A stretch of DNA of 64,000 nt from positions 136,898 to 200,897 of the forward strand of contig CAZKCV010000001.1 in assembly GCA_964551605.1 (NCBI GenBank), read 5' to 3'. A model generated the notes under the pieces. It ran no database searches and was not told the DNA's origin. It saw only the letters and a list, made by a program, of their open reading frames with translations. The number at the start of each line of letters is the position of its first letter. Positions within the stretch are counted from its first letter, which is position 1. Below are positions 1-64,000 of this stretch, piece by piece. Source of the stretch: an uncultured Gammaproteobacteria bacterium (GTDB lineage: Bacteria; Patescibacteriota; Microgenomatia; Daviesbacterales; UBA10151). The translations under genes and the position numbers were made by a program.

Positions 1-73
1 GTATAGTGTATAGAGTATAAAGGGTAGTTCGCGCTACACCATTATACTTGATACTTTATACATTATACTTATT

Positions 74-670
74 TTAGTATTCTTTCCTTCCTTCCAGTGC
101 CCTGGAAAGAGTTGTCTCATCTGCATATTCTAAATCAGATCCCACCGGCAGTCCCCTGGCAATCCTCGTTACTTTCACCCCCAAAGGAGCAATTAACCTT
201 TGGATATACATAGCTGTAGCCTCTCCTTCCATTGTCGGATTTGTTGCCAAAATTATTTCCTTAACACTGCCATCCTTTAATCTTGGCAGTAGCTCCTTAA
301 TATGAATTTCCGACGGCCCGATATTTTCTAAAGGTGAAATAACTCCGTGTAATACATGATATAGACCCTTAAAATTTGCTTTTTCTAAAGCCAGTACATC
401 CAACGGATTTTCCACCACTGCAATTACTTCTTTGTCCCGGTCCTGATCTAAACAAATCTGGCAGGGATCAACTTCCCCGATATTAAAGCAAATAGAGCAG
501 ATTTTAGTTTTTTCTTTCATTCCCAGTGCTGCATCAGCTAAAGCCCTGGCTTCTTCAATGGGAGCATGTAGTAAATAATAAGTTAACCTCTGGGCTGTTT
601 TCGGCCCAATACCAGGTAATCTCTCAAAAGCTTCTATTAAACTTTGTACTGATTTGGGGGCTTGCGCCAT
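74..670 (-). CDS. recR: Recombination protein RecR (Cys4 zinc finger plus Toprim)
   Basis: 198 aa. CxxC...CxxC motif and C-terminal Toprim-like region. Conserved neighbour of ybaB. Confidence 0.85.
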
Positions 671-686
671 TGCGTGGCAAATTGTA

Positions 687-965
687 TCACATCCCCGGCA
701 TACCCATACCGCCCATTAAACTTTTCATTTCATCCGCAGCAACCTTTTGAGACTGTTTTAAGGCCTCATTGACAGCTTCCGTAACTTTATCTAAATCATT
801 GTCGCCGGAAATAGCAACTACTTTCTGATCACCAGTCATTACTACCGTGACACCTTTGTGCTCCACAGTAATCTTTATGGCAGCTAATCTTTTTTGTACT
901 TCCATTGCCTGGTCTCTCATCTTCTTGAGATCACCAAGCTGTTTTAGTCCATCCATTAATCCCAC
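687..965 (-). CDS. ybaB: Nucleoid-associated protein YbaB/EbfC
   Basis: 92 aa, typical YbaB length, with a Gly/Met-rich tail. By my count the start is a GTG about 1 nt away from the track end. Confidence 0.8.
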
Positions 966-1040
966 GTTTTTAAATCCTCCTTAAAAATATAACTGCCTTT
1001 GATTTGAAAAGGCAAGGTTCTTCGAAACGAGCAGTAAAAT

Positions 1041-1053
1041 CCGGCGAAGCCGG
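1041..1053 (-). terminator. Candidate intrinsic terminator after folD (ccggcGAAgccgg hairpin plus U-rich tract)
   Basis: GCGAAGC-type mini-hairpin extended to a 5-bp stem, followed on the minus strand by auuuua. Confidence 0.35.
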
Positions 1054-1083
1054 ACTGCGAGCAAGAAGGTCCTTATAGAAATA

Positions 1084-1932
1084 TTATAACGTATTTGACT
1101 GAGTTCGTCTAGCTGAATCAATTACATTCCGGAGCAAACTGACAATTGTCAAAGGCCCGATTCCGCCCACTGTCGGACAATATAATTTGACAATTTTGCT
1201 GATTTCCTCTTCATTGATATCTCCATAGATCTCCTGTTTACCATCAACAGTTTCCCTACCTACTCCTACCCCGATTACATATGCCCCCTTTTTAACATTT
1301 GACCCGTTCACAATATTTTTTACTCCGGTGGCAGAAATTACTATATCCCCGCTTTTAATTTTTGTGTCCGGATCCTCTGTATCACTGGCAATTACTGTCA
1401 CTTCAAATCCGTAACTTTCCAGAAGCTCCCTGACAGGCCTTCCAGCAGTCTTACCCCGGCCTAAAACTACAATTTTTTTGCCTTTTAAAAATTCTTCTGT
1501 CTTGGAAAATCCTTCCAAATACGTAAAAGCTGTCAGCATTTCCCAAACAGCCATTGCAGTTGCTTTATCATATGGTGATTCCTCACTAAAACCGTCTACA
1601 TCTTTTTTAGGATCAACTTTCCCGATCAATTCATCAAAATTCCAACTGTCATATATCGGGTACTGAATAATCATCCCATGGACATTTTTGTCAGCATTTA
1701 ATTTTTCAATAGTTTTTATACACTCATTAAATTGATCTTTAGAGAATTCAAAAAAAATTACTTTAACCCCGATTTCTTCTGCGCGCTTAATCTTAAAGTT
1801 TACATAAATCCTGGAAGCCGGGTCTTCACCTGCAAGGATAATGGCAAAGGTCGGTTGAATCTTTAATTTCTTAACCTCCTCCTGGAGTTTTTTGGCAATT
1901 GCATCTGCCACTTCTTTACCGGATACTTTCAT
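1084..1932 (-). CDS. folD: Bifunctional methylenetetrahydrofolate dehydrogenase/cyclohydrolase
   Basis: 282 aa with Rossmann GxGxxxG (VLGRGKTAGRP). Sits in a folD-glyA pair. Confidence 0.85.
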   Translation of the reverse strand: MKVSGKEVADAIAKKLQEEVKKLKIQPTFAIILAGEDPASRIYVNFKIKRAEEIGVKVIFFEFSKDQFNECIKTIEKLNADKNVHGMIIQYPIYDSWNFDELIGKVDPKKDVDGFSEESPYDKATAMAVWEMLTAFTYLEGFSKTEEFLKGKKIVVLGRGKTAGRPVRELLESYGFEVTVIASDTEDPDTKIKSGDIVISATGVKNIVNGSNVKKGAYVIGVGVGRETVDGKQEIYGDINEEEISKIVKLYCPTVGGIGPLTIVSLLRNVIDSARRTQSNTL

Positions 1933-1937
1933 GGAAG

Positions 1938-3257
1938 CTACTTATCCACCCCTGGCACCGGAAACTTTCCGGCAAATCTTTCTACTTCTTTTCTGATTAA
2001 CTTCAAATTATTATTTCTGTGAATCTTTATTTTTACCTCCTTTAAGAAATCTCTTCTTTTTTCCGGTTCTTTAGGTAAATCCAATCCTTTTATCTCTTCC
2101 AGTACTCTTTTAATCCAAACTGCAATTTTTACCATATCCTTTTCTTTCATTCCCCTTGAAGTCAGCGCCGGTGTTCCTAGACGAATACCCGATGGATAAA
2201 AAGGCGAAGCCGGTTCCCCGGGAATCGTATTCTTATTGACCGTAATCCCTGCTTCCTCTAGCGCATATTGGGCCTGGTACCCCATTCCGTATCCATATCT
2301 GGTTAAACTTAAAAGTATTAGGTGCGTTTCCGAAACAGTCCCGAGTTCTTTTGCTAAAACTGCTGCATTTTTGGCCACTTGAATTGCATATTTTTTAAAT
2401 AAAGGGTTTGAGGCTTCTTCTAAACTCACAGCAATAGCTGCTGTTTGGTGATTGTGAGGACCGCCCTGAATCCCCGGAATTATTGCCCTTTCAATCTTAC
2501 TTCTTATTTCCGGATCTCTTTTCATCCCCCGTTCAGTGACCAAGATTATCGCTCCCCTGGGACCTCTTAAAGTTTTATGTGTAGTAGTCATAATGATATC
2601 AACATAAGGAACCGGTGATTCATGTACACCGCCTATGATTAAACCGGTTATATGGGAGATATCTGCCACCAGGGTTGCATTTACCATGTCGGCAATCTTC
2701 CTGAATTTGCTATAATCTAACTTAAAAGGGTAAGCAGTTGTCCCTACCCAGATTAATTTTGGCTTGTTTTTTTTGGCCAAGGTTTCCAGCCCATCAAAAT
2801 CAATTTTCCAGTCCTTGCCAACATTGTAATTAACAGCTTTATAAAAAATACTGGAGAAATTTAAGTTGGCACCGTGTGTTAAGTGCCCACCGGAAGATAA
2901 CGAGAGCCCCATCACCACATCTGCGGGGTTGCAGACTGCCATGGTGATCGCCATATTAGCCGGAGAACCGGAATATGATTGCATCAGCGCAACCGGCACA
3001 CCGAATAATTTTTTTGCTAAATCACTGGCATAATTCTCAATCTTGTCTATAACTTCATTCCCACCGTAATACCTTCTGCCCGGAAAACCTTCCGAGTATT
3101 TGTTGGTAAGAATGGAACCCAAGGCTCTTAATACATCTGCAGAAACATAATTTTCCGAGGGGATCATTTCCAAGCCATACTTTTGACGACGGGCTTCTTC
3201 AGAAATCAGCTTAAATACTTTTTTTGTAGCAACGTGTAATGCCATAGAAAAACCCAT
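1938..3257 (-). CDS. glyA: Serine hydroxymethyltransferase
   Basis: 439 aa with the PLP-lysine region TTTHKTLRGPRG. Confidence 0.9.
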   Translation of the reverse strand: MGFSMALHVATKKVFKLISEEARRQKYGLEMIPSENYVSADVLRALGSILTNKYSEGFPGRRYYGGNEVIDKIENYASDLAKKLFGVPVALMQSYSGSPANMAITMAVCNPADVVMGLSLSSGGHLTHGANLNFSSIFYKAVNYNVGKDWKIDFDGLETLAKKNKPKLIWVGTTAYPFKLDYSKFRKIADMVNATLVADISHITGLIIGGVHESPVPYVDIIMTTTHKTLRGPRGAIILVTERGMKRDPEIRSKIERAIIPGIQGGPHNHQTAAIAVSLEEASNPLFKKYAIQVAKNAAVLAKELGTVSETHLILLSLTRYGYGMGYQAQYALEEAGITVNKNTIPGEPASPFYPSGIRLGTPALTSRGMKEKDMVKIAVWIKRVLEEIKGLDLPKEPEKRRDFLKEVKIKIHRNNNLKLIRKEVERFAGKFPVPGVDK

Positions 3258-3303
3258 TGTTAATCAGTAAGAGTTAATTGTCAATAGTAAAGAGTGCTTT
3301 CCC

Positions 3304-4023
3304 TTGCTAAAAATTTTTATTTACCATATCATCTTAGGAGTAATGCTACTTAGACTTGTTGATAAAATAAAAGAAGCAGAAGATGTTACCTCATTTATCT
3401 TTAAGCCGGAAATGGCTTTTCCCTGGAAAGCGGGGCAGTTTTTACACTACACCCTCCCTCATCGAAATTTTGATGAACGTGGTCTTGAGCGTTATTTTAC
3501 GATTGCTTCCGCTCCACATGAGCAGGTAATCTACATAACTACCCGATTTGCTAAAGAGAAAGGCAGCAGTTTTAAGAAAGCCTTAAGATCGTTAAAATTA
3601 AACGATACCACAGAAGCTGTTGGCCCTGATGGAAATTTTACAGTAGATGATCCAAACCAAGAAATGGTCTTTATTGCCGGGGGAATCGGCATAACTCCTT
3701 TTAGAGCTATTCTGTTGGATCTTGAACATAAAAAAATATTCCCTAAGATTACCCTTCTATATTCCAATAAAACACCTGATTTCCCTTACATAAAACTTTT
3801 AGGTAAACTAATGAGACTCAACAGGAATTTAAGAATACATTATTTTATCGGCCCCAAAAGAATAAATGAAGACTCAATTAGGAAGATTGTTGAGAATTTA
3901 AAGAAGCCAATTTTTTATGTCTCCGGCCCCGGAGGCATGGTCAAAAATTTAAGTAATCAGCTAAAAGAAATCGGCGTACCAAAAGAACACATTAAGCAGG
4001 ACCTCTTCCCCGGCTATGATTAA
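3304..4023 (+). CDS. FAD/NAD(P)-binding oxidoreductase (ferredoxin-NADP reductase-like dehydrogenase module)
   Basis: R-YFTIAS FAD-binding motif and GGIGITP NAD(P) motif. Confidence 0.7.
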   Translation: MLKIFIYHIILGVMLLRLVDKIKEAEDVTSFIFKPEMAFPWKAGQFLHYTLPHRNFDERGLERYFTIASAPHEQVIYITTRFAKEKGSSFKKALRSLKLNDTTEAVGPDGNFTVDDPNQEMVFIAGGIGITPFRAILLDLEHKKIFPKITLLYSNKTPDFPYIKLLGKLMRLNRNLRIHYFIGPKRINEDSIRKIVENLKKPIFYVSGPGGMVKNLSNQLKEIGVPKEHIKQDLFPGYD

Positions 4024-4028
4024 TTAAA

Positions 4029-4637
4029 ATGAAATCATTCATCAAGGTTTTTATCTTAATCTTTCTTTTATTTATACTGATCGTGCCTATCATATTAATA
4101 AACCAGGAGCTTAGCTTTAAGAAAACTGCCGATCTATTATTTTTTATCCACCGTGGTTTAGGCTTATATGCTTTTTCCCTGATTTTTTTGGCATTAGTAA
4201 TGGGATCAACTATAACTTTACTGGACAGGCTTTTTACACCGGGTAAAGCTTTTGTCATTCATCAGGTAATTGCATCTTCAGGTTTTACCTTAGCAATTCT
4301 TCATCCGGTATTTTTGTTTAGCACTTATCTTTTAGAAGGTAATTTAAGTTATGTGATTCCCTTTTTATCAGGTATAAATCTTTTCTATTTTTTACTGGGA
4401 ATTTTTGCTTTGTTGCTACTTATATTAACTGTAACCTCAGCACTGTTACGCTTCAGGCTCGGCCCTCAATGGCTTTTTATCCACCGCCTCAACTACTTGG
4501 TATTTTGGTTAATTTTTTTCCATGGCTTAAACTTAGGCACCGATACCCAAACATATTTTGCCCGAATAATATTTTTAGCTTATGGATTAATTGTAAGCGC
4601 TATTACCATCCGTAGGCTCTTAGTTTACCGTATCTGA
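4029..4637 (+). CDS. Ferric-reductase-like transmembrane heme-binding protein
   Basis: 202 aa, about 6 TM helices with His residues spaced inside helices (IHR, ILHP, IHR, FHG). Starts 5 nt after the FNR-like gene. Confidence 0.55.
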   Translation: MKSFIKVFILIFLLFILIVPIILINQELSFKKTADLLFFIHRGLGLYAFSLIFLALVMGSTITLLDRLFTPGKAFVIHQVIASSGFTLAILHPVFLFSTYLLEGNLSYVIPFLSGINLFYFLLGIFALLLLILTVTSALLRFRLGPQWLFIHRLNYLVFWLIFFHGLNLGTDTQTYFARIIFLAYGLIVSAITIRRLLVYRI

Positions 4638-6368
4638 ATTAAATATTTCTGCTGCTGCCCGGATAATTTCATCATCTGCTGCCAGCTCTAAATTGGCAAT
4701 ATCTTCCCTTCTTTCCGGACGGCTACCCAATGCTGTGGAAACCCTGATGCCTCTGCCTAAGACGTCGGAAAAAACCCCTTCTAAAAGATCCCTATTCTTC
4801 GGCGCCTCCAGGATTCTTTGATGAAATGAATACGGAACCTCCAGTATGACGGTGTTCTCCGTGCACTTTCTAATACTAATGGACCTAAGTAATGCTTCTA
4901 ATGAATAATTAAAAGAACGCACTGTTTCCAATACAAAAGTCCACTTCTCTTTTAACTTAAAAATATCCAAAGAATCGGATGAGACAGTTGAAAACTCTGA
5001 TTGCTCCTTATTACTATGGGAATCTTCTCCTTTCAAAACTTTCTCAACCTCTTCCTGTCTTCTTGAGCTACTAGCATCGTCATTGCGAGGAGTCCCGACT
5101 TCAGTCGTGGACGACAAAGCAATCTTGGTGGGAATTTCTTCCGGACTAGATTGCTTCCCCCGGATCAAGTCCGGGGTCGCAATGACGGAAAAGGAAGTAC
5201 AAATTTCTACCACTGCCAGCTCCAGCGGTAATGACGGAATGGAAGCGAACTTTAATTTTTCCAGAGCTTTTTGCAAAATATCCAGTGCTTTAACTAAATC
5301 CCGACCGGATAAATTCTCTGACAATATTACCATCTGCTCATACTTATCTTCAGTAAGTTGAGGTTTAACCAACTGCCCTCCTACCTTATTTTTAATCAAC
5401 ATCAAGTTTCTTAAGGTATCCATTAAGGAAAGCGTTAATTCCCGAACATCTGCTCCATGCTCCAGCTGCCCTGATACATTCAGTAAGCTTTTTGCCGAAT
5501 CTTGCCTGAAAAGGTCTTTTACTAAATCCACAAGGTCATCAAAGGGGGTGGATTGAAGATTTTCCTGTAAATATTTAATTGTAACCTTAACTTTAGCAGC
5601 ACTTACCTGATCCAATAACTTGATGCCATCCCTAAAACTCCCTTCCGCTTTCTTTACTAAAAGCTTGAAGGCTTCCGGCTCAATATCAATTTGTTCTTCC
5701 TGAATTATTTTTTCAAAGGCGGCTGAGATCTCGCCCGGAGCAGCTAACTTAAAATCCAACCTTTGTACCCTGGATAGAATCGTCTGCGGGATTTTCCCCA
5801 GTTCGGTGGTTGCCAAAATAAACAACACATGTGCAGGAGGCTCCTCCAGAGTCTTAAGCAAGGCATTAAAGGCTTCCGTGGTTAACATATGTGCCTCATC
5901 AATGATGTATACTTTTTTCTTAAGAGAACTGGGTGAAAGCTTAATTTTTTCCCTTAGCGACCTAATGTCTTCAATTCCCCGGTTGGAAGCGGCGTCAATT
6001 TCAATAAGGTCCAAATTAGATCCGTCAGTAATGGAGATACACGTTGCGCATTTGTTACATGGGTAGTCATTAGTCTTCAGTATCGCTTCGCTCTCAGCTA
6101 TCAGACTTTTTTTGTCTTTGTCTGACGACTGACGACCGGTACCAATCGAAGATTGGTGGACTGACGACTTCTTCTCACAGTTAACCATCTTAGCTAAAAT
6201 CCGGGCGGTAGAAGTTTTACCTGTTCCCCTGGGGCCGACAAAAAGATAGGCGTGGGATAATTTATTGTTTTGAAAAGATGAAAGAAGAGTTTTTTTTACA
6301 GCTTCCTGACCCATTAGTTCTTGTAAAGTTTGAGGGCGGTACTTTAGATAATAAGCTATATTTCCCAT
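4620..6368 (-). CDS. dnaX: DNA polymerase III subunit gamma/tau
   Basis: Walker A GPRGTGKT, zinc module CNKCATC, tau linker. Contains two in-frame repeat-derived insertions. Confidence 0.9.
   Translation of the reverse strand: MGNIAYYLKYRPQTLQELMGQEAVKKTLLSSFQNNKLSHAYLFVGPRGTGKTSTARILAKMVNCEKKSSVHQSSIGTGRQSSDKDKKSLIAESEAILKTNDYPCNKCATCISITDGSNLDLIEIDAASNRGIEDIRSLREKIKLSPSSLKKKVYIIDEAHMLTTEAFNALLKTLEEPPAHVLFILATTELGKIPQTILSRVQRLDFKLAAPGEISAAFEKIIQEEQIDIEPEAFKLLVKKAEGSFRDGIKLLDQVSAAKVKVTIKYLQENLQSTPFDDLVDLVKDLFRQDSAKSLLNVSGQLEHGADVRELTLSLMDTLRNLMLIKNKVGGQLVKPQLTEDKYEQMVILSENLSGRDLVKALDILQKALEKLKFASIPSLPLELAVVEICTSFSVIATPDLIRGKQSSPEEIPTKIALSSTTEVGTPRNDDASSSRRQEEVEKVLKGEDSHSNKEQSEFSTVSSDSLDIFKLKEKWTFVLETVRSFNYSLEALLRSISIRKCTENTVILEVPYSFHQRILEAPKNRDLLEGVFSDVLGRGIRVSTALGSRPERREDIANLELAADDEIIRAAAEIFNSDTVN
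5079..5186. repeat. Palindromic element, family A (gtcattgcgagg...cctcgcaatgac), in frame inside dnaX
   Basis: About 108 bp. Its 3' arm is identical to the copy at 40278-40317. Confidence 0.8.
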
Positions 6369-6826
6369 TAATTATGATGAACTCCCAAAAGATGATTTAC
6401 GCCGTGCTCTACCAAATACTTAACTTCTTCATCTACAGAAATACCGTCAAGTGAAGCATCCTCAATTGCCTGCGGATAGGAGATAACAATGTCTCCGAGC
6501 CGGAGCCATCTATCCGGGGAGGCTACAAAGCCCACCCGGGGAATATGTTGCAGACTGGCAGGGTGGGAATCCTCCAAAGCAAAAGATAAAATATTAGTGG
6601 TCGCATCTATCCCCCGGTACTTCTGATTAAGTTCATGCATCTTTCTGTCACCTACAATGCTAATCCCCAGTTCAATGCGGCCGGAAATACGGAATTTTGT
6701 GAGAATTGCTGCAACAACAGCCTTAATTGCTGACTTATTAATATTATATCTGGGATCGGAATTAACAATTATATTTATCATATTAGTTATTTCTTCTTCA
6801 TGACCCATGCAACCTTTCTTTAACAA
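6368..6826 (-). CDS. ybeY: rRNA maturation endoribonuclease YbeY
   Basis: 152 aa with C-terminal H..H...H metal motif (HGVNHLLGVHH). Confidence 0.7.
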   Translation of the reverse strand: MLKKGCMGHEEEITNMINIIVNSDPRYNINKSAIKAVVAAILTKFRISGRIELGISIVGDRKMHELNQKYRGIDATTNILSFALEDSHPASLQHIPRVGFVASPDRWLRLGDIVISYPQAIEDASLDGISVDEEVKYLVEHGVNHLLGVHHN

Positions 6827-7244
6827 TACTACTTACTTGACCACCTTCCGCTCTTCCTTTAACTTTACCTATGACCACCCCCATCACCTTCCCCATCTCC
6901 GAAAACGATGTTGCCCCTAATTCATTTATAGTCTCCTCAACTATTTTAGTCAATTCCTCATTACTCATCTGAGCAGGTAAATAACCTTCAAGGATCTTCG
7001 CTTCTAACTCTTCCTTTGCTGCGGACTCTTCCCTGCCGCCCGCCCGAAAGCTATCTGCTGCTTCTTTTCTTTTTTTTACTTCCCTTGAAATCACGGAGAC
7101 TATATCTTCATCAGATAAACTTTCACCCTTGGAAATTTCTTTATTTTTAGCTTCGGACAAAAGCAGTCTGAGGGTGGAAACTTTAACCTCATCACGGGCC
7201 AACTGAGCATCTCTTAAATCAGTTTGCAGTTGATCTAATAACAT
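6798..7244 (-). CDS. yqeY: GatB/YqeY domain protein
   Basis: 148 aa, helical, YqeY-like. Adjacent to rpsU as in Firmicutes. Confidence 0.7.
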   Translation of the reverse strand: MLLDQLQTDLRDAQLARDEVKVSTLRLLLSEAKNKEISKGESLSDEDIVSVISREVKKRKEAADSFRAGGREESAAKEELEAKILEGYLPAQMSNEELTKIVEETINELGATSFSEMGKVMGVVIGKVKGRAEGGQVSSIVKERLHGS

Positions 7245-7248
7245 AGGG

Positions 7249-7446
7249 TTATCTGCTGTATCTCCTGGCCCGCATGATTTTTCTTCGTTTCTCAGCCAAA
7301 TACTCCTGACGGAGTTCGGATGGTTTCCGGTAAACAGACCGTTCCCTGATTTCCTGGACTATTCCTTCTGCCACGGCCTTTTTTTGAAATTTTCTGATCA
7401 CTGAATCCGTGCTGTCGCCCGGACCGGCTTTTACAACAATAGACAT
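7249..7446 (-). CDS. rpsU: 30S ribosomal protein S21
   Basis: 65 aa, basic, with the KRRKIMRARRY tail. Confidence 0.85.
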   Translation of the reverse strand: MSIVVKAGPGDSTDSVIRKFQKKAVAEGIVQEIRERSVYRKPSELRQEYLAEKRRKIMRARRYSR

Positions 7447-7474
7447 AAATGTAAAAACACCTCCTTTTATTTAA

Positions 7475-7807
7475 CTAGACAAACTTCTTCCATTGTCCAC
7501 CCAGAAGATGGAAATGTAAATGAGGTACATGTTGTGCTTTTCCCCCATTTACGACCACCCTGTATAAATCATTTTCCAAATTTTTCTCTGCCACCAATGT
7601 ATTTACAGCCTGGTAAACTTCTGCCAGTAAATCACCATAACTGCCTCCGAGATCTTTAATCCCTCCGATATGTTCTTTCGGTACTATCAGGGTATGAACT
7701 TCTGCCGAAGGATTAATATCATCAAAGGCTACCAGTTTCTCAGACTCATAAGCCAATTCTTTTGTAATCTCACCACTAATAATTTTGCAAAAGATGCAAT
7801 CATTCAT
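7475..7807 (-). CDS. HIT family hydrolase
   Basis: CIFCKII N-terminus and the histidine triad HLHFHLLGG. Confidence 0.85.
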   Translation of the reverse strand: MNDCIFCKIISGEITKELAYESEKLVAFDDINPSAEVHTLIVPKEHIGGIKDLGGSYGDLLAEVYQAVNTLVAEKNLENDLYRVVVNGGKAQHVPHLHFHLLGGQWKKFV

Positions 7808-7846
7808 AAATTTTTACTAGGAGAATTATACTCCGAAGATTATACT

Positions 7847-8926
7847 TCAGGCAACCATCTTTTTTAGTAAATCCAAGGTCCTGGTTTGCCTTAAGGCATG
7901 CCTTAAATGCAGACGGGGCTCCTGTGCTTCAAATTGCTGCTTAATCTTTGCATCCTGTATTTTATCCACTTCTGCCTGCAGTTCGCCGTCAGAAATTGTC
8001 ACATTCTCCAACCTGGCCACTTCAGCCAGTCCCAGCTCCATCCGGACATTTTTCTCAGCCTGTACCCGCCACTCTTCCTTGATTTGTTCTAAAGTCTTAC
8101 CCTGGCTTTTTAGGTAATCTTCCAGCAAAAGCCCCATATCCGCCACCCTTCTCTGAAGTGAAACCAGCATCCGGTTTAGCTCATCCTGGATTAAAATTTC
8201 CGGCAACTCCACAGTGGTCATTTTCTCTACTTCCTGCAAAATTGCCTCTTCAAAATCCAATTCATTGTTGTAAGAAACATTGGATTCCAGATCTTTCCTG
8301 ATTTTGGATTTTAGGTCAGTAAGACTTAACGCACCCATGGCCCTGGCAAATTCTTCATTAGGTCCGGCTTCGCCGGATTGACTGCCCTGGAAGTTGATTG
8401 AACCAGCTTGCCCTCCTGCGGTCTGCTGTCCACTGTCACCTGTAACCTGTACACCTGCTTTCGCTTTCCATCTTTTATACAAGTCATCAATTACCTTCTG
8501 CACCTCCTCTTCAGTTACGGCTTTGGGGGTAGACTTTGTAACTTTAATGGTTTTGTAATCACCGACAGCAACAGCAGGTCTGTTGGTAATGGTTGCCTTA
8601 AATTGAAGTTGATCACCTTTTATAAAACTTAGCAGGTCATACTTAGGATAATCAATCGGGATAATATCGCTGCCTTTCAATGCTTCAATCAGGAAATTAG
8701 GCATGGCAGCTTTCAAGACTTCATCCTGAAGTCTCTGCCCCAGCTGCTGTTCTACCATCGGAAGAGGCGCAGCCCCTTTTCTAAAACCTGAAAGCTCCAC
8801 ATCAGCAGCCATCTTCTGCAAAGTAGCATCCCAGGTAGCCTGTAAATCCGTCCAGGGGACAGTAATAGTGACTTCAATTATTGATTTTGGCTGTTTGTTG
8901 ATATTTTTGTTTATCATAATATTCAT
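7847..8926 (-). CDS. tig: Trigger factor (short form)
   Basis: GFRKGAAP signature of the ribosome-binding domain. 359 aa, so the PPIase domain is reduced. Confidence 0.7.
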   Translation of the reverse strand: MNIMINKNINKQPKSIIEVTITVPWTDLQATWDATLQKMAADVELSGFRKGAAPLPMVEQQLGQRLQDEVLKAAMPNFLIEALKGSDIIPIDYPKYDLLSFIKGDQLQFKATITNRPAVAVGDYKTIKVTKSTPKAVTEEEVQKVIDDLYKRWKAKAGVQVTGDSGQQTAGGQAGSINFQGSQSGEAGPNEEFARAMGALSLTDLKSKIRKDLESNVSYNNELDFEEAILQEVEKMTTVELPEILIQDELNRMLVSLQRRVADMGLLLEDYLKSQGKTLEQIKEEWRVQAEKNVRMELGLAEVARLENVTISDGELQAEVDKIQDAKIKQQFEAQEPRLHLRHALRQTRTLDLLKKMVA

Positions 8927-9040
8927 ATCCTTCGAACGAAGTGAGAAGTTTCCTTAAAAGTATTAATAATTCTTAAGGTAAGTTCTCTCTAACCGCTCGA
9001 ACAATAATCCAAGGTAATGTACCAGAAATAAGCTTCAAAA

Positions 9041-10282
9041 TCAATGAGAATCCTTAGCTATCTCCAATAGCTGCTTAAAATCAACGAATTTAGTTTCCTT
9101 TTCTGACCTTTTCTTCACTTCCAGTTTTTCTCCTGTCTTCTTGGAAATCACAACTCTATAAGGTATTCCTATTAGATCAGCGTCTGCAAATTTGGCCCCG
9201 GCTGAAACACCAATCCGATCATCAAACAAAACTTCCACCCCTTCTGCCTGCATCAATTTATAAGCCTTATCCGCCATTTCCATTGCCTTTTTATCTTCCA
9301 GATCCAATCCCACTATATGGACTTGGAATGGAGCTATACTTCCGGGCCAAATAATTCCCCTCTCGTCATGCAAAACCTCTACAATTGCTCCCATTACCCT
9401 AGAGATGCCTAAACCATAACATCCGGCAGAAACAGTCTTTTTTTCTCCATCTTTATCTGTAAAACTTAAATCAAAAACTTCCGCATATGACCGCTTCAGT
9501 GGAAAAATATTTCCTACTTCAATCGCTTTTTCCTCTTTTAACTCCCCGCCGCATTCAGGACATTTTTTGTTTTCTGCAATTTCTTTATTGATAGCATCAC
9601 CGCATTTTTGACAAACATAAATCAAATCTTCACCGGAAGGAGTCAGGACTTGAAATTCTTCAGACAAATCAGAAAAAGTTCCGCCGGAAGCTTTTGTTAC
9701 CAATGCCGGTATTCCTAACTTTTCGAAAATTCTTAAGTACGACTCTCTTACCTTTTTGTAATACTCATTCCTCTCTTCATCATTAGCATGAAAAGCATAG
9801 AGATCTTTCATCAGAAATTCCCTGGTACGCAGCAAACCAGCCTTAGCCCGCGGCTCATTACGAAGTTTTGTCTGAATCTGATATAAATAAAACGGCAAAT
9901 CCTTGTATGACTTTATATACTCAGCCAGTAAGGGATAAATTATTTCTTCGTGGGTCGGCCCCAGTACCAAATCCTTATCTCCGGCTCCCTTTAATTTATA
10001 TAAAACATCAAAACTGTTGAACCTGCCGGTTTTCTTCCAGTTTTCACCGGGCTGAAGAACCGGCATGAACATTTCCTGTCCCCCAATTTTATCCATTTCA
10101 ACTCTGACAATATTGGAAATTTTATCCAGTACTTTCCAGCCAAGCGGGAGGTGTGTATAAACCCCAGCCATTTCCTGATGGATAAATCCGGCTCTAATCA
10201 AGAGTTGGTGGTTTATAGATTCAGCTCCAGTTGGAACTTGTTTTAAAGTTTTAGGAAACAGTCTTGAGTATTTCATGGTCAT
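9041..10282 (-). CDS. proS: Proline--tRNA ligase
   Basis: Class II aaRS motifs and ProRS-like N-terminus. Cys4 cluster CQKCG...CPECGG. Confidence 0.8.
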   Translation of the reverse strand: MTMKYSRLFPKTLKQVPTGAESINHQLLIRAGFIHQEMAGVYTHLPLGWKVLDKISNIVRVEMDKIGGQEMFMPVLQPGENWKKTGRFNSFDVLYKLKGAGDKDLVLGPTHEEIIYPLLAEYIKSYKDLPFYLYQIQTKLRNEPRAKAGLLRTREFLMKDLYAFHANDEERNEYYKKVRESYLRIFEKLGIPALVTKASGGTFSDLSEEFQVLTPSGEDLIYVCQKCGDAINKEIAENKKCPECGGELKEEKAIEVGNIFPLKRSYAEVFDLSFTDKDGEKKTVSAGCYGLGISRVMGAIVEVLHDERGIIWPGSIAPFQVHIVGLDLEDKKAMEMADKAYKLMQAEGVEVLFDDRIGVSAGAKFADADLIGIPYRVVISKKTGEKLEVKKRSEKETKFVDFKQLLEIAKDSH

Positions 10283-10627
10283 TTAATATAGTTTAGCACT
10301 AAGTTGAACTTTTTGATCCGGCACCACCAAAATACATTGTCCTTTTGCATCTGAGATTCCAAGAGTCAAAAATTCAGAGGTAAATGGCCCTATTTGTTTT
10401 GGAGGCATATTGATAAGACCTAAAATCAGTTTATCCTGCAAATCTTCTTTTTTATAAAGATGGGTCGCGCCAACTGCTGAGTTTTTTATTCCAACTTCTT
10501 CTCCAAAATCAACCGTAATTTTATAAAGCGGTTTTCTAGCTTCCGGAAAATCTTCGACTTTGATAACCTTTCCCACTCTGATATCCACCTTATCAAAATC
10601 CTCATAACTTATTTGCGGTTTTACCAT
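10283..10627 (-). CDS. tRNA-binding domain protein (CsaA/Trbp111-like OB fold)
   Basis: 114 aa. VDIRVGKV...FPEARKPLYKITVD is typical of the MetRS C-terminal-like tRNA-binding domain. Confidence 0.75.
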   Translation of the reverse strand: MVKPQISYEDFDKVDIRVGKVIKVEDFPEARKPLYKITVDFGEEVGIKNSAVGATHLYKKEDLQDKLILGLINMPPKQIGPFTSEFLTLGISDAKGQCILVVPDQKVQLSAKLY

Positions 10628-10720
10628 TAAAAGATTATATCATCCTTTGTTCCACTTTCCGGTTACATTGAGTCGCTATAGCGACTGATGTAACCATTCA
10701 TTCACTCTATATGGGATCAC

Positions 10721-11389
10721 TCAACGGCTAACCTGCAGCAACGGTAAAACTTGTGTATATTCCGGCAATACTGTTATATCTACAGATTGTTCAAAGAGTG
10801 CATTATTATTGGCTTTATCTTTTACTCGCATTGTGACATGCTCTTTCCCTACTCCCCGTACGGCTTCTATCCTTGTAATAGAATTCTCTTCGATCAAACC
10901 CACTCCCCGAAGGCCTAATGCTGCCGTGCCAACTGGAACACTGACATCCAGGGGAGCTTTAATGGTGCAATCTATATTTGGGGGCAGAGTGCAAGCCTTC
11001 GCCTCCACTCCTGTGGTCTGCACTATGGTTTCCACAATAAGCTCAGCAGGGTAACTTTCTTCCTTATTTACCACGTAGATCCTAACTGCTGGTGTAACCT
11101 GATCACCCAAATTAACCTTAGCATCCTCAAGCGGTAACTCATCTAAAAGATTTTCAGGTCTATTCGGGAAACTACCTAAAAGGTAAAGTCGGATATCCAA
11201 ATTAGAGTTAATTGTGCTTATTTCTTGGGATGGCATGAAGCCGGGTACAACCACTGTACGATCAGATGCTGACTGCCCGACTGCTTCTACTAAAACACTA
11301 TTCACAGGTATTGAATGCGAAATAATAATTGCCGCTGCACTCATTACCATTTTTTCTGCCAAATTAAAAAACTTTCTTTCAATCATCAA
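10721..11389 (-). CDS. Hypothetical secreted/membrane-anchored protein
   Basis: N-terminal hydrophobic segment. No recognisable motifs. Confidence 0.4.
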   Translation of the reverse strand: MMIERKFFNLAEKMVMSAAAIIISHSIPVNSVLVEAVGQSASDRTVVVPGFMPSQEISTINSNLDIRLYLLGSFPNRPENLLDELPLEDAKVNLGDQVTPAVRIYVVNKEESYPAELIVETIVQTTGVEAKACTLPPNIDCTIKAPLDVSVPVGTAALGLRGVGLIEENSITRIEAVRGVGKEHVTMRVKDKANNNALFEQSVDITVLPEYTQVLPLLQVSR

Positions 11390-11395
11390 AATCCC

Positions 11396-12499
11396 CTATG
11401 GTAAAAGCTTGCGGATGTCGGAGAAGGTAATAAGAAGGGCAAGAGCCAAAAGAATGATAAAACCTACCTGGTGGACCATTTTTTCAATATCACCTCTCAC
11501 TTTTCCACCGCTTACTGCTTCAATTACCAGGAACAATAACCTACCGCCATCCAAAGCCGGTACAGGCAAGACATTAAAAATGGCTAAAGTTAAAGAAATA
11601 ACCCCCACCAGCCACAAAAATGTTAAGGCAGCAGCCCAGCCGGCAGATAAAATCGTACCGGTAACTACAGCTAACCCTACCGGGCCGGCTACTGATTGTG
11701 AAGCTTTTCCAAAATCTCCGGTAATTAGGTCTTGAAATAAATTGCCTAGACCCGCAAAAGTTACTTTGGTTAAATCCCAAGAATAAGTAATTCCGGAAAA
11801 TATTTTTTCTGCAGGGGTTTTATATTCCCTGAATGGAATCGGGCTGAAAATAACTCCGATTAATGCATCTTCACCAGGACCCTTTTTAGGAGTTACTCTC
11901 ACTGTCCTTAATCTGTTCCCGTCAGCATCTGATAGTTGTAAACTCAAGGGCTGCTCGCCTTTTGACCTAATCAGCTGTCTGGCGTTGTCAATATTCTCGA
12001 CTTTTTGGTTATCAATGGAAATCAGTTTATCTCCAACCTGTATTCCAGCCTTCTCTGCCGGGAAGTTTTGTTCCAGTTTGGCAATATAAACGGCCGGCTC
12101 CAGCGTCGGATAAATAACCCTGAAATTTTGTGAAGCTATAACAGTATAAAAGAGCACCCAAGCCAACACTAAATTCATAACTACTCCGGCTACCACTACT
12201 ATAATTCTTTTACTCACCGGCTTAGTCCTAAAATCCCTGCTGTTCTCCGAACCTTTTCTCTTAATTGCCAAATCACCCTGTTCATCTTCTCCCAACAATC
12301 GGACAAAACCTCCGAAAGGCAACCAATTAAGAGAATAAATTGTTTCCCCGATTTTCTTTCCCCAGATTCGGGGCGGAATACCAAAGCCAAATTCTTCGAC
12401 TTTAATGCCGAAACGCTTGGCCATGATAAAATGCCCGAATTCGTGGATCAGGACTAAAACTAAAAGGGTAATGATGAAAATAATAATAGAAAATATCAT
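11396..12499 (-). CDS. rseP: RseP-like site-2 zinc metalloprotease (M50) with PDZ domain
   Basis: HEFGHF zinc motif in TM1, central PDZ, C-terminal LDGG motif. Confidence 0.85.
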   Translation of the reverse strand: MIFSIIIFIITLLVLVLIHEFGHFIMAKRFGIKVEEFGFGIPPRIWGKKIGETIYSLNWLPFGGFVRLLGEDEQGDLAIKRKGSENSRDFRTKPVSKRIIVVVAGVVMNLVLAWVLFYTVIASQNFRVIYPTLEPAVYIAKLEQNFPAEKAGIQVGDKLISIDNQKVENIDNARQLIRSKGEQPLSLQLSDADGNRLRTVRVTPKKGPGEDALIGVIFSPIPFREYKTPAEKIFSGITYSWDLTKVTFAGLGNLFQDLITGDFGKASQSVAGPVGLAVVTGTILSAGWAAALTFLWLVGVISLTLAIFNVLPVPALDGGRLLFLVIEAVSGGKVRGDIEKMVHQVGFIILLALALLITFSDIRKLLP

Positions 12500-12601
12500 A
12501 ATAGTCGTCAGCCATCAGCTGTCAGTCATAAGCTAAGCTTGCGAGCTTCGCTCTTCAGACAAATCAGAAAAGTCTGAAAGCTGAAGACTGAGGACTGAAG
12601 G

Positions 12602-13156
12602 CTATATCTGTATCAGTTCTTCTTCCTTGGCTTTACCTAATTGTTCAATTTCAGCCACCTTTTTATCTATCAGCTCCTGCAGAATTTTTTCCCTTCGGAA
12701 AAATTCATCCTCACCGAATTCCCCATCTTCGGAGGCTTTTTTCCAGCCATTTCTAAAATCCTGCCTGATTTGTCTGATCACCACATGAGCTTCTTCCTGT
12801 TTATGATGTAACAATTTTCTAAACTCTTCCCTTCTTTCCGCTGTTAAGGGAGGAATCGGTAAACGGATTAAGGTGCCTTCATTAGAAGGATTCAAACCCA
12901 AGTTTGCTTCCTGAATGGACTTGATCACCTTATCTAAAATTGAAGCATCCCAAACCTGCACTGTTAAAAGCGAAGGTTGGGGAGCAGAAATATTTCCCAC
13001 CTCATTAAGCTTCATATGGGATCCATATGCTTCCACCGGAATATTTTCTATTAAAGCGGGATTAGCCCGGCCGGCCCTGATTCCGGCAATTTCCGCCTTA
13101 AAATGGTGCAGTGCAGCATCAATCTTGTTGTTTGGTTCTGTTAATACAGGATCCAT
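12602..13156 (-). CDS. frr: Ribosome recycling factor
   Basis: 184 aa, RRF-like throughout. Part of the frr-tsf-rpsB cluster. Confidence 0.85.
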   Translation of the reverse strand: MDPVLTEPNNKIDAALHHFKAEIAGIRAGRANPALIENIPVEAYGSHMKLNEVGNISAPQPSLLTVQVWDASILDKVIKSIQEANLGLNPSNEGTLIRLPIPPLTAERREEFRKLLHHKQEEAHVVIRQIRQDFRNGWKKASEDGEFGEDEFFRREKILQELIDKKVAEIEQLGKAKEEELIQI

Positions 13157-13611
13157 TATTCTCCAAGAGCTATTCTTTCAAACCGACCAATCTGAATATT
13201 TTCTCCCACTTTACCAACTACTCCTTTTATCAACAAATCTACAGTCAAAGAGTTGTCTCTTATATATTCCTGTGACAGAAGGTCTTCAACGCTGGAGGGG
13301 TTCATTGAGGCAATCTGCAAAGTAAGCTCATGGGCTAAATTTTTGAAATCTTCGGTCCTGGCTACAAAGTCCGTCTCACACAAAAGCTCTACCAAAACTC
13401 CCACTTTACCGGCATGGGAGTATGTTTCCACTATTCCGGCCTTCACTTCCCTTTCCGCCTTAGAAGAAGCTTTATCCAGCCCTTTTTTCTTTAGCCACAC
13501 TTTAGCCTTTACCATATCCCCGTCAGACTCTTTTAAGGCCTCCCTGCAGTCAGCAATTCCTGCCCCAGTTTGCTCTCGGAGTAATTTGATATCTTCAATC
13601 TTTATGTCCAT
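13156..13611 (-). CDS. tsf: Elongation factor Ts (short form)
   Basis: UBA-like N-terminus LLREQTGAGIADCREAL, conserved TDFVART motif. 151 aa. Confidence 0.8.
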   Translation of the reverse strand: MDIKIEDIKLLREQTGAGIADCREALKESDGDMVKAKVWLKKKGLDKASSKAEREVKAGIVETYSHAGKVGVLVELLCETDFVARTEDFKNLAHELTLQIASMNPSSVEDLLSQEYIRDNSLTVDLLIKGVVGKVGENIQIGRFERIALGE

Positions 13612-13640
13612 AAAGCTTTATATAAATCCTAATGAATTTT

Positions 13641-14465
13641 CTAAACAACTCTCTCTGACTCTTTTACTGTTTCCTTCTCTACCATCTCCTCTGCAGCTGC
13701 TACTTCTTCTTTTAATTCCTCCGGTAGCATATCTTCCTTTTTAGCTGCTGCTTTTTCTGCCTTTTCAGCTTCCTTACCAGCTTCCTTCTTCCCTTCGCCA
13801 TAAGCCGAAGCCACAGCCCCCACTAAAACTTTAATAGATTTTATGGCATCATCATTGCCGGGAATTGGGTAATTTATTTCCGTTGGGTCGGAGTTTGAAT
13901 CCGCGATAGCCACAACTTTAATCTTAAGCCGGTTCGCCTCCCTGATTGCAATGTTGTCTGAAACTGCATCCACCACAAACAAGGCATCAGGAAGTTTCCC
14001 TAAATCCATTACTCCGGCAAAGTCTCTTTGCAGTTTGCTCATTTTCCTCTCCAGGAGCAAATTTTCTTTTTTAGTATATTTGGATAGCTCTCCTTTTTCT
14101 TTTTGATCCAGGTACTCCTTGAGGATTTTAATATTTTTCTGCATCTGCTCAAAATTCGTTAAAAATCCGCCCATCCAGCGTGCTACTAAAAACGGGGCTT
14201 TAAGCTCTTTACAAATTTCCTCAATGATAGGCTTAGCTTGTTTTTTGGTTCCCACAAAAAGCAGGACTTTACCGGATTTTCCCATTTCATAAACAAACTC
14301 ACAAGCTTCTTTTAAGTATTTTTCAGATTGGGTTAAGTCAATAACATGAACACCTTCACGGGCGCCATAAATATAAGGCTTCATCCGGGGATGACCGCGC
14401 CTGACCTGGTGCCCAAAATGGACTCCAGCTTCTAATAATTCCTGTAAACTAGGTAATTTGTACAT
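13641..14465 (-). CDS. rpsB: 30S ribosomal protein S2 with Lys/Glu-rich C-terminal extension
   Basis: LLEAGVHFGHQ core. Start trimmed to the Met of MYKLPSLQELL. The 42-codon track extension reads through a 5' UTR motif. Confidence 0.8.
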   Translation of the reverse strand: MYKLPSLQELLEAGVHFGHQVRRGHPRMKPYIYGAREGVHVIDLTQSEKYLKEACEFVYEMGKSGKVLLFVGTKKQAKPIIEEICKELKAPFLVARWMGGFLTNFEQMQKNIKILKEYLDQKEKGELSKYTKKENLLLERKMSKLQRDFAGVMDLGKLPDALFVVDAVSDNIAIREANRLKIKVVAIADSNSDPTEINYPIPGNDDAIKSIKVLVGAVASAYGEGKKEAGKEAEKAEKAAAKKEDMLPEELKEEVAAAEEMVEKETVKESERVV

Positions 14466-14600
14466 GTTTTCCTTGTTCCTCTCTACCAGCAGTATAGTTT
14501 CAGGAAAACCTAAGCAAAGCTTGCGAGCTTCGCTCTTAAACTGATAGATGTTTAATGCTGATATTTTATCAGGAACAAACGTATAAAGCAATACCTACTA

Positions 14601-15104
14601 CTATCTTTCCAATTCCAGAAACCTGTACTTAAACCCGTCTGATTCCTGTTCTTCTGACTGCCAGACTACTTTTTTAAAATCAGAGTAGTCAGGAAAAAAG
14701 GTATCTCCTTCTATTTCCTGATCAATTACTGTCAGATACAGTTTATCTGCTAAAGGCAAGGCCTGTTTGTAGATTTCACCACCACCGATTACAAATACTT
14801 CTTCGCTGCCAGGTTGATTCTTTGCCATCTCCAGCGCCTCCTCCAAAGAATGAGCAACTATTATACCCTCTGTCTGATAAGATGGATCCCGACTGATCAC
14901 AATATTTGTTCTACCAGGTAACACCCTTCCGATCGATTCATGGGTTCTTCTCCCCATTATAATCGGATGTCCCATGGTAATTTCTCTAAACCTTTTCAGC
15001 TCTTCCGGAATATTCCAGGGCATGCCGCCCGCTCTGCCGATTACCCGTTTGCTTCCGGCTACAGCTACGATAATACTAATTTTGGGCTTTTCCATAATAT
15101 CCAC
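14601..15104 (-). CDS. folA: Dihydrofolate reductase
   Basis: IIVAVA...GMPW...IMGRRT motifs. Confidence 0.85.
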   Translation of the reverse strand: MDIMEKPKISIIVAVAGSKRVIGRAGGMPWNIPEELKRFREITMGHPIIMGRRTHESIGRVLPGRTNIVISRDPSYQTEGIIVAHSLEEALEMAKNQPGSEEVFVIGGGEIYKQALPLADKLYLTVIDQEIEGDTFFPDYSDFKKVVWQSEEQESDGFKYRFLELER

Positions 15105-16068
15105 CTGCCACAGTTAACTCTGCTTTAATTACCGGATGCGGATTGTAGTTTTCTAAAGTCACCAGTTCCGGCTTAAAATCATCAATCGTTTTTAAGCTTT
15201 TATCTATTTTTACAGTTGGGAAAGGCTTTGGTTTTCTTCTAATCTGTTCTTTAACCTGAGCTATATGGTTTTCATAAATATGAACATCACCAAAGGTATG
15301 AATAAATTCCCCCGGTTCATAGCCGGTGATCTTAGCCAAAACCACAGTTAATAAAGCGTAACTGGCAATATTAAAAGGCACCCCCAAGAAAACATCACAA
15401 CTTCTGTGATAAAGCTGCAGCGACAGCTTTCCTCCTCTTTGATTAACCTGAAACATATTGTGGCAAATCGGGAAATGGGAAGTATCTTCATAGGTGGCCA
15501 TTGAATAAAGGTATTCCGGATTCCAGGAGGTGACAATTAAATTCTTGGCATCCGGATCTTCTTTTAGCTCCCGGACTATCCATTTTAACTGGTCAATAGT
15601 CCGGGAGCTTCTGGTGGGCCATTTCCTCCACATCTCTCCGTAAATCCTCGGCAACTCCCCCCATTTTTTTGCAAATTTCTCATTCGTCCTGATTTTTTCT
15701 ATAAACTCTTCTTTAGATAAGAGTCTAGTATTTGTTTTCCTTAACTCTAGATTCTTGACTCTTGACTCTTCTTTAAGCTTATACATCTTATACGGATAAT
15801 CATCCCAGATATGAACATTGCGGTCTACCAGATACTTAATATTAGTTTGTCCGGAAAAGAACCAATACAACTCTTCCAAAACTCCTTTCCAGTAAACTTT
15901 TTTGGTAGTTAAAAGCGGAAAACCTTTAGAAAGATCAAATCGGATTTGGCGGCCGAAAACACTATACAGCGCCACATCAGTCCCCCGGTCAATTTTTTTA
16001 ACGCCATTTTTAAGAATGTCTTTTAGTAAATCCAGATATTGATATTCTTGATGCCTTACCCTTGCCAT
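15076..16068 (-). CDS. thyA: Thymidylate synthase (ThyA type)
   Basis: ThyA N-terminus and catalytic-Cys region. 330 aa with a Lys-rich insertion encoded by a cttgact tandem repeat. Confidence 0.85.
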   Translation of the reverse strand: MARVRHQEYQYLDLLKDILKNGVKKIDRGTDVALYSVFGRQIRFDLSKGFPLLTTKKVYWKGVLEELYWFFSGQTNIKYLVDRNVHIWDDYPYKMYKLKEESRVKNLELRKTNTRLLSKEEFIEKIRTNEKFAKKWGELPRIYGEMWRKWPTRSSRTIDQLKWIVRELKEDPDAKNLIVTSWNPEYLYSMATYEDTSHFPICHNMFQVNQRGGKLSLQLYHRSCDVFLGVPFNIASYALLTVVLAKITGYEPGEFIHTFGDVHIYENHIAQVKEQIRRKPKPFPTVKIDKSLKTIDDFKPELVTLENYNPHPVIKAELTVAGGYYGKAQN

Positions 16069-16230
16069 AAGTTCCTATTCTAACAGAACAGCGAAGTTTA
16101 GGTCAGTCAAAAAATGTTGAGGATTTTGTGCTGACTATCTCGATGACTTACCTTTGGTATCCACAAAATTCTCACAAGCGAGCAAGTCTCTACCGTGCGA
16201 ACGCTTTTTTGCGACCAAACGAGCTGTTCA

Positions 16231-16800
16231 TTATACTTGTCTCTCCTCCTTTTTCGGGCTGACCCTGCCGCCCTGGTGCTGACCCCGGTAGGAGACAGTT
16301 TTACCTTTTATTTTATGAAAAATAATATTACAAATCCTGGCTCCCAGCTGCAGTTTAACCGGAAAAGGGCTTAAGTTAGTTAAACCCATGGTCAGCTGTC
16401 CGCTGTAACCGGGATCGGTTTTTGAATTTAAAAGCAACAGTCCGGCCCGGAAAAGCGAAGTCCTGGTGTGCACTATCGGCATTAAATCCAAAGGCGTGTT
16501 GATTATTTCTACAGTCTGAGCTAAATAATATTCTCCGGGTTTTATTACAATCCAGGGTTGCTCTTCTTTTTCCTGCTGAAATTTAGCTACCTCTTTTGTC
16601 TTAACTCCCTTTCTACTGCCTAGTGCCTGTTGCCTGTCGCCTTCAATAAATGCTCCTCCTTTTATGATCTTATGAACAGCTCCTAAACGAAGGTCAATCC
16701 CCACCCCTTCCGGATTTTTCAAATCCCGGTGGCCCAAATTCTTAATTAGGGAATGTTTTTTTATTCTTTTGTGAATTTCATCTAACCCGAGTACGGACAT
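16231..16800 (-). CDS. dCTP deaminase/dUTPase-fold protein (paralog 2)
   Basis: DPGYSGQLT...GARICNIIF motif of the Dcd/dUTPase trimer fold. Confidence 0.6.
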   Translation of the reverse strand: MSVLGLDEIHKRIKKHSLIKNLGHRDLKNPEGVGIDLRLGAVHKIIKGGAFIEGDRQQALGSRKGVKTKEVAKFQQEKEEQPWIVIKPGEYYLAQTVEIINTPLDLMPIVHTRTSLFRAGLLLLNSKTDPGYSGQLTMGLTNLSPFPVKLQLGARICNIIFHKIKGKTVSYRGQHQGGRVSPKKEERQV

Positions 16801-17425
16801 TTTTTCTCCCCATGATATTTGATACTTCCGGCATCTTACTTCCCCCGTATCTGTTATTAGGACTCTTTTTGTAAGATCTTTCTACCGGAGCTGCCAGCTT
16901 TTCAAAAGAAAAGGCACAGATCGGACTGCCTTCATAAATTACTAACTTCTTGCCTTTTAAGAAAGTACCGAATTCCAAAACCGGATGACCATCCCAGCCC
17001 GGATCAAACCTGGCAGCAGTTGAATGCACAACTACCCCTAATCTAGCCAGGGAACTTTTTCCATGCAGGTGTCCGACAATATTATCCGGTAAAGTTAACC
17101 TTTCATAAGTCGTGGCAATTACAAAATCATGCTCTGTCAGAATAAAGGGTTGGCCTGGTTTTAACTCCACTAACCTCATCATAGATTCCATATCTTCTTT
17201 GGTAGCATACCTGGTATCGATAGTATTTAACCCTTCATCAGTAAAAACCCGCAGTTTATTACCAAGGTGGAAATCCACTGTCACCTCATCTACGCAATCT
17301 TCCCAGTCTTTTGGTAGCGGGTCTATTTTAATAATTCCCTTTTTTATATGTTCCCTTAAAGCCCAGTCAGGAAGGGTGCCTAAAATATCCAAATCCGCAG
17401 ATCTTTTAGAAGTTTTCTTTGGCAT
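16778..17425 (-). CDS. dcd: dCTP deaminase
   Basis: GKSSLARLGVVVHSTAARFDPGW motif. Overlaps its downstream paralog by 23 nt. Confidence 0.7.
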   Translation of the reverse strand: MPKKTSKRSADLDILGTLPDWALREHIKKGIIKIDPLPKDWEDCVDEVTVDFHLGNKLRVFTDEGLNTIDTRYATKEDMESMMRLVELKPGQPFILTEHDFVIATTYERLTLPDNIVGHLHGKSSLARLGVVVHSTAARFDPGWDGHPVLEFGTFLKGKKLVIYEGSPICAFSFEKLAAPVERSYKKSPNNRYGGSKMPEVSNIMGRKNVRTRVR

Positions 17426-17458
17426 AAGCTAAGATCCTAATGAAATTAGACCCTTTTT

Positions 17459-17932
17459 TCAAGTGGGAAGATTTGAAGGATTCATTACCGCACCCATTGT
17501 AGTTCCATACGCAGATAGCTGCTCCGGGGTAGGAGGACCATTATTTTCCCAAGAGATGCCTCGACCGCCACGTAAACTGTAAATATTGGCAACAATCCCA
17601 TCTTTTCCTGGATCTAATCTGAGATATCGACTGCTCTGCTCTCCTATAAAAATCAACATTCGTGATTCCGACAGTGGTCTGCGGCCAATCGCAACAACAA
17701 AAACGTCCTTTAACTCTTTACTCCGGGCTTGAGTTCTTTCCCATAACGAAAGGTGGTTTTCATCGATCAATTTAGCAATGAGATCCCAAACTAACGGTTT
17801 AATACCCAGAGTCAAAATACTAACACGTATTCTTTCCCTCCGCCCCCACTTCGGCACTCCTATTTCTACCCCCGCCAATAACTTAGCGCTATCACTATGT
17901 AAACTACGTAGTATCTCTGTTTCTGCAATCAT
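17459..17932 (-). CDS. Hypothetical protein embedded in the dTMP-synthesis cluster
   Basis: 157 aa, no recognisable motif. Confidence 0.4.
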   Translation of the reverse strand: MIAETEILRSLHSDSAKLLAGVEIGVPKWGRRERIRVSILTLGIKPLVWDLIAKLIDENHLSLWERTQARSKELKDVFVVAIGRRPLSESRMLIFIGEQSSRYLRLDPGKDGIVANIYSLRGGRGISWENNGPPTPEQLSAYGTTMGAVMNPSNLPT

Positions 17933-17980
17933 TTATGAAAAAAATACTATAAGTTTAACTGTTTGTCAAGTGGAGAGATT

Positions 17981-18631
17981 TTATTTTATCTCTTCCAATA
18001 TAGACAGTAATTCTTGCTGAATTTCTTCGGGAGACTTCATTTCCCCTTCTTTCATACAATCAACAACATGCCAATTTGTTTCTTTTTTAGATAATTCTAA
18101 ATAGATTTTATTTGCCTCTTCCAGGTGCTTGATGCTTTCTTCATGAAGATCAGATAATCTGCTGGCAACATTTTTTTGTCCGGTCTTAGGAGCAACCTTT
18201 AAAAGAATCGTTAAGTCTTCTCTTGGCATCCGGTTGGTTTGGTATTCCAATGTGTCTAACCAGGAAATAAATTCTTCCCTTTGATTCCCGGCCAGAATGG
18301 CCCCCATGTGAGCTTTATTGGCAGAAACATACCTGTTAGCCAAAACTATATTTCCTTCATTTAGCCATTTTTCAATCTCAGGTTTTGCCAAAAGCCGGTC
18401 CCCGGCAAAGGCTAAAGAGATAAGGTAGGGATTTACTTCCTTAAGGGAACCAAATTCACCTTCCAGGTATCTTGTCACTAAATCCGCATAAATATTATCT
18501 CCGTATCTGGGAAAACTGACAGCCTCCCAGGCGACGCCTTGCGAGGCTAAATATTCTTTTAACAACTCAACCTGGGTACTCTTGCCTGATCCGTCAATCC
18601 CCTCCAATACAACTAAGGATCCTTTTTTCAT
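17981..18631 (-). CDS. tmk: Thymidylate kinase
   Basis: P-loop LEGIDGSGKST and the dTMP-kinase lid region. Confidence 0.85.
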   Translation of the reverse strand: MKKGSLVVLEGIDGSGKSTQVELLKEYLASQGVAWEAVSFPRYGDNIYADLVTRYLEGEFGSLKEVNPYLISLAFAGDRLLAKPEIEKWLNEGNIVLANRYVSANKAHMGAILAGNQREEFISWLDTLEYQTNRMPREDLTILLKVAPKTGQKNVASRLSDLHEESIKHLEEANKIYLELSKKETNWHVVDCMKEGEMKSPEEIQQELLSILEEIK

Positions 18632-18647
18632 CTGAGGCGGGTATAAA

Positions 18648-18911
18648 TTATGAGTAAGGAGAAAAACCCTCTGCTGTTATATCTCCTCTGACACCATTTT
18701 GGGTTCCTATCATACACAAATCTCTCTTCATGTATTCACTCCGCTCGTCCAAATTCACTGGACAGCTATCCTTTTTGTCACAAGGCAGGCAAAATTGCTC
18801 AAGTCGTTTTTCTAATTTATTTCCGGGTAGCCCAATTGACCTGGCAAATCTGCCTCCTCCTGAAACCAAAACTCCTCCAACTAATCTGCTGTCCCGCTCT
18901 TGTGTTGGCAT
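18648..18911 (-). CDS. Hypothetical small Cys-rich protein (may be non-coding)
   Basis: 87 aa with a CLPC...C cluster. Lies in the 320-bp tmk-pyrG spacer. Confidence 0.25.
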   Translation of the reverse strand: MPTQERDSRLVGGVLVSGGGRFARSIGLPGNKLEKRLEQFCLPCDKKDSCPVNLDERSEYMKRDLCMIGTQNGVRGDITAEGFSPYS

Positions 18912-18950
18912 AGTGAGATTATACTATCAGACACCTTTATTTGTCAAAAA

Positions 18951-20586
18951 TCAGCTGATCTTTATCTTAGAAGCGGCTTTAATAAACCCTAAAAACAGCG
19001 GATGCGGGGAAAGCGGCCGGGATTTTAGTTCCGGATGGAACTGGGTCCCTATGAAAAACGGATGGTCTTTCAGTTCAATTATCTCCACCAACTTTCCGTC
19101 CGGTGAAGTTCCGGAAATGGTTAAACCTTTTTTCATAAATTGTTCTAAAAAGTCATTATTAAACTCAAACCTGTGCCTGTGACGTTCCGAGATTTCCGGC
19201 TTGCCATATAAACTGCGAACCAGCGACCCTTCTCTTAGCTTACAATCCCAGGCTCCTAATCTCATGGTGGCTCCGTATTCCCGCTTTAACATTTTCTTCT
19301 CCTGATCCGGCATGATGTGAATAACCGGATATTTGGTCTCCGGATCTATTTCCGTGGTGTGGGCTCCCGGAAGATCCAAAACATCCCGGGCATATTCCAC
19401 TACTGCAAGTTGCATGCCGTAACAAAGGCCAAAATAAGGAATGTTATTTTCCCTGGCATATTTAATTGCCTCAATTTTTCCTTCAATATCTCTTGACCCA
19501 AAACCTCCTGGCACAATAATCCCGTTAAATTGACGCAGGATATCAACATTATCCAGAATTTTGCCCGAATCGAGCCAGGTAATTTCCGGTTTTAACCCCA
19601 GAGTCCAGGATGCATGCTTAACTGCTTCAATTACAGAAATATATGAATCGGCTAAGGTGAAAGCTCCGGTAGAGAAGTACTTACCCACTATAGCAATCTT
19701 TACAATCTGTTTACCCTGAGCTTGTCGAAGGGCAGAATCAATTTTCCTGACAAACTCTTTCCATTCTTTCATATCCTCATTTTTCCTCTTTAACCCCAAT
19801 TTATCCAGCAACCTTTGGGCTAAATTCTGTTCATCAAATCCCAGCGGTACTTTATAAATACTGTCCACATCGGGAGCGGAAATAATGTCCGCCGGCTCCA
19901 GGCCGGTAGACATAGACAATTTTCTGATTCTCTGCTGATCCAGCGGCTTCTCAGACCGGGCCAAAAGTATATCCGGTTGGATACCCATGGCATTTAAGTC
20001 CCTAACAGACATCTGGGCCGGTTTGCTTTTCATTTCACCAATCGAGGCCGGAATAGGCAAATAAGTAATATGGGCATGGAGGACATCTGCCGGGTTTTTT
20101 AATTTCATCAGCCGGTTGGCTTCTAAAAACAGGATGTTTTGGTATTCTCCGGTAGTACCCCCGATTTCTATGACTACCACATCAGCATTACCAGCCCGGC
20201 CGGCTTCTTTAATTCTTTTGATAATTTCTTCGGTGACATAAGTCACCACATCCACGCATTCCCCGTCATATTCTAAGTTTCTTTCACGCTGGATGACTGA
20301 AAGATAGATTGATCCTTGAGTAGCAATGCTGTTTTTATTTAAGGATTCATTTAAAAACCGCTCATAATGACCTAAATCCTGATCAGTTTCCGTGCCATCA
20401 TCTAACACAAACACTTCACCATGCTCAATCGGATTCATGGTCCCGGCATCGACATTCAAATAGGGATCCATCTTTATAGGAGTTACTTTATAACCTGCTG
20501 ATTTTAAAAGGAGCGCAATCGAAGAGGTAGCAATACCTTTTCCAATACCACTAATAACACCACCTGTGACAAATATATACTTCATA
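18951..20586 (-). CDS. pyrG: CTP synthase
   Basis: Start trimmed to MKYIFVTGGVISGIGKG. The 23 track codons upstream read through a palindromic repeat. The C-terminal half is a GATase (class I glutamine amidotransferase) domain, inferred from position. Confidence 0.85.
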
Positions 20587-20597
20587 GCTGATTCTAG

Positions 20598-20658
20598 AGA
20601 TTGCTTCACTACGTTCGCAATGACGTCATTGCGAGGAGCAAAGCGACGAAGCAATCTG
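20598..20658. repeat. Family A element, rearranged half-copies, intergenic between pyrG and topA
   Basis: agattgcttc...cgcaatgac followed by gtcattgcgagg...gacgaagcaatct. Confidence 0.7.
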
Positions 20659-20701
20659 TTTACGGGGGATTTTTGAGGCCCTCAATATAATACCAAGAAG
20701 G

Positions 20702-22786
20702 CTACCGGATTGCAAGTATTGTTTCAGGAGCAACAACTTCTTTCTGATCTCCCTCAGGAACGACTGGCTTGGGTTTGGTCCAGCTGGCAAATTTACAGAC
20801 GGGCCAGTTTTTGCAGCCGTAGAAAGTTTTGCCCCTTTTAGTTCTTCTCACTACAATATCCCCGCCATCCTGGGGACATTTGGCGTTGACCTTTTCTTCC
20901 AAAGATTCCGTATGTTTACATTCCGGAAAACCGGAACAAGCCAGGAACTTCCCGAATCTTCCTACCCTAACAATTAATTCCTTACCGCAGTCGGGGCACT
21001 TTTTACCGGCAAATTGAACTTCCATTTTCACTTTCTGGGCTTCTTTCTTAGTCTGTTCTACCTTTTTCTCAAACGGTTGGTAAAAAGCCGCAATTGTGGG
21101 ACGCCACTGCCTTTCACCCCTGGCTATTTCATCTAATTCATCTTCTAAACTGGCCGTAAAAGTGTAATCTATAATATCAGAAAAATTTGCCATCAAAAAA
21201 TCAATTACCGTCATACCTAAAATAGTAGGTATAAATTTTCTATTTTCTTTTTCTACATAAAACCGCTCCTGAATGGTAGAAATTATCGGGGCATATGTTG
21301 AAGGCCGGCCTATACCCAGCTCTTCCAGCTTTTTAATTAAAGAGGCTTCATTATATCTAGGCGGAGGTTCGGTAAAATGCTGAGACGGTAAAAGCTGCAC
21401 CAAAGCAAGCAACTGACCCTCAGATAAAGTAGGCAAAACTTGCTTTTTTTCCTCCCCTTCTTCCTCCGCCTCTTTTCCGAAGAGCTTAAGCCAACCATCA
21501 AATCGAATCACGCTGCCGGTTGCCCGAAGTAAATATCCGTCATTGCGAGGAGTCTGCGACGAAGCAATCTCTTGATTTTCCGAGGAAGATTGCTTCGCTT
21601 CGCTCGCAATGACGTCGATGGTTGTTTGGTCCATAACCGCCTCATTCATCTGGCACGCCACAAACCTTTTCCAAATCAGATCATATAACCGTACATGGTC
21701 TTTATTGAAATTTCCCTTCCCCCTTAACCCTTCACCCTTTTCCCTTATGTCTGTTACCCGAATCGCCTCATGCGCTTCCTGGGCATTTTTTGATTTAGAC
21801 TTAAAAACCCTGGCAACAGAAGGCAAATAAGTTTTACCGATAAAATTCTCTATGTATGTTCTGACAGCCCCGATTGCCTGAGTTGATAAATTAACGGAAT
21901 CTGTTCTCATATAAGTGATCAGTCCGTGTTCATACAAGGCCTGGGCAAGCATCATGGTCTTTTTGGCTGACATTCCCAATTTATTAGCCCCGGCTTGCTG
22001 CAGGGTTGAAGTTGTAAAAGGCGGGTATGGGTAGCGGCGGACTTCTTTTTGTGTAATTTTGGAGATGTTATACTGAGCCTTTTCCAGATTTTTGACATGC
22101 CCATCCGCTTCTTCCTTATTTTTGATTTCCAGCTTTTTGCCATCTTTTTCTATTAAATTGGCAATGAAACTGTTGCCTGTTGCCTGTTGCCTGTTGCCTT
22201 CCAGCTCTACCTCAATATTCCAATATTCCTCCGGCTTAAAGGCCTTTATCTCCCTTTCCCGTTCCACTATCAGCCTTAAAGCTACTGATTGAACCCGGCC
22301 GGCAGATAAGCCCTTTTTAACCTTTTCCCATAAAAGCGGTGAGAGTTTATAACCCACTAATCTATCTAAAACCCGTCTGGCCTGCTGGGCATCAACCAGT
22401 TTAAGATCAATAGGCCGGGGGTTTTCAAATGCCTCTTTAATGGCATCCTCAGTAATTTCATGAAAAACCACCCGCTTGGTATCTTTAGAATCATTTAATA
22501 CACCGGCTAAATGCCAGGCAATTGCCTCTCCTTCCCGATCAGGGTCTGTGGCTAGCCATAAAGACTCCGCTCTCTCAGCTACCTTCTTTAATTCATTAAC
22601 CCTTTTTTTCTTATCACGGGGAATAATGTATTTAGGATCAAAATTATGCTCAACATCTATTCCAAGCTCGGATTTCGGCAAATCCCGGATATGGCCCATT
22701 GAAGCCTCAATTTGATATTTATCACCCAGAAACTTTTGAAGTGTTTTCGCCTTAGTCGGTGATTCAACAATTACTAAATTCTGCAT
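20702..22786 (-). CDS. topA: DNA topoisomerase I with C-terminal zinc ribbons
   Basis: Toprim N-terminus and multiple C4 zinc ribbons. Carries in-frame repeat insertions. Confidence 0.9.
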   Translation of the reverse strand: MQNLVIVESPTKAKTLQKFLGDKYQIEASMGHIRDLPKSELGIDVEHNFDPKYIIPRDKKKRVNELKKVAERAESLWLATDPDREGEAIAWHLAGVLNDSKDTKRVVFHEITEDAIKEAFENPRPIDLKLVDAQQARRVLDRLVGYKLSPLLWEKVKKGLSAGRVQSVALRLIVEREREIKAFKPEEYWNIEVELEGNRQQATGNSFIANLIEKDGKKLEIKNKEEADGHVKNLEKAQYNISKITQKEVRRYPYPPFTTSTLQQAGANKLGMSAKKTMMLAQALYEHGLITYMRTDSVNLSTQAIGAVRTYIENFIGKTYLPSVARVFKSKSKNAQEAHEAIRVTDIREKGEGLRGKGNFNKDHVRLYDLIWKRFVACQMNEAVMDQTTIDVIASEAKQSSSENQEIASSQTPRNDGYLLRATGSVIRFDGWLKLFGKEAEEEGEEKKQVLPTLSEGQLLALVQLLPSQHFTEPPPRYNEASLIKKLEELGIGRPSTYAPIISTIQERFYVEKENRKFIPTILGMTVIDFLMANFSDIIDYTFTASLEDELDEIARGERQWRPTIAAFYQPFEKKVEQTKKEAQKVKMEVQFAGKKCPDCGKELIVRVGRFGKFLACSGFPECKHTESLEEKVNAKCPQDGGDIVVRRTKRGKTFYGCKNWPVCKFASWTKPKPVVPEGDQKEVVAPETILAIR
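21539..21613. repeat. Family A element in frame inside topA
   Basis: About 75 bp. Encodes VIASEAKQSSSENQEIASSQTPRND. Confidence 0.8.
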
Positions 22787-22832
22787 CTTACTTAATTAAC
22801 TCTCGAATAATTGTAAGGGAGTTGTCAATACA

Positions 22833-23090
22833 TCAAGTTTCAAAATCCTCATCCAGCACCTCCGGGTTAACTGAATCAAGTTCCTTTTGCAAATCAGTGT
22901 TACTGTCATATTTAATCTCTTTTGGTGGATTGAGCCTGGAAGATGGGAAAGGGGAAGTTTGTTGAAGAGAATCTTTTGAGGAAATAGGGCTTATTAAAGG
23001 CAAATGTTTCTGATTAGTGACAAAAAACACCACGATCGTTGTAAAAATTGTCAATACCAATATTATTAAAAAGGTCCTATTGTTTTTCAT
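22833..23090 (-). CDS. Small membrane-anchored hypothetical protein
   Basis: 85 aa, single N-terminal TM. Confidence 0.4.
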   Translation of the reverse strand: MKNNRTFLIILVLTIFTTIVVFFVTNQKHLPLISPISSKDSLQQTSPFPSSRLNPPKEIKYDSNTDLQKELDSVNPEVLDEDFET

Positions 23091-23091
23091 T

Positions 23092-23463
23092 TTATAGCGC
23101 CTTCCCCACTTCTCCTTTAGCTTTCAGGATTTTACCTCTTAGAACTCCTAAGCTACTTCGAAGTTGACTTTCTGATGAAAACTTTTGGGCTCGCTGAAAG
23201 GCCAAGGCTTCTGCCGCAAAAGTTACCTGGTAATCAGCGCTTTTTATCTTTGTGTCCACCCCGCCAAAAGCTACCCTGGTTTCCGTAATCCCTTCTCTCC
23301 TGCGAAGTTCTTCCATAATAGCTGCCAATTTTAAAACATCCCCCTCAAATCGATCACAAACTTTTTGATTGATTTGATCAAGGGAATTTGTTTGCGGAGT
23401 ACTTGCAAAAACAGTCACCGGCAGAAAAACTGCCAGTACCACAAACAGGAGAATCATCTTCAC
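23092..23463 (-). CDS. Secreted hypothetical protein (signal peptide)
   Basis: 123 aa. Signal peptide MKMILLFVVLAVFLPVTVFAS. Confidence 0.45.
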   Translation of the reverse strand: MKMILLFVVLAVFLPVTVFASTPQTNSLDQINQKVCDRFEGDVLKLAAIMEELRRREGITETRVAFGGVDTKIKSADYQVTFAAEALAFQRAQKFSSESQLRSSLGVLRGKILKAKGEVGKAL

Positions 23464-23535
23464 TTCTCTAGCATACCATTTTTCAACTTTCCTGTTCCTA
23501 ATCCGCCTTCTGCCTTTTCGCTCTTCCCTTTCCGT

Positions 23536-26043
23536 TTAGAGTAACTCTACCCCGGCCTTAAACAGATTCCCCTTTGTAAGCTGGTCCTGCAGAATTAACC
23601 TGGAAAGTTTGGCTTCCAGGGTATCCTGCAGCAAACGGCGCATGGGGCGCGCCCCCAGCACCGGATCAAAACCCTTTTTGGCAAATTCTGCCACCAGCTT
23701 TGGATCAAATTCCACCAAATACCCTTTTTCTTTCATCTGTTTTTGTAAACCCGCCAATTTAATGGTAACTATCTTTTGCAGGTCTTCCGAAGACAGCGGC
23801 TTAAACAATATGACATCATCAAACCTGTTGATTAGTTCCGGCTTGAAAATTTTCAGCAGCTCATCATTTACCTGTTTATCTATTGCTGCCAAATTCTTCC
23901 CGGATTCCAAGCCCTCAGCAATGCTCAAACTGGCAGCATTGGAAGTAGCTATTATAATGGTATTGGTAAAATCCACTGTCCGGCCGCTTGAATCCGTTAA
24001 CCTGCCGTCTTCCAACACCTGTAAAAATAAAGTTAAAATTTTCTGATCGGCTTTCTCAAACTCATCTAAGAGCAAAAGCGCGTAAGGACGTTGCCGGACA
24101 GCTTCTGTTAGCTGACCTTCCTGTCCCAACCCGCCGATCAACCGATTCACTGATTCACTGTTTTGGTATTCAGACATGTCAAACCTGATAAATGCCCCTG
24201 CTCCCTTAAAGTAGATATCCGACAGTATTTTAGCCAGTTCTGTTTTACCCACTCCGGTAGGACCAATAAACAAAAATGATCCGATCGGCCTGGCCTCTTC
24301 CCGAAGTCCGGTGGCACTGCGTCTGAGGGCATCTGCCACTGCCTTGACCGCCTGCTCCTGATCTATCAATCTCTGATGTATCTCTTTTTCTAAGTTTAGT
24401 AGTTTGCTTTTGTCGGTATTGCCGACCTCCATTAAAGGAACCTTGACCCGCTGAGAGATAATCCTTCTGATTACTTCTTTAGTTACCCAACCATTCACGG
24501 ATCCGGTATATGATTCATTTAAGATACTGATCGCAGAATCGGGTAAAACCCGATCATGGATCAGCTTTTGCGCTAAAGCAACTGTTGTCTTCAAAGCAAT
24601 AAAGGTAACTTTGACTTTTTCTTTTCTTTCTGACTCTATGGCTTTATCTTCCAGGATAGTAAGGGTATTTTCCGGGGTAGCCGGAGGGATCTCTACCTTA
24701 ATAAATAACCTGGCCAGCGCCCCGTTTTTTTCCAAGGTCCGGTTGTAATTTTCAATTTCGGTCGTGGCAATAAATTGGAATCTTTCAGATTCTAGATACG
24801 GCAACATCAAGGAATAGATATTCAAACTGCTTCCGGCTTCACCCTCTCCCAAGGTCTGAATTTCCTCAACCGCAATAATAACATTGCCCGTAGCCTCAAC
24901 CTCTTCAAAAACTGTCTTAATACGGTCTGCCAACTCCCCTTGTGTCCTTATGCCTGAGAGGAGTCTGGTAGGTTCTAAAATAACCAGCCTTTTGGTAGCT
25001 AAACTTTCCGGAGCATCGCCTGTGACGATTTGCTTTGCCAGAAATCGAAGCAGAGCTGTTTTACCGGAACCGGGCGGACCAACCAGGATGACATTTTTGT
25101 TTCCTGGTTGAGAAAGCACAGAGATAATCTGCTCTAACAAAGCAGTGCCACCAATAAAGTCAGAAAAACCTACCATAGCAGCAGTTTTTGTTAGATCTTC
25201 CGCTACAATATCTAAAGTTGGTGTAGGCACCCCCAGCCAGCCCCTGTTTACTCCTTTCAAGTGGCGGACTGAAAAGTCATCATCCCAGATATAAATTCTC
25301 CTCCAGATATTTCTTTTCTTTTCCAGATAAAACAATGCCTCCTTAAAATCATCCGTAGTTAATTCAAATTTGGCTAAATATTGATCTATATGAGGCACTG
25401 CCGGTAAGGCGGCAACAAAAAAATGGGCCGGGCTTAAATACTCACTCCCGCAAAACTTACCCAGCTCCCATGCCTCTTTAATTAATGCTTCTTTATCAGT
25501 AATTTCAAATACAGGAAAACCGCTTAGCTGAATCTCTAAATTGGCCAGTAGTGAAATTACTTCCCGGGATTCCAAGATTTTCATGAAGATTAATTCCTCC
25601 GGCTTGATTAACGAAGCATGCCATATAGCCGCCGGATTTTTACTGATTTGCCATAGTTTTTTATGGGGGTTAAAAAATATTTCCAAAAAGAATAAACCAA
25701 TGCCGCTAAATAATAATATTCTGCTAAAAAATTGTGGTAAATCCAAAAAAGCCAGAGCAGGTAGCGCAAACCAGAATAATGCCAATAAAAACAAGACTAA
25801 AGTTACCATCAAAAAGGCAAACAGTCCCATTACAATACGGCTTAAGCGGAAAATTAAACTTAAAGCCCTGCCGACAATTGTAGAATCATGAAAAAGCGGG
25901 GTAAAAAGCAACTTCCACATAAGTCCTACTGCTAAATCTTCCTCCAGCAGCAAAATCAAATTCTTCCAGGACCTGATAAAAAAACCTATTGCTTCCGGAT
26001 ACCAGAATTTTAATAAGCTAATTGGCAATGTTAGATACTTCAT
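23536..26043 (-). CDS. Membrane-anchored ClpC-like double AAA+ ATPase
   Basis: About 130-aa N-terminal multi-TM region, a Clp_N-like repeat, D1 (GPPGSGKT with Walker B VEEIQ) and canonical D2 (GPTGVGKT, LLLDEFEKA, ATSN, GARPMRR). Confidence 0.75.
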   Translation of the reverse strand: MKYLTLPISLLKFWYPEAIGFFIRSWKNLILLLEEDLAVGLMWKLLFTPLFHDSTIVGRALSLIFRLSRIVMGLFAFLMVTLVLFLLALFWFALPALAFLDLPQFFSRILLFSGIGLFFLEIFFNPHKKLWQISKNPAAIWHASLIKPEELIFMKILESREVISLLANLEIQLSGFPVFEITDKEALIKEAWELGKFCGSEYLSPAHFFVAALPAVPHIDQYLAKFELTTDDFKEALFYLEKKRNIWRRIYIWDDDFSVRHLKGVNRGWLGVPTPTLDIVAEDLTKTAAMVGFSDFIGGTALLEQIISVLSQPGNKNVILVGPPGSGKTALLRFLAKQIVTGDAPESLATKRLVILEPTRLLSGIRTQGELADRIKTVFEEVEATGNVIIAVEEIQTLGEGEAGSSLNIYSLMLPYLESERFQFIATTEIENYNRTLEKNGALARLFIKVEIPPATPENTLTILEDKAIESERKEKVKVTFIALKTTVALAQKLIHDRVLPDSAISILNESYTGSVNGWVTKEVIRRIISQRVKVPLMEVGNTDKSKLLNLEKEIHQRLIDQEQAVKAVADALRRSATGLREEARPIGSFLFIGPTGVGKTELAKILSDIYFKGAGAFIRFDMSEYQNSESVNRLIGGLGQEGQLTEAVRQRPYALLLLDEFEKADQKILTLFLQVLEDGRLTDSSGRTVDFTNTIIIATSNAASLSIAEGLESGKNLAAIDKQVNDELLKIFKPELINRFDDVILFKPLSSEDLQKIVTIKLAGLQKQMKEKGYLVEFDPKLVAEFAKKGFDPVLGARPMRRLLQDTLEAKLSRLILQDQLTKGNLFKAGVELL

Positions 26044-26408
26044 TTTGCTCTTATCAAATTTCCTTCAGGATCCAATTCAACAAAATGTTCGGCTCTTCCT
26101 TCCCGGTATGCAGGACACTGATTTTCCGGCAGGTCATCGGTGGGTAAACGAGGACTGTGGGCAATATCGGCCACCCACCCCGGCATTAAAGCATCCGAGA
26201 GACAGGGGCCAACTGAGAAATCTTCACCCCGATCTCTTCTCTGACGGTAAACATGTTGAGCCTGATTAACAGCCGTATCTATCTCGCCTTTAGGGGTGGT
26301 TTTCAGGGCAGTATTATTTAGAATTAGTGTGAAAACAGCAGTAATAATTATTACAGTTAAGGCAATAATAAGCAGGATTAATTTAGGCATAGTTATTACT
26401 AAGCTCAC
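26040..26408 (-). CDS. Small TM-anchored hypothetical protein (GC-rich)
   Basis: 122 aa with N-terminal TM. ATGA overlap with the Clp-like gene. Confidence 0.45.
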   Translation of the reverse strand: MSLVITMPKLILLIIALTVIIITAVFTLILNNTALKTTPKGEIDTAVNQAQHVYRQRRDRGEDFSVGPCLSDALMPGWVADIAHSPRLPTDDLPENQCPAYREGRAEHFVELDPEGNLIRAK

Positions 26409-27487
26409 TTCTTGCAGTATATCCCAGCTCCCAAGCTCTCCACAAGTCCTGAAATCTCCATTTTTAACAAGAGGGCGGAAATTTTTGGGGAAGGAAATTT
26501 GAGTTCCCTGCCAATCTCGTCAATATGCCGGTTTTCATTCTCTAATGCAGCTAAAACTTTTCTCTCCTCTTCCGAAAGATCTCTTTCGTTCTTGACTCTA
26601 GACTCCAGACTCTTGATTCTATTAATTCCCAGCTCCTCCAAAATTTCATCCGGGCTAAAGACGGCTCTGGCCCCTGCTTTAATTAAATCAATCGGGCCTT
26701 TTGATAAATGTGAAGTAATTGGACCGGGGACGGCAAACACTTCGCGCCCCTGCTCCAAGGCTAACCTAGCAGTAATAAGCGAGCCGGAATCCTCTGCTGC
26801 TTCGATTACTAACACGCCCTGCGATAAACCGGAAATAATCCTGTTCCTGGCCGGAAAGTTACCCGGCAAGGATGGGTAATCCGGTGGAAACTCGGAAATA
26901 ACTGCACCGAAACCCTCCGCAATTTTTGCGGCTAGATTGCGGTTTTCCGGAGGAAAAACATTATTTAAGCCTCCACCCAAAACGGCAATTGTCTGCCCTT
27001 GTTGAGCAACAGCTGTGGCGTGGGCTTTGGCATCTACCCCGCGGGCCAGTCCTGAAACTATAGTCAAACCCGCTTCTACCAACCCTCTGGTAAATTGCTC
27101 CGTGGCCACCCTGCCGTAACCGGTTATTTTCCTGGTTCCCACCACCCCGATCGCTTTTTTATCCCAATCCGGTTCGCCTCTATAAAAAATTACCACCGGT
27201 GGATCATAAATTTGGGCCAATAATTTTGGGTAACTCTTATCAAAAATGGTTACCCACTTGATTCCGCTATCAGCAATCTTCTCGGCATAACTTTCCGGCT
27301 CCAACTTCCTCCGTGTTTCCACCAGCAAATTGACTGTGTTCCTGAAAATCCCCAACTTCAGTAACTCCTCCCCATTAGCTTCCCAAGCCAACTTGGGGTC
27401 TTTGAAATATTCTAGAACTGCCCGGAGCCTAATCGGCCCTAAACCATTAATAGAGTGCAAAGCTAAAAGGTATGGAATATTATTCAT
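26405..27487 (-). CDS. dprA: DNA processing protein DprA/Smf
   Basis: GLARGVDAKAH..., GGGLNNVFPPEN and NFPARNRIISGLS Rossmann-like motifs. Confidence 0.85.
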   Translation of the reverse strand: MNNIPYLLALHSINGLGPIRLRAVLEYFKDPKLAWEANGEELLKLGIFRNTVNLLVETRRKLEPESYAEKIADSGIKWVTIFDKSYPKLLAQIYDPPVVIFYRGEPDWDKKAIGVVGTRKITGYGRVATEQFTRGLVEAGLTIVSGLARGVDAKAHATAVAQQGQTIAVLGGGLNNVFPPENRNLAAKIAEGFGAVISEFPPDYPSLPGNFPARNRIISGLSQGVLVIEAAEDSGSLITARLALEQGREVFAVPGPITSHLSKGPIDLIKAGARAVFSPDEILEELGINRIKSLESRVKNERDLSEEERKVLAALENENRHIDEIGRELKFPSPKISALLLKMEISGLVESLGAGIYCKK

Positions 27488-27513
27488 AAACTATTCATAA
27501 ATACCAATCATAT

Positions 27514-29385
27514 TTATTCTCCTAAGCTTTTTCCAGACTCTGTAGCTTGAGTATAAGCAGAGCTTGCGGCTTCGCCTAAAACATCCTTTATTAAATTACT
27601 TTTATCAGGAGAAAAATAGTAGCGGTAAGCTTCCTTGGCAATCGGGGCTGCCACTGAAGAACCTTCTCCTCCGCCTTCTATTAAAATAGTCAGGACAATT
27701 TTAGGATCATCAACCGGGGCATATGAGGTATACCAGGCATGAGTACGGTTTTTCGGATCACCAAACTCAGCCGTACCGGTTTTGCCGGCTGTCTGAATAG
27801 GAAAAGTAAAAAACGGCCAGGCTGTCCCGCCCTCCTTCGGTACCAGGATCAATCCCTTTTTCACCAGCCCAACCTTTTCTTTTGAGATCAAATATCCAAC
27901 AAGCACTTGTTGCTTTTCTGAAAGCAATAGTTGTGGTTTATATAAAATGCCGTCCGTGGCAATATAACTGGTAATCCCCAAAATCTGCAAAGGCGTAGTC
28001 AAAACAAACCCCTGGCCTATTGCCATGTGAAGAGTATCTCCCGGATACCAGGGCAGGTCATAAGTTTTTTGTTTCCAAGCATCATCCGGCACCAACCCTT
28101 CAACTTCACCGGGCAAATCAATGTTAAGCTTGGAGCCTAAGAATAATTTCCTTGACCATTCAGTTAATGATTGTTCCCCGATCAACCGGGCAACTTCATA
28201 AAAATAAATGTCATTCGAGCGCTGCAGCGCCTTTACCAAATTTACCGCACCCTCTGTCTTACCATACTGGTTAAAGTACCAATTACTGAATTTATACGGC
28301 CCCAAGTACAATACTCCGTTATCCTGAAAGGTAGTCTTTTCGCTGACTTTTCCGGAGTTGAGTGCAGCCAGGGATGAAATAATTTTATAGGTGGAACCGG
28401 GCGGGTAAGTGCCTCCGATCACCCGGTTGAGAACCGGGGCAGCAGGATTTAGGAAAATTTCACTAATAGCCCGGTCATCAGGGTTTTTAGTAAATATATT
28501 AGGGTCAAAAGAAGGCAGGGATAAAAGTGCCAAAATTTTTCCGTTACCCGGATCTGCGGCCACAGCCGCCCCGCAGCAGCTGTTGGTTTTTTGTAAGGCC
28601 TCTTTCATTAAATCAAAAAGCCGCTCCTGTAGGGCTGCATCCGTAGATAAGTAAACATTTTGTCCGGGTATTGGCGGTTTCATCCGCAAGGTCCGGATTT
28701 TGCGGCCTAAAGAATCTACCTCAATAATTTCCCCGCCATCTATTCCGCGTAAAGTTTTTTCATATTCGGCCTCTATCCCCATCTGTCCCACCTGATCTCC
28801 CTGGCGGTAACCCTGATATTCTTTATTCTTTAATTGTGTTTCCGAAATCTCCCCCAAGAAACCAATCACGTGGGCAAATTTTTCTCCCAGCGGATAGTCT
28901 CGGACATTATCAACCTCCAGGCTTTGAGCCCGGGGATCTTTTTTGACCTCCCATTCCATAGCTTCTTCTCTGGTTACCAACCTGACTTTATGTCCGGCAG
29001 ATGCCGGATCAGTAAAACGAAAAGCCGGTGAGTTGGCTGCCAGGATTTTGCCGTTACGGTCAAAGATCACCCCCCGGGGAGCGTGAATAGTTTTGACTTG
29101 AATCCGGTTGCCATCTGCCAAATTCCTGTTTTCGCTGCCCCGGACAATTTGTAGGTGAAAAAGCCGCACAAAGATAACAAAAAAAGATACTAAACAAGCA
29201 ATGAAGAAAAATATTATCCTCCAGGTGTTTTCATCCAGTTTGTGTTCTTTTTCCGGATGGAAATTCGGTAACAAAAAATCAATCCAGTCAGCGGATGGTA
29301 CGTTTTGAAAATGTCCGGCTTTAGCCGTCACTTTTGCTATTTCTTCAGAAAAACCAGGGCCTAAATTTCGTTTTCTGCGGACCAT
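27514..29385 (-). CDS. mrdA: Penicillin-binding protein 2 (elongasome transpeptidase)
   Basis: N-terminal TM. STYK (SxxK) and GKTGTAE (KTG) motifs. Directly downstream of mreCD. Confidence 0.85.
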   Translation of the reverse strand: MVRRKRNLGPGFSEEIAKVTAKAGHFQNVPSADWIDFLLPNFHPEKEHKLDENTWRIIFFFIACLVSFFVIFVRLFHLQIVRGSENRNLADGNRIQVKTIHAPRGVIFDRNGKILAANSPAFRFTDPASAGHKVRLVTREEAMEWEVKKDPRAQSLEVDNVRDYPLGEKFAHVIGFLGEISETQLKNKEYQGYRQGDQVGQMGIEAEYEKTLRGIDGGEIIEVDSLGRKIRTLRMKPPIPGQNVYLSTDAALQERLFDLMKEALQKTNSCCGAAVAADPGNGKILALLSLPSFDPNIFTKNPDDRAISEIFLNPAAPVLNRVIGGTYPPGSTYKIISSLAALNSGKVSEKTTFQDNGVLYLGPYKFSNWYFNQYGKTEGAVNLVKALQRSNDIYFYEVARLIGEQSLTEWSRKLFLGSKLNIDLPGEVEGLVPDDAWKQKTYDLPWYPGDTLHMAIGQGFVLTTPLQILGITSYIATDGILYKPQLLLSEKQQVLVGYLISKEKVGLVKKGLILVPKEGGTAWPFFTFPIQTAGKTGTAEFGDPKNRTHAWYTSYAPVDDPKIVLTILIEGGGEGSSVAAPIAKEAYRYYFSPDKSNLIKDVLGEAASSAYTQATESGKSLGE

Positions 29386-29400
29386 AAATTGAATTTGTAA

Positions 29401-29844
29401 TTAAAGTTTTAATTTGATCTCTTTTTGAATAATGAATCTTTCCTCCCAAAGCCTGACCAGAAAAAGTATGGGCAAAGACAATAAAGAAGCTAGAATGAGC
29501 TTGGTGATTTCAAAGATACCCTGATTTGTAACGGAGTTGGCTAATTGATTCAGAGAAAGAAAAATGAAACTCATCGGTATTATAAGTAAGGGATTGCCGG
29601 CTAATCGGATTTTAGACAAGCTCTCTGTTGCCTGGATAAAAAGCAGATAAAGCAAACTTTGTAGTCCTAAGGGGCTTAGGTTAAGGTGTGAAGTCAGCAG
29701 CCCAAATCCAAAGGCTAAATAAAGATTTGTTCTATCTGACCGGATATAGGCCCGGCAAATTAAGATTAACAGCACAAGATCTACAGGCAAAATGGTAGTC
29801 TGCAGAAATGATGCAATGATTAAGATAATGATTAAAGTTTTCAT
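29401..29844 (-). CDS. mreD: Rod shape-determining protein MreD
   Basis: 147 aa polytopic membrane protein between mreC and PBP2. Confidence 0.6.
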   Translation of the reverse strand: MKTLIIILIIASFLQTTILPVDLVLLILICRAYIRSDRTNLYLAFGFGLLTSHLNLSPLGLQSLLYLLFIQATESLSKIRLAGNPLLIIPMSFIFLSLNQLANSVTNQGIFEITKLILASLLSLPILFLVRLWEERFIIQKEIKLKL

Positions 29845-29846
29845 AA

Positions 29847-30635
29847 TTATTCCCCAATTACAAATACTAATTCCAAATCTCTGATATCAAAAACCGGCTG
29901 AACTTTAGCTTGTTTAAATACTTCATTGGTCCGCTCCAGTATTTTTGTCACCCGGCCCAAAATTAAACCTCTGGGCAAAAATCCCTCCAAGCCTTCTGAA
30001 TAGACTAGATCCCCTTCGCTAATTTTTTCTTCATGTAAGATTTTATCCATTAGAATTTCCGTCCCAAACTGTCCTAGCAGGACTCCTTTTGCCTTGCCTT
30101 CCTTATTGACTGAAAATGCTGCTATTTTTGAATTGGGATCAGCCAAAAGCTCTATATTGGAAGCAACAGGGGTAACGGCAATTATCTTACCTATAAAATT
30201 ATCTTCAAAGATTACGGCCTGGCCGACTCTAATATTAGAATTTAGACCCTTGTCAATTTTTAAATGCCTGCCTAACCCAATCGGCCGGGCCGGTAAAAGG
30301 TTATAAGTATCCGGATCGAGGTGTTTTTCCTGGGAAACCAAAGCCTGTGTTTCTCCCAAGCTTTTCCGCAGTTCTGCGTTTTCCGAAAGCAGCTTTCCGA
30401 TTTGCTCTTTTAAGGCTTTATTTTCCTGAGCTGCAAACCGGGCCTGAAATATAAAATGAAATTGCTTGCCGATATTTCTGTTAGTATTATAGATCCCAAA
30501 AGAAACAGGATTGGTAATAAAATAAAGTAGCTGCTTTGGTAAATTTAACAGTTTAATCGTGTCCAAAAATAAGACCAGTAAACTAAAAACACCTAGAATT
30601 AAAAATATTTTAATGCCGGGGATAACTTTTGTCAC
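29847..30635 (-). CDS. mreC: Rod shape-determining protein MreC
   Basis: N-terminal TM, coiled coil, beta domain, and operon position. Confidence 0.75.
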   Translation of the reverse strand: MTKVIPGIKIFLILGVFSLLVLFLDTIKLLNLPKQLLYFITNPVSFGIYNTNRNIGKQFHFIFQARFAAQENKALKEQIGKLLSENAELRKSLGETQALVSQEKHLDPDTYNLLPARPIGLGRHLKIDKGLNSNIRVGQAVIFEDNFIGKIIAVTPVASNIELLADPNSKIAAFSVNKEGKAKGVLLGQFGTEILMDKILHEEKISEGDLVYSEGLEGFLPRGLILGRVTKILERTNEVFKQAKVQPVFDIRDLELVFVIGE

Positions 30636-30693
30636 TGCCGATCAATATACCATAGCTTGTTTAAGCAAACAAACCTTTATATAATAAAGCGAC

Positions 30694-31533
30694 ATGGCTG
30701 CAGATCAAACTTTTCTAGATAAATTAAAGGCTAAATGGAAACAAAACAAATTCGTCTGCGTGGGTCTGGATAAGCAAAGCTTGAGATCTAAAGATCTTAA
30801 GCAAAGCTTGCCATCTAGCGATGGTAAAGGCAATTTTGAGTTTTACAAGAATATTATCGACCAAACTTTTGACCTGGTACTCGCTTATAAACCGAATATC
30901 GCATTCTACGAAGCTGAAGGCACTGCCGGCTTGGAAACCCTGAAAAGAACCGTCCAATATATCCGGGAAAAAGATTCGGAAATGCCGATAATTTTGGATG
31001 CTAAAAGAGGTGACATCGGCAGCACCAATGAAGCCTATGTGAAAGCCATCTTTGATGATTTAGGGGTTGACGCAGTCACTATTCACCCGTATCTGGGTAA
31101 AGAAGCAGTAGAGCCGTTTTTGCGCAGAACTGATAAAGGAATTATCGTTTTAGTCAGAACATCAAACCCCGGGGCCGGAGAATTCCAGGATTTAGAAGTT
31201 TACCCTGAGCGAAGTCGAAGGGGAAAACCACTTTATCAGGTTGTGGCTGAGCATGTAGCCAAAGGATGGAATCAAAACAACAATTGTGCCGTGGTGGTTG
31301 GAGCTACGTATCCTGATGAAATCAAAAAGGTCCGTGAGATTATAGGAGACATGCCGATTTTAGTACCGGGTATTGGAGCCCAGGGCGGAGATTTAGAAAA
31401 TACCCTCAAAAACGGCCTAAACAGCCAAAAACAGGGTTTAATTATTTCCTCCTCCAGGGGAATTATTTTCGCTCCCAACCCCAGGGAAGCTACTTTAAAA
31501 CTACATCAGGATATAGTATCTTTACTCTCATGA
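30694..31533 (+). CDS. pyrF: Orotidine 5'-phosphate decarboxylase (type 2)
   Basis: ILDAKRGDIGSTNEAY active-site region. 279 aa. Confidence 0.8.
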   Translation: MAADQTFLDKLKAKWKQNKFVCVGLDKQSLRSKDLKQSLPSSDGKGNFEFYKNIIDQTFDLVLAYKPNIAFYEAEGTAGLETLKRTVQYIREKDSEMPIILDAKRGDIGSTNEAYVKAIFDDLGVDAVTIHPYLGKEAVEPFLRRTDKGIIVLVRTSNPGAGEFQDLEVYPERSRRGKPLYQVVAEHVAKGWNQNNNCAVVVGATYPDEIKKVREIIGDMPILVPGIGAQGGDLENTLKNGLNSQKQGLIISSSRGIIFAPNPREATLKLHQDIVSLLS

Positions 31534-32177
31534 ATAACACCTCAGAACAAGTTGCCAAAATCTTACTAGACCTGCACGCAATTTCCTTAAACTCCCAGGA
31601 GCCATTCAGATATGACTCAGGAATTTTGAGCCCGGTTTATATTGATAACCGTATCCTAGTTAGTTATCCAAAACAAAGACAAACGATCCGGGATCTATAC
31701 ATAGATGCCATGAAATCCACGGGAGAACATTTTGATTTAATTGCCGCCACTGCCACAGCCGGCATTCCTCACGCGGCCTGGATTGCCGATAAACTAAATC
31801 TACCAATGGTATATGTCAGAGGCAAAGCCAAAGACCACGGAAAAAGAAACCGAGTGGAAGGTATTGTTGAAAAAGGGGCCAATGTAGCAGTAATAGAAGA
31901 TTTAATTTCTACCGGAGAATCATCTATTGAAACTGCTGAAGCAGTCAGGCAGGCCGGTGGAAAAGTTTCCTATATTTTTGCCATCATCACATATGACATG
32001 GAAAAATCCAAAGAGAATTTTCAGAAAAACAAACTCAAATTAATCCCTTTAACCACCTTTAAAGAGGTTTTAAACTTGGCCCAAAATTTAGGTAAAATCT
32101 CCCAAAAAGAAAATGAAATAATCCTGGATTGGACTAAAGATCCCGAGTCCTGGGGCAAAACAAACGGGTTTAAGTAA
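31530..32177 (+). CDS. pyrE: Orotate phosphoribosyltransferase
   Basis: PRPP-binding VAVIEDLISTGES motif. Overlaps pyrF by 4 nt. Confidence 0.8.
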   Translation: MNNTSEQVAKILLDLHAISLNSQEPFRYDSGILSPVYIDNRILVSYPKQRQTIRDLYIDAMKSTGEHFDLIAATATAGIPHAAWIADKLNLPMVYVRGKAKDHGKRNRVEGIVEKGANVAVIEDLISTGESSIETAEAVRQAGGKVSYIFAIITYDMEKSKENFQKNKLKLIPLTTFKEVLNLAQNLGKISQKENEIILDWTKDPESWGKTNGFK

Positions 32178-33264
32178 TTTTTTCTTTGACCCCTTTGGCC
32201 AAATAGGGGTTCCACATGGCTCCGGTGGCACTCATTACAGCATCTGCTCCGGCATTTTTGAATTCAAAATAATCCTCAGCCTTAGTTACGCCTCCGACAC
32301 CAATTATTTTTATATCAGCCTCGGCTTCCTGTCTAAATTTAGCCAACCTTTCTACCATATCCAATCCCGCCCATTTAATGGCAGTTCCGCAAACTCCTGA
32401 CCGGAGCCTATTTTTTCCCGGTAACGCCTGATTACCCACCTGGTCCACCACTTCTGCAGAAATAGTGTTAATAGCTGCAATTCCCTGGGCATACTTACCG
32501 GCTATCTCTATTAGCCTCTTTAAATCTGCATCATTTTGGTAATAACCCACTTTTAAAATCAACGGAATATCCCCGATTTCTTTTCTAATGGCCTTAGCCA
32601 CCTTTTCCGTCATTTCCAGGTTATAGCAAACTAAACCTTCGTTGCCGATATTAGGGCAGGATAAATTAGCTTCCAGCAACTTGGCACCGGTTTCAGCTGA
32701 TAATTTGGCAGCCAGGGCATAATCAGCCACAAATTCTTCCGGAGTTTGATTTTCCCTGACAGTTCCCATAAAGCTCAGCACTAAAACCTGGCCTTTGCCG
32801 GCATAAGTAATGGCCGCTTTAACATCTTCCTGCCAGACACTTGGCTCTTTGGAAGGCACCCCAAAGGAGTTAGTAATGGATAGAGGCTCAGAGTAATTAT
32901 TATCTGCAATAAGCTTAGTTTGAGCTTTTGCAGGGGTCAAATCACCTTCGATTTTTACAGCCAAAATATTGGGAAAAGGGTGACAGGGAAAGGTGCTGCT
33001 TCTGACAGTTTTATAAACACAAATATCAAAGCCTTTTTGAAAAGCGCTCTTGCAAAACTTAGCATTTATCAGTGGACCTGCCGGAATTCCGAATGGAGTA
33101 AAAACTTTTTGCCCTAAAAAATCCTCTGTTGGTTTACCCTGAGTCCCTCGACTTCGCTCGGGATCTTCGGCTTCGCCTTCGGCAAAAACTCCAAACGGCC
33201 CCTGGTCATAATTTTCTTCATAGCTTCTATTAGGATCATAAAAGGGAGTTTGCAACATGATCAA
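32170..33264 (-). CDS. pyrD: Dihydroorotate dehydrogenase (class 1-like, Cys active site)
   Basis: LSCPNIG active-site region, C-terminal TIM-barrel FMN motifs IGVGGV. Confidence 0.75.
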   Translation of the reverse strand: MIMLQTPFYDPNRSYEENYDQGPFGVFAEGEAEDPERSRGTQGKPTEDFLGQKVFTPFGIPAGPLINAKFCKSAFQKGFDICVYKTVRSSTFPCHPFPNILAVKIEGDLTPAKAQTKLIADNNYSEPLSITNSFGVPSKEPSVWQEDVKAAITYAGKGQVLVLSFMGTVRENQTPEEFVADYALAAKLSAETGAKLLEANLSCPNIGNEGLVCYNLEMTEKVAKAIRKEIGDIPLILKVGYYQNDADLKRLIEIAGKYAQGIAAINTISAEVVDQVGNQALPGKNRLRSGVCGTAIKWAGLDMVERLAKFRQEAEADIKIIGVGGVTKAEDYFEFKNAGADAVMSATGAMWNPYLAKGVKEKIT

Positions 33265-33283
33265 ATTTTAACATATAAAAATC

Positions 33284-33374
33284 GTCATTGCGAGGAACGA
33301 GTCATCGAGTGACGTGGCAATCTTGATGTGGGATTCATCCGACCTAGATTGCTTCGCTAATCGCTCGCAATGAC
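33284..33374. repeat. Family A element, intergenic between pyrD and mreB
   Basis: gtcattgcgaggaacg...agattgcttcgctaatcgctcgcaatgac. Confidence 0.8.
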
Positions 33375-33393
33375 GTAAGGCAATAACTTTGGT

Positions 33394-34458
33394 CTACCTT
33401 AATCCACCTGTTACTTTCACCTTAGAAAGCAAATTCAGGTTATCCAAGACTTCTCCGCAGCCGCGGACTACTGTAGTCAGCGGATCATCGGAAACATAAA
33501 CCGGCAGCTTGGTTTCTTCAGCAATTCTTTTATCCAATCCCCGCAGGAGTGCCCCACCGCCTGCCAGAAATATTCCTCTCTCTACTATATCCGTTAAGAG
33601 TTCCGGCGGAGTTTCTTCTAAAATTTCCTGGACACCGGAAATCATCTGGGTAATTGTAGGGGTCAAAGCTTCCCTGATTTCAGCAGCAGAAACTTTTATT
33701 GATTTAGGTAATCCTGTTGAAAGATCCCGGCCACGGATGACTGTAGCACTATCCTCTTTATCCTTACCGGGATAGGCCGAACCTATTTCTATTTTGACAT
33801 CTTCGGCAGTCCGCTCCCCGATCAACATTCCATACCTGATCCGCATGTAATTTATAATCTCTTCATCCAGCTCATCTCCGGCAATTCGGAGCGACCTATT
33901 AATTACCATTCCGCCTAAAGATATAATTGCCATTTCTGTGGTCCCTCCGCCAATATCTACAATCATCACCCCCTCTGGATCTTCAACCGGAAGTTTTGCA
34001 CCTATTGCCGCAGCCATTGGTTCTTCAATCAGATAAGCTTCCCTGGCTCCGGCTGATAAACAGGCATCCTGCACTGCCCTCCTCTCAACAGGGGTTACAC
34101 CCGAAGGAATGCCTACTACTACCCGGGGCCTGGGGATCTTTGGCAACGAAAAAATCCCGCTCCCCGGATTATTATGAACTTTCTGGATAAAATAACGAAG
34201 CATGGCTTCGGTAGTGTCAAAATCAGAAATTACTCCATCCCGCAAGGGCCTGACTGCCTCTATTGCTGCCGGGGTCCTGCCTAACATCCTTTTGGCTTCC
34301 CGCCCGATTGCTAAAACCTGCCGGGTTTTTTTATGAAGCGCTACAACAGTAGGCTCCCGGATGACAATACCCTTACCTTTGACCAACACCAGAGTATTAA
34401 CAGTACCCAAATCTATACCAATATCATAGGAGAGAAGCTGCCAGATTTTCCCAAACAT
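33394..34458 (-). CDS. mreB: Rod shape-determining protein MreB
   Basis: Actin-fold motifs DLGTVNT, VVIDIGGGTTE, FLAGGGALL. Confidence 0.9.
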   Translation of the reverse strand: MFGKIWQLLSYDIGIDLGTVNTLVLVKGKGIVIREPTVVALHKKTRQVLAIGREAKRMLGRTPAAIEAVRPLRDGVISDFDTTEAMLRYFIQKVHNNPGSGIFSLPKIPRPRVVVGIPSGVTPVERRAVQDACLSAGAREAYLIEEPMAAAIGAKLPVEDPEGVMIVDIGGGTTEMAIISLGGMVINRSLRIAGDELDEEIINYMRIRYGMLIGERTAEDVKIEIGSAYPGKDKEDSATVIRGRDLSTGLPKSIKVSAAEIREALTPTITQMISGVQEILEETPPELLTDIVERGIFLAGGGALLRGLDKRIAEETKLPVYVSDDPLTTVVRGCGEVLDNLNLLSKVKVTGGLR

Positions 34459-34477
34459 GATGGGAGTTTAACATATC

Positions 34478-34972
34478 TTAAACTTTTAAGAAATTGCCCA
34501 CTATTAAACCTATGGCGGTGGCCAATCCTCCAATCACTAACATCTCGGAGGCGCTCCGGAAGGCTTTCTCCTGAACAATTTTGCCCTTAAAATAACCTAC
34601 TGCAAAAAGGGCTACCAGGGCACCTATTACACTGACAAACCTGGCTATTTCTACCGGTAAAATGATAAACGGCATAATCGGCACCATGCCGGCCAGAAAA
34701 TAGGAAACAAACATTAAAACTGCATCCATTAATAAATCGTCTTTATGCCTATGCCTTTTATCCATCTGGTGAACTGCTTTCTCGGAAGAATATTCACCGG
34801 CTGCCATGGAAGAAGCTTCCACGGAAATGGCTACGAAAGAAGCCAAAATAATAACTGCCTGGTTAGGGGCCCCGACTGAAATACCCACCACCACCCCAGT
34901 GGTGGAAACCAGCCCGTCCTGCAGCCCAAATATCACACTTCTTAAATAATCTTCATCTAATCTAATTTTCAT
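34478..34972 (-). CDS. VIT1/CCC1-family membrane protein
   Basis: GLQDGLVSTTGVVVG signature. Confidence 0.7.
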   Translation of the reverse strand: MKIRLDEDYLRSVIFGLQDGLVSTTGVVVGISVGAPNQAVIILASFVAISVEASSMAAGEYSSEKAVHQMDKRHRHKDDLLMDAVLMFVSYFLAGMVPIMPFIILPVEIARFVSVIGALVALFAVGYFKGKIVQEKAFRSASEMLVIGGLATAIGLIVGNFLKV

Positions 34973-35272
34973 TTAACTAGGATTAAACCTGAATTGCACT
35001 TGTAAAGAAGCTCCCAGAACCTTAGCTAACCTTTTGAGGAAGGAGAGTGAAGGGATTGTTCTGGCATTTTCCACCCGGGAAATCACTGATTGCTTGGTTT
35101 TCATCCGTTTAGCAATTTGAGCCTGAGTTAGACCTTTTTCAAGTCGCGCTTTAATAAGCGCATGAGCTATTTCAAATTCAAGCCGCGTTTCTTCAGCAGC
35201 TTCCTTGAACCCTGGTCTTTGCAATAGCTCCTTTTCAAAATCTTCCCACTTAACATAATTCAGCTTTTTCAT
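34973..35272 (-). CDS. HTH-XRE antitoxin-like regulator (HigA-like family)
   Basis: WEDFEKELL...KGLTQAQIA...TKQSVISRVE...PSLSFLKRLAKVLG. Paralog of the gene at 46533. Confidence 0.7.
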   Translation of the reverse strand: MKKLNYVKWEDFEKELLQRPGFKEAAEETRLEFEIAHALIKARLEKGLTQAQIAKRMKTKQSVISRVENARTIPSLSFLKRLAKVLGASLQVQFRFNPS

Positions 35273-35278
35273 AATTTG

Positions 35279-35307
35279 ATATTATCACAATTTTGCTATA
35301 ATTGCAA
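35279..35307 (-). promoter_or_regulatory. Sigma70-like promoter TTGCAA-N17-TAATAT placing the TSS at the start codon (leaderless mRNA)
   Basis: -35 at 35302-35307 and -10 at 35279-35284 on the minus strand. The start codon is about 7 nt downstream. Confidence 0.4.
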
Positions 35308-35419
35308 TAATCTAATTCGTCTTTTATGGTCTACTAATCTTTCTTCTGCTATCCTAATCTCTTTAGACAGAATCTGCCACTTTTCTCCCATAACCCCAGT
35401 ATATCAGGAAGAATTTTGA

Positions 35420-36853
35420 TTATTCTTTCTGATCTTCTCTATCAAGTATACCGGGATAAACAATGCTCGCTTGGAAGAAATTATCAACTTCCCTTTGACT
35501 AATTCCTTTCCTGCGGGCATCTAAAGAAATTATTCCGTAAGTTGCTAAAACAGCGGCATAAACAAAGGGCGTTGCAGCAATATTGATTAAATCCTCCCCT
35601 CTTCTTTTGATCTTATTATGCAATTTATTAAAATTTTTCAACCAAGCTTGTGATTCTTCTATCTCGCTTTGAGGAACTGTTATTACTTCGGAAGCATCTT
35701 CAATAGTTCTTTTCCCCAACATCCTGGCTAAACCAGCATGGCCTGATTTTATCAAAATCATAGGTACCAGCGTTCGCAGATCATCCCTGAAAGCAGGATT
35801 TTGACATCGGAAGTAACAACTGTATAAACAACCAGGACATCCTTCAACAGCTTCCTCTTTTTTCTTTCTCCACTCCTGACTTTTTAAACTCACACCCGTT
35901 TCAAAACCAGTTCTTATTTCTGAACAAACACCTACCTCTCCTTTTTCTCCTAATGCCCGTATATGGATAAACTGATCTTGCACCGAATCACATTTCCACA
36001 ATTTATCACTAGGATTCATAACCCTTTCTAAATAATTCCAGCCGTCAATTAGAAAACCTCCTTTTCTTAGTGGTTCCAATTTTTGACAAACCATTTTTAT
36101 TTGCTCTAAAGTAGGGACATTACTCTTAGTAGGCGCTGTCGAAAATCCCTGGCCGATTTCTTGAACTATTGATGTGCTAAAGAATACTCCATTTGCCGCA
36201 CAAGTCTTTGCTACTTTAGGAATAATATCAACTCTATCCTTGGTAAAAACAACGCTCACTGTTGGAACAATTCCCTCATTAGCTGCAGCTCTTGCCTTTC
36301 CTATAATACATCTTATACCAGCTTCAGTAGGAGAATGCAGGGAAAAGATTAAAAAATCCAATCCTACCTTTTTAAGTCTTGAGAGGTAAATTAAATTATC
36401 TAAATGATCTCCATTAGTGATGATGCTAGTAATCATACCTGAATTAGAAGCATGACCGATGATTTTTAATGCGTGATCTACGTAAGTATTACCTTCTTCT
36501 GTAATAAATGGGTCTAAGTTTTTCCTAAAATCTACGTACATTAAATTTGCCCCATTCAGGCACATTTGGTATCCCCCCTGACGTACTCCACCATCAAATT
36601 GACATCCTGCGAGAGATTCTCCCCCAACATATTGAAGAAACCTAAAACCCTCATCGTGTGCCCAATCTACTTGCTTTAAAGACTCAGCCACAGTAGAAAA
36701 TCTGCCAGTATTTTGCCTATTGTGCACATTGCAATAGCTACACGCTCTATTGCAGTTTGTAGGGCCTTCCATTATTGCCAAGCTGTGTCCATTTTTAGCA
36801 GCTTCATATGCTCCCCAGACTTTAGACACACCCTTTAAAACTTCTCTTAACAT
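35420..36853 (-). CDS. Radical SAM / SPASM-domain protein with C-terminal hydrophobic helix
   Basis: CNRACSYC (CX3CX2C) motif. C-terminal Cys cluster W-KC...GVC...GCPGCLYSCYFRC. Putative TM IAATPFVYAAVLATYGIISL. Confidence 0.7.
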   Translation of the reverse strand: MLREVLKGVSKVWGAYEAAKNGHSLAIMEGPTNCNRACSYCNVHNRQNTGRFSTVAESLKQVDWAHDEGFRFLQYVGGESLAGCQFDGGVRQGGYQMCLNGANLMYVDFRKNLDPFITEEGNTYVDHALKIIGHASNSGMITSIITNGDHLDNLIYLSRLKKVGLDFLIFSLHSPTEAGIRCIIGKARAAANEGIVPTVSVVFTKDRVDIIPKVAKTCAANGVFFSTSIVQEIGQGFSTAPTKSNVPTLEQIKMVCQKLEPLRKGGFLIDGWNYLERVMNPSDKLWKCDSVQDQFIHIRALGEKGEVGVCSEIRTGFETGVSLKSQEWRKKKEEAVEGCPGCLYSCYFRCQNPAFRDDLRTLVPMILIKSGHAGLARMLGKRTIEDASEVITVPQSEIEESQAWLKNFNKLHNKIKRRGEDLINIAATPFVYAAVLATYGIISLDARRKGISQREVDNFFQASIVYPGILDREDQKE

Positions 36854-36947
36854 AGAGGCTATTATCCCATAACAACAAAACTACCGCAAATAAAACTACT
36901 TGCCCCTATCTACCTCTCTCTGTTAGGATAGAAACGAATACAAGCCA

Positions 36948-39098
36948 ATGGTTAACATTATTCTGGATAGAATCATTCCCTACTCTTTTTATGCCCTCTT
37001 TTTCTTAACTCCCCTGGTTTGGTCATCTGCCAATCATGAGCTTTTTGAATATAACAAAATGATTTTAACTTATGGCCTCACTGTCATTATTGTAGGAGCC
37101 TGGCTACTTAAAGCGATTAACGAAAAACGATTAACGATCAAACGAACTCCCCTAGATATTCCACTTTTATTATTTTTGGGAGCCAATATCCTGTCTACTA
37201 TATTTTCAATTGATCCCCACACTTCTATTTGGGGCTATTATTCCCGTTCAAACGGCGGGCTTTTATCCATCATCTCCTACCTATTATTATATTGGGCGTT
37301 TGTTTCCAATATGGACTTTGAGAGAGTTAAACTTGCCTTAAAATTTGGCCTGACTTCCGGTTTTATTATTTCCCTGTGGGCAATTTTTGAACACTTTGGA
37401 GTTTCTCCGTCCTGTGTAATTTTAAGGGGGGAGTTTAATGCTTCCTGCTGGATACAGGATGTCCAGGCCCGGGTTTTTGCCACTTTAGGCCAACCCAACT
37501 GGCTGGCAGCCTATTTGGCTATGTTAATTTTCCCCACTTTGTATTTTGCTTTAACTGCTTCCCATAAACTATACGCTATACGCTATACGCTTATCGCTAT
37601 TATCTTCTACCTGGCTTTTACCTTTACTTATTCCCGGGGACCCACACTGGGACTGATTGGAGGAATGGCGGTATTTATTATTGGCTACCTCTTCTGGCAT
37701 CCTGAGGGCAAAGCCCGAAGGATCTCTGCTCTACGAAGTACTTATTTTGTAACATTTATTTCAGACCCTCACATTCGTGAGAGATTCTTCACTACGTTCA
37801 GAATGACAAAGCTAGGAGGTATTTTAATCTCTTTCTTAATAATCAACCTCCTCTTTGGCTCAGCCTTAACTTCATTTAGATTAATTTCCAAATTTGCTGC
37901 CCCGGCCAGGCCCGGGATAGCTCTCCCAACCTCAAGCGGCACCCAACTGGAGAACGGCGGTACCGAATCCGGTCAAATCCGATTTATTGTCTGGAAAGGT
38001 GCCCTGGAAATATTTAAACATTACCCGCTTTTCGGCTCAGGAGTGGAAACCTTTGCCTATGCCTATTACCAGTACCGGCCGCCGGAACATAATCTAACCT
38101 CTGAATGGGATTTTCTTTACAACAAAGCGCATAATGAATATCTGAACTACCTGGCTACCACCGGAATTGTCGGCTTTGGGACTTATTTGCTGGTGATTGG
38201 AACATTCATTTATTGGTGTATTAAAAAAATTTCTAAATCCGAATTACTAATTTCTAATCAAATCCCAAATCCTAAACCCCAATTAGGTCAATTAGAAATT
38301 AGATCAATTAGAAATTTAGTTCTTGCACTCCTTGCTGCCTATATCTCCTACTTAATCTATAACTTCTTTCTTTTCTCCGTTGTCATTATTGCCGTCTTTT
38401 TCTATCTACTTCCGGCCCTGGCCTTTGTTGCTGCAAATTCCACTATACCCTATACCCTATACCCTATACCCTACCTCTACCGGAGACCACTATATACCCG
38501 GGTAGCTAAAGGTCTGGTGATTTTTTCCATCATCTATCTTCTATATTCTATATTCCAGCTTTGGTATGCCGATACTTTATTTGCCAAAGGTGAAAAAGCT
38601 ACTGATGCCGGTAGACTGAGTAAAGCCTATGAGTTTTTAACCAGAGCCTCGGATATTAACAGGGCTGAACCGCTTTATCAATCAGAACTGGGTTTTGTAC
38701 AGGCACAGGCAGCTGCGGCTTTAAAAGATACTGATGCTTCCGCATCCGCCGATTTTAAGGACGATGCGGTTTCCCTAACTGAAAATGTCTTAGAAAAAAG
38801 TCCCCAAAATATTTCATTCTACCGGACAGCAGTCAGGACCTATTTTGAGCTTTCCCTGACAGACAATGCCTTCATCGATAAAACCCTGCAAACACTGGAT
38901 CAAAGCATAAAACTGGCTCCCACTGATCCTAAACTTTATTATAATAAAGCCTTAATTCTTGAAAGCATCGGCAAAAAAGAAGAACAAATTAGAGCTTTAG
39001 AAAAAGCCCTACAGTTAAAACCAAATTATCTGGAAGCACTGGCTCTTTTAAAAGAGGCTACCGGATCAGCCCGCCTGCCGGACGGGCAGGCTAAATAA
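36948..39098 (+). CDS. O-antigen ligase (Wzy_C)-domain polytopic membrane protein with C-terminal TPR repeats (PglL/WaaL-like)
   Basis: SRGPTLG and LFGSGVETF...HNEYLNYLATTGIVGF motifs, at least 10 TM helices, TPR-like tail. Confidence 0.7.
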   Translation: MVNIILDRIIPYSFYALFFLTPLVWSSANHELFEYNKMILTYGLTVIIVGAWLLKAINEKRLTIKRTPLDIPLLLFLGANILSTIFSIDPHTSIWGYYSRSNGGLLSIISYLLLYWAFVSNMDFERVKLALKFGLTSGFIISLWAIFEHFGVSPSCVILRGEFNASCWIQDVQARVFATLGQPNWLAAYLAMLIFPTLYFALTASHKLYAIRYTLIAIIFYLAFTFTYSRGPTLGLIGGMAVFIIGYLFWHPEGKARRISALRSTYFVTFISDPHIRERFFTTFRMTKLGGILISFLIINLLFGSALTSFRLISKFAAPARPGIALPTSSGTQLENGGTESGQIRFIVWKGALEIFKHYPLFGSGVETFAYAYYQYRPPEHNLTSEWDFLYNKAHNEYLNYLATTGIVGFGTYLLVIGTFIYWCIKKISKSELLISNQIPNPKPQLGQLEIRSIRNLVLALLAAYISYLIYNFFLFSVVIIAVFFYLLPALAFVAANSTIPYTLYPIPYLYRRPLYTRVAKGLVIFSIIYLLYSIFQLWYADTLFAKGEKATDAGRLSKAYEFLTRASDINRAEPLYQSELGFVQAQAAAALKDTDASASADFKDDAVSLTENVLEKSPQNISFYRTAVRTYFELSLTDNAFIDKTLQTLDQSIKLAPTDPKLYYNKALILESIGKKEEQIRALEKALQLKPNYLEALALLKEATGSARLPDGQAK

Positions 39099-39358
39099 TG
39101 AAACGCCTTGCCAAAGCTATAGCTGAAATTAAATTTAAGGATAGGCCTAAAAATATCTCAACTGAGTTTCAAATGTACGGCGTTTACCTGGCAGAAAGTT
39201 TGCAGGATACCAAACATTATTCACTGTATATCAAACTGGCCAAAGAGGTGGACCGCAGAATCCTGGAAGAAACCTTAAATTTCACCAAAGGCTATTACGG
39301 AGCAAAATCGAAAGCAAAAATCTTTATGTGGAGATTGCAACAATTGAAGCAAGAGTGA
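39098..39358 (+). CDS. Hypothetical protein
   Basis: 86 aa. Start overlaps the upstream stop. Confidence 0.35.
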   Translation: MKRLAKAIAEIKFKDRPKNISTEFQMYGVYLAESLQDTKHYSLYIKLAKEVDRRILEETLNFTKGYYGAKSKAKIFMWRLQQLKQE

Positions 39359-39361
39359 AAA

Positions 39362-39667
39362 TTACACTAGTGTCATTATTTGCTTACCGGGTAAGCGGAA
39401 CATAGGGATAGCGGCATTTTCACATTGCCGACGTACTTCTTCCAAGTCATCAGTCATGGATGTTATCATTTTAAGAAAAAGTGGCTTACTAACTTTAGAT
39501 CTTGTCCTGGTGTAGAAATTCGGATCTAGGACCAATCGCACTGACTGATAACTCACTCCGGCACGCTTTGCTAGCTGGGCTATATTTACCCCCTTTTTTT
39601 CCATAAAAGCAGCAAATCCGGCCGCTAATTCTGGAGTCCTGGGAACATAATATTCTTTGTAGCTCAT
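39362..39667 (-). CDS. Hypothetical HTH-like protein
   Basis: 101 aa. VNIAQLAKRAGVSYQSVR helix-turn-helix. Confidence 0.4.
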   Translation of the reverse strand: MSYKEYYVPRTPELAAGFAAFMEKKGVNIAQLAKRAGVSYQSVRLVLDPNFYTRTRSKVSKPLFLKMITSMTDDLEEVRRQCENAAIPMFRLPGKQIMTLV

Positions 39668-39703
39668 TTTTAAATTATAACAAATAAATGTTACAATTCC
39701 CTC

Positions 39704-40222
39704 ATGATATCTTTAGTTAAAGCGCCTGATCCCAGGTTAAGAGTTCAAACTAAACCGGTGAAAAAGATTAACCCGGCCCTAAAAAATACCCTAAAAGAAA
39801 TGGTTAAATTAACCAAAACTTTCAAAGACCCTGAGGGCGTAGGCTTAGCTTCCACCCAGGTAGGATTGGACGGCAGCTTCTTTGTAGCTAAAGACACCAA
39901 AAAGTTTCTTTCTGTTATCAATCCCAAAATAATTTCTGCCGGCAAAAGAACAAAGCAGTACTTTGAAGGCTGTTTGTCTGTCCCAAATATGTGGGGGGAG
40001 GTCAGAAGAGCCACTAATATTAAAGTTACTTACCAAAATGGGGAAGGAAAAACCGTTACTGTACCATTAAAAGGAGTTCTCGCTTGGATCTTCCAACATG
40101 AAATAGATCACCTAAACGGAACCTTATTTTCAGACCGGGTGCTGGAGCAAAAAGGGAAGTTCTATAAATTCACCGGCAAAGATAAAACCGGCACGGACAC
40201 GTTTCAGGAGGTGACAATATAG
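39704..40222 (+). CDS. def: Peptide deformylase
   Basis: GVGLASTQ, EGCLSVP and HEIDHLNG motifs. Confidence 0.9.
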   Translation: MISLVKAPDPRLRVQTKPVKKINPALKNTLKEMVKLTKTFKDPEGVGLASTQVGLDGSFFVAKDTKKFLSVINPKIISAGKRTKQYFEGCLSVPNMWGEVRRATNIKVTYQNGEGKTVTVPLKGVLAWIFQHEIDHLNGTLFSDRVLEQKGKFYKFTGKDKTGTDTFQEVTI

Positions 40223-40223
40223 C

Positions 40224-40317
40224 GTCATTGCGAGGAACGAAGTGACGAAGCAATCTTGGTAGTGATTAAACATTAACTAGATTGCTTCCCCCGGATCAAG
40301 TCCGGGGTCGCAATGAC
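40224..40317. repeat. Family A element, intergenic between def and fmt
   Basis: gtcattgcgaggaacgaagtgacgaagcaatct...agattgcttcccccggatcaagtccggggtcgcaatgac. Confidence 0.8.
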
Positions 40318-40328
40318 GAAATAAAAAA

Positions 40329-41045
40329 ATGACAATAATGAAAATTATCTTCTTGGGTACTCCGGATTTTGTTCAACCTATTAAAGATACCCTGGCCAAA
40401 CATTACACTTTAGTAGATTCATTAAATGAAGCCGATTTGGCAGTTGTGGCAGCTTTTGGAAAAATTCTCACCTCCGAAGAGCTTAATGCCCCAAAATATG
40501 GATCTGTTAATGTCCATCCGTCACTCCTGCCCAAATACAGGGGTCCGTCTCCCATCCAGGCAGCCATATTAAACGGGGATAAAACCTCCGGCATTAGCAT
40601 AATTAAAATGGACGAGGAAATGGACCATGGGCCAATAATATACCAAGAAGAAATAGAGCTTTCAGATAAGGATACTTTTGACAGTTTGAGTAAAAAAATG
40701 TTTCAGCGTGCAGCAGAGGTTTTACCGAAAGTTTTAGAAGATTTTATACAAAGAAAAATCCAACCCCGGTTACAGAGACACGCTATAGCGACTTATTGTA
40801 ACCTGCTTACCAAAAACAGTGGTTATTTTGATATTAACCAGCCGCCGTCACCAAAACATCTGGACCGCATGATCAGAGCTTATTACCCCTGGCCCGGTGT
40901 CTGGACTAGATGGAAGAGTAAAATTGTCAAGCTACACCCCAAGGGTGCAATCGGAGAAAGGTTAATCCAATTGGAAGGCAAAAAAGCTATACCCTTAAAA
41001 GATTTCCTAAATGGCTACCCTGATTTTCCAATCAAAACTCTCTAG
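40329..41045 (+). CDS. fmt: Methionyl-tRNA formyltransferase (short)
   Basis: Formyltransferase N-terminal domain motifs (HPSLLPKYRG). 238 aa. Part of the def-fmt pair. Confidence 0.75.
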   Translation: MTIMKIIFLGTPDFVQPIKDTLAKHYTLVDSLNEADLAVVAAFGKILTSEELNAPKYGSVNVHPSLLPKYRGPSPIQAAILNGDKTSGISIIKMDEEMDHGPIIYQEEIELSDKDTFDSLSKKMFQRAAEVLPKVLEDFIQRKIQPRLQRHAIATYCNLLTKNSGYFDINQPPSPKHLDRMIRAYYPWPGVWTRWKSKIVKLHPKGAIGERLIQLEGKKAIPLKDFLNGYPDFPIKTL

Positions 41046-41053
41046 AAGATTTT

Positions 41054-41479
41054 TTGTATAATTATTGGTTAATAAATATAAATATGTCACAGATTGAGCG
41101 ATCCACACCCGAATGGTTACAAGCAGTGAGCAGGGTCCGTCGTCAGATAGAGACTTTAACTGTCAACCTGGAAACAGGTCGGGGCGAACTACCGGAGCAT
41201 TGCTTTGCTTTTGCATATGACAAGGAGACAGGGGAAGGATTTGGTGCTTTAATACAGCGCGACTTTGAGTATATTGATGTACGCCATTTGCCAAAAGCTC
41301 CCCCGGAAGTTGTTGTCGATATCTTAATGAAAGTCTTCCCTATAGTGCCTCTTGTCTGTAACCGGCAAATCGCAGAACAACTATCTAAAAACCCCCGATC
41401 TGTCGAATGGCTAAGGGAAGATAATGGCCGGTTAATCAGTAGATCTGAGGGGACAATGATTGTTTACACTCCTCTATAG
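41054..41479 (+). CDS. Hypothetical protein (GC-rich)
   Basis: 141 aa. The true start is probably MSQIER near 41084. Confidence 0.35.
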   Translation: MYNYWLININMSQIERSTPEWLQAVSRVRRQIETLTVNLETGRGELPEHCFAFAYDKETGEGFGALIQRDFEYIDVRHLPKAPPEVVVDILMKVFPIVPLVCNRQIAEQLSKNPRSVEWLREDNGRLISRSEGTMIVYTPL

Positions 41480-41528
41480 TCCCATAGTTTGATTATTGAT
41501 CCTTTTTATATTATAATGTCAGATATAT

Positions 41529-42254
41529 ATGTTTCTGGAAAAATATCTACAGAACCCAAAACTGAGGGAACTCGTGGAAGAACGGGGCTATCAATCAGAT
41601 TTACCCTTAAACATACAGTTTTTACAAAAGGTTGGGCTCATAGAAGCGACCGGAATTATCCAACCAGGCACAAGAATCCTGGAAATCGGTTGCGGCGCAG
41701 GAGCCATGGCTGCGGAATTAACCCGCCGTGGTGGAACTGTAGCTGCACTTGAGTTAAACCTGGATGAACTTAAGAAGGGACGGGCGCGCTACCCGGAGGT
41801 AAATTTTGTCAACGCAGACGCACACACTATCCCATTTCCCGATAGCTTTTTTGACTGGATTGTCAGCTTTGATGCTATGGAACATTTGATTAACCTGCCA
41901 GGATATCTTACTGAAGCCCGGAGGGTGCTTGTTCCGAATGGATTAACAGCGTTTGGAATTCCCAACAAACCGGTTTCACGATTATGGGAATGGGCTAAAG
42001 GCAATTCATTTAAGCTCCAACAGACTTATCACCCCAGTGTGCAAACATACCGGGGTTTACAAAAGCTTTTCAGGGAAGCCGGCTTTGCTAAACCGCAATT
42101 TTTCAAAATGCCCTTCATGGATAGCAAAACATTAGATGAGATACAGATAACCGCCCTCGCCCCTGCCACCGGATTATTACAGCTTATACCCTGGAATCAT
42201 TGGCCGCAACCTCTTTATCCGATGTTTCATGCCGTGGCTCAAAAATCGGATTAA
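41529..42254 (+). CDS. Class I SAM-dependent methyltransferase
   Basis: ILEIGCGAGAMAAEL motif I, with downstream motifs. Confidence 0.75.
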   Translation: MFLEKYLQNPKLRELVEERGYQSDLPLNIQFLQKVGLIEATGIIQPGTRILEIGCGAGAMAAELTRRGGTVAALELNLDELKKGRARYPEVNFVNADAHTIPFPDSFFDWIVSFDAMEHLINLPGYLTEARRVLVPNGLTAFGIPNKPVSRLWEWAKGNSFKLQQTYHPSVQTYRGLQKLFREAGFAKPQFFKMPFMDSKTLDEIQITALAPATGLLQLIPWNHWPQPLYPMFHAVAQKSD

Positions 42255-42453
42255 GTTTTTTAACTATTCTCAAACATGAAGTACAGTATTTTTGGCCCTT
42301 AAACCTGTGAAGATTTGGCCGTTGTATCCTTTTATGAATCGGAGCGCGCAAAGCCCAGGTTCCGCCGGCTCCGGAAGAACCTTTCTTATGCCTGGAGAAA
42401 GCCACTGTATTCTTACCTTTTCCACACCGAAAACAAACTAACATGTGGTACAC
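42184..42453 (-). CDS. rpmB: 50S ribosomal protein L28 (zinc-ribbon type)
   Basis: C-RCGKG...SRH...PNLHRF...CTSCLR pattern. Confidence 0.55.
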   Translation of the reverse strand: MYHMLVCFRCGKGKNTVAFSRHKKGSSGAGGTWALRAPIHKRIQRPNLHRFKGQKYCTSCLRIVKKLNPIFEPRHETSDKEVAANDSRV

Positions 42454-43107
42454 TATAACATAATGGACCCGCAGTTACTAGTTGCCCTATCCCAAGCCGT
42501 CCCGTTAATTGTGCTTCTGTTTTCAGTCATACTTCACGAGGTAATGCATGGCTTTGTGGCCAAAAAATTCGGGGACAATACTGCCGAGCGGGCCGGCAGG
42601 CTAACCTTAAACCCTATCCCCCACATTGACCCGGTCGGCACCATACTCTTACCTCTTGCTTCCCTATATCTGGGAGGGATTCTCTTTGGTTGGGCAAAAC
42701 CAGTGCCGGTAAACCCGTTAAACTTTTCTAATTTAAGAAAGGGGGAGCTGATGGTTTCAGCAGCCGGCATACTGGCTAATTTTGGCCTGGCAGTGGCGGC
42801 AGCTTTAGTTTTTCGCCTACTGGACGGGCTGCCGCAGACATTCCCGGCTCTTTTAGGCGGCATCCTTAGTTTCACGGTATTGATTAACCTGGTCCTGGGG
42901 ATTTTTAATCTGCTGCCAATCCCGCCGCTTGACGGATCAAAAATATTGCTCTCCCAGTTGCCTTCTAAATTGGCAGCCGAGTACCAGAAAATAGAATCCT
43001 ACGGATTCATCATTTTATTATTACTACTTTTTACGGGCATGCTGGGGTTTGTTTTTAATATCGCCAGACTTTTGACCGCTGTTTTACTCGGTACCGGAGG
43101 TTTCTAA
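42445..43107 (+). CDS. Site-2 protease family (M50) membrane metalloprotease
   Basis: LHEVMHG HExxH motif in a TM helix. 220 aa. Confidence 0.75.
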   Translation: MVHYNIMDPQLLVALSQAVPLIVLLFSVILHEVMHGFVAKKFGDNTAERAGRLTLNPIPHIDPVGTILLPLASLYLGGILFGWAKPVPVNPLNFSNLRKGELMVSAAGILANFGLAVAAALVFRLLDGLPQTFPALLGGILSFTVLINLVLGIFNLLPIPPLDGSKILLSQLPSKLAAEYQKIESYGFIILLLLLFTGMLGFVFNIARLLTAVLLGTGGF

Positions 43108-44282
43108 TCCCGGAAAAAATTTCTGATTTGGACTACAAAAATCAAAGTCAAAAGAATTAATACTGCGGAAACAGTAAAGGGTGAGTGAAAATCAAAGTTA
43201 GCAAACAGCCAGCCGCCCAGGATCGGCCCAAAGATCCGGCCTAAGGATTCAAAGGAAGCAAAAATTCCCATGGTAGTCCCCTGTCCCTCCCTGGTTTTTT
43301 TGGAAACCAAGGTAGCCACTGTCGGCCGCGTGATGGATGAACCCACAGTCATCAGCACCATAAAGAGAAGCAGGAAAATACCGTCTTTGGCAAAAGGCAC
43401 CAAAAACAGCCCCACAGCCATCAGCGTCAGGCCCAATACTACCGCCTTGTGTTCACCGATTATTTTCGTCACCCTAAATACTATCAGAGCCTGCATGAAC
43501 ATGGCCAAAAACCCCTGGATGGAGAAAAAATAACCGATATTGGAAACTGATAAATTAAGTTTCTCCAAACCAAAAAGCGGCACTGCCACTTCATTATTAG
43601 TTAGGGCAAAAGACCACAAAAATGTCAGGATAAAAAATGACCCCAGCTCCCCTTTTAAGCCGGAATACATATGTTTTACATTAAAAAGGCCTTCTTTAAG
43701 GGTGAGGATTTCCGCTTTCTTGCTTAAAGATTCAGGCAGGAATTTAAGTACTAACAGAAAATTAATCAGGGCTAAAATGCCGGCTGCAAAAAAAGGGAAG
43801 GATAAATTTATGGAAGACAACACCCCGCCAATTCCGGGACCAAAGATAAAACCGGCTGAAAAAGAGGCTCCCAAATTACCCATGCCTTTAATCCGCTCCT
43901 CCGGAGTAGTCACATCAGAAACATAGGCATGGACAGAAGAAATAGCTGCAGCAGAAAAAATTCCCTGCAAAATCCTGGCTGCAAACAGCCAGAACAAGCT
44001 GTTGGCTAACCCGAACAGCACAAACGAAACACCTAGGCCTAAAAGCGAAATCACAATAATCGGCTTTCGGCCGTACCGATCGGATAGCCTGCCCCAAAGC
44101 GGTGCTAAGAAGAATTGGGCTATGGCATAACTGCCTGCCAAAAGACCCACCGTCCACTCTGTAGCATTAAAATGCCGGGCATAGAAAGGCAGCAGGGGAA
44201 AAATCATCCCAAAGCCAACTATGGTAATAAAAACCGTAGCATAGAGAAAGACAAGTGGCGGCTGTTTTCTAATTTTATCCAT
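43104..44282 (-). CDS. MFS transporter
   Basis: 12 TM helices and the GRLSDRYGRKP motif-A loop. Confidence 0.8.
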   Translation of the reverse strand: MDKIRKQPPLVFLYATVFITIVGFGMIFPLLPFYARHFNATEWTVGLLAGSYAIAQFFLAPLWGRLSDRYGRKPIIVISLLGLGVSFVLFGLANSLFWLFAARILQGIFSAAAISSVHAYVSDVTTPEERIKGMGNLGASFSAGFIFGPGIGGVLSSINLSFPFFAAGILALINFLLVLKFLPESLSKKAEILTLKEGLFNVKHMYSGLKGELGSFFILTFLWSFALTNNEVAVPLFGLEKLNLSVSNIGYFFSIQGFLAMFMQALIVFRVTKIIGEHKAVVLGLTLMAVGLFLVPFAKDGIFLLLFMVLMTVGSSITRPTVATLVSKKTREGQGTTMGIFASFESLGRIFGPILGGWLFANFDFHSPFTVSAVLILLTLIFVVQIRNFFRD

Positions 44283-44302
44283 CCGGATAGTATAACTTAA
44301 AA

Positions 44303-44992
44303 TTGCTTACGATTGACAACCAAAAGATTAATTGCTACCCTACTAGATCAGGAGGCTGCTTACTCTTAAAATTAATGAGTGAGAGAGATAAAAGTAATCT
44401 TTTAGAAATCAGGCGCCTTGTAGCAACAGGTATTTTTGATAATACCATCCTCAAACGGGCCGAAAATATTGTTGCAAAACGCAAAGATGATGGCTTAGGC
44501 TACCGGGAGCTTCAAACTGAACTTACCCTGCGCAGTCTCTCGCTTTACAGCTCTAGAGCCTTGTCTAGAAGAAATGGCGGTCTGGAATTTTTTCTGGCTG
44601 ATTGCCTGCCACCACGCAGCAACCTTAAATTAATTACCAATGGCACCTCTGTTGAGGAATTTTTTGCAACTGCTGTGACCGGGACTCTGGAAAGACTCTG
44701 GGAGGCGGCAAGGGAGAAATTCGACGGCGCTGACAATAAAAAAATAGGGTGGATAGTAGATGAGCAGTGGTGGGGAGTTACGGACAAAACGAGTGGTTAT
44801 TCAGCCAAGGAGTGGCAGATTATGACCAGGTGCGCTACGCTTCAGCGAAATAAAGGCAACCTGGGGACTGTAATCAAAACCATCTGTTACTGTTTTGCCA
44901 CACCCGCCCCTGAAAGGTATCAGGATGCACCAATATGGATTCCTAAGCCGAAACAAAGGAAAGGTCACCACCGCAAGAGATACCTGCCATAA
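44303..44992 (+). CDS. Hypothetical protein (GC-rich)
   Basis: 229 aa, no motif. Basic C-terminal tail. Confidence 0.35.
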   Translation: MLTIDNQKINCYPTRSGGCLLLKLMSERDKSNLLEIRRLVATGIFDNTILKRAENIVAKRKDDGLGYRELQTELTLRSLSLYSSRALSRRNGGLEFFLADCLPPRSNLKLITNGTSVEEFFATAVTGTLERLWEAAREKFDGADNKKIGWIVDEQWWGVTDKTSGYSAKEWQIMTRCATLQRNKGNLGTVIKTICYCFATPAPERYQDAPIWIPKPKQRKGHHRKRYLP

Positions 44993-45000
44993 GGAAAAGT

Positions 45001-45984
45001 ATGGAAAGATCTATCGAAGGATACCATAGAAAATGTGTCCCGCTAAACAAAGGGGGACTTTTTGCAGAAAATCCCTTAACGCCGGCCGAGCAAGACATAC
45101 TGCGCCTGCGCCGGGATGGTGCTAACACTGACAAGGCTATCGCGGAAGAACGCAATTGTTCTCTTTCAACTGTAAAAGGAATTCTTACCAATATTAGAGA
45201 AAAACTGCGTGAAGACGGATTTATAATTCGCAACACTGCTGATGTTGTTTGTATTGCTACCTCAAAAGGTTGGATCTCTCCTGACACAGGCTTGACAGCA
45301 AGAGAAGAAACCTATAAAATCCGTCCCATGACAGAAAATGAGCCTGCTTCATTAATACAGATTAGTGCACAGATTGAAAAAAGAACCAGCTGGCTTGAAC
45401 AGAGACAAAGTATGGTTAACAAACCAGGCGGCCCATATTGGCCGGAACACTTGCGGATTGGGGTTTTGCAGCAAATCCCAGATGCTGATTATTTGGATAA
45501 AGCGGTAGAGTTTGGGCACAGGTTAGAGAGGGCAAGAGATATTATGGTTACAACCACTATTCCCCGCTTAGAAACAAGGATCAAAGAACTTGCCTGTCAA
45601 CGCGCGGTTCTGGCAGAGTCCAGATTGGCGGCGGTAGAAGAGTTCGCTGACGTGTTAGGGAAAGACGCTTTAGATCGGGCCAAAGGAGTAGTTGAAAAAT
45701 GGCGACAGGAGTGTGGTTTAGTCAGTTTACCGCCGCAAACAGTGGAAGAAACTGGAGAAAGTAGCCCTAAACAACATTACACTACCGAGGATGTTGCTGC
45801 GGCAAAGGGGGTTGATCCGAATGATAAACGGGCATTCAATGGTCTTCAAGTCAAGATTTCCGTTCTTTTAAGAACACACCAGATCGCTCCTGAGCGCGGC
45901 AAGCGAAACCGAATCCTTTTTAATCCTGAGCAATTTCAGGAGATGGTAGAACTACTCTCAGGCCGCCCAGCTTCAACAACTTGA
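45001..45984 (+). CDS. LuxR/GerE-type HTH regulator with unknown C-terminal domain
   Basis: LTPAEQDILRL...AIAEERNCSLSTVK N-terminal HTH. Confidence 0.5.
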   Translation: MERSIEGYHRKCVPLNKGGLFAENPLTPAEQDILRLRRDGANTDKAIAEERNCSLSTVKGILTNIREKLREDGFIIRNTADVVCIATSKGWISPDTGLTAREETYKIRPMTENEPASLIQISAQIEKRTSWLEQRQSMVNKPGGPYWPEHLRIGVLQQIPDADYLDKAVEFGHRLERARDIMVTTTIPRLETRIKELACQRAVLAESRLAAVEEFADVLGKDALDRAKGVVEKWRQECGLVSLPPQTVEETGESSPKQHYTTEDVAAAKGVDPNDKRAFNGLQVKISVLLRTHQIAPERGKRNRILFNPEQFQEMVELLSGRPASTT

Positions 45985-46333
45985 CAAACTTTTAAGTTTA
46001 GTACTACAATTAAACTATCCTAAAGGACATTTGTAGATGGCCTAAAGGTGTCCCTACCTAGCACGTTAAAAGCCAAAATATTTTTCTTCACTGATTTGAT
46101 ACTTTACGGGAATCCGGAGTGTGTTAAAGCTTCTGCCCAAACACCAGGATACCCACCTTAGCATTGCTGAGGAAGAAATTTGGCTATCGGCTATCGTAGG
46201 GAGGAATTATTTTCTTTCTGACCTGATTGATAATTCTAAAAATTCATTAAGATGGGCTAAAAAAGTCCATTTGCTTCTGTTATTTAATTTTCCACTAACT
46301 TTTTATATCTAAACTTGATAAAATATACCTTGT

Positions 46334-46408
46334 GCCGAAGTAGCTCAGCTGGCCTAGAGCGCCACTTTTGTAAAGTGGATGTCGTGGGTTCAAATCCCAC
46401 CTTCGGCT
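46334..46408 (+). tRNA. tRNA-Thr (anticodon UGU)
   Basis: Cloverleaf with 7-bp acceptor gccgaag/cttcggc, anticodon loop tTTGTaa, T-loop ttcaaat. The CCA end is not encoded. Confidence 0.7.
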
Positions 46409-46414
46409 CAGAAC

Positions 46415-46489
46415 GCCGACATAGCTTAGTGGTAAAGCACTTCATTGGTAATGAAGAGACCGTGGGTTCGATCCCCACTGTCGGCTCCA
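46415..46489 (+). tRNA. tRNA-Thr (anticodon GGU)
   Basis: Acceptor gccgaca/tgtcggc, anticodon loop ttGGTaa, T-arm gtggg-ttcgatc-cccac, encoded CCA. Confidence 0.7.
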
Positions 46490-46532
46490 ACGAACATAGA
46501 CATCAGTATAACATCTATGTTATACTATTTTT

Positions 46533-46805
46533 ATGAGTAAATGGGAAGATTTAGAAAAAGAATTATTATCCGATCCAAAGACAAAAAAGGAGTATGACAA
46601 ACTTGCTCCCCGTTACGCAGTAATCTCGGCTCTAATTGATGCCCGTACCAAAAAGGGATTAACTCAAAAAGAACTTGCCCAAAAGATTGGTACCAAACAA
46701 TCTGCTATAGCAAGACTGGAATCAGGTAGCGTTAACCCCTCACTCGAGTTTCTGCAAAAAATCGCCCAAGTCATGGGGTATAAATTAACTATCCAACTCC
46801 GATAG
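46533..46805 (+). CDS. HTH-XRE antitoxin-like regulator (HigA-like family)
   Basis: MSKWEDLEKELLSDPKTKKEY...KGLTQKELA...TKQSAIARLESG..PSLEFLQKIAQVMG. Confidence 0.7.
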   Translation: MSKWEDLEKELLSDPKTKKEYDKLAPRYAVISALIDARTKKGLTQKELAQKIGTKQSAIARLESGSVNPSLEFLQKIAQVMGYKLTIQLR

Positions 46806-46826
46806 CATGTATTTCCCGCTCTCAAT

Positions 46827-47738
46827 TTACGGGGTTTCTACTTCTACCTGGATATATTTTACTTCCGGCACTTTACTTTTAATTTCTGCCTTGATCCTAT
46901 CCATGATTTTTTCAATATCAGTAGTAGTTAAATTCCTTTTTAAGTTTACTTCCGCATTTACCAGCAGCTTTTCCGAGCCTATATGAATGGTTTTTAGCTC
47001 CAGTACTTTCTTAACTTCCGGGGCCATCATAATAGCCCGGCGGATTTTATTTTCCACCTCCTCAGAAGCGCTTTGCCCAATAATCAACTCCCTGATCGGC
47101 ATCATCAGCAACACTCCAAAGACGGCCAAAAGTCCGCCGATCACCATGGCTCCCAGCCCATCAAACAACAGATTCCCGGTAATTTGATAAAAGACTAAAG
47201 CTGTCAAACCTGATACTGCAGCCAGGGCACCCATCAAATCCAGCACAAAGGCAGTTTTTGTTTCAATTAAAGGAGAATTAACAAAGGCTTGCCTGATTTT
47301 TAAGATACTTTTACCCTTTAATAATCTTCTGGAACTTAAGGATAAAGCATAACCATTGGTCATGGTGCTTAAAACCAAGATGCCGAAAGCCAGGTAGATA
47401 TTGTTGATCGGCAATGGGCTAAGAAACCTCTGCCAACCAAAATAGAACGAGAGTGTAGAAGTTACGCCTAAAATCAGTACGCTGGCCAGCATGGTCCAGA
47501 AATACAGTTCCAAACCATATCCAAACGGGTGCTTTTTATCCGAAGGCTTACGGGAACGGACTAAACCAATTAGCAAAAAGCCGGCTGCTGCTAAATCTGC
47601 CAAACCCTGCAGTGTTTCAGCTATCATGACCACGCTGCCGGAAAGAATAGCCACCGTAAAATTGGTTAAAACATCCAGCAGGTCAACCAAAAAGGAAGTA
47701 ATTATGACTCTACCGGCAGAAGGGGCTGATTGCATCAC
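46827..47738 (-). CDS. Cation diffusion facilitator family transporter
   Basis: 6 TM helices plus a C-terminal cytoplasmic domain. Confidence 0.8.
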   Translation of the reverse strand: MMQSAPSAGRVIITSFLVDLLDVLTNFTVAILSGSVVMIAETLQGLADLAAAGFLLIGLVRSRKPSDKKHPFGYGLELYFWTMLASVLILGVTSTLSFYFGWQRFLSPLPINNIYLAFGILVLSTMTNGYALSLSSRRLLKGKSILKIRQAFVNSPLIETKTAFVLDLMGALAAVSGLTALVFYQITGNLLFDGLGAMVIGGLLAVFGVLLMMPIRELIIGQSASEEVENKIRRAIMMAPEVKKVLELKTIHIGSEKLLVNAEVNLKRNLTTTDIEKIMDRIKAEIKSKVPEVKYIQVEVETP

Positions 47739-47946
47739 TTAAAATTATAATATATAATCCCCTGATATGGCGAAAAAGGGGAATAGACAATTATTTATCT
47801 TCCAGTGTTCTGTTTGCAAAAACAGGAATTATACTGCCACAAAAAACACGGTCAATATAAAAGAAAAACTTACTTTGAGTAAATTCTGTAAACACTGCCG
47901 CAAGACCACGGAACACAAAGAAATCAAACTCTAGCCATTTACTTCA

Positions 47947-47980
47947 TGTCATTCTGAGCGTAACGAAGAATCTCAAGATT
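47947..47980. repeat. Family B element (partial) upstream of the HTH/endonuclease-like gene
   Basis: gtcattctgagcgtaacgaagaatctcaagatt. Confidence 0.5.
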
Positions 47981-48052
47981 TAATTCACATTTACCTATTA
48001 ATTTAATTATTGACGAATATAAATCGAACCATGTAGTATGGTTATATAACAT

Positions 48053-48715
48053 ATGGCTTACAAAATGGAACTTAAGGGGAGGGCTATAAACTTAAGAGAA
48101 CAGGGTTATTCCATCAAAGAAATTGCAAAACTTCTCAGTATTGCAAAAAGCACTTCATCTGCATGGCTCAGTAATATTATGCTGTCCCCTAAGGCACAGG
48201 AAAGATTAAAGTCTCGTAGAATTTTAGGACAATACAAATCTATAGAAATCGCACGTAAAAAAAGGGTTGCGCAACAGCTAATATTAACAAATGAGGCTAA
48301 CCAACTTTTATCGAAAGTCTCAATCAATCCAGCAATATGTAAATTATGTTGCGCCCTACTCTTTTGGTGTGAAGGTGCTAAAACCAATACTCTAGTGAAA
48401 TTCACAAATTCAGACCCATCTCTAATAAAATTATTTCTTGATTTACTAAGAACAGGGTTTAAAATTGATGAATCAAAACTAAGAATCCTTATGCATTTAC
48501 ATGAATATCATGTGGAAGAGAAGCAAAAAATATTTTGGAGAGAGATCACTAAAATTCCCCTAGAACAATTCCACAGATCATATCTAAAACCTCACACAGG
48601 GAAACGGAAACATCCGAATTATCCTGGCTGCATTTCTGTAACATATTACAATGCTAAAGTTGCAAAAGAGTTAGCTACAATCTACAATACTTTTGTACAA
48701 AGGGGCGTCCGTTAA
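48053..48715 (+). CDS. HTH-domain protein, possible homing-endonuclease-like. Its 3' end overlaps tRNA-Trp.
   Basis: N-terminal HTH LREQGYSIKEIAKLL. C-terminal region is weakly LAGLIDADG-like (ALLFWCEGAK...LIKLFLDLL). The last 5 codons lie inside the tRNA acceptor stem. Confidence 0.4.
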   Translation: MAYKMELKGRAINLREQGYSIKEIAKLLSIAKSTSSAWLSNIMLSPKAQERLKSRRILGQYKSIEIARKKRVAQQLILTNEANQLLSKVSINPAICKLCCALLFWCEGAKTNTLVKFTNSDPSLIKLFLDLLRTGFKIDESKLRILMHLHEYHVEEKQKIFWREITKIPLEQFHRSYLKPHTGKRKHPNYPGCISVTYYNAKVAKELATIYNTFVQRGVR

Positions 48716-48772
48716 CTGGTAAACGGTTTCTCTCCAAAAGAAATCCTGCAGGTTCGAGTCCTGCCGCCCCTG
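48701..48772 (+). tRNA. tRNA-Trp (anticodon CCA)
   Basis: Acceptor aggggcg/cgcccct, anticodon stem tttct/agaaa with loop ctCCAaa, T-arm gcagg-ttcgagt-cctgc. Confidence 0.7.
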
Positions 48773-48785
48773 CATTATTATGAAT

Positions 48786-49175
48786 TCATTTAGCGGTGAG
48801 TTTATGGAGATCTTTGTCAAAAGTGAAAAGTTCTGCTTTTTCAATCTCAGCTTTTGAAAATAAAAAAGAATCAACAAAACTAACGTCTTCTTTTTCATAA
48901 AGAGTAAGCGCTTTGCTAAAAATATCCCGTGATTCAATATTTATATATTTTGTAGCAACTAACGGTTTTAGCTGTTTAATCACTACGGATTTATTATAAA
49001 GATAATATTTACGTAGGATGAAATCTAATTCAAAAATAGTCGCCTGGGCAACACAAAGCTTAATCTCATTACGCTTTGCTCTATTTAGTAACTGTTCACA
49101 GGCTTCTTTCTGTTGGGGAATATCATTGAGGAGAAAATGGAGTAAGACATTTGTGTCAACAATTATTGACTTCAT
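48786..49175 (-). CDS. vapC: PIN-domain toxin VapC
   Basis: IIVDTNVLL N-terminus and conserved acidic residues. 4-nt overlap with the antitoxin gene. Confidence 0.8.
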   Translation of the reverse strand: MKSIIVDTNVLLHFLLNDIPQQKEACEQLLNRAKRNEIKLCVAQATIFELDFILRKYYLYNKSVVIKQLKPLVATKYINIESRDIFSKALTLYEKEDVSFVDSFLFSKAEIEKAELFTFDKDLHKLTAK

Positions 49176-49435
49176 TTTACTTTCTCAAGTTTTTTTTCGT
49201 ATTCTTCTGCAATAGTTTTTCCTACAAAATCGTCAAGCTCTTGATTAGATAATGGTCTTTTATTCGTTTTCAGTGATCCTGCAAGTTCCAAAAAATCTTT
49301 TACCGGTTCAATAATCAACTTTTCACCCTCCAGGGAAACCAGGGCTTTTTTACCTTTATTTAATCCTAACTCCCTTCGGAATCCGGCCGGAATACTTATT
49401 TGACCCTGGGATGTAATGGAAACTGTATATGTCAT
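49172..49435 (-). CDS. vapB: AbrB/SpoVT-family antitoxin VapB
   Basis: 87 aa with a swapped-hairpin N-terminus. Upstream partner of vapC. Confidence 0.7.
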   Translation of the reverse strand: MTYTVSITSQGQISIPAGFRRELGLNKGKKALVSLEGEKLIIEPVKDFLELAGSLKTNKRPLSNQELDDFVGKTIAEEYEKKLEKVK

Positions 49436-49492
49436 ACATTAAATTTATCATAGTATATTACATTTGTCAATATACATTAACTTCGATAAGAT

Positions 49493-50215
49493 TTAAAAGT
49501 TTACCTTAATCCGGGCTGATTGGACAAACAATTGCTTTCCCTGACTGGACTTGACCTGGATGGTATAGGTTTTTTGGCCACCGGGAAGCTTAAAAGTACC
49601 GGAAGTTTGCAGGCTAAAAGTATTGCTGGTGGTGGAAACTTCCGAAGAGATGGCGCTGCCCTCAGTTACATTGTATAACCGGACATAACCGGTGCCGGCA
49701 AGCTCAGTCAGCCTCAGATTCACCTCCAGCTGCATACTGGTATAACCGGCATAACTGTCAGGATTTATGGAAGCCTGATATTCATTTAAGGTATTGTAGT
49801 CCTGGTCTGTCCAGGGCCCCCCTCCGGCGCCAAGCGGGATATACAGGGGCGACTTGGAAACGCTGGCAGGAGCCGGGGAGGCTTTCTCCAGGCTCGAAAC
49901 CCGGGCCTTTAGCTCTGTGACTGCAGATTCAAGATCCTTGACCTTGGAATCCAGGGAACCGGTTGTGGTATCGGATTTTGATGGCTTAAGGTTATTAACC
50001 TTTGATGCCAATTTGGCGACTATATCTTCCAGACTTTTTAGTCTATCTTCTGCGGTTGCCTCAGGCAAGGTCTTGGGGACCTCTATCGGGCCTTTGTCCG
50101 CTACTTGTTCTGTCTTGGCGGAAGGAGAACCGGGCTTACTTCCGGTAAGCCGCCAGTAACCAAGCCCGGCCACTATTAAAACAGGCACCAAAATAAAGGG
50201 CAGCAGTTTAATCAC
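49493..50215 (-). CDS. Membrane-anchored coiled-coil/beta-rich hypothetical protein (GC-rich)
   Basis: N-terminal TM, coiled-coil region, beta-rich C-terminus. Confidence 0.45.
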   Translation of the reverse strand: MIKLLPFILVPVLIVAGLGYWRLTGSKPGSPSAKTEQVADKGPIEVPKTLPEATAEDRLKSLEDIVAKLASKVNNLKPSKSDTTTGSLDSKVKDLESAVTELKARVSSLEKASPAPASVSKSPLYIPLGAGGGPWTDQDYNTLNEYQASINPDSYAGYTSMQLEVNLRLTELAGTGYVRLYNVTEGSAISSEVSTTSNTFSLQTSGTFKLPGGQKTYTIQVKSSQGKQLFVQSARIKVNF

Positions 50216-50239
50216 AAATTAATCATAACATATCCTCCT

Positions 50240-50959
50240 TTGCTTGACTTTAGAACCCATAGTATGATAAAATACGCACTTTGTACCAATATGAAAAAAC
50301 CTATACAATTTTTTGCCCTTATTCCTCTCACTCTTAGTTCCCTGTTAGGGTTTGACGCTAATCAGCAGCTTCTCAATCCTCTGGAGAAGAATCATTTGTT
50401 GGCTTACCGGGAGATGTCTTTGGATAACCGCCAGCCTGACAGGTTTGTTAATGATGTGTTTAAGAAAAACATCCTGCTGAATATGGCTTACCTGAGAGGC
50501 CGGGTAACCAAAGCGGCTGATATTAAATGGGAAGAGATGGAAAAACCATTTCAATATGAGTTTAAACTGGAGCCTAATAAGACCTTTGCCTTTCATTCAG
50601 ATGTAAAGGCTGAGTATCAGGAGCTATTGGTCAAAACCACTAATGCCCATTTTAATGCTGCTGAAGGATTTAAGACAGACGGCTATCTTTTTGGTGACGG
50701 AGTCTGTCATTTGGCTTCCATAATCAATTGGGCTGCCCGGGATGCCGGACTTTCAGTAGAAGCCCCCACCAGCCATGACTTTGCCGCGATTCCGGATGTA
50801 CCCAGGGAATACGGGGTATCTATTTACTCAAATCCCGCTGCCAAGGGCTCCAATATCCGACAAAACCTTTATATTACCAATAATAAAAGTAAGCCTATTT
50901 CCTTTAAGTTTGAGTATCGGGATAATAAACTCAAGGTATCAGTAGTTGAGCTAAATTAA
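50240..50959 (+). CDS. VanW-like family protein
   Basis: YLFGDGVCHLASIINWAARDAGL matches the VanW G-GVCQ..S..Y.A...AGL signature. Probable signal peptide starting at MKKPIQFF. Confidence 0.55.
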   Translation: MLDFRTHSMIKYALCTNMKKPIQFFALIPLTLSSLLGFDANQQLLNPLEKNHLLAYREMSLDNRQPDRFVNDVFKKNILLNMAYLRGRVTKAADIKWEEMEKPFQYEFKLEPNKTFAFHSDVKAEYQELLVKTTNAHFNAAEGFKTDGYLFGDGVCHLASIINWAARDAGLSVEAPTSHDFAAIPDVPREYGVSIYSNPAAKGSNIRQNLYITNNKSKPISFKFEYRDNKLKVSVVELN

Positions 50960-50994
50960 GTTATGTCAACTACATTCAGTTTACATGAACGTAG

Positions 50995-51501
50995 TCAACG
51001 GCCCACATTATCAGATTCAATTACCAACACCCAATCACCAATATCCAGTTCTTTTATTAGACTGCGGAGTTTATCTGTAACATTTTTCTTGGAGGCCCAG
51101 ACACTCTTTTGCCAAAGCTTAAAATCCCACATTTTTAATCTTCTCCGCAAAACATCACGCACCAACCGTTTGCTCTCAGGTACATCAAAGACCACAATCC
51201 TCCACTTTCCATCCCATTTAATTTCATCTTCAGGCTTTGAAAACAAAAGAAATTCCCGGCCGGCTTCTGTTAACCTTAAAATAATTTTGCCTGCATCTTT
51301 TTCTGTAGCTTGCTCTATAAACCCTTTCTCTCTTAACCTCTTAAGGGCCTGGGCTAAAGAAGCCTTTTTGAGTTCCGGAGCTCCATAATGGTAACGGTAG
51401 TGATGGTAAGCAAAATCCTCTAACCTGACATAACCATCAACCGCTTTTTCCAAAGCCAACAGGACTAATTTCCCAATACTTTCTTTTTTCCCCATATACA
51501 A
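50995..51501 (-). CDS. PaaX-family transcriptional regulator
   Basis: Winged-helix N-terminus plus the PaaX_C signature WDGKWRIVVFDVPESKRLVRDVLRRRL...VWAS. Confidence 0.65.
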   Translation of the reverse strand: MYMGKKESIGKLVLLALEKAVDGYVRLEDFAYHHYRYHYGAPELKKASLAQALKRLREKGFIEQATEKDAGKIILRLTEAGREFLLFSKPEDEIKWDGKWRIVVFDVPESKRLVRDVLRRRLKMWDFKLWQKSVWASKKNVTDKLRSLIKELDIGDWVLVIESDNVGR

Positions 51502-51574
51502 AACATACCACGATCGTTGTATATCTTGTCAATAATGCTTTACAAATGTGTATACTCTATCCTAATATGAAACT

Positions 51575-52909
51575 ATGCCTCAAAAAAGTACCATACCAGT
51601 AAATCCCCACCAGGAACACCATGACCACAAGACCCTAAAATTCCCGGACGGGTTTTTATGGGGCTCAGCCACCAGTGCCCATCAGGTAGAAGGTAATAAT
51701 GTATACAGTGACTGGTGGCGGTGGGAATCCCTCCCCGGCCATGCCAGGTCAGGACAAGCATGCAATCAATATGAGCTTTACGAACAGGACTTTGACCTGA
51801 TTAAAAGCTTAAACCACAATGCCCACCGGCTTTCCCTGGAATGGGCAAGAATCGAACCAAAAGAAGGTGAATTTGACTTTAGCGCCATTGAGCACTATAA
51901 ACAGGTCTTTTCAGCCCTTAAAAAACGGGGCTTAAAGGTCATGTTGACTTTATGGCACTTTACCCTGCCACAATGGGTAGCAGATAAAGGCGGCTGGGAG
52001 TCCGGCAGAACCGTGAAATACTTTGAGCGGTTTGTTAAAAAAATTGTCCCGGAGATAGCCGGATATGTTGATTTCTGGATTACCCTTAACGAACCCGGAG
52101 TATATATCTATGAAACATATATAGCAAGAATCTGGCCTCATTCAAAAAAAAGCCGGTTCGGACAGCTTAAAACTTTCCTAAACCTGGTGACTGCCCATAA
52201 AAAAGTCTATAAATACCTGCATTCAGCCACCAAGGCCCCGGTGGGAATTGCCAACAATATCCTCTCTTTCCAGTCTTATCATAAACATTCTTTTAAGGAG
52301 CAGATTGCCGTCTCAATTAATGACCTGTTTGTAAACCATTTGTTTTATATGTTTACCAAGGGCAAACATGATTTCCTGGGGATCAATTATTACTTTCATA
52401 TCCGTTTTAAGAATGATGACTTAATAGCCAGGGAGGAGCATCTGGGTGAACAGGTCCGCGAGGTTTCGGATCTCGGATGGGAGATTTATCCCGAAGGGAT
52501 TTTTGAAGTGCTGACTGACCTGGCTGACGGTATTCCTATTTATATTACCGAATGCGGAATTGCCTCTACCAATGATGACAGAAGAAACCGCTTCCTGATT
52601 TCGTACCTCCAGGAAGTAGCCAGGGCTATCAGATCCGGGGTTAATGTCAAAGGCTTTTTTTACTGGTCACTTTTGGATAATTTTGAATGGCACTTGGGGT
52701 TTGAACCTAAGTTTGGCCTGGTAGAGGTGGATTTTAAGACCCAGGCCAGGAAAATTAGGCCTTCCGCCTTAGTGTATACAGATATTATTCAACATAACGG
52801 AATTCCCCATTCCCTGCTGAGATTTCTCGGGCACACCATCCAGGCAGAAGAGGTGTTGGAAAAGAGGCTTAAAGAGATAGAAAAAGAGATTGATTTGAAA
52901 ACTAAATAA
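51575..52909 (+). CDS. Glycoside hydrolase family 1 beta-glucosidase
   Basis: FLWGSATSAHQVEGNN motif, acid/base TLNEP, nucleophile ITECG. Confidence 0.85.
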   Translation: MPQKSTIPVNPHQEHHDHKTLKFPDGFLWGSATSAHQVEGNNVYSDWWRWESLPGHARSGQACNQYELYEQDFDLIKSLNHNAHRLSLEWARIEPKEGEFDFSAIEHYKQVFSALKKRGLKVMLTLWHFTLPQWVADKGGWESGRTVKYFERFVKKIVPEIAGYVDFWITLNEPGVYIYETYIARIWPHSKKSRFGQLKTFLNLVTAHKKVYKYLHSATKAPVGIANNILSFQSYHKHSFKEQIAVSINDLFVNHLFYMFTKGKHDFLGINYYFHIRFKNDDLIAREEHLGEQVREVSDLGWEIYPEGIFEVLTDLADGIPIYITECGIASTNDDRRNRFLISYLQEVARAIRSGVNVKGFFYWSLLDNFEWHLGFEPKFGLVEVDFKTQARKIRPSALVYTDIIQHNGIPHSLLRFLGHTIQAEEVLEKRLKEIEKEIDLKTK

Positions 52910-52916
52910 AATTATT

Positions 52917-52984
52917 GTCATTCTGAGCGAAGCGAAGAATATAACTTAATGATTATATCCTTCGGCTAATCGCCTCAGGATGAC
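52917..52984. repeat. Family B palindromic element (gtcattctgagcgaagcgaagaat ... cgcctcaggatgac) at the GH1/EamA junction
   Basis: Imperfect terminal inverted repeat gtcattctgagcg / cgcctcaggatgac. A related copy lies at 47947-47980. Confidence 0.6.
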
Positions 52985-53957
52985 AGGGATTATGAATCAT
53001 TTACCATTTACCCTTACTGCCTACCTTTTGAATGCCCTGGCGGTTTTAGCCAATAAATTTTTGCTTAATAAAGCCATCCCCGACCCTTTAGTGTATGTTT
53101 TTTATATCAGCGTTGTCTCTTTATTTGCAGTTTTAGTCCTACCCTTTACCAATACCCCGGCCCTTTCCACTTTTTATCTGGCATCAGTTTCTACCGTTCT
53201 TTGGACGCTGGGTGCCTATTTCATGTTTAAAGCCCTAAAATTAGGCAATGTTTCGCGGGTGATTCCGATTATCGGTACCCTGATTCCCCTGTTTTTGCTT
53301 ATCTTTGCGGTGGGAACCGGAACTATTACTACTACTCAAACCTGGGCAGTCTGGTTTTTGGTAGCCGGTATTGTATTTTTAACTATTACAGATTGGCAGG
53401 CCCGCCTGCCAGCGCCTGAGCGCCCGCCTGCCACGACTGTGGCATGTCGGGCAGGCAGCGATGGCGGGCAGGGGAAATTCAGTATCAGGGAAATTGTATT
53501 TGAACTGCTTTCAGCCGGCCTTTTTGCCGTCTCCTATGTTTTCTTAAGACAGGCTTATTTAAGCTTGGACTTTTTCTCAGTCCTGATCTGGTCCAGATTG
53601 ATCCTGCTGCCTCTTTGTTTAATTATGCTGATTATCCCGGCTTTAAGAAGAAAAATTATCACCTCAAATGGCCTAAAAATTAACTTTTTTTCTAAACCCG
53701 GCTTGGTGTTCCTGGGCGGACAATTAAGCGGCGCCTCCTCAGAGTTTCTACTGCTCTTTTCCATTTCCTTGGCTAACCCAGCCTTAGTCAATTCCCTACA
53801 AGGCACCCAATACGTCTTTTTACTGATCTTTGCTTTAGTCTTAGGCCGGGAATACCCAAAAGTTTTTGAAGAAAAATATACCTTCAAAGAGTTAATAGTA
53901 AAAGTTATCGGGATTGGACTTCTGAGCTTTGGGATCTACCTGCTGGCCGCTACTTGA
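52980..53957 (+). CDS. EamA/DMT-family transporter with a GC-rich in-frame palindromic insertion
   Basis: 10 TM helices in two EamA-like halves. The central loop ARLPAPERPPATTVACRAGSDGGQG is encoded by a GC-rich palindrome. Confidence 0.6.
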   Translation: MTGIMNHLPFTLTAYLLNALAVLANKFLLNKAIPDPLVYVFYISVVSLFAVLVLPFTNTPALSTFYLASVSTVLWTLGAYFMFKALKLGNVSRVIPIIGTLIPLFLLIFAVGTGTITTTQTWAVWFLVAGIVFLTITDWQARLPAPERPPATTVACRAGSDGGQGKFSIREIVFELLSAGLFAVSYVFLRQAYLSLDFFSVLIWSRLILLPLCLIMLIIPALRRKIITSNGLKINFFSKPGLVFLGGQLSGASSEFLLLFSISLANPALVNSLQGTQYVFLLIFALVLGREYPKVFEEKYTFKELIVKVIGIGLLSFGIYLLAAT

Positions 53958-54117
53958 CATAAAAGTGATACAATTATGTAATGAAAAATCCCGCTCCAAG
54001 GCAGAAATAGCAAAACTCATGAAGAAACTGGATAAGATCGCGGCAGAGAATGCCAAATATACAAAAGGTTTTGATTCTGTTAAAGCCTTAAGGGAAATAC
54101 GCTATCAAGACCAATGA
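53958..54117 (+). pseudogene. Antitoxin-like small ORF (remnant TA module)
   Basis: About 33-52 codons. ATGA overlap with the downstream PIN fragment. Confidence 0.3.
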
Positions 54118-54233
54118 TTATAGCCGTATACGCAGTTTTGGCAAAAGAGAAAAAATGTCCTTTGATCACAGCTGATGAAAAGTTTGTCGGTGCTGTCAAA
54201 TTATCCTTTGTCAAAAACCTGCAGGATTATTAA
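54114..54233 (+). pseudogene. PIN-domain toxin C-terminal fragment
   Basis: 39 codons. AVLAKEKKCPLITADEKF resembles the C-terminal strand/helix of VapC. Too short to be functional. Confidence 0.4.
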
Positions 54234-54234
54234 C

Positions 54235-54528
54235 TTATGGAAAGTCCGGTTTGGGGTTTAGTTTCTGTCTGAGAGCTTCGCTTTCCGCCTTATCTTGCGC
54301 TGTTTGAACTTCTTGAGCTTTAACTCTTTGGTCTCTTAAATTCATCAATCCAGAACTTTCTTGTGATGGGATGCCGGCTGAACTGGCACCCAAATCGCGG
54401 TTATCTAAGTCTGCTAAAGCACCGGCGACTGCTTTTATTCCGAATGCGCTCGCTAATATAAACAAAACTACAAATCCCGCTCTAATAAGTTTTTCTTTTG
54501 TGTCCGGTCCAGGTTTCAATCTTTCCAT
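54235..54528 (-). CDS. Small membrane-anchored hypothetical protein
   Basis: 97 aa, one TM. Confidence 0.35.
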   Translation of the reverse strand: MERLKPGPDTKEKLIRAGFVVLFILASAFGIKAVAGALADLDNRDLGASSAGIPSQESSGLMNLRDQRVKAQEVQTAQDKAESEALRQKLNPKPDFP

Positions 54529-54567
54529 TAGAATAATATTCTACACTATGGGACTTTGCTTGTCAAG

Positions 54568-55815
54568 TCAATCGCTATATTTAACTCCGAACTTATTGGA
54601 AAACCTGTTGGCAGATCCAAGAACCGTATTTACTTGGGTAGCATCACCATTCCATTTAGCCAAGGATTTCCTCCTAAAATCAACTGTTACCGGTTCCTTT
54701 CCCACTGTGTATCCTATCCGCCAATCCCCGTTGCCTAAATTTTCGCTTTGGGCTATATGCACTTCTGAACCGATGGCTCCCCAGGTCACATGAAACAAAA
54801 TAAAGTCCTCTTTGACGTCCTTTAATAAATTTATCATCTCCAACGCTTTCCCAGGCATAAATTGTGGTCCGATGGCTCCTCCACTGATTGTGCCAGGAAC
54901 ATCCCGAGGCCATGTGGAGCCCGGAATGTTAGCAGCCATATATTTTAACCCCCCTGTCATCTTCTCTTGTATTCGGCAAATTTCCTCAAGCTGTTCTTTG
55001 GCACCACTGAAAACATCGTAATTAATTTGAGATAAAGCCGGTAAAGTACCAATATTGGTAAATCCGACTGTCTCATACATCATAAGCTTTGCTAAACCAC
55101 CTACATTCATCATTAAATCTTCCGCTCTCGGATTGCCTCTTAACCTATCTGGTATATCCAACGGATTTTCAGGATCAAAGAGATCCGGCCTAAACTTTTC
55201 CCCAGATTTATCAAGCAGCTTTTGGATAATATCTCTGGCTCTTTTGTAGGCATCAAGAGAAATTCCCATTACCTCTGGGTAAATACCCTCCTCCTTACAC
55301 CAAGCCAGGAGCTCCTCGGGCACCTTAGCCAAACGTTTATCAACCCCTGATTGCCGAATTTCATAACGCTTATTTAGCAGGTCAATCCTCAAATCAGGAT
55401 CAACTACTACCCACAAACCCCGGTCTACTTGTTCCAAAGTCTTAGCTCTTTCGGAATAAACCTGCTCAGTCTTTTCCCTTTCCGGTGTGCCTAGCGGTAA
55501 ACTAAGAGTCTTATTAAGAAAGTCTGTATCGGAAAGAGTCTCCAGGCCGGTTGGTTTTTCCTGTGTTTGAACTTGTTTTGGAGACGTTATGGCAGTAGGT
55601 TTTTGGGCTTCAGGAACTCTAGGATTCTTTCCCTCCTTAGAGCCAGCTTGTATAGCGGTTGTTAAAACAAGTCCCGCACCAGCCATCCCGAGTAACCCCA
55701 CAAGTCCCCTTCGGCTTATTCTGCCCCGTTCGTCAAATGATCTCTTCGGCAAAGCGGCTTTGGGAACAGACTGGGGGCGGTCCGGACTATCCTTCATAAG
55801 ACTACGATACCACAA
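54568..55815 (-). CDS. Secreted hypothetical protein with Tat-like signal
   Basis: SRRGLVGLLGMAGAGLV twin-arginine-like N-terminus. No catalytic motif recognised. Confidence 0.45.
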   Translation of the reverse strand: MWYRSLMKDSPDRPQSVPKAALPKRSFDERGRISRRGLVGLLGMAGAGLVLTTAIQAGSKEGKNPRVPEAQKPTAITSPKQVQTQEKPTGLETLSDTDFLNKTLSLPLGTPEREKTEQVYSERAKTLEQVDRGLWVVVDPDLRIDLLNKRYEIRQSGVDKRLAKVPEELLAWCKEEGIYPEVMGISLDAYKRARDIIQKLLDKSGEKFRPDLFDPENPLDIPDRLRGNPRAEDLMMNVGGLAKLMMYETVGFTNIGTLPALSQINYDVFSGAKEQLEEICRIQEKMTGGLKYMAANIPGSTWPRDVPGTISGGAIGPQFMPGKALEMINLLKDVKEDFILFHVTWGAIGSEVHIAQSENLGNGDWRIGYTVGKEPVTVDFRRKSLAKWNGDATQVNTVLGSANRFSNKFGVKYSD

Positions 55816-56017
55816 TCTTCCCTCTTGTGGATAATAAATAAATCTTTTACAATGCGGCTAGAATCTGTCTGCTGTCCTTTAAGCTAAAAAATTTATGCCC
55901 GGGGGACGAAAGAAAAAAACTACTGTTATACCACTGCTATCCCTTATTCTTTCTTTGGTTAAAATTATCCTGGTTAAAATAGGTAACGTGCCGCTTCGTG
56001 TGCTTCAATTTATAATT

Positions 56018-56105
56018 TACAATGTACAATGTACAATTCAGATCCTTCCAAAAATTCTACATTCTACATTCTACATTCTACATTTTGTGCGGCACAGCCG
56101 CACAA
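56018..56105 (+). promoter_or_regulatory. Heptamer tandem repeats (tacaatg)x2-3 and (ctacatt)x4 plus a 9-bp-stem hairpin overlapping the PBP1A GTG start
   Basis: ttataatttacaatgtacaatgtacaat ... ctacatt x4 (56058-56085), then ttgtgcggc-aca-gccgcacaa (56085-56105). Confidence 0.5.
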
Positions 56106-58159
56106 GAGGCCGGCCCAAAAAATTCCGCTTATCTTCCCGGGTTAAAATTGCCCTGGCAGGAGGCCTTTTTGCCGCTTTTGTTTTCTCCTATACCTTTTTT
56201 ATCCTGGCAGCTGCCTATCAGTTGCCCACTCCGACCAAGCTGACAGCTCCCAATAAATCCCTTACCACCGAAGTCTATGACCGAAACGGCATCCTGTTGT
56301 ACCGGTTTTACGAGGGCAGCAACCGCACCCTGGTTAACTTAAGTGATATTCCGGACAACATGATTCGGGCCACTATTGCCATTGAAGACCAGAATTTCTA
56401 CCACCATATCGGCATTGACATCCCGGCCATCATCCGGGCCGTTTATAGAAACGCCACCACCGGCAGCAGGGAAGGAGCTTCTACTATCACTCAGCAGCTA
56501 ATTAAAAACTCACTGCTGACCCCGGAGCGGACTTATGTCCGGAAAATCCGGGAAATGACCCTGGCGCTTTGGACAGAACGGATTTATTCCAAAGAAGAAA
56601 TCCTGCAGATGTATTTTAATGAAACCTCCTACGGCGGGGTTAATGTCGGCATCGGGGCCGCCGCCCGCACTTATTTCGGCAAAATCCCCAAGGAGCTAAC
56701 CCTGGCGGAGAGTGCTTACCTGGCCGGGCTGCCGGCTTCCCCCACCCAGTTTTCCCCTTACGGCTCGCGGTCAGACCTGGCTAAAATGCGGCAAAAACAG
56801 GTCCTGGACCGGATGGTGGAGGAAAAATATATTACCAAAGCTAAAGCTGATGAAGCCTTTACCCAAAAATTAAACATTAAACCGCTGGCAAGTAACATCC
56901 TGGCCCCCCATTTTGTCTTTTATGTCAGGGATTTACTGATAGAGCGGTTTGGCGCCCGGCTGGTTTCACAGGGAGGCTTAAAGATTTATACCAGCTTAGA
57001 TTTGGGACTGCAGGAAAAAGTAGAGGAAATTGTCAGAAAAGAGGTTGACCAGTTAAAAGGCTTAAATGTCACCAATGGCGCGGCCATGGTGATGGACAGC
57101 CAAACCGGGCAGATCCTGGCTATGGTGGGCTCCCGGGATTACCACTATCCCGGCTACGGCAATTACAATGCCACCTTAGCGCTTCGCCAGCCCGGCTCTT
57201 CCATCAAACCGGTCACTTATGCAGTGGCCCTGTCCAAAGGCTACAACCCCGGCAGCATTTTATTGGATACGCCGGTAGTATTTAAGGATGAGTGGGGCAA
57301 TGCCTATGCGCCGGTTAACTATGACGGCCGCTACCGGGGACCGGTCACCTTAAGGCAAGCTTTGGGCAGCTCACTTAATACCCCGGCAGTCAAAGTCCTG
57401 GCCGCAGTCGGCATTGATGAGTTTGCCAAAACTGCCCGGGATTTAGGTCTTACCACGATTGATAACCCGGAACGTTTCGGCCTGGCTTTGACATTAGGCG
57501 CAGCTGAAGTCAAGATGATTGAGATGATGGGCATGTACGGAACCTTTGCCGCAAACGGCCGCTACCGCGAACCAACCGGCATCCTGAAAGTAACCAACTC
57601 AGATGGCCAAACCCTGGAAGAATACCGGGACCACCCGCGCCAGGCCATTGACCCGGAAATTGCCTATACCATTACCAACATTCTGGCTGATGATGAGGCC
57701 AGGAAATTGGCTTTTGGCCCTAAATCCCTGCTGTATATTCCGGGTTATGAGGTACCGGTTAAAACCGGCACTTCGGATTGGAAAAGGGATAATGTCACTT
57801 ACGGCTATACCCCCAAATATGTAGTCGGAGCCTGGGTGGGCAATCCGGATAATCAACCGGCCAACCAGGCACTGACCTCCGGTATCACCGGGGCGGCCCC
57901 GATCTGGAATAAAATCATGCATGAGCTTTTAGACGGAACAACACCCCTAGCTTTTCAGAAGCCGGACGGAGTGGCTGATATTACAGTCTCCGGAAAAAAG
58001 GACCTGGAACTTAAGAAGAAAGTCCCTAAAGAAATGGTCCGGATTAAAAAGGATAAAGACCAGGTTATTTTCCAGGATAAATACTCCACCTATGCCACTT
58101 CCGCCGCCCAACCGGATCAGCAGGCTAATCAGGCTATTCCAGAACAACCCAACCTCTGA
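56087..58159 (+). CDS. Penicillin-binding protein 1A (GT51 transglycosylase plus transpeptidase), GC-rich
   Basis: Transglycosylase motif RATIAIEDQNFYHHIGID and transpeptidase motifs SSIKP, SLN, KTGT. Start placed at the in-frame GTG 56087 before the canonical basic-TM N-terminus. Confidence 0.8.
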   Translation: MRHSRTRGRPKKFRLSSRVKIALAGGLFAAFVFSYTFFILAAAYQLPTPTKLTAPNKSLTTEVYDRNGILLYRFYEGSNRTLVNLSDIPDNMIRATIAIEDQNFYHHIGIDIPAIIRAVYRNATTGSREGASTITQQLIKNSLLTPERTYVRKIREMTLALWTERIYSKEEILQMYFNETSYGGVNVGIGAAARTYFGKIPKELTLAESAYLAGLPASPTQFSPYGSRSDLAKMRQKQVLDRMVEEKYITKAKADEAFTQKLNIKPLASNILAPHFVFYVRDLLIERFGARLVSQGGLKIYTSLDLGLQEKVEEIVRKEVDQLKGLNVTNGAAMVMDSQTGQILAMVGSRDYHYPGYGNYNATLALRQPGSSIKPVTYAVALSKGYNPGSILLDTPVVFKDEWGNAYAPVNYDGRYRGPVTLRQALGSSLNTPAVKVLAAVGIDEFAKTARDLGLTTIDNPERFGLALTLGAAEVKMIEMMGMYGTFAANGRYREPTGILKVTNSDGQTLEEYRDHPRQAIDPEIAYTITNILADDEARKLAFGPKSLLYIPGYEVPVKTGTSDWKRDNVTYGYTPKYVVGAWVGNPDNQPANQALTSGITGAAPIWNKIMHELLDGTTPLAFQKPDGVADITVSGKKDLELKKKVPKEMVRIKKDKDQVIFQDKYSTYATSAAQPDQQANQAIPEQPNL

Positions 58160-58165
58160 GGTCTT

Positions 58166-61100
58166 TTAAGATGGAATAACCAATACGGCATTGTTCATGG
58201 GAGTATAACGCTCAAAATAAGAAATATCGCCCCCCAGACTGTCGCTGTATTCGTAAGGGTTAAAGCTTTGGGGTATAAAAATCTGGACATCTTTTGTCTC
58301 ATAGCGGAATCCGTTTTTCTTGGCTTCAGTTGACAAAAACGGGATGGTATGCGAATGATCCGAACCGCTTCCCACCATTTGTTCACCGCTGACCACCAAG
58401 ACCGCTCCGGTTGCCCGGGCTTTAGCCAAGGCCATCCGAACCACTAAATTATATACCTGCGATATTTCAGACGTGGTGTAAATAGGTTCCAATAAAATAG
58501 CCGGTTTTTGGCCGCCTTCTACTTGAAGGTTAGTCAATTTAATCACGGAGCGTGCCAAAATTTCTTTATTGTTACCTTCTACATTAATAACCCGCTTATT
58601 GGCATCGGCAACGTAAGCAGGCAAACAGTAATTATGGCTTCCTGCCCTCCAGCTTTGGCAGGTTTCTCTAGGTTCAACACCGACGTTTAAAAGAACAAAA
58701 GGGTCATCGCTGTCATAAGCTTTCAACTCCTCAACTCTAGCCAATTCTTTTTGGGTCGTTAGAACCTGTGATATCTGATCCAAATCTTGTTGGGCCTGCT
58801 CAAGGTTGCCCAAGGAATTTAAGGCATTTTTTGTTCTGCTGATAATTTCTAAAATTTTAACCGGTTGCAACTGGTCCGGAGAAAGAGATTCCAACCCGAT
58901 CATCCCCTCTAAAACTTGTAGCTCCAAATCAACTGAGTGCTTCTTCATACCCAGCTCTTTTTTTGCTTCTATATCCACTGGTCCATCCTTAAGGTCTTTG
59001 ATTAATTGACTGCGCGTCAGTTGCAATACCCTTATCCTGTCTTCGGAAAAATCCAGCCTGTAAACTTCTGCAATATGGGCTTTAGATTCCTGGACAATTC
59101 TTTTAATAGCCTCAACCGCGCCTTTTCTTGCTTCTTCTTGCTTTTGCATTTTTATTGTTACCCGCAACTCTTCAACAGGTTCTAACCACGCCTGCCTTTT
59201 GTCCTCTGGAAGAGCAGCAAGTTGGGCTACTGACGTTGGCAGGTTATTTCTCCACTCTTTAAAATCACCCAAAATAATGTGCCTGCCAATCTCCCGGGCC
59301 GCATGTTTGGTATTATCCTCTCTTTTTTCGTATTGAGCTAAAAGAGCCGGAATTATTTCAAAAGTCTTATTTTCCAAAAGATAAGGAAGCCGTTCCCGCA
59401 AGGATGGTAACTCTTCCTCGGAAATTTCCATTTTTTCTTTGGCTGCCTGAACAGCCTTTTCTTTAAGATCGGCAATAATTTCATTCAAGCTTCCCCTTAC
59501 TTCAAAACCAAAAACGCCGAAAGCATCCAAAGAACGCATCCATTGGAAGATTTCCTTGATTCGCGCGGGATCTTCTCTGGTCCCGCGGGCCACATTTAGG
59601 ATGGACCCCAAAATTCCCCCGCCGTTTTCCTTGGTAGTGAGGAATAAAAGTCCTTCTGCAAAGCTGGCGCGGGCAAAAAAACCTTTTTGCAAGTCTTTTG
59701 ATTGATAAATTAAGGCAAGTTTTTCTAAAGATTCAGGCTTTAAAGATAATCCTTCGCGGGCAATCAAACTGGGAAAGGAAAAATAGTTTTGATCTTTCGG
59801 GCTAACTAAGGCATTAAAAAGAAGCGGGTTAGTCATCCTCCAGTCAACCAATTTACTCTTGGCCATTGTTGTTACGACTTCGGGAAGGTTTTGAAGAAGC
59901 AGTTGGTCGATTTGTTCTGTTTGGCTCCACTCACCAAAGTTTCCTAAAAAATAAGCCTGTAAAGTTCTTTCGTCAAGTTTTACTCCTGAAGTCTCGGCTA
60001 TTCTAGCAGCCAGTTTTACAAGTTCCCCGTAAGCCAGATGGCTTTCAGCGCTTTGAATACAGAGTGCCATAGTATAGCCATCGTTACCTTGAAGGGCTTG
60101 CTTTATTACCGGAGCCGAATTTATAAACCATTCATTAACAACACGCCTCTCCAAAAGAGGCAAGCCTGCTAGAACTTCACTTAGTTCTTCTTTAGAAAGA
60201 GGTTCCTTGACAATAGCAGAAATAGTTTTTACCACTACCGCACTGGTATGGCCTGACCCAAACATCCTTAGGTGTTTAATTAAACCAGGAATGGCCCGGG
60301 GGTCTTTCAGTGAATAAAAAACACTGGCAACTCCTGAACCATCCCAGCTTTCACGGCCGCCCTCATATAGCTGCTCAAAAAACCTTTTTTCAACTACATC
60401 ATAAAGCGTGTGCGTCTGGTCCAGGGTCGCATCAATCCTATCCCACTCTTCCCATTGTTCAGAATTAAAACTCCGCCGTACACTCTCAATTGCCCCATTA
60501 AGATAATAATCGTCAGAAGCAGTATCAACAATCTTTGGAAAATTCGGCAGATAGACTCCATCCCTGGATAAACTATAGGAATCATGATAAAAAGGATTAA
60601 CCAATGCTTGGTATTGGTTTCGCAAAGCAGGATCTGCGGTTACTACTGCCAATTCTCTTAAACTTTTAAGAAGATCGTTCGGCTTACCGGAAACTTCAGG
60701 ATCAGTTTCTTTGTATTTGATCGGTAAATTTGTTCTGGCCAGTGCGTCTTCTTCAAAAAGCCTCGCCCCTTCTCTTGCTATCCAGTATTCCAGGATGTTT
60801 TGGGAAAGCCTGGAAGTCTTTTGTGTTAACTTCAACAATCCAGCGCTTTTTTCTTTGTCTTGAGGAGAGATGATTTGGTTTAAGAAAAGTTCAAGAAGAT
60901 ATAGGTCTTTAAAGTCTTTTTCCGCGCTTGCCAGTTGCTCCTCTATTTCATCGGACGTAAAATTGGCATCTAATGCATTTTTCTTTTCTTCAAACATACC
61001 GCCCAAAAGTGCAGTCAGCTTCTCTTCATTCACCCGATATCCTAAGCCTGCAGGAGAAACCATATCCTGGGGAACAAGATTATGTCTTCGGAAGACTTCG

Positions 61101-61243
61101 TTCATTTCATCACGGTTGACTAATTGCGGGTGTGACTCAATATTTCTGTATCCAGCAATTATCCCGTTCAATCTTGCCAGATTGTTGGTCAGTGGAGGTT
61201 GTTCTTGCTCGTGATTAGCACCATCAAAACCTGCTTCAGCCAT
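58166..61243 (-). CDS. Large hypothetical cytoplasmic protein (1025 aa)
   Basis: Long uninterrupted ORF, predominantly helical, no TM and no recognisable catalytic motif. Confidence 0.5.
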   Translation of the reverse strand: MAEAGFDGANHEQEQPPLTNNLARLNGIIAGYRNIESHPQLVNRDEMNEVFRRHNLVPQDMVSPAGLGYRVNEEKLTALLGGMFEEKKNALDANFTSDEIEEQLASAEKDFKDLYLLELFLNQIISPQDKEKSAGLLKLTQKTSRLSQNILEYWIAREGARLFEEDALARTNLPIKYKETDPEVSGKPNDLLKSLRELAVVTADPALRNQYQALVNPFYHDSYSLSRDGVYLPNFPKIVDTASDDYYLNGAIESVRRSFNSEQWEEWDRIDATLDQTHTLYDVVEKRFFEQLYEGGRESWDGSGVASVFYSLKDPRAIPGLIKHLRMFGSGHTSAVVVKTISAIVKEPLSKEELSEVLAGLPLLERRVVNEWFINSAPVIKQALQGNDGYTMALCIQSAESHLAYGELVKLAARIAETSGVKLDERTLQAYFLGNFGEWSQTEQIDQLLLQNLPEVVTTMAKSKLVDWRMTNPLLFNALVSPKDQNYFSFPSLIAREGLSLKPESLEKLALIYQSKDLQKGFFARASFAEGLLFLTTKENGGGILGSILNVARGTREDPARIKEIFQWMRSLDAFGVFGFEVRGSLNEIIADLKEKAVQAAKEKMEISEEELPSLRERLPYLLENKTFEIIPALLAQYEKREDNTKHAAREIGRHIILGDFKEWRNNLPTSVAQLAALPEDKRQAWLEPVEELRVTIKMQKQEEARKGAVEAIKRIVQESKAHIAEVYRLDFSEDRIRVLQLTRSQLIKDLKDGPVDIEAKKELGMKKHSVDLELQVLEGMIGLESLSPDQLQPVKILEIISRTKNALNSLGNLEQAQQDLDQISQVLTTQKELARVEELKAYDSDDPFVLLNVGVEPRETCQSWRAGSHNYCLPAYVADANKRVINVEGNNKEILARSVIKLTNLQVEGGQKPAILLEPIYTTSEISQVYNLVVRMALAKARATGAVLVVSGEQMVGSGSDHSHTIPFLSTEAKKNGFRYETKDVQIFIPQSFNPYEYSDSLGGDISYFERYTPMNNAVLVIPS

Positions 61244-61293
61244 ATCTTAACCATAGCAAAACCATTTACTAAAAACAAACTTTCAGGGAAATC

Positions 61294-61689
61294 TTATCTT
61301 TCCAGCACAACCCAACCTCTGAGGTCTGTTTTTTTGATTTTAATAGGAGAAGTAATAAAGCGGGATGAATCTCCGATGAAAATCAAGGTCGCATATCTAC
61401 AATAAGACCTATTAGACCAATAAGTCTTATCAACAGCCAAATCTCGCCCGTATTCTTTCTTAATCCGGGCCAGGTCTTCTCCCGAAAGGCCGTCATAAAA
61501 GATCACTTTTTTTACCCGAAACTGGCCGATTATTTCTTTGCCGGAAGGCTTTATATAAACCAAATCTCCCCGGGAAATTAAGCCGAAAGGCGGATTTTTG
61601 ACCCGGGAAAAACGGGACTCAATGGTTTTTTTACCGGATAATATCCACTCCCCCGCTTCCCCCTTAAAAATAGCCAGATGTCTTTTCAT
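61294..61689 (-). CDS. ASCH (PUA-like) domain protein
   Basis: ILSGKKTIESRF...GDLVYIK matches the ASCH beta-barrel N-terminal pattern. Confidence 0.5.
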   Translation of the reverse strand: MKRHLAIFKGEAGEWILSGKKTIESRFSRVKNPPFGLISRGDLVYIKPSGKEIIGQFRVKKVIFYDGLSGEDLARIKKEYGRDLAVDKTYWSNRSYCRYATLIFIGDSSRFITSPIKIKKTDLRGWVVLER

Positions 61690-61860
61690 TAAAGTAACTT
61701 TCTTCTGTCATCCCCCGATTAAATCGGGGGATCCATACAAATAATTGGTATAGATTCCTGCTTTCGCAGGAATGACAACGGAATTTTTCATTATTGCAAT
61801 TATACTACTACCTTTGTTATACTTGATACGTTCATGTAAACTGAACGTATCTTGACAAAT

Positions 61861-61887
61861 GGGTCTAAATATAGACCCTTTTTTTAT
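61861..61887 (+). terminator. Hairpin gggtcta-aata-tagaccc followed by T7 run, immediately 5' of the secE start
   Basis: Perfect 7-bp stem plus TTTTTTT. Could be a terminator or attenuator-like element ahead of secE-nusG-rplKA. Confidence 0.35.
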
Positions 61888-62080
61888 GCCTAATATATTT
61901 GGATTTCTAAATGAAGTTAAAGAAGAATTAGCTAAGGTAACCTGGCCCAGCCGGGAAGAAACTGTCCGTTATACGGTTCTGGTTATCCTGGTCGCGGCTG
62001 TGGTTGGTTTGTTCTTAGGTGGCCTGGATTATATCCTAACCAGCATTACCACCTTTATAATAGGAAACTATGGACGATAA
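61886..62080 (+). CDS. secE: Preprotein translocase subunit SecE
   Basis: 64 aa. TWPSREETVRYTVLVILVAAVVGLFLGGLDYIL single TM. Start trimmed to MPNIFG. Confidence 0.8.
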   Translation: MPNIFGFLNEVKEELAKVTWPSREETVRYTVLVILVAAVVGLFLGGLDYILTSITTFIIGNYGR

Positions 62081-62987
62081 AAATCAAAAAACAGAAGAAA
62101 AAGTTTCAGAAGTAACAGACGCTTCTGAGGAACCTGTTGTAGAAGAAACCACTGAATCAAATCAGCCGGAAGAGGCTTCCTCTCCTGTCATTGCGAGTGA
62201 AACCGAAGGTGAAACGAAGCAATCTTCCACGGATGAAGAAGATCGCCACGTCGTCCCGCAAAGCGGGACTCCTCGCGATGACGAAGAAATAAACAAAGAC
62301 GAAGCCGTAGTAGAAGAATCTACAAAAGAACCTGAAGCGCAAGTAAACGAACCAGGTGAGACTCCAGCTGCCGAAGAACCAACTACATCCGATGAGCCTA
62401 CTCCAGCCACCCACGAGTCGACTGAACCACAAGAATCCGCCTCCCCTACCAAAAATGATAATCCTAATGCCAAATGGTATGTTGTTCATACCTATTCCGG
62501 CCATGAAAACAAGGTGGCCCATACCTTAAAACAGCGGGTAGAATCCGAGCATCTGGAAGAGAAAATCCTGGAAATCCTGGTTCCCATGCAGGATAAAATT
62601 GAAATCAAAGGCGGCAAAAAGGTTAATGTCAAGGAAAAAATCTTCCCCGGCTATATTTTGGTCAAGATGGTCCTGGATGATATCTCCTGGCTGGTTGTCA
62701 GGACTACCCAGGGAGTAACTGCTTTTGTCGGTATAGGCAATAAACCCACTCCAATTTCTGAGGCTGAAGTACAAACTATTGTTAAATTTACCCAAACAGA
62801 AGCTCCAATGTACAAACAAGTGTTTGCCGTATCTGATGCGGTTAAAATCGTAGACGGCCCGTTTGCTGATTTTATTGGTAAAATCGACAGTGTTGATGAA
62901 GAAAAAGGTAAAGTCCGGGTCCTGGTTTCCATCTTTGGTAGGGAAACCCCGGTTGAGTTGGACTTTTTGCAAGTTCAGAAATTATAA
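62070..62987 (+). CDS. nusG: Transcription antiterminator NusG with ~125-aa acidic N-terminal extension
   Basis: NGN domain KWYVVHTYSGHENKV and KOW domain KIVDGPFADFIGKI. The extension contains a palindromic repeat in frame. Confidence 0.85.
   Translation: MDDKNQKTEEKVSEVTDASEEPVVEETTESNQPEEASSPVIASETEGETKQSSTDEEDRHVVPQSGTPRDDEEINKDEAVVEESTKEPEAQVNEPGETPAAEEPTTSDEPTPATHESTEPQESASPTKNDNPNAKWYVVHTYSGHENKVAHTLKQRVESEHLEEKILEILVPMQDKIEIKGGKKVNVKEKIFPGYILVKMVLDDISWLVVRTTQGVTAFVGIGNKPTPISEAEVQTIVKFTQTEAPMYKQVFAVSDAVKIVDGPFADFIGKIDSVDEEKGKVRVLVSIFGRETPVELDFLQVQKL
62187..62282. repeat. Family A element in frame in the nusG N-terminal extension
   Basis: About 96 bp. Encodes VIASETEGETKQSS...SGTPRDDEE. 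Confidence 0.75.
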
Positions 62988-63026
62988 GTAACCTAAGTCA
63001 CTTGAGTTACTTAAGAAACTTAAACT

Positions 63027-63452
63027 ATGGCTAAAAAGGTTAAAACATTGATTAAATTAAATATTCCGGCCGGTGAGGCAACTCCGGCTCCCCCGGTTGG
63101 CCCGGCCTTAGGCCAACACGGCTTACCGATCATGGAATTTGTCAAAGCTTACAATGACAAAACTCAGGATAAAAAAGGCAATATTTTACCGGTAGTGATT
63201 ACGGTTTATGAAGACCGGACTTTTTCATTTTTTACTAAAGAGCCGCCGGTGGCGGAAATGATTAAAAAAACTCTAAGCTTAGAAAAAGGTTCCGGCACAG
63301 CCATGAAACAGCCGGTTGGCACTTTATCTTTAGCTCAAGTAAAACAGATAGCAGAAGCCAAACTACCGGATTTGAACACAAAAGATGTTCAGGCTGCCAT
63401 GAAAATTGTCGAAGGCACTGCCAAAAGTATGGGAGTGAAAATTAGTGGGTAG
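63027..63452 (+). CDS. rplK: 50S ribosomal protein L11
   Basis: [23 protein letters not shown] motif. Confidence 0.9.
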
Positions 63453-63508
63453 GTTTTAGGTGATAGGTTATAGATTAAAACTATAAGCTACAACCAAAGG
63501 GAGCACAA

Positions 63509-64000
63509 ATGGGACGACCAAGATTAAAAATTATTGATGATGCACAGGAAGAAACTGAAGAGAAGCTTTCCAAAAAGAAAGCTAAAAAGCCGGAAATAAA
63601 GACTGAAGCATCAATTCCAGACGTCATTGCGAGCGACGCCGAAGGCGGAACGAAGCAATCCAACTCGGAAGAAACTCCCACCCAGATTGCTTCGTCGCAG
63701 ACTCCTCGCAATGACAAAGAGAAGAAAGCCCGAAAACCCGGCAAAGCCAAGCCCCGATCCAAAAAGTATCAAGAAGTTGTCAAAGACCTGGACAAAACCA
63801 AGGCTTATCCCCTTTCCGAAGCAGTTGAGCTGGTTAAGAAACTTTCCTACTCTAAATTTGATGGTAGTCTGGAAGCCCATGTCAACACTGCACAAACCGG
63901 AATCCGTGGTTTAGTCTCCTTGCCCTATGCTGCCGGTAGGAAACTGCGCATCTTGGCTTTTGGCAAAGGAGCGGAAACTTCAGGGGCTGACACGGTTGGT
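63509..64000 (+). CDS. rplA: 50S ribosomal protein L1 (partial at 3' end, with ~80-aa Lys-rich N-terminal extension)
   Basis: Core SKKYQEVVKDLDKTKAYPLSEAVELVKK...LPYAAGRKLRILAFGKG. Runs off the window. Not in the ORF track because no stop codon is reached. Confidence 0.8.
   Translation, partial: MGRPRLKIIDDAQEETEEKLSKKKAKKPEIKTEASIPDVIASDAEGGTKQSNSEETPTQIASSQTPRNDKEKKARKPGKAKPRSKKYQEVVKDLDKTKAYPLSEAVELVKKLSYSKFDGSLEAHVNTAQTGIRGLVSLPYAAGRKLRILAFGKGAETSGADTVG
63623..63715. repeat. Family A element in frame in the rplA N-terminal extension
   Basis: Encodes VIASDAEGGTKQSNSEETPTQIASSQTPRND. Confidence 0.75.

Follow-up and report, generated by a model that had tools for sequence, protein, structure and literature searches.

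A conserved Daviesbacteria gene order with insertion hotspots between tRNA-Thr and secE

Genes and composition of the region

The window analysed here is a stretch of 64 000 nucleotides from a Candidatus Daviesbacteria genome (CPR/Microgenomates), and the region of interest is the 20.6 kb that ends just upstream of secE. An earlier reading made from the letters alone (the sequence-only reading) had taken this region for acquired DNA interrupting the tRNA–secE–nusG neighbourhood. Its gene calls were largely borne out: ARAGORN agreed with tRNA-Thr(UGU) and tRNA-Thr(GGU) at 46.3 kb and tRNA-Trp(CCA) at 48.7 kb, secE does start at 61.9 kb (at 61859) and is followed by nusG and rplK, and Pfam agreed with the vapBC, VanW, PaaX-like, GH1, PBP1A, ASCH, CDF, methyltransferase, M50 and MFS assignments. 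The proposed degraded vapBC exists, the orphan HigA-like antitoxin carries an HTH_3 domain and the gene called LuxR-like is GerE/sigma70_r4-like by Pfam; the EamA match is present but falls below threshold. The features are as follows.

41054..42254, +, slot insert 1: 141-aa ORF (u141) and class I SAM methyltransferase (Methyltransf_11, E = 1.7e-20), between fmt and the rpmB-like ORF
42184..42453, −, backbone: rpmB-like small ORF rich in Cys, by position the ortholog of ribosomal protein L28 (rpmB)
42445..43107, +, backbone: M50-family membrane protease (Pfam Peptidase_M50)
43104..44282, −, patchy gene: MFS transporter (Pfam MFS_1, E = 6e-63)
44303..45984, +, slot insert 2: 229-aa ORF (u229) and 327-aa GerE-like protein, just 5′ of tRNA-Thr(tgt)
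46334–46409, +, backbone: tRNA-Thr(tgt) (ARAGORN)
46415–46489, +, backbone: tRNA-Thr(ggt) (ARAGORN)
46533..47738, slot insert 3: orphan HigA-like HTH_3 antitoxin (46533–46805, +) and CDF transporter (46827–47738, −) (Pfam)
47767..47934, +, backbone: rpmG, ribosomal protein L33 (Pfam Ribosomal_L33, E = 6.8e-16)
48053..48715, +, HTH220: conserved protein of 220 aa whose N-terminal HTH is of the transposase/resolvase type (Pfam HTH_7/HTH_23)
48701..48773, +, backbone: tRNA-Trp(cca) (ARAGORN)
48786..49435, −, slot insert 4: vapBC (vapB 49172–49435, MazE_antitoxin, E = 1e-7; vapC 48786–49175, PIN, E = 6e-13)
49493..50215, −, backbone: cc240, secreted coiled-coil protein
50240..50959, +, backbone: VanW-like protein (Pfam VanW at threshold)
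50995..51501, −, patchy gene: PaaX-like regulator with a PaaX_M/Cas2-like domain (Pfam PaaX_M, E = 9e-21)
51575–52909, +, backbone: GH1 glycosidase (Pfam Glyco_hydro_1, E = 3e-77)
52980–53957, +, backbone: EamA-like transporter (sub-threshold EamA match)
53929..55815, slot insert 5: degraded vapBC (53929–54233, +), u97 (54235–54528, −) and u415 (54568–55815, −)
55895..58159, +, backbone: PBP1A, class A penicillin-binding protein (Pfam Transgly, E = 3e-59; Transpeptidase, E = 6e-27)
58137..58167, +, left copy of a 31-nt direct repeat, at the end of PBP1A
58166..61243, −, slot insert 6: u1025, 1025-aa protein with a helical solenoid and a C-terminal GNAT-fold domain
61294..61689, −, backbone: ASCH-domain protein (Pfam ASCH)
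61300..61330, +, right copy of the 31-nt direct repeat, at the 3′ end of ASCH
61859..63452, +, backbone: secE, nusG and rplK (Pfam)

The nusG product has an acidic N-terminal extension of about 130 aa.

The compositional contrasts that had been proposed were smaller when measured. GC content is 42.2% over the window, 43.4% in the region and 41.5% to its left, and the segment said to be about 50% GC against about 40% elsewhere (41–46 kb) has 44.5% (41050–46333). PBP1A, put at 55–58%, has 50.0% with a maximum of 53.6% in any 500-bp window, and the coiled-coil gene, put at about 60%, has 50.2%. The strongest GC anomaly, unmentioned in the sequence-only reading, is a low-GC patch (33–35%) at 47.75–49.5 kb; HTH220 (35%) and vapBC (32–36%) are low in GC. 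The mean tetranucleotide correlation is only slightly lower inside the region (0.50 versus 0.57), and 3-kb windows over core aminoacyl-tRNA synthetase and RseP genes at 9–12 kb deviate equally. The minima fall on window-specific inserts (47–51, 53.5–56.5 and 58.5–61.5 kb); HTH220 has r = 0.24 and slot insert 2, at 0.53–0.55, is the lowest among the long genes except HTH220.

Gene order in related genomes

In Daviesbacteria the genes follow a fixed order, fmt – rpmB-like – M50 – tRNA-Thr(tgt) – tRNA-Thr(ggt) – rpmG – (HTH220) – tRNA-Trp in the 5′ part and tRNA-Trp – coiled-coil – VanW – GH1 – EamA – PBP1A – ASCH – secE – nusG – rplK in the 3′ part, and this order recurs, with amino-acid identities of 50–90%, in the genomes of more than 20 Daviesbacteria species. 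For the downstream part the window proteins were compared by tblastn with 33 NusG-anchored Daviesbacteria loci, in which rpmG, tRNA-Trp, cc240, VanW, GH1, EamA, PBP1A, ASCH, secE, nusG and rplK keep their order and strands at 46–92% identity; the gaps between genes range from −20 nt to 5.7 kb, the variation being confined to the junctions. Taken singly, rpmG is 73–95% identical to its relatives and is followed by tRNA-Trp in every relative whose locus extends that far, cc240 is 46–87% identical in at least 16 relatives with position and strand unchanged, the VanW-like protein is 61–79% identical, GH1 and EamA are neighbours in at least 22 relatives (the pair also lies 5′ of secE in L048), PBP1A is 52–66% identical with position unchanged in 28 loci, and ASCH (61–74%) lies directly 5′ of secE in at least 26. 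All 80 NusG-anchored loci keep secE, nusG and rplK.

The upstream order was read from three rpmG-anchored loci only (L167, L168 and L169) and runs MreB – VIT1 – Wzy_C – u86 – def – fmt – rpmB-like – M50 – (MFS) – two tRNA-Thr – rpmG. In the same three loci the rpmB-like ORF (75–81% identity) and the M50 protease (69–70%) have counterparts in the same places; the window copy of the former gave no significant HMM match, and the gene at its position in L170 and L175 matches Pfam Ribosomal_L28. The same two tRNA-Thr genes stand upstream of rpmG in L167 and L169, and in L170 the order is Thr(tgt)–Tyr ... Thr(ggt)–rpmG; we take the pair to be a remnant of the tufB-operon tRNA cluster. As L165 and L166 carry unrelated DNA directly 5′ of rpmG, the backbone upstream of rpmG is not shared by all relatives, and L081 also differs from the window upstream of tRNA-Thr. 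Two genes are patchy: MFS follows M50 in L168 (57% identity) and is absent from L167 and L169, and the PaaX-like gene occupies the same slot in L001, L004, L010 and L169, another slot in L007 and L027, and is absent elsewhere.

The neighbourhood is indeed interrupted, with 13.1 kb between tRNA-Trp and secE here compared with 108 nt in the compact canonical cluster of L052. The same distance is 6.0–9.4 kb in 12 Daviesbacteria loci, 5.6–8.9 kb in Woesebacteria and other Microgenomates and 4.4 kb, with different cargo, in L170.

The two GC-rich genes that had been offered as signs of foreign origin are conserved syntenic orthologs, part of the vertical backbone, and in relatives too they are richer in GC than their surroundings. 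The excess of PBP1A over its locus is 7.8 points here and 2.4 on average in relatives, and cc240 exceeds its locus in relatives by 1.9 points on average; both stand about 8 points above their surroundings here, an only partly explained excess, compared with at most about 5.5 in relatives. The divergence of PBP1A is normal.

That contigs of different organisms were wrongly joined during assembly or binning might be suspected from the source, a metagenome-assembled genome, and from a GC content that swings between 33% and 54% in 500-bp windows. All backbone junctions, however, recur in numerous assemblies made independently in separate studies, and an independent assembly from Logan (L161, SRR12113383) contains the ASCH–u1025–PBP1A junctions with 100% identity, which makes such an artefact extremely improbable.

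Inserts at the backbone junctions

Lineage-specific DNA makes up roughly half of the 20.6 kb, about 10 kb including the TA modules, and it is not one block, as had been supposed, but lies in at least six separate slots. The first insert is missing from L167, L168 and L169, where the rpmB-like ORF directly follows fmt, and no flanking repeat above chance was found around it. The second, whose 327-aa product has an N-terminal GerE/sigma-70 region 4 HTH, is without homologs in all of the loci retrieved and has no relatives among phages or viral contigs. The third sits between tRNA-Thr(ggt) and rpmG, a junction of only about 25–60 nt in L167, L168 and L175; its cation-efflux gene is shared, among the loci compared, with L007 and L081 only (78% identical in L081), and a homolog of its HigA in L012 (57%) adjoins a Gp49/HigB toxin gene for which the window has no counterpart, in keeping with the proposal that the antitoxin is an orphan. 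The fourth, vapBC, lies 12 nt past tRNA-Trp, and none of the related loci compared contains a homolog; the slot after tRNA-Trp measures from 5 nt to 2.7 kb in relatives and holds HigBA, PIN, GyrI-like or Apyc1-like cargo. In the fifth, the degraded vapBC comprises an antitoxin-like 62-aa ORF and a 39-aa ORF whose match to the PIN profile is confined to its final 22 positions (E = 0.07), u97 (97 aa) is shared with L004 only, and u415, a predicted secreted protein of 415 aa, has no homolog in any locus compared and no family match. Across the slots the cargo of relatives is diverse, with Fic, fn3 and dockerin/metalloprotease-like proteins besides those just named. Flanking repeats above chance are absent from the slot inserts other than u1025.

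These results bear directly on the proposal of a single horizontal island, or two adjoining ones, recently integrated at tRNA-Thr/tRNA-Trp. In its favour are the tRNA genes themselves, two TA loci and an orphan antitoxin, the slightly less typical tetranucleotide signature and the small TA or defence-type cargo that varies between genomes after tRNA-Trp. Against it, the backbone order is that of more than 20 other species, the very observation named beforehand as refuting an island, the GC-rich genes are syntenic orthologs, and the accessory DNA is split between conserved genes. Scans of all sizeable ORFs from 39 to 64 kb with Pfam, NCBIfam and PHROG profiles found no integrase, of which the sequence-only reading had seen none either, and no recombinase, the nearest approach being the HTH of HTH220. 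A search of the window for direct repeats of tRNA 3′ ends was likewise negative: the 24-nt 3′ end of tRNA-Trp (up to three mismatches) matched only itself, and for the full set of 14–22-mers from the three tRNAs the only matches were chance ones, to the anticodon arm. Integration at a tRNA is highly unlikely on these grounds, and the DNA between the tRNAs and secE is not a single island gained by horizontal transfer.

Instead, the region is very probably the ancient neighbourhood of the tufB and secE operons in its Daviesbacteria form, a vertical backbone carrying small cargo at junction hotspots. An ancient cluster tRNA-Thr ... rpmG – tRNA-Trp – secE – nusG – rplK – rplA would have been stretched in Microgenomates as blocks of ordinary genes for the cell envelope and for housekeeping came to lie within it, and these blocks are now passed on vertically. 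The junctions between backbone genes would serve as hotspots of insertion and deletion, each genome having its own small cargo, which may have arrived in separate small events by illegitimate or homology-assisted recombination and may later be lost by deletion.

The HTH220 family counts at least 582 members across Microgenomates, with lengths of 220–223 aa. It precedes tRNA-Trp in the window and in L009, L013, L167, L168, L170, L172 and L175, and is absent from L001, L003, L005, L030, L165, L166 and L169. Its last five codons fall within tRNA-Trp, an overlap also found in L009, L013, L167, L170, L171, L172 and L175. A LAGLIDADG homing endonuclease was considered as its identity. The LAGLIDADG profile PF14528 matched at E = 0.089 and in only one of five members, which does not qualify as a domain assignment, and profile searches of the PDB returned HTH matches only, with none for LAGLIDADG. 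Sporadic occurrence at a fixed site might suit such an enzyme; identities of 50–60% and a fixed length across classes would also fit vertical inheritance with losses.

The u1025 insert is discrete, with one gene and a 56-nt leader in 3.13 kb, and is flanked by the 31-nt direct repeats, identical at 29 of 31 positions (score 25 versus a shuffle maximum of 11). In relatives the sequence of the repeat occurs once, where PBP1A and ASCH overlap by 17–20 nt. Insertion would have duplicated 31 nt across these overlapping convergent 3′ ends, and because they are duplicated both PBP1A and ASCH are intact; recombination between the repeats could undo the insertion. In L009 a 17-nt exact repeat flanks a decayed remnant of u1025 (residues 910–1022, orientation unchanged), and the inner junction GTCTTT(T)AA beside the u1025 stop is common to the window and L009. 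As L009 is another species, the same junction and the decayed remnant indicate that the insertion is old. The u1025 family, of about 350 proteins, is undescribed; one member has an extra, separate Acetyltransf_1 domain.

It might be argued that u1025 is an autonomous single-gene mobile element that targets the PBP1A/ASCH overlap, makes the 31-nt duplication and spreads between Daviesbacteria lineages, as it forms a one-gene insert between repeats, L009, which is not the nearest relative of the window, is occupied at the same site, and its closest homologs lie in unrelated contexts (beside polA and beside a polysaccharide-synthesis gene). The protein, however, combines a solenoid with a GNAT fold and contains no domain of a nuclease, recombinase or transposase, the homolog in L162 lacks flanking repeats within the short flanks at hand, other species carry unrelated cargo in the slot, and the junction shared with L009 is consistent with a single ancestral event and, after it, either exact loss through the repeats or homologous exchange. 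We therefore regard an autonomous element as unlikely. Doubtful, too, is a broader proposal in which u1025, an atypical Cys/Gln-bearing GNAT-fold protein, would be a new single-gene cassette that enters the PBP1A/ASCH 3′ overlap with a duplication sparing both genes and, among Daviesbacteria, is either exchanged or cut out precisely, while, separately, the bond between HTH220 and tRNA-Trp across Microgenomates would hint at an unrecognised tRNA-linked function.

Comparison with known systems

The canonical cluster consists of tRNA-Thr-Tyr-Gly-Thr-tufB and rpmG-tRNA-Trp-secE-nusG-rplK-rplA (PMC8046335). The window keeps the two tRNA-Thr genes, rpmG, tRNA-Trp, secE, nusG and rplK on one strand, and as rpmG (47767–47934) sits between the tRNA-Thr pair and tRNA-Trp the canonical order is kept. 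It differs in having no tuf, tRNA-Tyr or tRNA-Gly, in the 1.3 kb from tRNA-Thr to rpmG and the 13.1 kb from tRNA-Trp to secE, and in that Daviesbacteria as a group conserve the interposed backbone genes. The contiguity of the cluster, whose genes are adjacent and plausibly co-transcribed, is not kept, as at least 12 genes, some on either strand, lie between tRNA-Trp and secE.

The vapBC pair resembles type II TA modules of the VapBC kind, the AbrB/MazE-type antitoxin gene preceding the PIN toxin gene and overlapping it (by 4 nt), and is in no way unusual; a second, decayed copy is also present, and among the loci compared the intact pair occurs in this genome only. The C-terminal domain of u1025 has the alpha/beta fold of the GNAT superfamily but is at most 10% identical to its members, and no Pfam/GNAT profile match (25 family members scanned) or PDB sequence-profile match was found for it. 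The loop after beta-strand 911–918 lacks, by eye, the Q/R-x-x-G-x-G/A pattern, the invariant residues of the u1025 family (C862, Q863, E919, Y922, K941, Y999 and D1001) differ from the usual acetyl-CoA loop, and the domain is fused to a helical solenoid of about 830 aa.

With islands that target tRNA genes through a tyrosine integrase the region shares tRNA genes beside variable DNA, TA modules and some inserts of atypical composition. Unlike them it has no integrase and no att-like repeat in the manner of an attL/attR duplication of a tRNA 3′ end, the DNA beside its tRNAs is mostly conserved backbone, and its variable pieces, of 0.6–3 kb, are spread over many junctions. Chromosomal integration hotspots are variable slots between conserved core genes. 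The present region is like them in its fixed core flanks and in slot content that varies by species and is rich in TA, defence-type and secreted-protein genes; it is ordinary conserved synteny with insertion hotspots. Unlike the usual hotspots, these are unusually dense, with at least six junctions in 20 kb, and lie inside a cluster that elsewhere is among the most conserved of operons.

Gene order around the region in Daviesbacteria

The sequence-only reading had named three tRNA genes in the window, and exactly these were recovered by ARAGORN. Nearly all of its gene calls also have Pfam support: upstream a methyltransferase, an M50 protease, an MFS transporter and a GerE/sigma70_r4-like protein, then an HTH_3 (HigA-like) protein, a CDF transporter and PIN + MazE/AbrB (vapBC), and, nearer secE, VanW, PaaX_M, GH1, the class A penicillin-binding protein PBP1A and ASCH, together with a weak EamA match. 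The secE gene starts at 61859 and is followed by nusG and rplK (Pfam). A degraded vapBC was likewise found as claimed, the match of its second ORF to the PIN profile being confined to the C-terminal end. With rpmG, which had been overlooked, the canonical order tRNA-Thr ... rpmG - tRNA-Trp - secE - nusG - rplK is intact though stretched. These features are:

46334-46409, tRNA-Thr(tgt)
46415-46489, tRNA-Thr(ggt)
47767-47934, rpmG (L33)
48701-48773, tRNA-Trp(cca)
53929-54233, degraded vapBC (antitoxin-like 62-aa ORF, then the 39-aa PIN-remnant ORF)

A NusG scan of the genome collection gave 80 loci, the nearest from Candidatus Daviesbacteria MAGs, and the window proteins were compared with these NusG-anchored loci by tblastn. 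Every sufficiently long Daviesbacteria locus shows one arrangement, with strands kept and 46-92% identity: rpmG - tRNA-Trp - cc240(-) - VanW - GH1 - EamA - PBP1A - ASCH(-) - secE - nusG - rplK, where cc240 is a secreted coiled-coil protein gene. This order is shared by at least 20 species representatives. The spacing of consecutive backbone genes ranges from -20 nt to 5.7 kb among these loci, so that variation is restricted to the junctions. Upstream synteny was followed in loci anchored on rpmG homologs, and three of these (L167-L169) carry MreB - VIT1 - Wzy_C - u86 (an uncharacterised ORF) - def - fmt - rpmB-like(-) - M50 - (MFS) - tRNA-Thr(tgt) - tRNA-Thr(ggt) - rpmG, in agreement with the window from 33 kb on. 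Positions 41050-61700 had been read as a tRNA-bracketed accessory island, and a gene order shared with related genomes had been named as an observation that would refute it; the relatives do carry this order. PBP1A and cc240, both cited as GC-rich, are members of the backbone. A metagenome scan with the CDF protein brought up a single close relative (L081) besides three distant hits and was of little help for synteny, and an exact look-up of the window NusG returned no record of an identical copy.

Some local departures were observed. A small Cys-rich ORF at 42184-42453 (-) is conserved at the rpmB (L28) position and is not recognised by L28 profiles; an rpmB identity obtained no significant HMM match, and the ORF counts only as positionally orthologous to the L28 genes of L170 and L175. 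At its 3' end it shares 71 nt with the inserted methyltransferase gene, suggesting that the insertion altered its C-terminus. In the close relatives L165 and L166 (rpmG 87-89% identical) the DNA directly upstream of rpmG is wholly different, with genes for RVT_1 (reverse transcriptase), AAA_5 and SNase in L165 (1-9100) and GIY-YIG, DUF3800 and a 999-aa unknown in L166 (1-9900); as tRNA-Thr is lacking there, this junction is either a breakpoint in synteny or an island of defence type. The window NusG (62070-62987) has 305 aa with an acidic Glu/Pro/Thr-rich N-terminal extension of ~130 aa, the length of which differs among Daviesbacteria (gene of 182-202 aa in L166 and L170; matched region exceeding the window's in L004 and L013).

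Insertions at the junctions

Six inserts, at separate junctions, are extra relative to the related loci; of the 20.6 kb they take up about 10 kb:

41054-42254, u141 (uncharacterised, 141 aa) and methyltransferase
44303-45984, u229 (uncharacterised, 229 aa) and GerE-like protein
46533-47738, orphan HigA and CDF transporter
48786-49435, vapBC
53929-55815, degraded vapBC, u97 and u415 (both uncharacterised)
58166-61243, u1025 (a 1025-aa protein)

The MFS and PaaX genes and HTH220 (a 220-aa HTH protein gene) are patchy, being common to only some relatives, and the CDF gene is common to the window, L007 and L081. The orphan state of the HigA-like antitoxin is supported, since its L012 homolog has a Gp49/HigB partner gene, which the window lacks. 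In other species unrelated genes fill the same slots (Fic, fn3 proteins, a dockerin/metalloprotease-like protein, HigBA, PIN, GyrI-like and Apyc1-like); in L167 the slot after tRNA-Trp has, at 11013-11738, a gene with an Anti-Pycsar Apyc1/metallo-beta-lactamase-fold match where the window has vapBC. A radical-SAM gene at 35420-36853 (-; GC3 28.5%) and a 101-aa HTH-like ORF at 39362-39667 (-) are missing from the syntenic position in L167-L169, so the insertion pattern extends to the left of 41 kb. The motif impression 'GAIGPQFMP' had raised an MltB-like lytic transglycosylase for u415, which found no Pfam, NCBIfam or PDB support.

No integrase was detected by Pfam, NCBIfam or PHROG among the ORFs scanned, as the sequence-only reading had remarked, and an att-site search found no repeat copies of the tRNA 3' ends of the window. 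With conserved synteny, no integrase and no such repeats, the reading of the whole region as an island fails. Neither phages nor viral contigs yielded relatives of the 327-aa GerE-like protein, and no phage relatives of u1025 were found. Among nine candidate inserts searched for flanking repeats, only u1025 exceeded the shuffles: 58137-58167 and 61300-61330 are identical at 29 of 31 positions (score 25; shuffle maximum 11). In relatives the convergent PBP1A and ASCH genes have 17-20 nt in common, and the repeat sequence is single-copy; in the window PBP1A takes its C-terminus from the left copy and ASCH from the right. A 3.13-kb segment (one gene and a 56-nt leader) was thus inserted with duplication of the overlap, leaving both genes intact, and both junctions are reproduced in an independent Logan assembly. 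It illustrates cleanly how an insertion can spare two overlapping convergent genes via a 31-nt duplication.

In L009 a 17-nt exact repeat surrounds a remnant (residues 910-1022 of a u1025 homolog, 55% identity) that abuts PBP1A in the same orientation as in the window. L009 is not the nearest relative of the window, and in L010, its own nearest, the PBP1A/ASCH overlap is uninterrupted. The inner junction common to the window and L009 points to a single old event, after which the segment was precisely lost through the repeats or exchanged by homology; independent site-specific insertion is a less likely account. A 1036-aa ORF in the same slot of L019 proved not to be a u1025 relative.

A word-indexed search gave only three full-length u1025 relatives including itself, the other two lying beside polA and beside a polysaccharide-synthesis gene; an exhaustive profile search gave 345, which mainly share a C-terminal module of ~225 aa that usually ends proteins of 750-2000 aa. 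Invariant in this module are G855, P858, C862, Q863, L874 and Y922, and none of 25 members scanned has a Pfam match on it. An AlphaFold model built on a 62-sequence alignment (pLDDT 91, pTM 0.80) predicts a helical solenoid (residues 20-835) and an alpha/beta domain (839-1024), giving this uncharacterised family a confident solenoid + GNAT-fold model. Sequence profiles gave no link between the module and GNATs; we infer that its most likely role is an acyltransferase-like or a substrate-binding one, carried by a large scaffold.

Two kinds of short repeat were also observed. The window has two copies of a 23-nt palindrome, TACGTTCA-N7-TGAACGTA, one immediately following VanW/PaaX (50971-50993) and one 10 nt upstream of secE (61827-61849); elsewhere in 2.3 Mb of fetched loci there is only a related form, TACGTTAA-N7-TTAACGTA, which in L013 (9589-9611) precedes secE by about 50 nt. 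It looks like a candidate operator, perhaps one for the PaaX-like regulator next to it. A dispersed ~24-nt repeat, GTCATTCTGAGCG(A/T)A(G/A)CGAAGAAT, lies at 47948-47971 (directly after rpmG), 52917-52985 (directly after GH1, where with an inverted partner it forms a palindromic element of ~70 nt), 37784-37807 and 21590-21613. In L003 the motif lies between GH1 and EamA; in L166 that slot has a 23S_rRNA_IVP (four-helix-bundle) gene instead.

Base composition and the HTH220 gene

The genes and tRNAs of the sequence-only reading are real; its GC values did not stand when region, left flank, single genes and 500-bp windows were compared. The stretch 41050-46333, put at about 50%, has 44.5% GC, against 41.5% in the left flank and 42.2% in the whole window (rather than about 40% elsewhere). 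PBP1A, put at 55-58%, has 50.0% (peak 500-bp window 53.6%), and cc240 50.2% rather than about 60%. Most deviant is a 33-35% patch at 47.75-49.5 kb (HTH220, tRNA-Trp and vapBC). Tetranucleotide z-scores of 3-kb windows correlate with the whole window at a mean of 0.50 in the region and 0.57 to its left, with minima at 47-51, 53.5-56.5 and 58.5-61.5 kb; the value at 9-12 kb (aminoacyl-tRNA synthetase, tRNA-binding protein, RseP) is equally low. In relatives PBP1A and cc240 exceed locus GC by means of +2.4 and +1.9 points (maximum +5.4), which explains only in part the larger excess of ~+8 points in the window. A PBP1A xenolog swapped in from a GC-rich donor was rejected, since its divergence from relatives, scaled to GH1, is typical for the clade.

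The HTH220 ORF (48053-48715) has its last five codons inside tRNA-Trp, its C-terminus (...RGVR) being coded by the acceptor stem. The overlap, 10-15 nt into the tRNA 5' end, is kept in every locus examined (window, L009, L013, L167, L170, L171, L172 and L175), even in L172 without an adjacent rpmG. At least 582 proteins of 220-223 aa belong to the family at 50% identity or more, spread over Microgenomates classes (Daviesbacteria, Shapirobacteria and Levybacteria); this broad uniform conservation argues against recent mobile insertion. Several Daviesbacteria lack the gene. Only the N-terminal HTH is recognisable; the C-terminal domain, with invariant C106-E107-G108, H148, H150, H153 and C193, belongs to no recognisable family, and profiles did not support a LAGLIDADG homing endonuclease. 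The window copy has 35% GC and the least typical tetranucleotide usage among its long genes. In Shapirobacteria (L172-L174, 6001-9517) a gene for a class Ib aminoacyl-tRNA synthetase of the TrpRS/TyrRS type (Pfam tRNA-synt_1b) lies about 1.8 kb downstream of the HTH220-tRNA-Trp unit, and a tyrosine recombinase gene is near it. The u1025 gene, with its insertion scar and protein family, and the unit formed by HTH220 and tRNA-Trp count as minor leads; either the u1025 family or HTH220 could be followed up.

Separation of tRNA-Trp and secE across lineages

From tRNA-Trp to secE the distance is 13.1 kb in the window, 6.0-9.4 kb in 12 loci of Daviesbacteria and 5.6-8.9 kb in Woesebacteria and further Microgenomates. 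It is 4.4 kb in L170, where the cargo is different (Inositol_P, GT2, NTP_transferase), and 108 nt in L052, which has a compact cluster, Thr-Tyr-Thr ... rpmG-Trp-secE.

This lineage pattern places the split of tRNA-Trp from secE before Daviesbacteria. In L175 (Levybacteria) the neighbours are unchanged and the middle segment is inverted. The cargo fixed between the two genes is lineage-dependent and vertically inherited within Daviesbacteria. The region is conserved lineage-specific synteny into which small pieces have been inserted independently, nothing out of the ordinary in comparative genomics. The case also warns that, where CPR genomes are small and AT-leaning, an island is not identified by tRNA genes, TA modules and GC wobble. 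The gene order is the publicly documented norm for Daviesbacteria genomes, and for this reason the island claim is without import. Set beside the canonical cluster (described in PMC8046335), the otherwise ultra-conserved tRNA-rpmG-secE-nusG cluster of CPR/Microgenomates accommodates unrelated genes by the kilobase and fixes them, its junctions behaving as dense insertion hotspots.

Follow-up and report, generated by a model that had tools for sequence, protein, structure and literature searches.

The palindromic repeats designated families A and B, together with two units near 61.7 kb, are in all probability CGTC/TGTC-tagged palindromic repeats, alias Ssn-related motifs, which is the best explanation for all of them in the window (the whole stretch of DNA analysed, 64 kb). 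Repeats of this kind are already known, as CGTC-tagged REPs or Ssn-related motifs, short hairpin repeats in DNA, occur very widely. Three aspects are new: the SRM search motif in the literature does not capture families A and B; their host belongs to the CPR bacteria (Candidatus Daviesbacteria), in which these repeat families were previously undescribed; and essential genes carry the repeats as in-frame inserts.

Inventory and anatomy of the repeat units

Approximately 20 units were observed at 11 loci in the 64 kb, as shown in Table 1, comprising nine HH pairs, one TT pair and one solo unit, with four of the pairs being intragenic. Family A (CGTCATTGCGAG...CGAAGCAAT) contributes 14 units, and family B is one family among the others. 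The tags of the 20 real units are CGTC (11) or TGTC (9), and an extra unit with the decayed tag TGGC (37695-37698) was found by eye. A 21st match of the regular expression, at 21210-21232, probably reflects chance. Repeat loci recur about once per 6 kb in the window, and a CPR genome is expected to be about 1 Mb in size; this density and the in-frame inserts in essential genes provide a good setting for asking whether the elements still move, and by what.

Table 1. Repeat loci in the 64-kb window, with their composition and genic context.
Feature	Position	Strand	Composition	Context
Family A inverted pair, 108 nt (36 codons)	5079..5186	.		In frame in dnaX (4620-6368, -), before the C-terminal part
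Family A TT dimer	20600..20655	.	Tags abutting	Between topA and probable pyrG start
Family A inverted pair, 75 nt (25 codons)	21539..21613	.	Encodes VIASEAKQSSSENQEIASSQTPRND	In frame in topA (20702-22786, -)
Family A inverted pair, 91 nt	33284..33374	.		Intergenic, probable pyrD / mreB genes
Old inverted pair	37696..37807	.	Left: ATCCT stem, decayed tag GGC for GTC; right: family B, 37784-37807 (-)	Inside O-antigen-ligase-like gene 36948-39098 (+), in-frame read-through
Family A inverted pair, 94 nt	40224..40317	.		Fills the gap from probable def (end 40222) to fmt (start 40329)
Family B solo unit	47948..47971	+	T/GTC ATTCT GA GC GTA AC GA AGAAT/CTC	13 nt past probable rpmG stop, upstream of ORF 48053-48715
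HH heterodimer, 68 nt	52917..52984	.	Tags outward; B unit 52917-52940 (+, ATTCT/AGAAT) and 52957-52984 (-, ATCCT/AGGAT)	Intergenic: probable beta-glucosidase gene 51575-52909 (read from sequence) / membrane-protein ORF 52980-53957
Canonical CGTC inverted pair, 70 nt	61707..61776	.		Intergenic: ASCH-domain gene / probable secE
61.7 kb plus-strand unit	61707-61732	+	TGTC ATCCCCCGA TTAAA TCGGGGGAT CCA	
61.7 kb minus-strand unit	61754-61776	-	TGTC ATTCCTGC GAAA GCAGGAAT CTA	
nusG gene	62070-62987	+		Host of the following pair
Family A inverted pair, 96 nt (32 codons)	62187..62282	.	Stems ATTGC and ATCGC	In frame, nusG N-terminal extension
Family A inverted pair, 93 nt	63623..63715	.		Downstream of probable rplK gene

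The family B signature GTCATTCTGAGCG..CGAAGAAT occurs three times in the window with none expected by chance (3 matches against 0.00 in 100 dinucleotide-preserving shuffles), and GTCATTCTGAGCGAAGCGAAGAAT with at most three mismatches was located at 47948-47971 (+), 52917-52940 (+) and 37784-37807 (-). The copies that a sequence-only reading had placed at 47947 and 52917 were thus recovered, along with a third, on the minus strand, that it had missed. The inverted arm described at the end of the second copy was also confirmed, the minus strand of 52957-52984 being GTCATCCTGAGGCGATTAGCCGAAGGAT, and since this arm is an inverted second unit with a different stem, 52917-52984 constitutes an inverted pair. 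The span 47947-52984, presented there as one element, is instead two separate loci 5 kb apart, and the gtcat-plus-hairpin units suspected near 61.7 kb are real and form an inverted pair. The gtcatt terminus proposed as common to the families holds as a shared (C/T)GTC tag, but GTCATTC by itself is not enriched in the window (6 seen against 5.7 expected), so that the signal resides in the tag plus the hairpin. Similarly, the proposed GCGAAGC core and its mini-hairpin survive as a class and not as an exact heptamer: GCGAAGC is present only in the 52917 unit and the family A unit 21589-21613, whereas GCG-N-AGC, a G-N-A loop on a two-base-pair GC stem, is conserved, N varying freely among 116 viral-contig copies.

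The units share one plan, in which an unpaired (C/T)GTC tag is followed by a hairpin stem opening with A-T and then T-A (present in all units) and by a short, C-rich tail (mostly CTC, CTT, CTA or CCA). In families A and B, five Watson-Crick pairs lead into a GA/GA mismatch, beyond which an inner stem bears either a G-N-A loop or a nested hairpin. This common plan supports the earlier suggestion of a superfamily of hairpin-based mobile or structural elements with a gtcat terminus, and further copies were found in at least 120 stretches from many phyla (genome contigs) and in 94 stretches from viral contigs. The hairpin was assessed on 24-nt units chosen by their unpaired positions alone, a pattern giving 375 matches against 9 in reversed sequence. 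Among 71 distinct sequences, both-sided stem changes filled 65 cells, where shuffled sequences gave 26.5 +/- 4.2 and none of 500 reached 65, and the covariation score was 0.339 against 0.06-0.15 for slid partners; these compensatory changes support the hairpin as a secondary structure conserved among the copies. Nearest-neighbour rules predict no stability for a single B unit (-0.8 to -2.7 kcal/mol, z about +0.5) and may underrate GA/GA mismatches and G-N-A loops, which are known to add stability; in homodimer pairs cross-pairing is predicted in place of the single-unit hairpins.

Window units lie mostly in inverted pairs of 68-114 nt with tags outward, and 138 distinct inverted pairs with tags outward, of median length 84 nt, were observed at other loci. 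Flanking direct repeats of 2-5 nt in these 138 pairs did not exceed shuffled controls, and the comparison of flanks suggested by the sequence-only reading thus disclosed no target-site duplication. The flanks extend the palindrome, with T before GTCAT in 113 of 138 pairs and A after ATGAC in 108 of 138. Each unit would act as a strand-specific hairpin in single-stranded DNA.

Relation to known palindromic repeats

The plan shared by families A and B and the 61.7 kb units is the one that defines the published CGTC-tagged REP superfamily (PMC3733652), which includes Neisseria dRS3 and Rickettsia RPE-4 and RPE-6 (Di Nocera, De Gregorio and Rocco 2013, BMC Genomics 14:522; PMC3733652), and their features match that superfamily as judged from sequence; the same superfamily corresponds to the Ssn-related motifs of Chenal 2025. 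Points in common with CGTC-tagged REPs include the unpaired CGTC tag, often TGTC, the first stem pairs A-T and T-A, a 3-nt tail (often CCA in the published class), the predominance of HH inverted pairs with common heterodimers, intragenic copies, notably in replication and repair genes, and patchy occurrence among related genomes. The window units carry the tag that marks the class (CGTC, with TGTC or CCTC allowed) and show its layout, with mostly HH dimers, rare TT dimers and intragenic copies. In the four published CGTC families a perfect stem of 8-9 bp carries a loop of 4-5 nt, an arrangement that the 61707 unit (9 bp, 5-nt loop) and the 61776 unit (8 bp, 4-nt loop) reproduce. Families A and B differ: their five pairs and GA/GA mismatch surround a variable core, at most about 30 nt long, in which a nested hairpin is possible. 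Only by including the mismatch and the 2-bp inner stem does their stem attain nine positions, and the loop is 3 nt or a nested hairpin. A C-first tail is the rule, agreeing only in part with the class consensus CCA and being mostly CTC, CTT and CTA; in the window CCA ends two units and CTT, CTA, CTC, CTG or ATA the others, and among 110 partner units CTC (48), CTG (12), CTA (12), CCC (8) and CCA (8) were counted. The Di Nocera 2013 survey covered five phyla and no CPR bacterium.

The NTS and other Ssn-related motifs likewise start with (C/T)GTCAT followed by a hairpin, occur as hundreds of gene-less copies per genome and enclose small single-domain GIY-YIG genes between inverted motifs, with at least one motif at 71% of ssn genes and motifs on both sides at 42% (Chenal 2025, Nat Commun 16:2388). 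The published SRM search motif, HGTCWYN(0-2)YYVSBRHN(0-5)WNVSBRGN(0-2)RNCYNB, matched only 1 of 21 window units, at 61706-61736 (shuffles 0.12), and no family A or B unit in the window. It therefore misses at least two abundant families that flank Ssn-like genes, and repeat counts and the range of nuclease specificities are underestimated. In contrast to NTS, which are rarely intragenic (2% in N. meningitidis, Chenal 2025), 4 of 11 loci here are intragenic, and, unlike the NTS/SsnA system, the window has no ssn gene, the A/B motifs being candidate substrates for new site-specific single-strand nucleases. REPIN/RAYT systems (Bertels and Rainey 2011) resemble the present elements in having two inverted hairpin units with a spacer, in being non-autonomous, in lacking target duplication and in possessing a single-copy partner gene flanked by units; the elements nevertheless fall outside that group, whose tag is GTAG and whose partner is a tyrosine HUH enzyme, as the tag here is CGTC/TGTC and the flanked gene GIY-YIG. 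They are likewise not classical MITEs derived from DDE-type IS elements, for inverted ends are present without a 2-5 nt direct repeat above shuffled controls in the 138 pairs.

In-frame inserts in protein genes

Four pairs lie in frame within genes, namely dnaX, topA, nusG and the O-antigen-ligase-like gene, and the inserts were directly observed to be present in some orthologues and absent from others. Most TopA orthologues (n=120, 68-81% identity) have a two-residue turn at the insert site, while different inserts derived from palindromes, 8 or more residues long, occupy the same loop in 27 and a second loop in 19 of the 120; the DNA-level comparison of the topA site covered one empty and three filled sites. 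At the corresponding loop of the O-antigen-ligase-like protein, orthologues contain CGTC-type inserts, some related to the present one and others different. In the structural model of TopA, which is poor as a whole, the insert lies in a stretch of pLDDT below 50 that separates two predicted strands. Intergenic pairs measure 56, 68, 70, 91, 93 and 94 nt, and the three clean intragenic pairs 75, 96 and 108 nt, as expected from selection on insertions; copies landing in genes would survive only where the frame is kept and the loop is tolerant.

In genomes of CPR bacteria and others reconstructed from metagenomes, the repeats explain many odd peptide segments, such as VIASEAKQS, RLLRRFAPRND, VILSEAKNL and RFFASLRMT, along with spurious short ORFs, and they also account for length variation of conserved proteins. 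Rickettsia palindromic elements, reportedly described by Ogata and colleagues in 2000, are said to be short, to lie in frame in housekeeping genes and to be translated as extra peptide segments. Their presence varies among orthologues, as with the inserts here; RPE-1, at about 100-150 bp, exceeds the present elements in length and bears no sequence relation to them, the CGTC class includes no RPEs other than RPE-4 and RPE-6, and the host is alphaproteobacterial, as against CPR here.

Association with GIY-YIG genes and competing explanations

A/B-type units are closely associated with GIY-YIG genes, an independent reproduction of the published gene link. At 88 loci chosen solely by GIY-YIG gene similarity, a unit lay within 250 nt upstream of the gene in 51 of 75 cases (68%) and downstream in 54 of 74 (73%), against a background of 0.11 units per 280 nt, and none of the units flanking the 88 genes matched the published SRM motif. 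The flanking of a small GIY-YIG gene that characterizes Ssn-related motifs was therefore found for the A/B motif type in general and not inside the window. The flanked proteins (92-110 aa), candidate members of the Ssn clade (CDD cd10448), match Pfam PF01541 only, and their invariant Y10, Y21 and E69 are spaced like Y6, Y17 and E64 of SsnA. At one locus (L107), a gene-bearing and a gene-less element have a common 80-nt left end and 30-nt right end. An hmmsearch at E <= 10 of the 64-kb window and of three related loci detected no GIY-YIG gene, and a low-power search found no recurrent neighbour gene around loci selected by family B. The Neisseria SsnA, a GIY-YIG nuclease of 94 aa, binds and cuts such hairpins only as single-stranded DNA, a few nucleotides upstream of the tag and on one strand, and the role demonstrated for Ssn in Neisseria is the cutting of incoming single-stranded DNA (Chenal 2025, Nat Commun 16:2388).

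The proposed partner would be a single-domain GIY-YIG nuclease of about 95 aa and of Ssn type. From gene adjacency alone, we infer that such an enzyme recognises families A and B; the cognate nuclease would also move them, and the Daviesbacteria genome would encode it outside the window. The autonomous form would be the gene-bearing element (unit, nuclease gene, inverted unit), and the solo units and inverted pairs of the window would be gene-less derivatives spreading without target duplication. Ssn is not known to move DNA, nor is the GIY-YIG class known to move bacterial DNA elements of this type. It is offered only tentatively that unit-gene-unit is a working single-strand-DNA transposon with a 95-aa GIY-YIG 'transposase', and that A and B are its gene-less offspring, which in CPR would have colonised the same TopA, DnaX and NusG surface loops time and again, with segments of these essential proteins added or changed thereby. 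Presence and absence in orthologues and related genomes, and the two ends that gene-less copies have in common with a gene-bearing one, are compatible with such a transposon, as are the missing target duplication and the finding of gene copies mostly on very short contigs.

Rather improbable is that the units are marks serving the host in single-strand-DNA restriction to control natural transformation, as proposed for Neisseria, and not or never mobile. SsnA reduces transformation of N. meningitidis by NTS-bearing DNA (Chenal 2025, Nat Commun 16:2388), and uptake of single-stranded DNA is plausible in the lineage, given that a related locus (L216) encodes DprA (PF02481) and that window ORF 26405-27487 is DprA-like by eye. 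Repeated insertion is nevertheless indicated by the contrast of 20 units per 64 kb here with counts of 0 and 2 in related Daviesbacteria, each over a syntenic stretch of 22 kb, by different families in the same protein loops of different orthologues and by gene-less derivatives adjoining a gene-bearing element; restriction marks would agree with the CGTC/TGTC-tagged repeat explanation if the repeats were domesticated later. That the units are classical REP/REPIN elements, mobilised by a RAYT or an IS200/IS605-type tyrosine (HUH) transposase, is very unlikely, for although the general plan of unpaired tag, hairpin, inverted pairs and no target duplication is the same, the tag is not GTAG and the gene flanked by A/B units is GIY-YIG. 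Moreover, no tyrosine transposase gene was found between CGTC units by Di Nocera 2013 (PMC3733652), and a transposase catalytic domain was found in 0 of 20 window ORFs scanned with Pfam, a scan outside which lie about 50 more ORFs and the remaining genome.

It is scarcely credible that the repeated peptides (VIASEAKQS, RFFTTFRMT and others) are selected protein modules with the DNA repeat as a by-product; four copies are translated in frame in real genes, but the same DNA is also intergenic, in both orientations and in different reading frames, the pair lengths fit selection on insertions and the topA insert occupies a low-confidence stretch of its model. Mainly RNA elements, such as transcript-end hairpins, processing or stabilising sites or small RNAs kept for that function, are an unlikely alternative suggested by several units directly after genes (47948, 52917, 63623), by many solo units 20-40 nt before start codons in phage contigs, by strong RNA folding of the pairs (z -5 to -8) and by a weak resemblance of the 61.7 kb pair to the Francisella sRNA FtrB in Rfam (29 bits against a threshold of 66). 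Against this, solo units in the genomes show no orientation bias to flanking genes (8 same, 10 opposite), copies occur inside ORFs in both orientations, the hairpins are followed by no T-run, and the RNA form is not bound by the Neisseria nuclease (Chenal 2025, Nat Commun 16:2388). An RNA side-effect of the units on neighbouring genes may still occur. The Rfam consensus of FtrB itself contains a CGTC unit.

Repeat units of the window and their published class

Each repeat unit consists of an unpaired (C/T)GTC tag, a hairpin and a short tail, and two sequence families of such units, A and B, were distinguished. Family B, proposed in the sequence-only reading, is a real repeat: its motif GTCATTCTGAGCGAAGCGAAGAAT (up to 3 mismatches) was found three times in the window, one copy being absent from that reading's list, against 0.00 expected in 100 dinucleotide-preserving shuffles. 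The heptamer GTCATTC alone occurs at chance level (6 seen, 5.7 expected), so the signal lies in the tag together with the hairpin. Scanning the window for (C/T)GTCA(T/C), a 5-nt arm after it and then the complement of that arm gave 21 units, one of them probably a chance match, and the list includes 14 units of family A (CGTC ATTGC GAG ... CGAA GCAAT CT); three units of family B (TGTC ATTCT GA RC GNA GY GA AGAAT CTC); one relative of B with an ATCCT stem; and two units with long perfect stems, ATCCCCCGA/TCGGGGGAT with a loop of 5 nt and ATTCCTGC/GCAGGAAT with a loop of 4 nt. A second ATCCT-stem unit with a decayed tag was spotted by eye outside the 21. The units make up about 1.4% of the window and are spread over 11 loci, namely nine inverted pairs with their tags outward (68–112 nt), one pair with abutting tags and one solo unit. 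Mixed stems were observed within pairs (ATTCT with ATCCT, ATTGC with ATCGC, and ATCCCCCGA with ATTCCTGC), so the two halves need not pair with each other. Among the family A pairs, the near-identity of two right units with a nested hairpin suggests recent copying.

Repeat units, other repeats and neighbouring features (window positions)
Feature	Position (strand)	Remarks
Family B unit	47948-47971 (+)	solo unit
Family B unit	52917-52940 (+)	
Inverted unit	52957-52984 (-)	GTCATCCTGAGGCGATTAGCCGAAGGAT; 16 nt after the 52917 copy
Family B unit	37784-37807 (-)	third copy
ATCCT-stem unit	37696	decayed tag
Pair with abutting tags	20600-20655	
Probable chance unit	21210-21232	
Family A spacers	5119-5157, 33317-33355, 40250-40288, 63655-63693	same flanking arms GCAATCT...AGATTGCTTC; between them 15-25 nt, differing among copies
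Right family A units	5145-5190, 40276-40321	nested hairpin CCCCGGA..TCCGGGG; 98% identity
FtrB match	61684-61791 (-)	29 bits, gathering score 66
23-nt palindrome TACGTTCATGTAAACTGAACGTA	50971-50993, 61827-61849	96% between copies; one beside a probable PadR-like gene, the other 10 nt upstream of probable secE
Short repeat, palindromic core GTCGCTATAGCGAC	10659-10689, 40766-40796	84% over 31 nt; one intergenic, one within a probable fmt gene
TGCCTGT runs (TGCCTGTTGCCTGTTGCCTGTTGCCTTC)	22174-22201, 16617-16644	first run within topA, second variable loop, encoding NRQQATGN
ORF, 220 aa	48053-48715 (+)	82 nt downstream of the solo B unit; 3' end overlaps tRNA-Trp
tRNA-Trp	48701-48773	
Probable VapBC-like toxin-antitoxin pair	48786-49435	
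Interrupted neighbourhood	47790-62987	usual rpmG, tRNA-Trp, secE, nusG order
Membrane protein	52980-53957 (+)	low-complexity, repeat-like segment PERPPATTVACRAGSDGGQGK
pyrG	18951-20654 (-)	low-complexity, repeat-like segment SALRQAQGK

A search of the literature with the literal repeat sequences gave unrelated primer matches only. The window repeats are of a known kind, the CGTC-tagged REPs defined by Di Nocera, De Gregorio and Rocco 2013 (PMC3733652), which are the Ssn-related motifs of Chenal et al. 2025 (Nat Commun 16:2388), and the proposal of a superfamily of hairpin-based mobile or structural elements is thereby supported. CGTC-tagged REPs are described as having a tag, CGTC or often TGTC, that is left unpaired, an 8–9 bp stem with complementary A-T residues at its start, a loop of 4–5 nt and a 3-nt tail, usually CCA; tags-outward dimers predominate, heterodimers are common, and copies are also intragenic, notably in replication and repair genes; Neisseria dRS3 and Rickettsia RPE-4 and RPE-6 are members, and no dedicated transposase was found (PMC3733652). 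The two units near 61.7 kb, which had been correctly described from sequence, agree with this definition in full. Families A and B agree with it in their tag, in the A-T and T-A pairs that open the stem, in the arrangement as dimers and in occurring within genes; their tails begin with C, mostly as CTC, CTT or CTA, and their stems are built differently. The degenerate motif of Chenal 2025 matches one of the 21 window units and no A or B unit, including those flanking the 88 GIY-YIG genes described below. New here are two abundant families whose sequences the published search motif does not cover, the host clade, and a striking set of essential genes with in-frame inserts, placed at loops that recur as insertion sites; CPR bacteria and in-frame inserts are without mention in Chenal 2025, where the NTS (oriented dRS3, CGTCATTCCCGCGMAVGCGGGAATCYRG) is rarely intragenic.

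Hairpin structure

To avoid circularity, 24-nt units were collected by their non-pairing positions only (GTC N5 GA NN GNA NN GA N5), which gave 375 matches in the window and about 1.7 Mb of fetched comparison loci, against 9 in the reversed sequence. Covariation was assessed on 71 distinct sequences, background matches included, under the structure ...(((((..((...))..))))). Pairing was observed in 72% of cells (62.7 ± 1.2 in shuffles) and changes on both sides in 65 cells (26.5 ± 4.2 in shuffles, a value reached by 0 of 500), and the covariation score of 0.339 fell to 0.06–0.15 when partners were slid by 1–3 columns. Typically, C-G replaces T-A at stem positions 2 and 3 and A-T replaces G-C in the first inner pair; this inner exchange is exactly the difference between the window copies 52917 and 37807. 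The loop is G-N-A with N free, so the mini-hairpin suggested as the core of the repeat holds in spirit as a class, GCG-N-AGC, but not literally, GCGAAGC itself being present in only two window units. Standard energy rules give a single B unit only -0.8 to -2.7 kcal/mol (z about +0.5) and do not rate it as stable. Complete pairs score strongly, whether folded as DNA or as RNA (z -4 to -8), and for pairs of the same family the prediction is a branched structure formed by cross-pairing. The GA/GA motif might be read as a k-turn, a reading rejected for the absence of the 3-nt bulge.

At gathering thresholds, Rfam returned three tRNAs only, and at relaxed thresholds a single sub-threshold match, to FtrB (Francisella sRNA B, RF02748). 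The FtrB consensus itself holds GuCauuCcCGCGuAGGCGgGaauCUC followed by a second hairpin, so this sRNA family looks like a transcribed CGTC-type repeat pair.

Distribution and the GIY-YIG partner gene

An exact pattern of 21 fixed bases, GTCATTCTGAGCGNNNCGAAGAAT, has 116 copies in viral contigs, spread over 94 stretches, and is present in at least 120 stretches of species-representative genomes. Among the hosts are Nitrospirota, Chloroflexota, Acidobacteriota, Bacteroidota, Firmicutes, Planctomycetota, Verrucomicrobiota, Alpha-, Beta- and Deltaproteobacteria, Ignavibacteria, Omnitrophota, Fibrobacter, Gracilibacteria and Saccharimonadales, at loci of 29% to 67% G+C. Density differs sharply among relatives, with 20 units in the 64-kb window versus 0 and 2 in two syntenic 22-kb Daviesbacteria stretches. 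Target-site duplications, for which the sequence-only reading had proposed a comparison of flanks, were not observed above controls among 138 distinct pairs (k = 2–5, with offsets); the palindrome simply continues into the flanks of these pairs, in the form (Y)T|GTCAT...ATGAC|A(R). Solo units in genomes showed no bias of orientation relative to genes. Comparison of filled and empty sites among related phage contigs gave one clear case, the fetched locus L032 against L012, L091, L090 and L043, with junctions not placeable to the nucleotide.

Recurrent neighbours of 214 loci selected by the B pattern were only phage structural genes and chance families, in a test of little power, since a partner gene would adjoin only about 1 in 100 repeats. 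The link to GIY-YIG genes emerged only from a search for ORFs enclosed by two inverted units, which gave two independent genes of about 95 aa, in the viral contig L083 and in L107 (Candidatus Gracilibacteria). When 88 GIY-YIG loci were fetched by protein similarity alone, 51 of 75 loci had a unit no more than 250 nt upstream of the gene, and 54 of 74 had one at most 250 nt downstream. The background, taken from more distant flanking sequence of these loci, was 0.11 units per 280 nt. Usually, the upstream unit reads toward the gene, with its end 20–50 nt ahead of the ORF, and a second unit, inverted, overlaps the ORF end or lies just after it; both A and B types are represented, such as TGTCATTGCGAGGAGCGGAGCGACGAAGCAATCTC and TGTCATTCTGAGCGAAGCGAAGAATCTC, and L107 and L271 are examples of a GIY-YIG gene between B units. 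The gene-bearing element of L107 and an adjacent gene-less element have an identical left end of 80 nt and right end of 30 nt; the two stand in tandem at 5700-6680 of the locus (JBDHUY010000008.1), with several more B units around them. The homologues lie mostly on very short contigs, as is expected of multi-copy sequences in assemblies. The gene is present in only 2 of the 214 B-selected loci, and none was found in the 64-kb window or three related loci.

This link between motif and gene is already published. NTS and Ssn-related motifs flank ssnA, which encodes a single-domain GIY-YIG protein of 94 aa (cd10448); of its homologues, 71% are accompanied by one or more such motifs and 42% are flanked by them on either side, and for SRM-rich genomes an association of 81% with the gene is reported; the protein recognises the hairpin in single-stranded DNA only, with no binding of dsDNA, RNA or the reverse strand, makes its cut a few nucleotides upstream of the tag, and lowers transformation of N. 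meningitidis by NTS-bearing DNA; and the NTS-ssnA-NTS layout resembles an insertion sequence (Chenal 2025). The flanked proteins found here may belong to cd10448, as hinted by Pfam PF01541, their size and a Tyr-Tyr-Glu spacing equal to that of the published catalytic residues. Movement of the repeats by the nuclease is hypothesized, in the literature and here alike. The ORF downstream of the solo B unit was also considered as partner gene and rejected: an N-terminal HTH of IS630/resolvase-like type is all it has, and a catalytic domain is lacking.

In-frame insertions and surrounding genes

The organism was placed by its TopA homologues as Candidatus Daviesbacteria (Microgenomates, CPR). Four pairs lie within long ORFs and are read through stop-free: a 108-nt insert in dnaX; a 75-nt insert in topA encoding VIASEAKQSSSENQEIASSQTPRND; a 96-nt insert in the N-terminal extension of nusG, this and the dnaX case being judged by open reading frame alone; and a pair in the gene of an O-antigen-ligase-like membrane protein, which holds the third B copy. 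The three cleanly bounded pairs are multiples of 3 and stop-free, whereas intergenic loci measure 56, 68, 70, 91, 93 and 94 nt, which fits selection on translated insertions. An intron-like reading, with the copies spliced out, was rejected, because lengths in multiples of 3 without stops, unlike those of intergenic pairs, are expected only if the inserts are translated and argue against removal at the RNA level.

Inserts at recurrent loops were also observed among orthologues. Compared with 120 TopA orthologues (68–81% identity), the window has 25 extra residues where most have a two-residue turn (TTVDVTA-GN-YLLRATG); inserts of at least 8 residues occur at that loop in 27 of the 120 and at a second loop near residue 199 in 19, and many read as other translated tagged palindromes, such as VILGRNEV...SGQARMT, RHPELDSGS...FRQND and VIASGAKQS.... 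Aligned codon by codon, the topA site is empty in the fetched locus L216, filled with a different family in L215, and in L217 carries the same left unit as the window with a different right unit. In orthologues of the O-antigen-ligase-like protein, too, this loop is filled, either with related units or with others (FCHPEGKARRILRFFVSLRMT and SFPRKRESIQ...IKSGMT are examples), and in the window the left unit is recognisable as an old copy by its decayed tag (TGT to TGG). In an AlphaFold model of TopA, whose overall quality is poor (mean pLDDT 58), the insert would lie between two predicted strands, in a stretch with pLDDT below 50.

Other repeats were also observed. With the heptamer run at the second variable loop of topA, a repeat of another type contributes to this hot spot as well, and the repeat-like segments of the membrane protein and PyrG may stem from other repeat families, likewise inserted in frame. 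The C-terminal ~150 residues of the ORF beside the solo B unit had no match in Pfam, NCBIfam or PDB sequences. The neighbourhood of rpmG, tRNA-Trp, secE and nusG is interrupted by about 13 kb, which may be an island adjoining tRNA-Trp and holds, besides the toxin-antitoxin pair, a probable PadR-like regulator and a probable beta-glucosidase gene, all three read from sequence; a VanW-like gene and a class A PBP, both by Pfam scan; and a 1025-aa protein without family match. The 23-nt palindrome TACGTTCATGTAAACTGAACGTA looks like a putative operator site.

Follow-up and report, generated by a model that had tools for sequence, protein, structure and literature searches.

A putative LAGLIDADG homing-endonuclease-type cassette inserted between rpmG and tRNA-Trp, from a protein family strictly linked to tRNA 5' flanks

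Homing endonuclease genes persist in self-splicing introns, in inteins or between phage genes. Those of the LAGLIDADG class are characterized by a sporadic presence, with decay, at one precise genomic site, and enzymes of the I-DmoI/I-CreI type sit in introns and inteins and carry no helix-turn-helix (HTH) domain. Conserved tRNA genes are the insertion landmark of another class of elements, the integrase-based islands and prophages, which enter the 3' part of the tRNA gene, encode an integrase and become flanked by a direct repeat of the tRNA end. WhiA (DUF199), a domesticated LAGLIDADG/HTH transcription factor, is, to our knowledge, universal in Gram-positive bacteria. Two LAGLIDADG domains precede its C-terminal HTH, and the catalytic acid and base have disappeared; in I-DmoI, D20/21 and E117 are needed for catalysis and K42/K120 stabilise the transition state, and both kinds of residue are missing in WhiA, which does not cleave DNA (PMC3384342). 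Two further systems associate nuclease genes with tRNA genes. T4 SegB is a GIY-YIG nuclease of a phage, encoded by a free-standing gene located among or beside tRNA genes and inherited with its flanks (PMC2330249). Group I introns bearing homing endonucleases, known from tRNA genes of Patescibacteria and Cyanobacteriota, are selfish elements that sit inside the tRNA, self-splice and leave the host tRNA functional (PMC13011429).

Here we analyse a gene lying directly 5' of tRNA-Trp in a 64,000-nt stretch of DNA (the window), together with its relatives in other genomes. Its family has in common with I-CreI, I-CeuI, I-MsoI and I-DmoI the LAGLIDADG fold and a helix that terminates in an acidic residue, with Gly next and Lys thereafter (E117 and K120 in I-DmoI), and with LAGLIDADG homing endonucleases as a whole the sporadic presence and decay at one precise site. 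Unlike these enzymes, the proteins, which are predicted nucleases, are encoded by free-standing genes in the 5' flank of tRNA genes, and add an N-terminal HTH, a long connecting helix and, at the 3' end of the gene, a promoter-like site for the neighbour. Compared with WhiA, the family has one LAGLIDADG domain instead of two, its HTH is N-terminal, the E-G-x-K motif is retained and its distribution is patchy and decaying; membership of WhiA/DUF199 was rejected on the single domain, the N-terminal HTH and the retained catalytic-type residues. Whereas SegB is a GIY-YIG protein of a phage, the family is of LAGLIDADG type, chromosomal (Patescibacteria, Micromonosporaceae) and precisely abuts the tRNA. 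In contrast to the integrase elements, it consists of a single 0.77-kb gene at the tRNA 5' end, with no integrase and no repeat. With the group I introns it would share the character of a tRNA-associated selfish element, the same phylum and a functional host tRNA; in contrast to them, the cassette is external to the mature tRNA and would require no more than a promoter and ordinary 5' processing. We found no mention of this family in the accessible part of the intron paper (PMC13011429), nor, in the literature searched, any description of the family or of a tRNA 5'-flank rule.

In the window, the gene is flanked on the left by rpmG (ribosomal protein L33; 47767-47934, +), a 55-aa ORF (MAKKGNRQLF...HKEIKL) whose equivalents in relatives are matched by PF00471 (Ribosomal_L33), two tRNA-Thr genes being located further upstream. 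On the right it is flanked by tRNA-Trp (anticodon CCA), detected by ARAGORN at 48701-48773 (+) and matched by Rfam RF00005 at 48701-48772 with 55.2 bits against a gathering score of 29. Only the 220-aa ORF encoding the HTH and single-LAGLIDADG-domain protein (48053-48715, +) was found between the two; bounded by these two genes, the inserted unit (∼0.77 kb) is therefore this gene alone. An earlier note on this DNA had reported that the ORF ends within the tRNA gene and had considered this overlap unusual; the observation is borne out. The 3' end of the ORF reads caa agg ggc gtc cgt taa; the last four codons (R217, G218, V219, R220) and the stop are tRNA nucleotides 1-15 (overlap of 15 nt, 48701-48715, +) as delimited by ARAGORN and Rfam, and the TAA stop falls in the D-arm. 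The overlap exceeds chance, since in other genomes, too, 30 of 33 Trp-linked homologues read into the tRNA without meeting a stop and end 2-120 nt inside it, while the other three stop upstream of it (stops range from 120 nt inside to 26 nt upstream). The tRNA-encoded tail of the ORF varies among homologues from 0 to ∼40 residues, as does its frame, implying read-through rather than a conserved or functional part of the protein.

We examined the domains of the encoded protein. Residues 1-53 (48053-48211, +) constitute a homeodomain-like/IS-resolvase-type HTH, matching HTH_Tnp_IS630 (E=1.7e-5), HTH_7, the resolvase HTH (2.8e-5), and HTH_23 (3e-5), in line with the resolvase- or IS-type HTH first read at this place. 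For the remainder, in which a weak likeness to single-motif LAGLIDADG enzymes had been noticed, an AlphaFold2 monomer model built from 51 homologues (pLDDT 92.9) places after the HTH and a long helix the succession helix-strand-strand-helix-strand-strand-helix, that is, a single LAGLIDADG-fold domain covering residues ∼88-217 (48314-48703, +). The codons E107-G108-A109-K110 (48371-48382, +) lie at the foot of the LAGLIDADG helix and specify a putative catalytic acid and base. All 16 diverse members aligned, Arg-, Gln-, Thr- and Met-linked paralogues among them, share E107, G108 and K110 without exception, and a PDB search with a profile of the C-terminal domain aligns E-G-x-K with A-E117-G-D-K120 of I-DmoI. 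It is only through this profile that I-DmoI was reached; the single protein and the full-length profile gave only HTH proteins in the PDB.

The Pfam models LAGLIDADG_1/2/3 and LAGLIDADG_WhiA do not match the window protein at E≤10, Pfam LAGLIDADG models are absent from the 25 families most frequently matched in the 51 homologues (E≤1), and none matches five distant paralogues at E≤1. When the protein and its distant relatives were run against Pfam, NCBIfam, PHROGs and PADLOC, only the HTH was recovered and no nuclease, defence or phage family, and Foldseek against the PDB gave nothing significant and no LAGLIDADG structure, the best hits being YfiB/OmpA-like folds with a TM of ∼0.27. The family is too divergent for the Pfam LAGLIDADG models or for Foldseek; despite these negatives, we take the C-terminal domain to be a divergent LAGLIDADG domain with catalytic-type residues. 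Profile searches against nuclease and transposase families, which the earlier note had advised, thus gave an alignment with I-DmoI through the C-terminal profile and, with curated models, nothing beyond the HTH. Identity with a serine resolvase or an IS transposase was rejected, only the HTH part being matched and the NCBIfam transposase models scoring 14-26 bits against cut-offs of 100-160. Members of the family appear in public records as 'resolvase', 'transposase', 'HTH domain-containing protein' or 'hypothetical'; the annotation 'resolvase' is wrong.

The family comprises 3232 representatives of 50%-identity clusters at E≤1e-3 and is concentrated in Patescibacteria (Daviesbacteria, Shapirobacteria, Gottesmanbacteria, Levybacteria, Uhrbacteria, Paceibacterota, Saccharibacteria and others). 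We assessed its linkage to tRNA genes by scanning the six-frame ORFs of all fetched loci with an HMM of the C-terminal domain, which gave 55 hits. A same-strand tRNA starts between -120 and +154 nt from the ORF stop for 53 of them. One apparent exception precedes an intron-containing tRNA that begins 3 nt past the stop of the paralogue (L024, 1350-1641) and is split by a ∼250-nt insertion in the anticodon loop; neither the split tRNA nor any intron family was detected there by ARAGORN or by Rfam (E≤1). The remaining hit is at a contig end. Hence, 54 of 54 evaluable family members in the fetched loci, Micromonosporaceae among them, are directly 5' of a same-strand tRNA, and the linkage is strict across the family. 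The tRNA differs with the subfamily: Trp(cca) for that of the window, Arg(tct), Met(cat), Thr(ggt) and Tyr(gta) for others, and Gln(ttg) in Actinomycetota. The actinomycetotal members are ∼283 aa long with a duplicated HTH, and again only the HTH matches resolvase or transposase models. In Micromonospora, Phytohabitans and Actinoplanes the gene is located 5' of tRNA-Gln(ttg)-glmU-prs (L036-L038, L159-L161), three Micromonosporaceae loci beyond the 55 hits have it before tRNA-Gln, and it is present in seven of seven Micromonosporaceae loci examined, from three genera. Two cassettes occur in some genomes: in L014 (1739-3722) two of them flank rpmG, one before tRNA-Thr and the other before tRNA-Trp, and paralogous cassettes before tRNA-Thr(ggt) and tRNA-Tyr(gta) occupy the same gene neighbourhood in L014, L055 (1-189), L077 (4753-5406, -) and L047 (1772-2404, -). 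A phage origin was considered and rejected, as no relative of the family was found in the viral contigs of IMG/VR.

Insertion at the tRNA 5' end had been proposed in the earlier note, along with a comparison of the upstream region in relatives, and this comparison bears the proposal out. We scanned metagenome contigs for the same tRNA-Trp type and obtained 120 loci, 99 of which had enough upstream DNA to be scored. The ORF is missing from 86 of the 99 (76 of these have rpmG within ∼0.5 kb upstream) and intact in nine; decayed remnants are present in about 4-5, four being scored as such and three examined in detail. In 31 distinct empty sites, 0-17 nt separate the rpmG stop from tRNA position 1, the commonest distance being 5 nt. 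Junctions this tight could not have housed a gene since lost, so they represent the ancestral condition and the ORF a later gain, inserted between rpmG and tRNA-Trp and displaying presence/absence polymorphism. In the best pair of occupied and empty loci, L007 and L055, the sequences are 84% identical upstream through tRNA-Thr and rpmG; similarity stops just past the rpmG stop and the downstream flanks differ, giving no nucleotide-exact boundary. Insertion in the style of integrases was rejected, since the inserted unit encodes no integrase and tRNA sequence is not directly repeated anywhere in the window. As a probe of horizontal spread, ORF identity was compared with rpmG identity; the two correlate weakly, with a Spearman coefficient of 0.37 and no strong outliers, rpmG offering poor resolution with its 55 aa. 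Occupied and empty alleles have the same tRNA sequence types and show no evident diagnostic difference in the tRNA.

Copies of the gene decay in place. The L145 pseudogene has undergone several internal deletions that leave pieces of its start, its middle and its last ∼20 codons, and its downstream flank is 94% identical to that of the intact L117. The remnants of L077 and L102 consist of the last 45 and the last 21 codons only. In L056, the residues K-I-A-K-T-I-H-K-L-Y-N-Q-stop look like a further-decayed, older fossil of the ORF.

The earlier note had also asked whether a promoter of tRNA-Trp is preserved inside the ORF. A sigma-70-like promoter, TTGCAA-17-TACAAT, is embedded in codons 203-212 (48660-48688, +), with the -10 box ending 12 nt before tRNA position 1. 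Taken alone the window site is insignificant in this AT-rich region (7 sites found against 5.1 expected). The pattern TTGCnn-N17-TAnnnT recurs in the equivalent codons ((V/I/L)-A ... Y-(N/H/D/Y)) of 9 of the 12 intact Trp-linked loci displayed, a tenth reading TTGGTT, and the three remnants (L077, L102, L145) have it too, as does the possible fossil L056; the embedded site lies ∼12-20 nt before the tRNA. In GC-richer genomes the motif is kept via the rarer codons CTT, TAT and CAT/GAT. All 19 motif-carrying ORFs have both of the synonymous third-position T's that the motif needs (that of TTG and the last T of the -10 box); under background frequencies and assuming independence the chance of this is 4e-8 and 7e-4, figures that overstate the support because the 19 ORFs are related and were picked for carrying the motif. 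In L145, a deletion boundary falls 3-4 nt upstream of the -35 box. The embedded promoter is not clearly seen in about one third of the Trp subfamily, nor in the Arg and Gln subfamilies. Judged from these sequences, the last codons of the ORF appear to supply the promoter of tRNA-Trp in most Trp-linked members, and the remnants would keep the 3' end of the cassette because the inferred tRNA promoter lies in those codons. Most empty sites are devoid of such a promoter and the tRNA directly follows rpmG there. Across a large clade of related genomes (L039-L158, e.g. L101, L104, L135), where just 0-17 nt lie between the rpmG stop and tRNA-Trp, the inspected upstream sequences show no promoter-like site, which implies co-transcription of rpmG and the tRNA.

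The cassette seems to have a control region of its own. A promoter-like site for the ORF, TTGACG-18-TAGTAT (48010-48039, +), is recognised from its match to the consensus, and TTGACA-type boxes occupy the same relative position in many homologous loci. Between the -10 box and the ATG lies a 10-bp perfect palindrome, GTTATATAAC (48041-48050, +), a candidate operator. Within 40 nt of the start codon and at ≤2 mismatches, it is found in 10 of 28 Trp-subfamily loci (the window, L005, L007, L009, L010, L011, L014, L016, L109 and L117) against 1.4% of control windows. That a dimeric HTH protein represses its own promoter at this palindrome is a reasonable inference.

Three other features of the neighbourhood were recorded. 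The spacer between rpmG and the ORF contains a dispersed repeat, TCATTCTGAGCGTAACGAAGAATC (47949-47972, +), with three copies in the window at ≤3 mismatches where none is expected; it is probably the 'family-B' repeat that the earlier note had placed just upstream of the ORF. Copies of this 24-27-nt repeat, TGTCATTCTGAGCGTAGCGAAGAATCT, are at 37783-37806 (-), 47949-47972 (+) and 52918-52941 (+), those checked sit directly past a gene's end, and no stable RNA fold of the repeat was found. Just 5' of the tRNA-Thr pair, the window shows a weak match to 6S RNA (46048-46206, +; 35.1 bits, below the gathering score of 46.4; E=1.5e-4). On the opposite side, two small overlapping ORFs of 129 aa and 87 aa (48786-49435, -) converge on the 3' end of tRNA-Trp and look, by the appearance of their sequences, like a candidate PIN-type toxin and AbrB/SpoVT-type antitoxin.

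On balance, we lean towards the view that the gene is a free-standing cassette of ∼0.77 kb of the LAGLIDADG homing-endonuclease type, a predicted nuclease whose niche is the 5' flank of tRNA genes. Such a cassette would have been inserted in the very short spacer between rpmG and tRNA-Trp and would bring its own promoter and candidate operator, the ORF, and a 3' end reaching tRNA position 1. As the cassette ends at the tRNA boundary and its ORF carries no stop of its own, translation would terminate inside the tRNA, at the first in-frame stop (here the D-arm TAA). The insertion would separate the tRNA from the rpmG transcript that normally carries it, and the last ∼18 codons, doubling as a sigma-70 promoter for the tRNA, would make it harmless to the host. 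The protein, probably a homodimer as single-motif enzymes have to be, may cleave cassette-less alleles at or near the rpmG/tRNA junction, where the conserved 3' end of rpmG (H-K-E-I/T-K-stop) and the 5' end of the tRNA would form an attractive split target; repair would then copy the cassette in, the conserved genes on either side serving as homology arms. The cassette would also pass horizontally between genomes, and the HTH would repress the cassette promoter at the palindrome.

The main rival to this view, and one we regard as unlikely, is that of a domesticated WhiA-like LAGLIDADG/HTH protein that no longer cuts and serves as a transcription factor for its own promoter, the tRNA promoter or both, the linkage being regulatory. 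It owes this rank to the weak correlation between ORF and rpmG without outliers, to the lack of members on viral contigs and to the occupation of all seven Micromonosporaceae loci. Yet the gene is missing from ∼87% of related tRNA-Trp loci and decays to pseudogenes, and it is unclear why six tRNAs would need private regulators encoded within 0-150 nt. That the protein acts on RNA is improbable in our estimation: it could be maturase-like, with the ORF-tRNA co-transcript or the pre-tRNA as substrate, or the overlap could itself be regulatory, RNase P cutting at tRNA position 1, taking off the stop codon and so yielding a non-stop mRNA. Some LAGLIDADG proteins are indeed RNA maturases (PMC3384342), and 30 of the 33 Trp-linked members have their stop downstream of the RNase P site, which would give stop-less processed transcripts; the frame and length of the overlap are nevertheless not conserved, three Trp-linked members stop upstream of the tRNA, the N-terminal HTH is of a DNA-binding type and the catalytic-type residues are conserved. 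Least probable of all is an ordinary, vertically inherited gene with no special relation to the tRNA, whose stop falls inside it through genome compactness. Patescibacteria do have compact genomes, and many relatives show rpmG itself stopping 0-17 nt short of the tRNA, but the family-wide linkage contradicts this reading: compactness would have to account for 54 of 54 evaluable members lying 5' of a same-strand tRNA, including distant paralogues and those of large-genome Actinomycetota, and tight rpmG-tRNA junctions with no trace of the gene favour insertion over repeated precise loss.

Two other accounts give the tRNA itself a part in the spread of the gene. In one, to which we assign a low probability, ORF and tRNA would move as one unit: the nuclease would eliminate a resident tRNA gene of like identity, the promoter-equipped copy in the cassette would take its place, and the host's reliance on the cassette 3' end from then on would give a drive with a component of addiction. 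The physical overlap of the ORF with the tRNA, whose promoter-like site it bears, speaks for such a unit, as do the three clear remnants, which preserve exactly the promoter-bearing 3' end. So does the lineage of L005 and L088, where a 39-nt 5' half of a different, canonical-type tRNA-Trp is situated directly 5' of the cassette promoter (L088 1036-1074, equivalent to L005 950-988). This half comprises the acceptor strand, the D arm and the anticodon stem and loop with CCA, no matching 3' half was found in the L005/L088 locus, and it may be what is left of a resident tRNA-Trp that was destroyed. Against this, the fragment is confined to one lineage among ∼40 occupied loci, and empty and occupied sites share tRNA sequence types, with no cassette-specific resistant tRNA allele evident. 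In the other account, speculative and somewhat less improbable, the nuclease gene and the tRNA make up a self-contained drive with addiction: either the resident tRNA gene or the rpmG-tRNA junction would be cut and the cassette copied in, after which the last ∼18 codons would be the sole promoter of a single-copy essential tRNA, leaving the gene erodible and its 3' end irremovable.

With the favoured reading, that of a free-standing homing-endonuclease-type cassette, a large family appears to use a hiding place different from those known for homing endonuclease genes, namely the nucleotide just before a tRNA gene. Were the drive with addiction true family-wide, over six or more tRNA identities and two phyla, tRNA 5' flanks would constitute a third 'safe harbour' beside introns and inteins, in which neutrality would come from the embedded promoter and ordinary tRNA 5' processing and not from splicing. 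The analysis corrects the annotation of the family and provides an example of a coding sequence under the joint constraint of a protein helix and a promoter. If the proteins are active, they would represent a new source of compact sequence-specific nucleases, each subfamily tuned to another conserved tRNA locus, and their activity would also explain part of the variable architecture of tRNA flanks in Patescibacteria. The presence of members in culturable Micromonospora makes the hypothesis open to bench testing.
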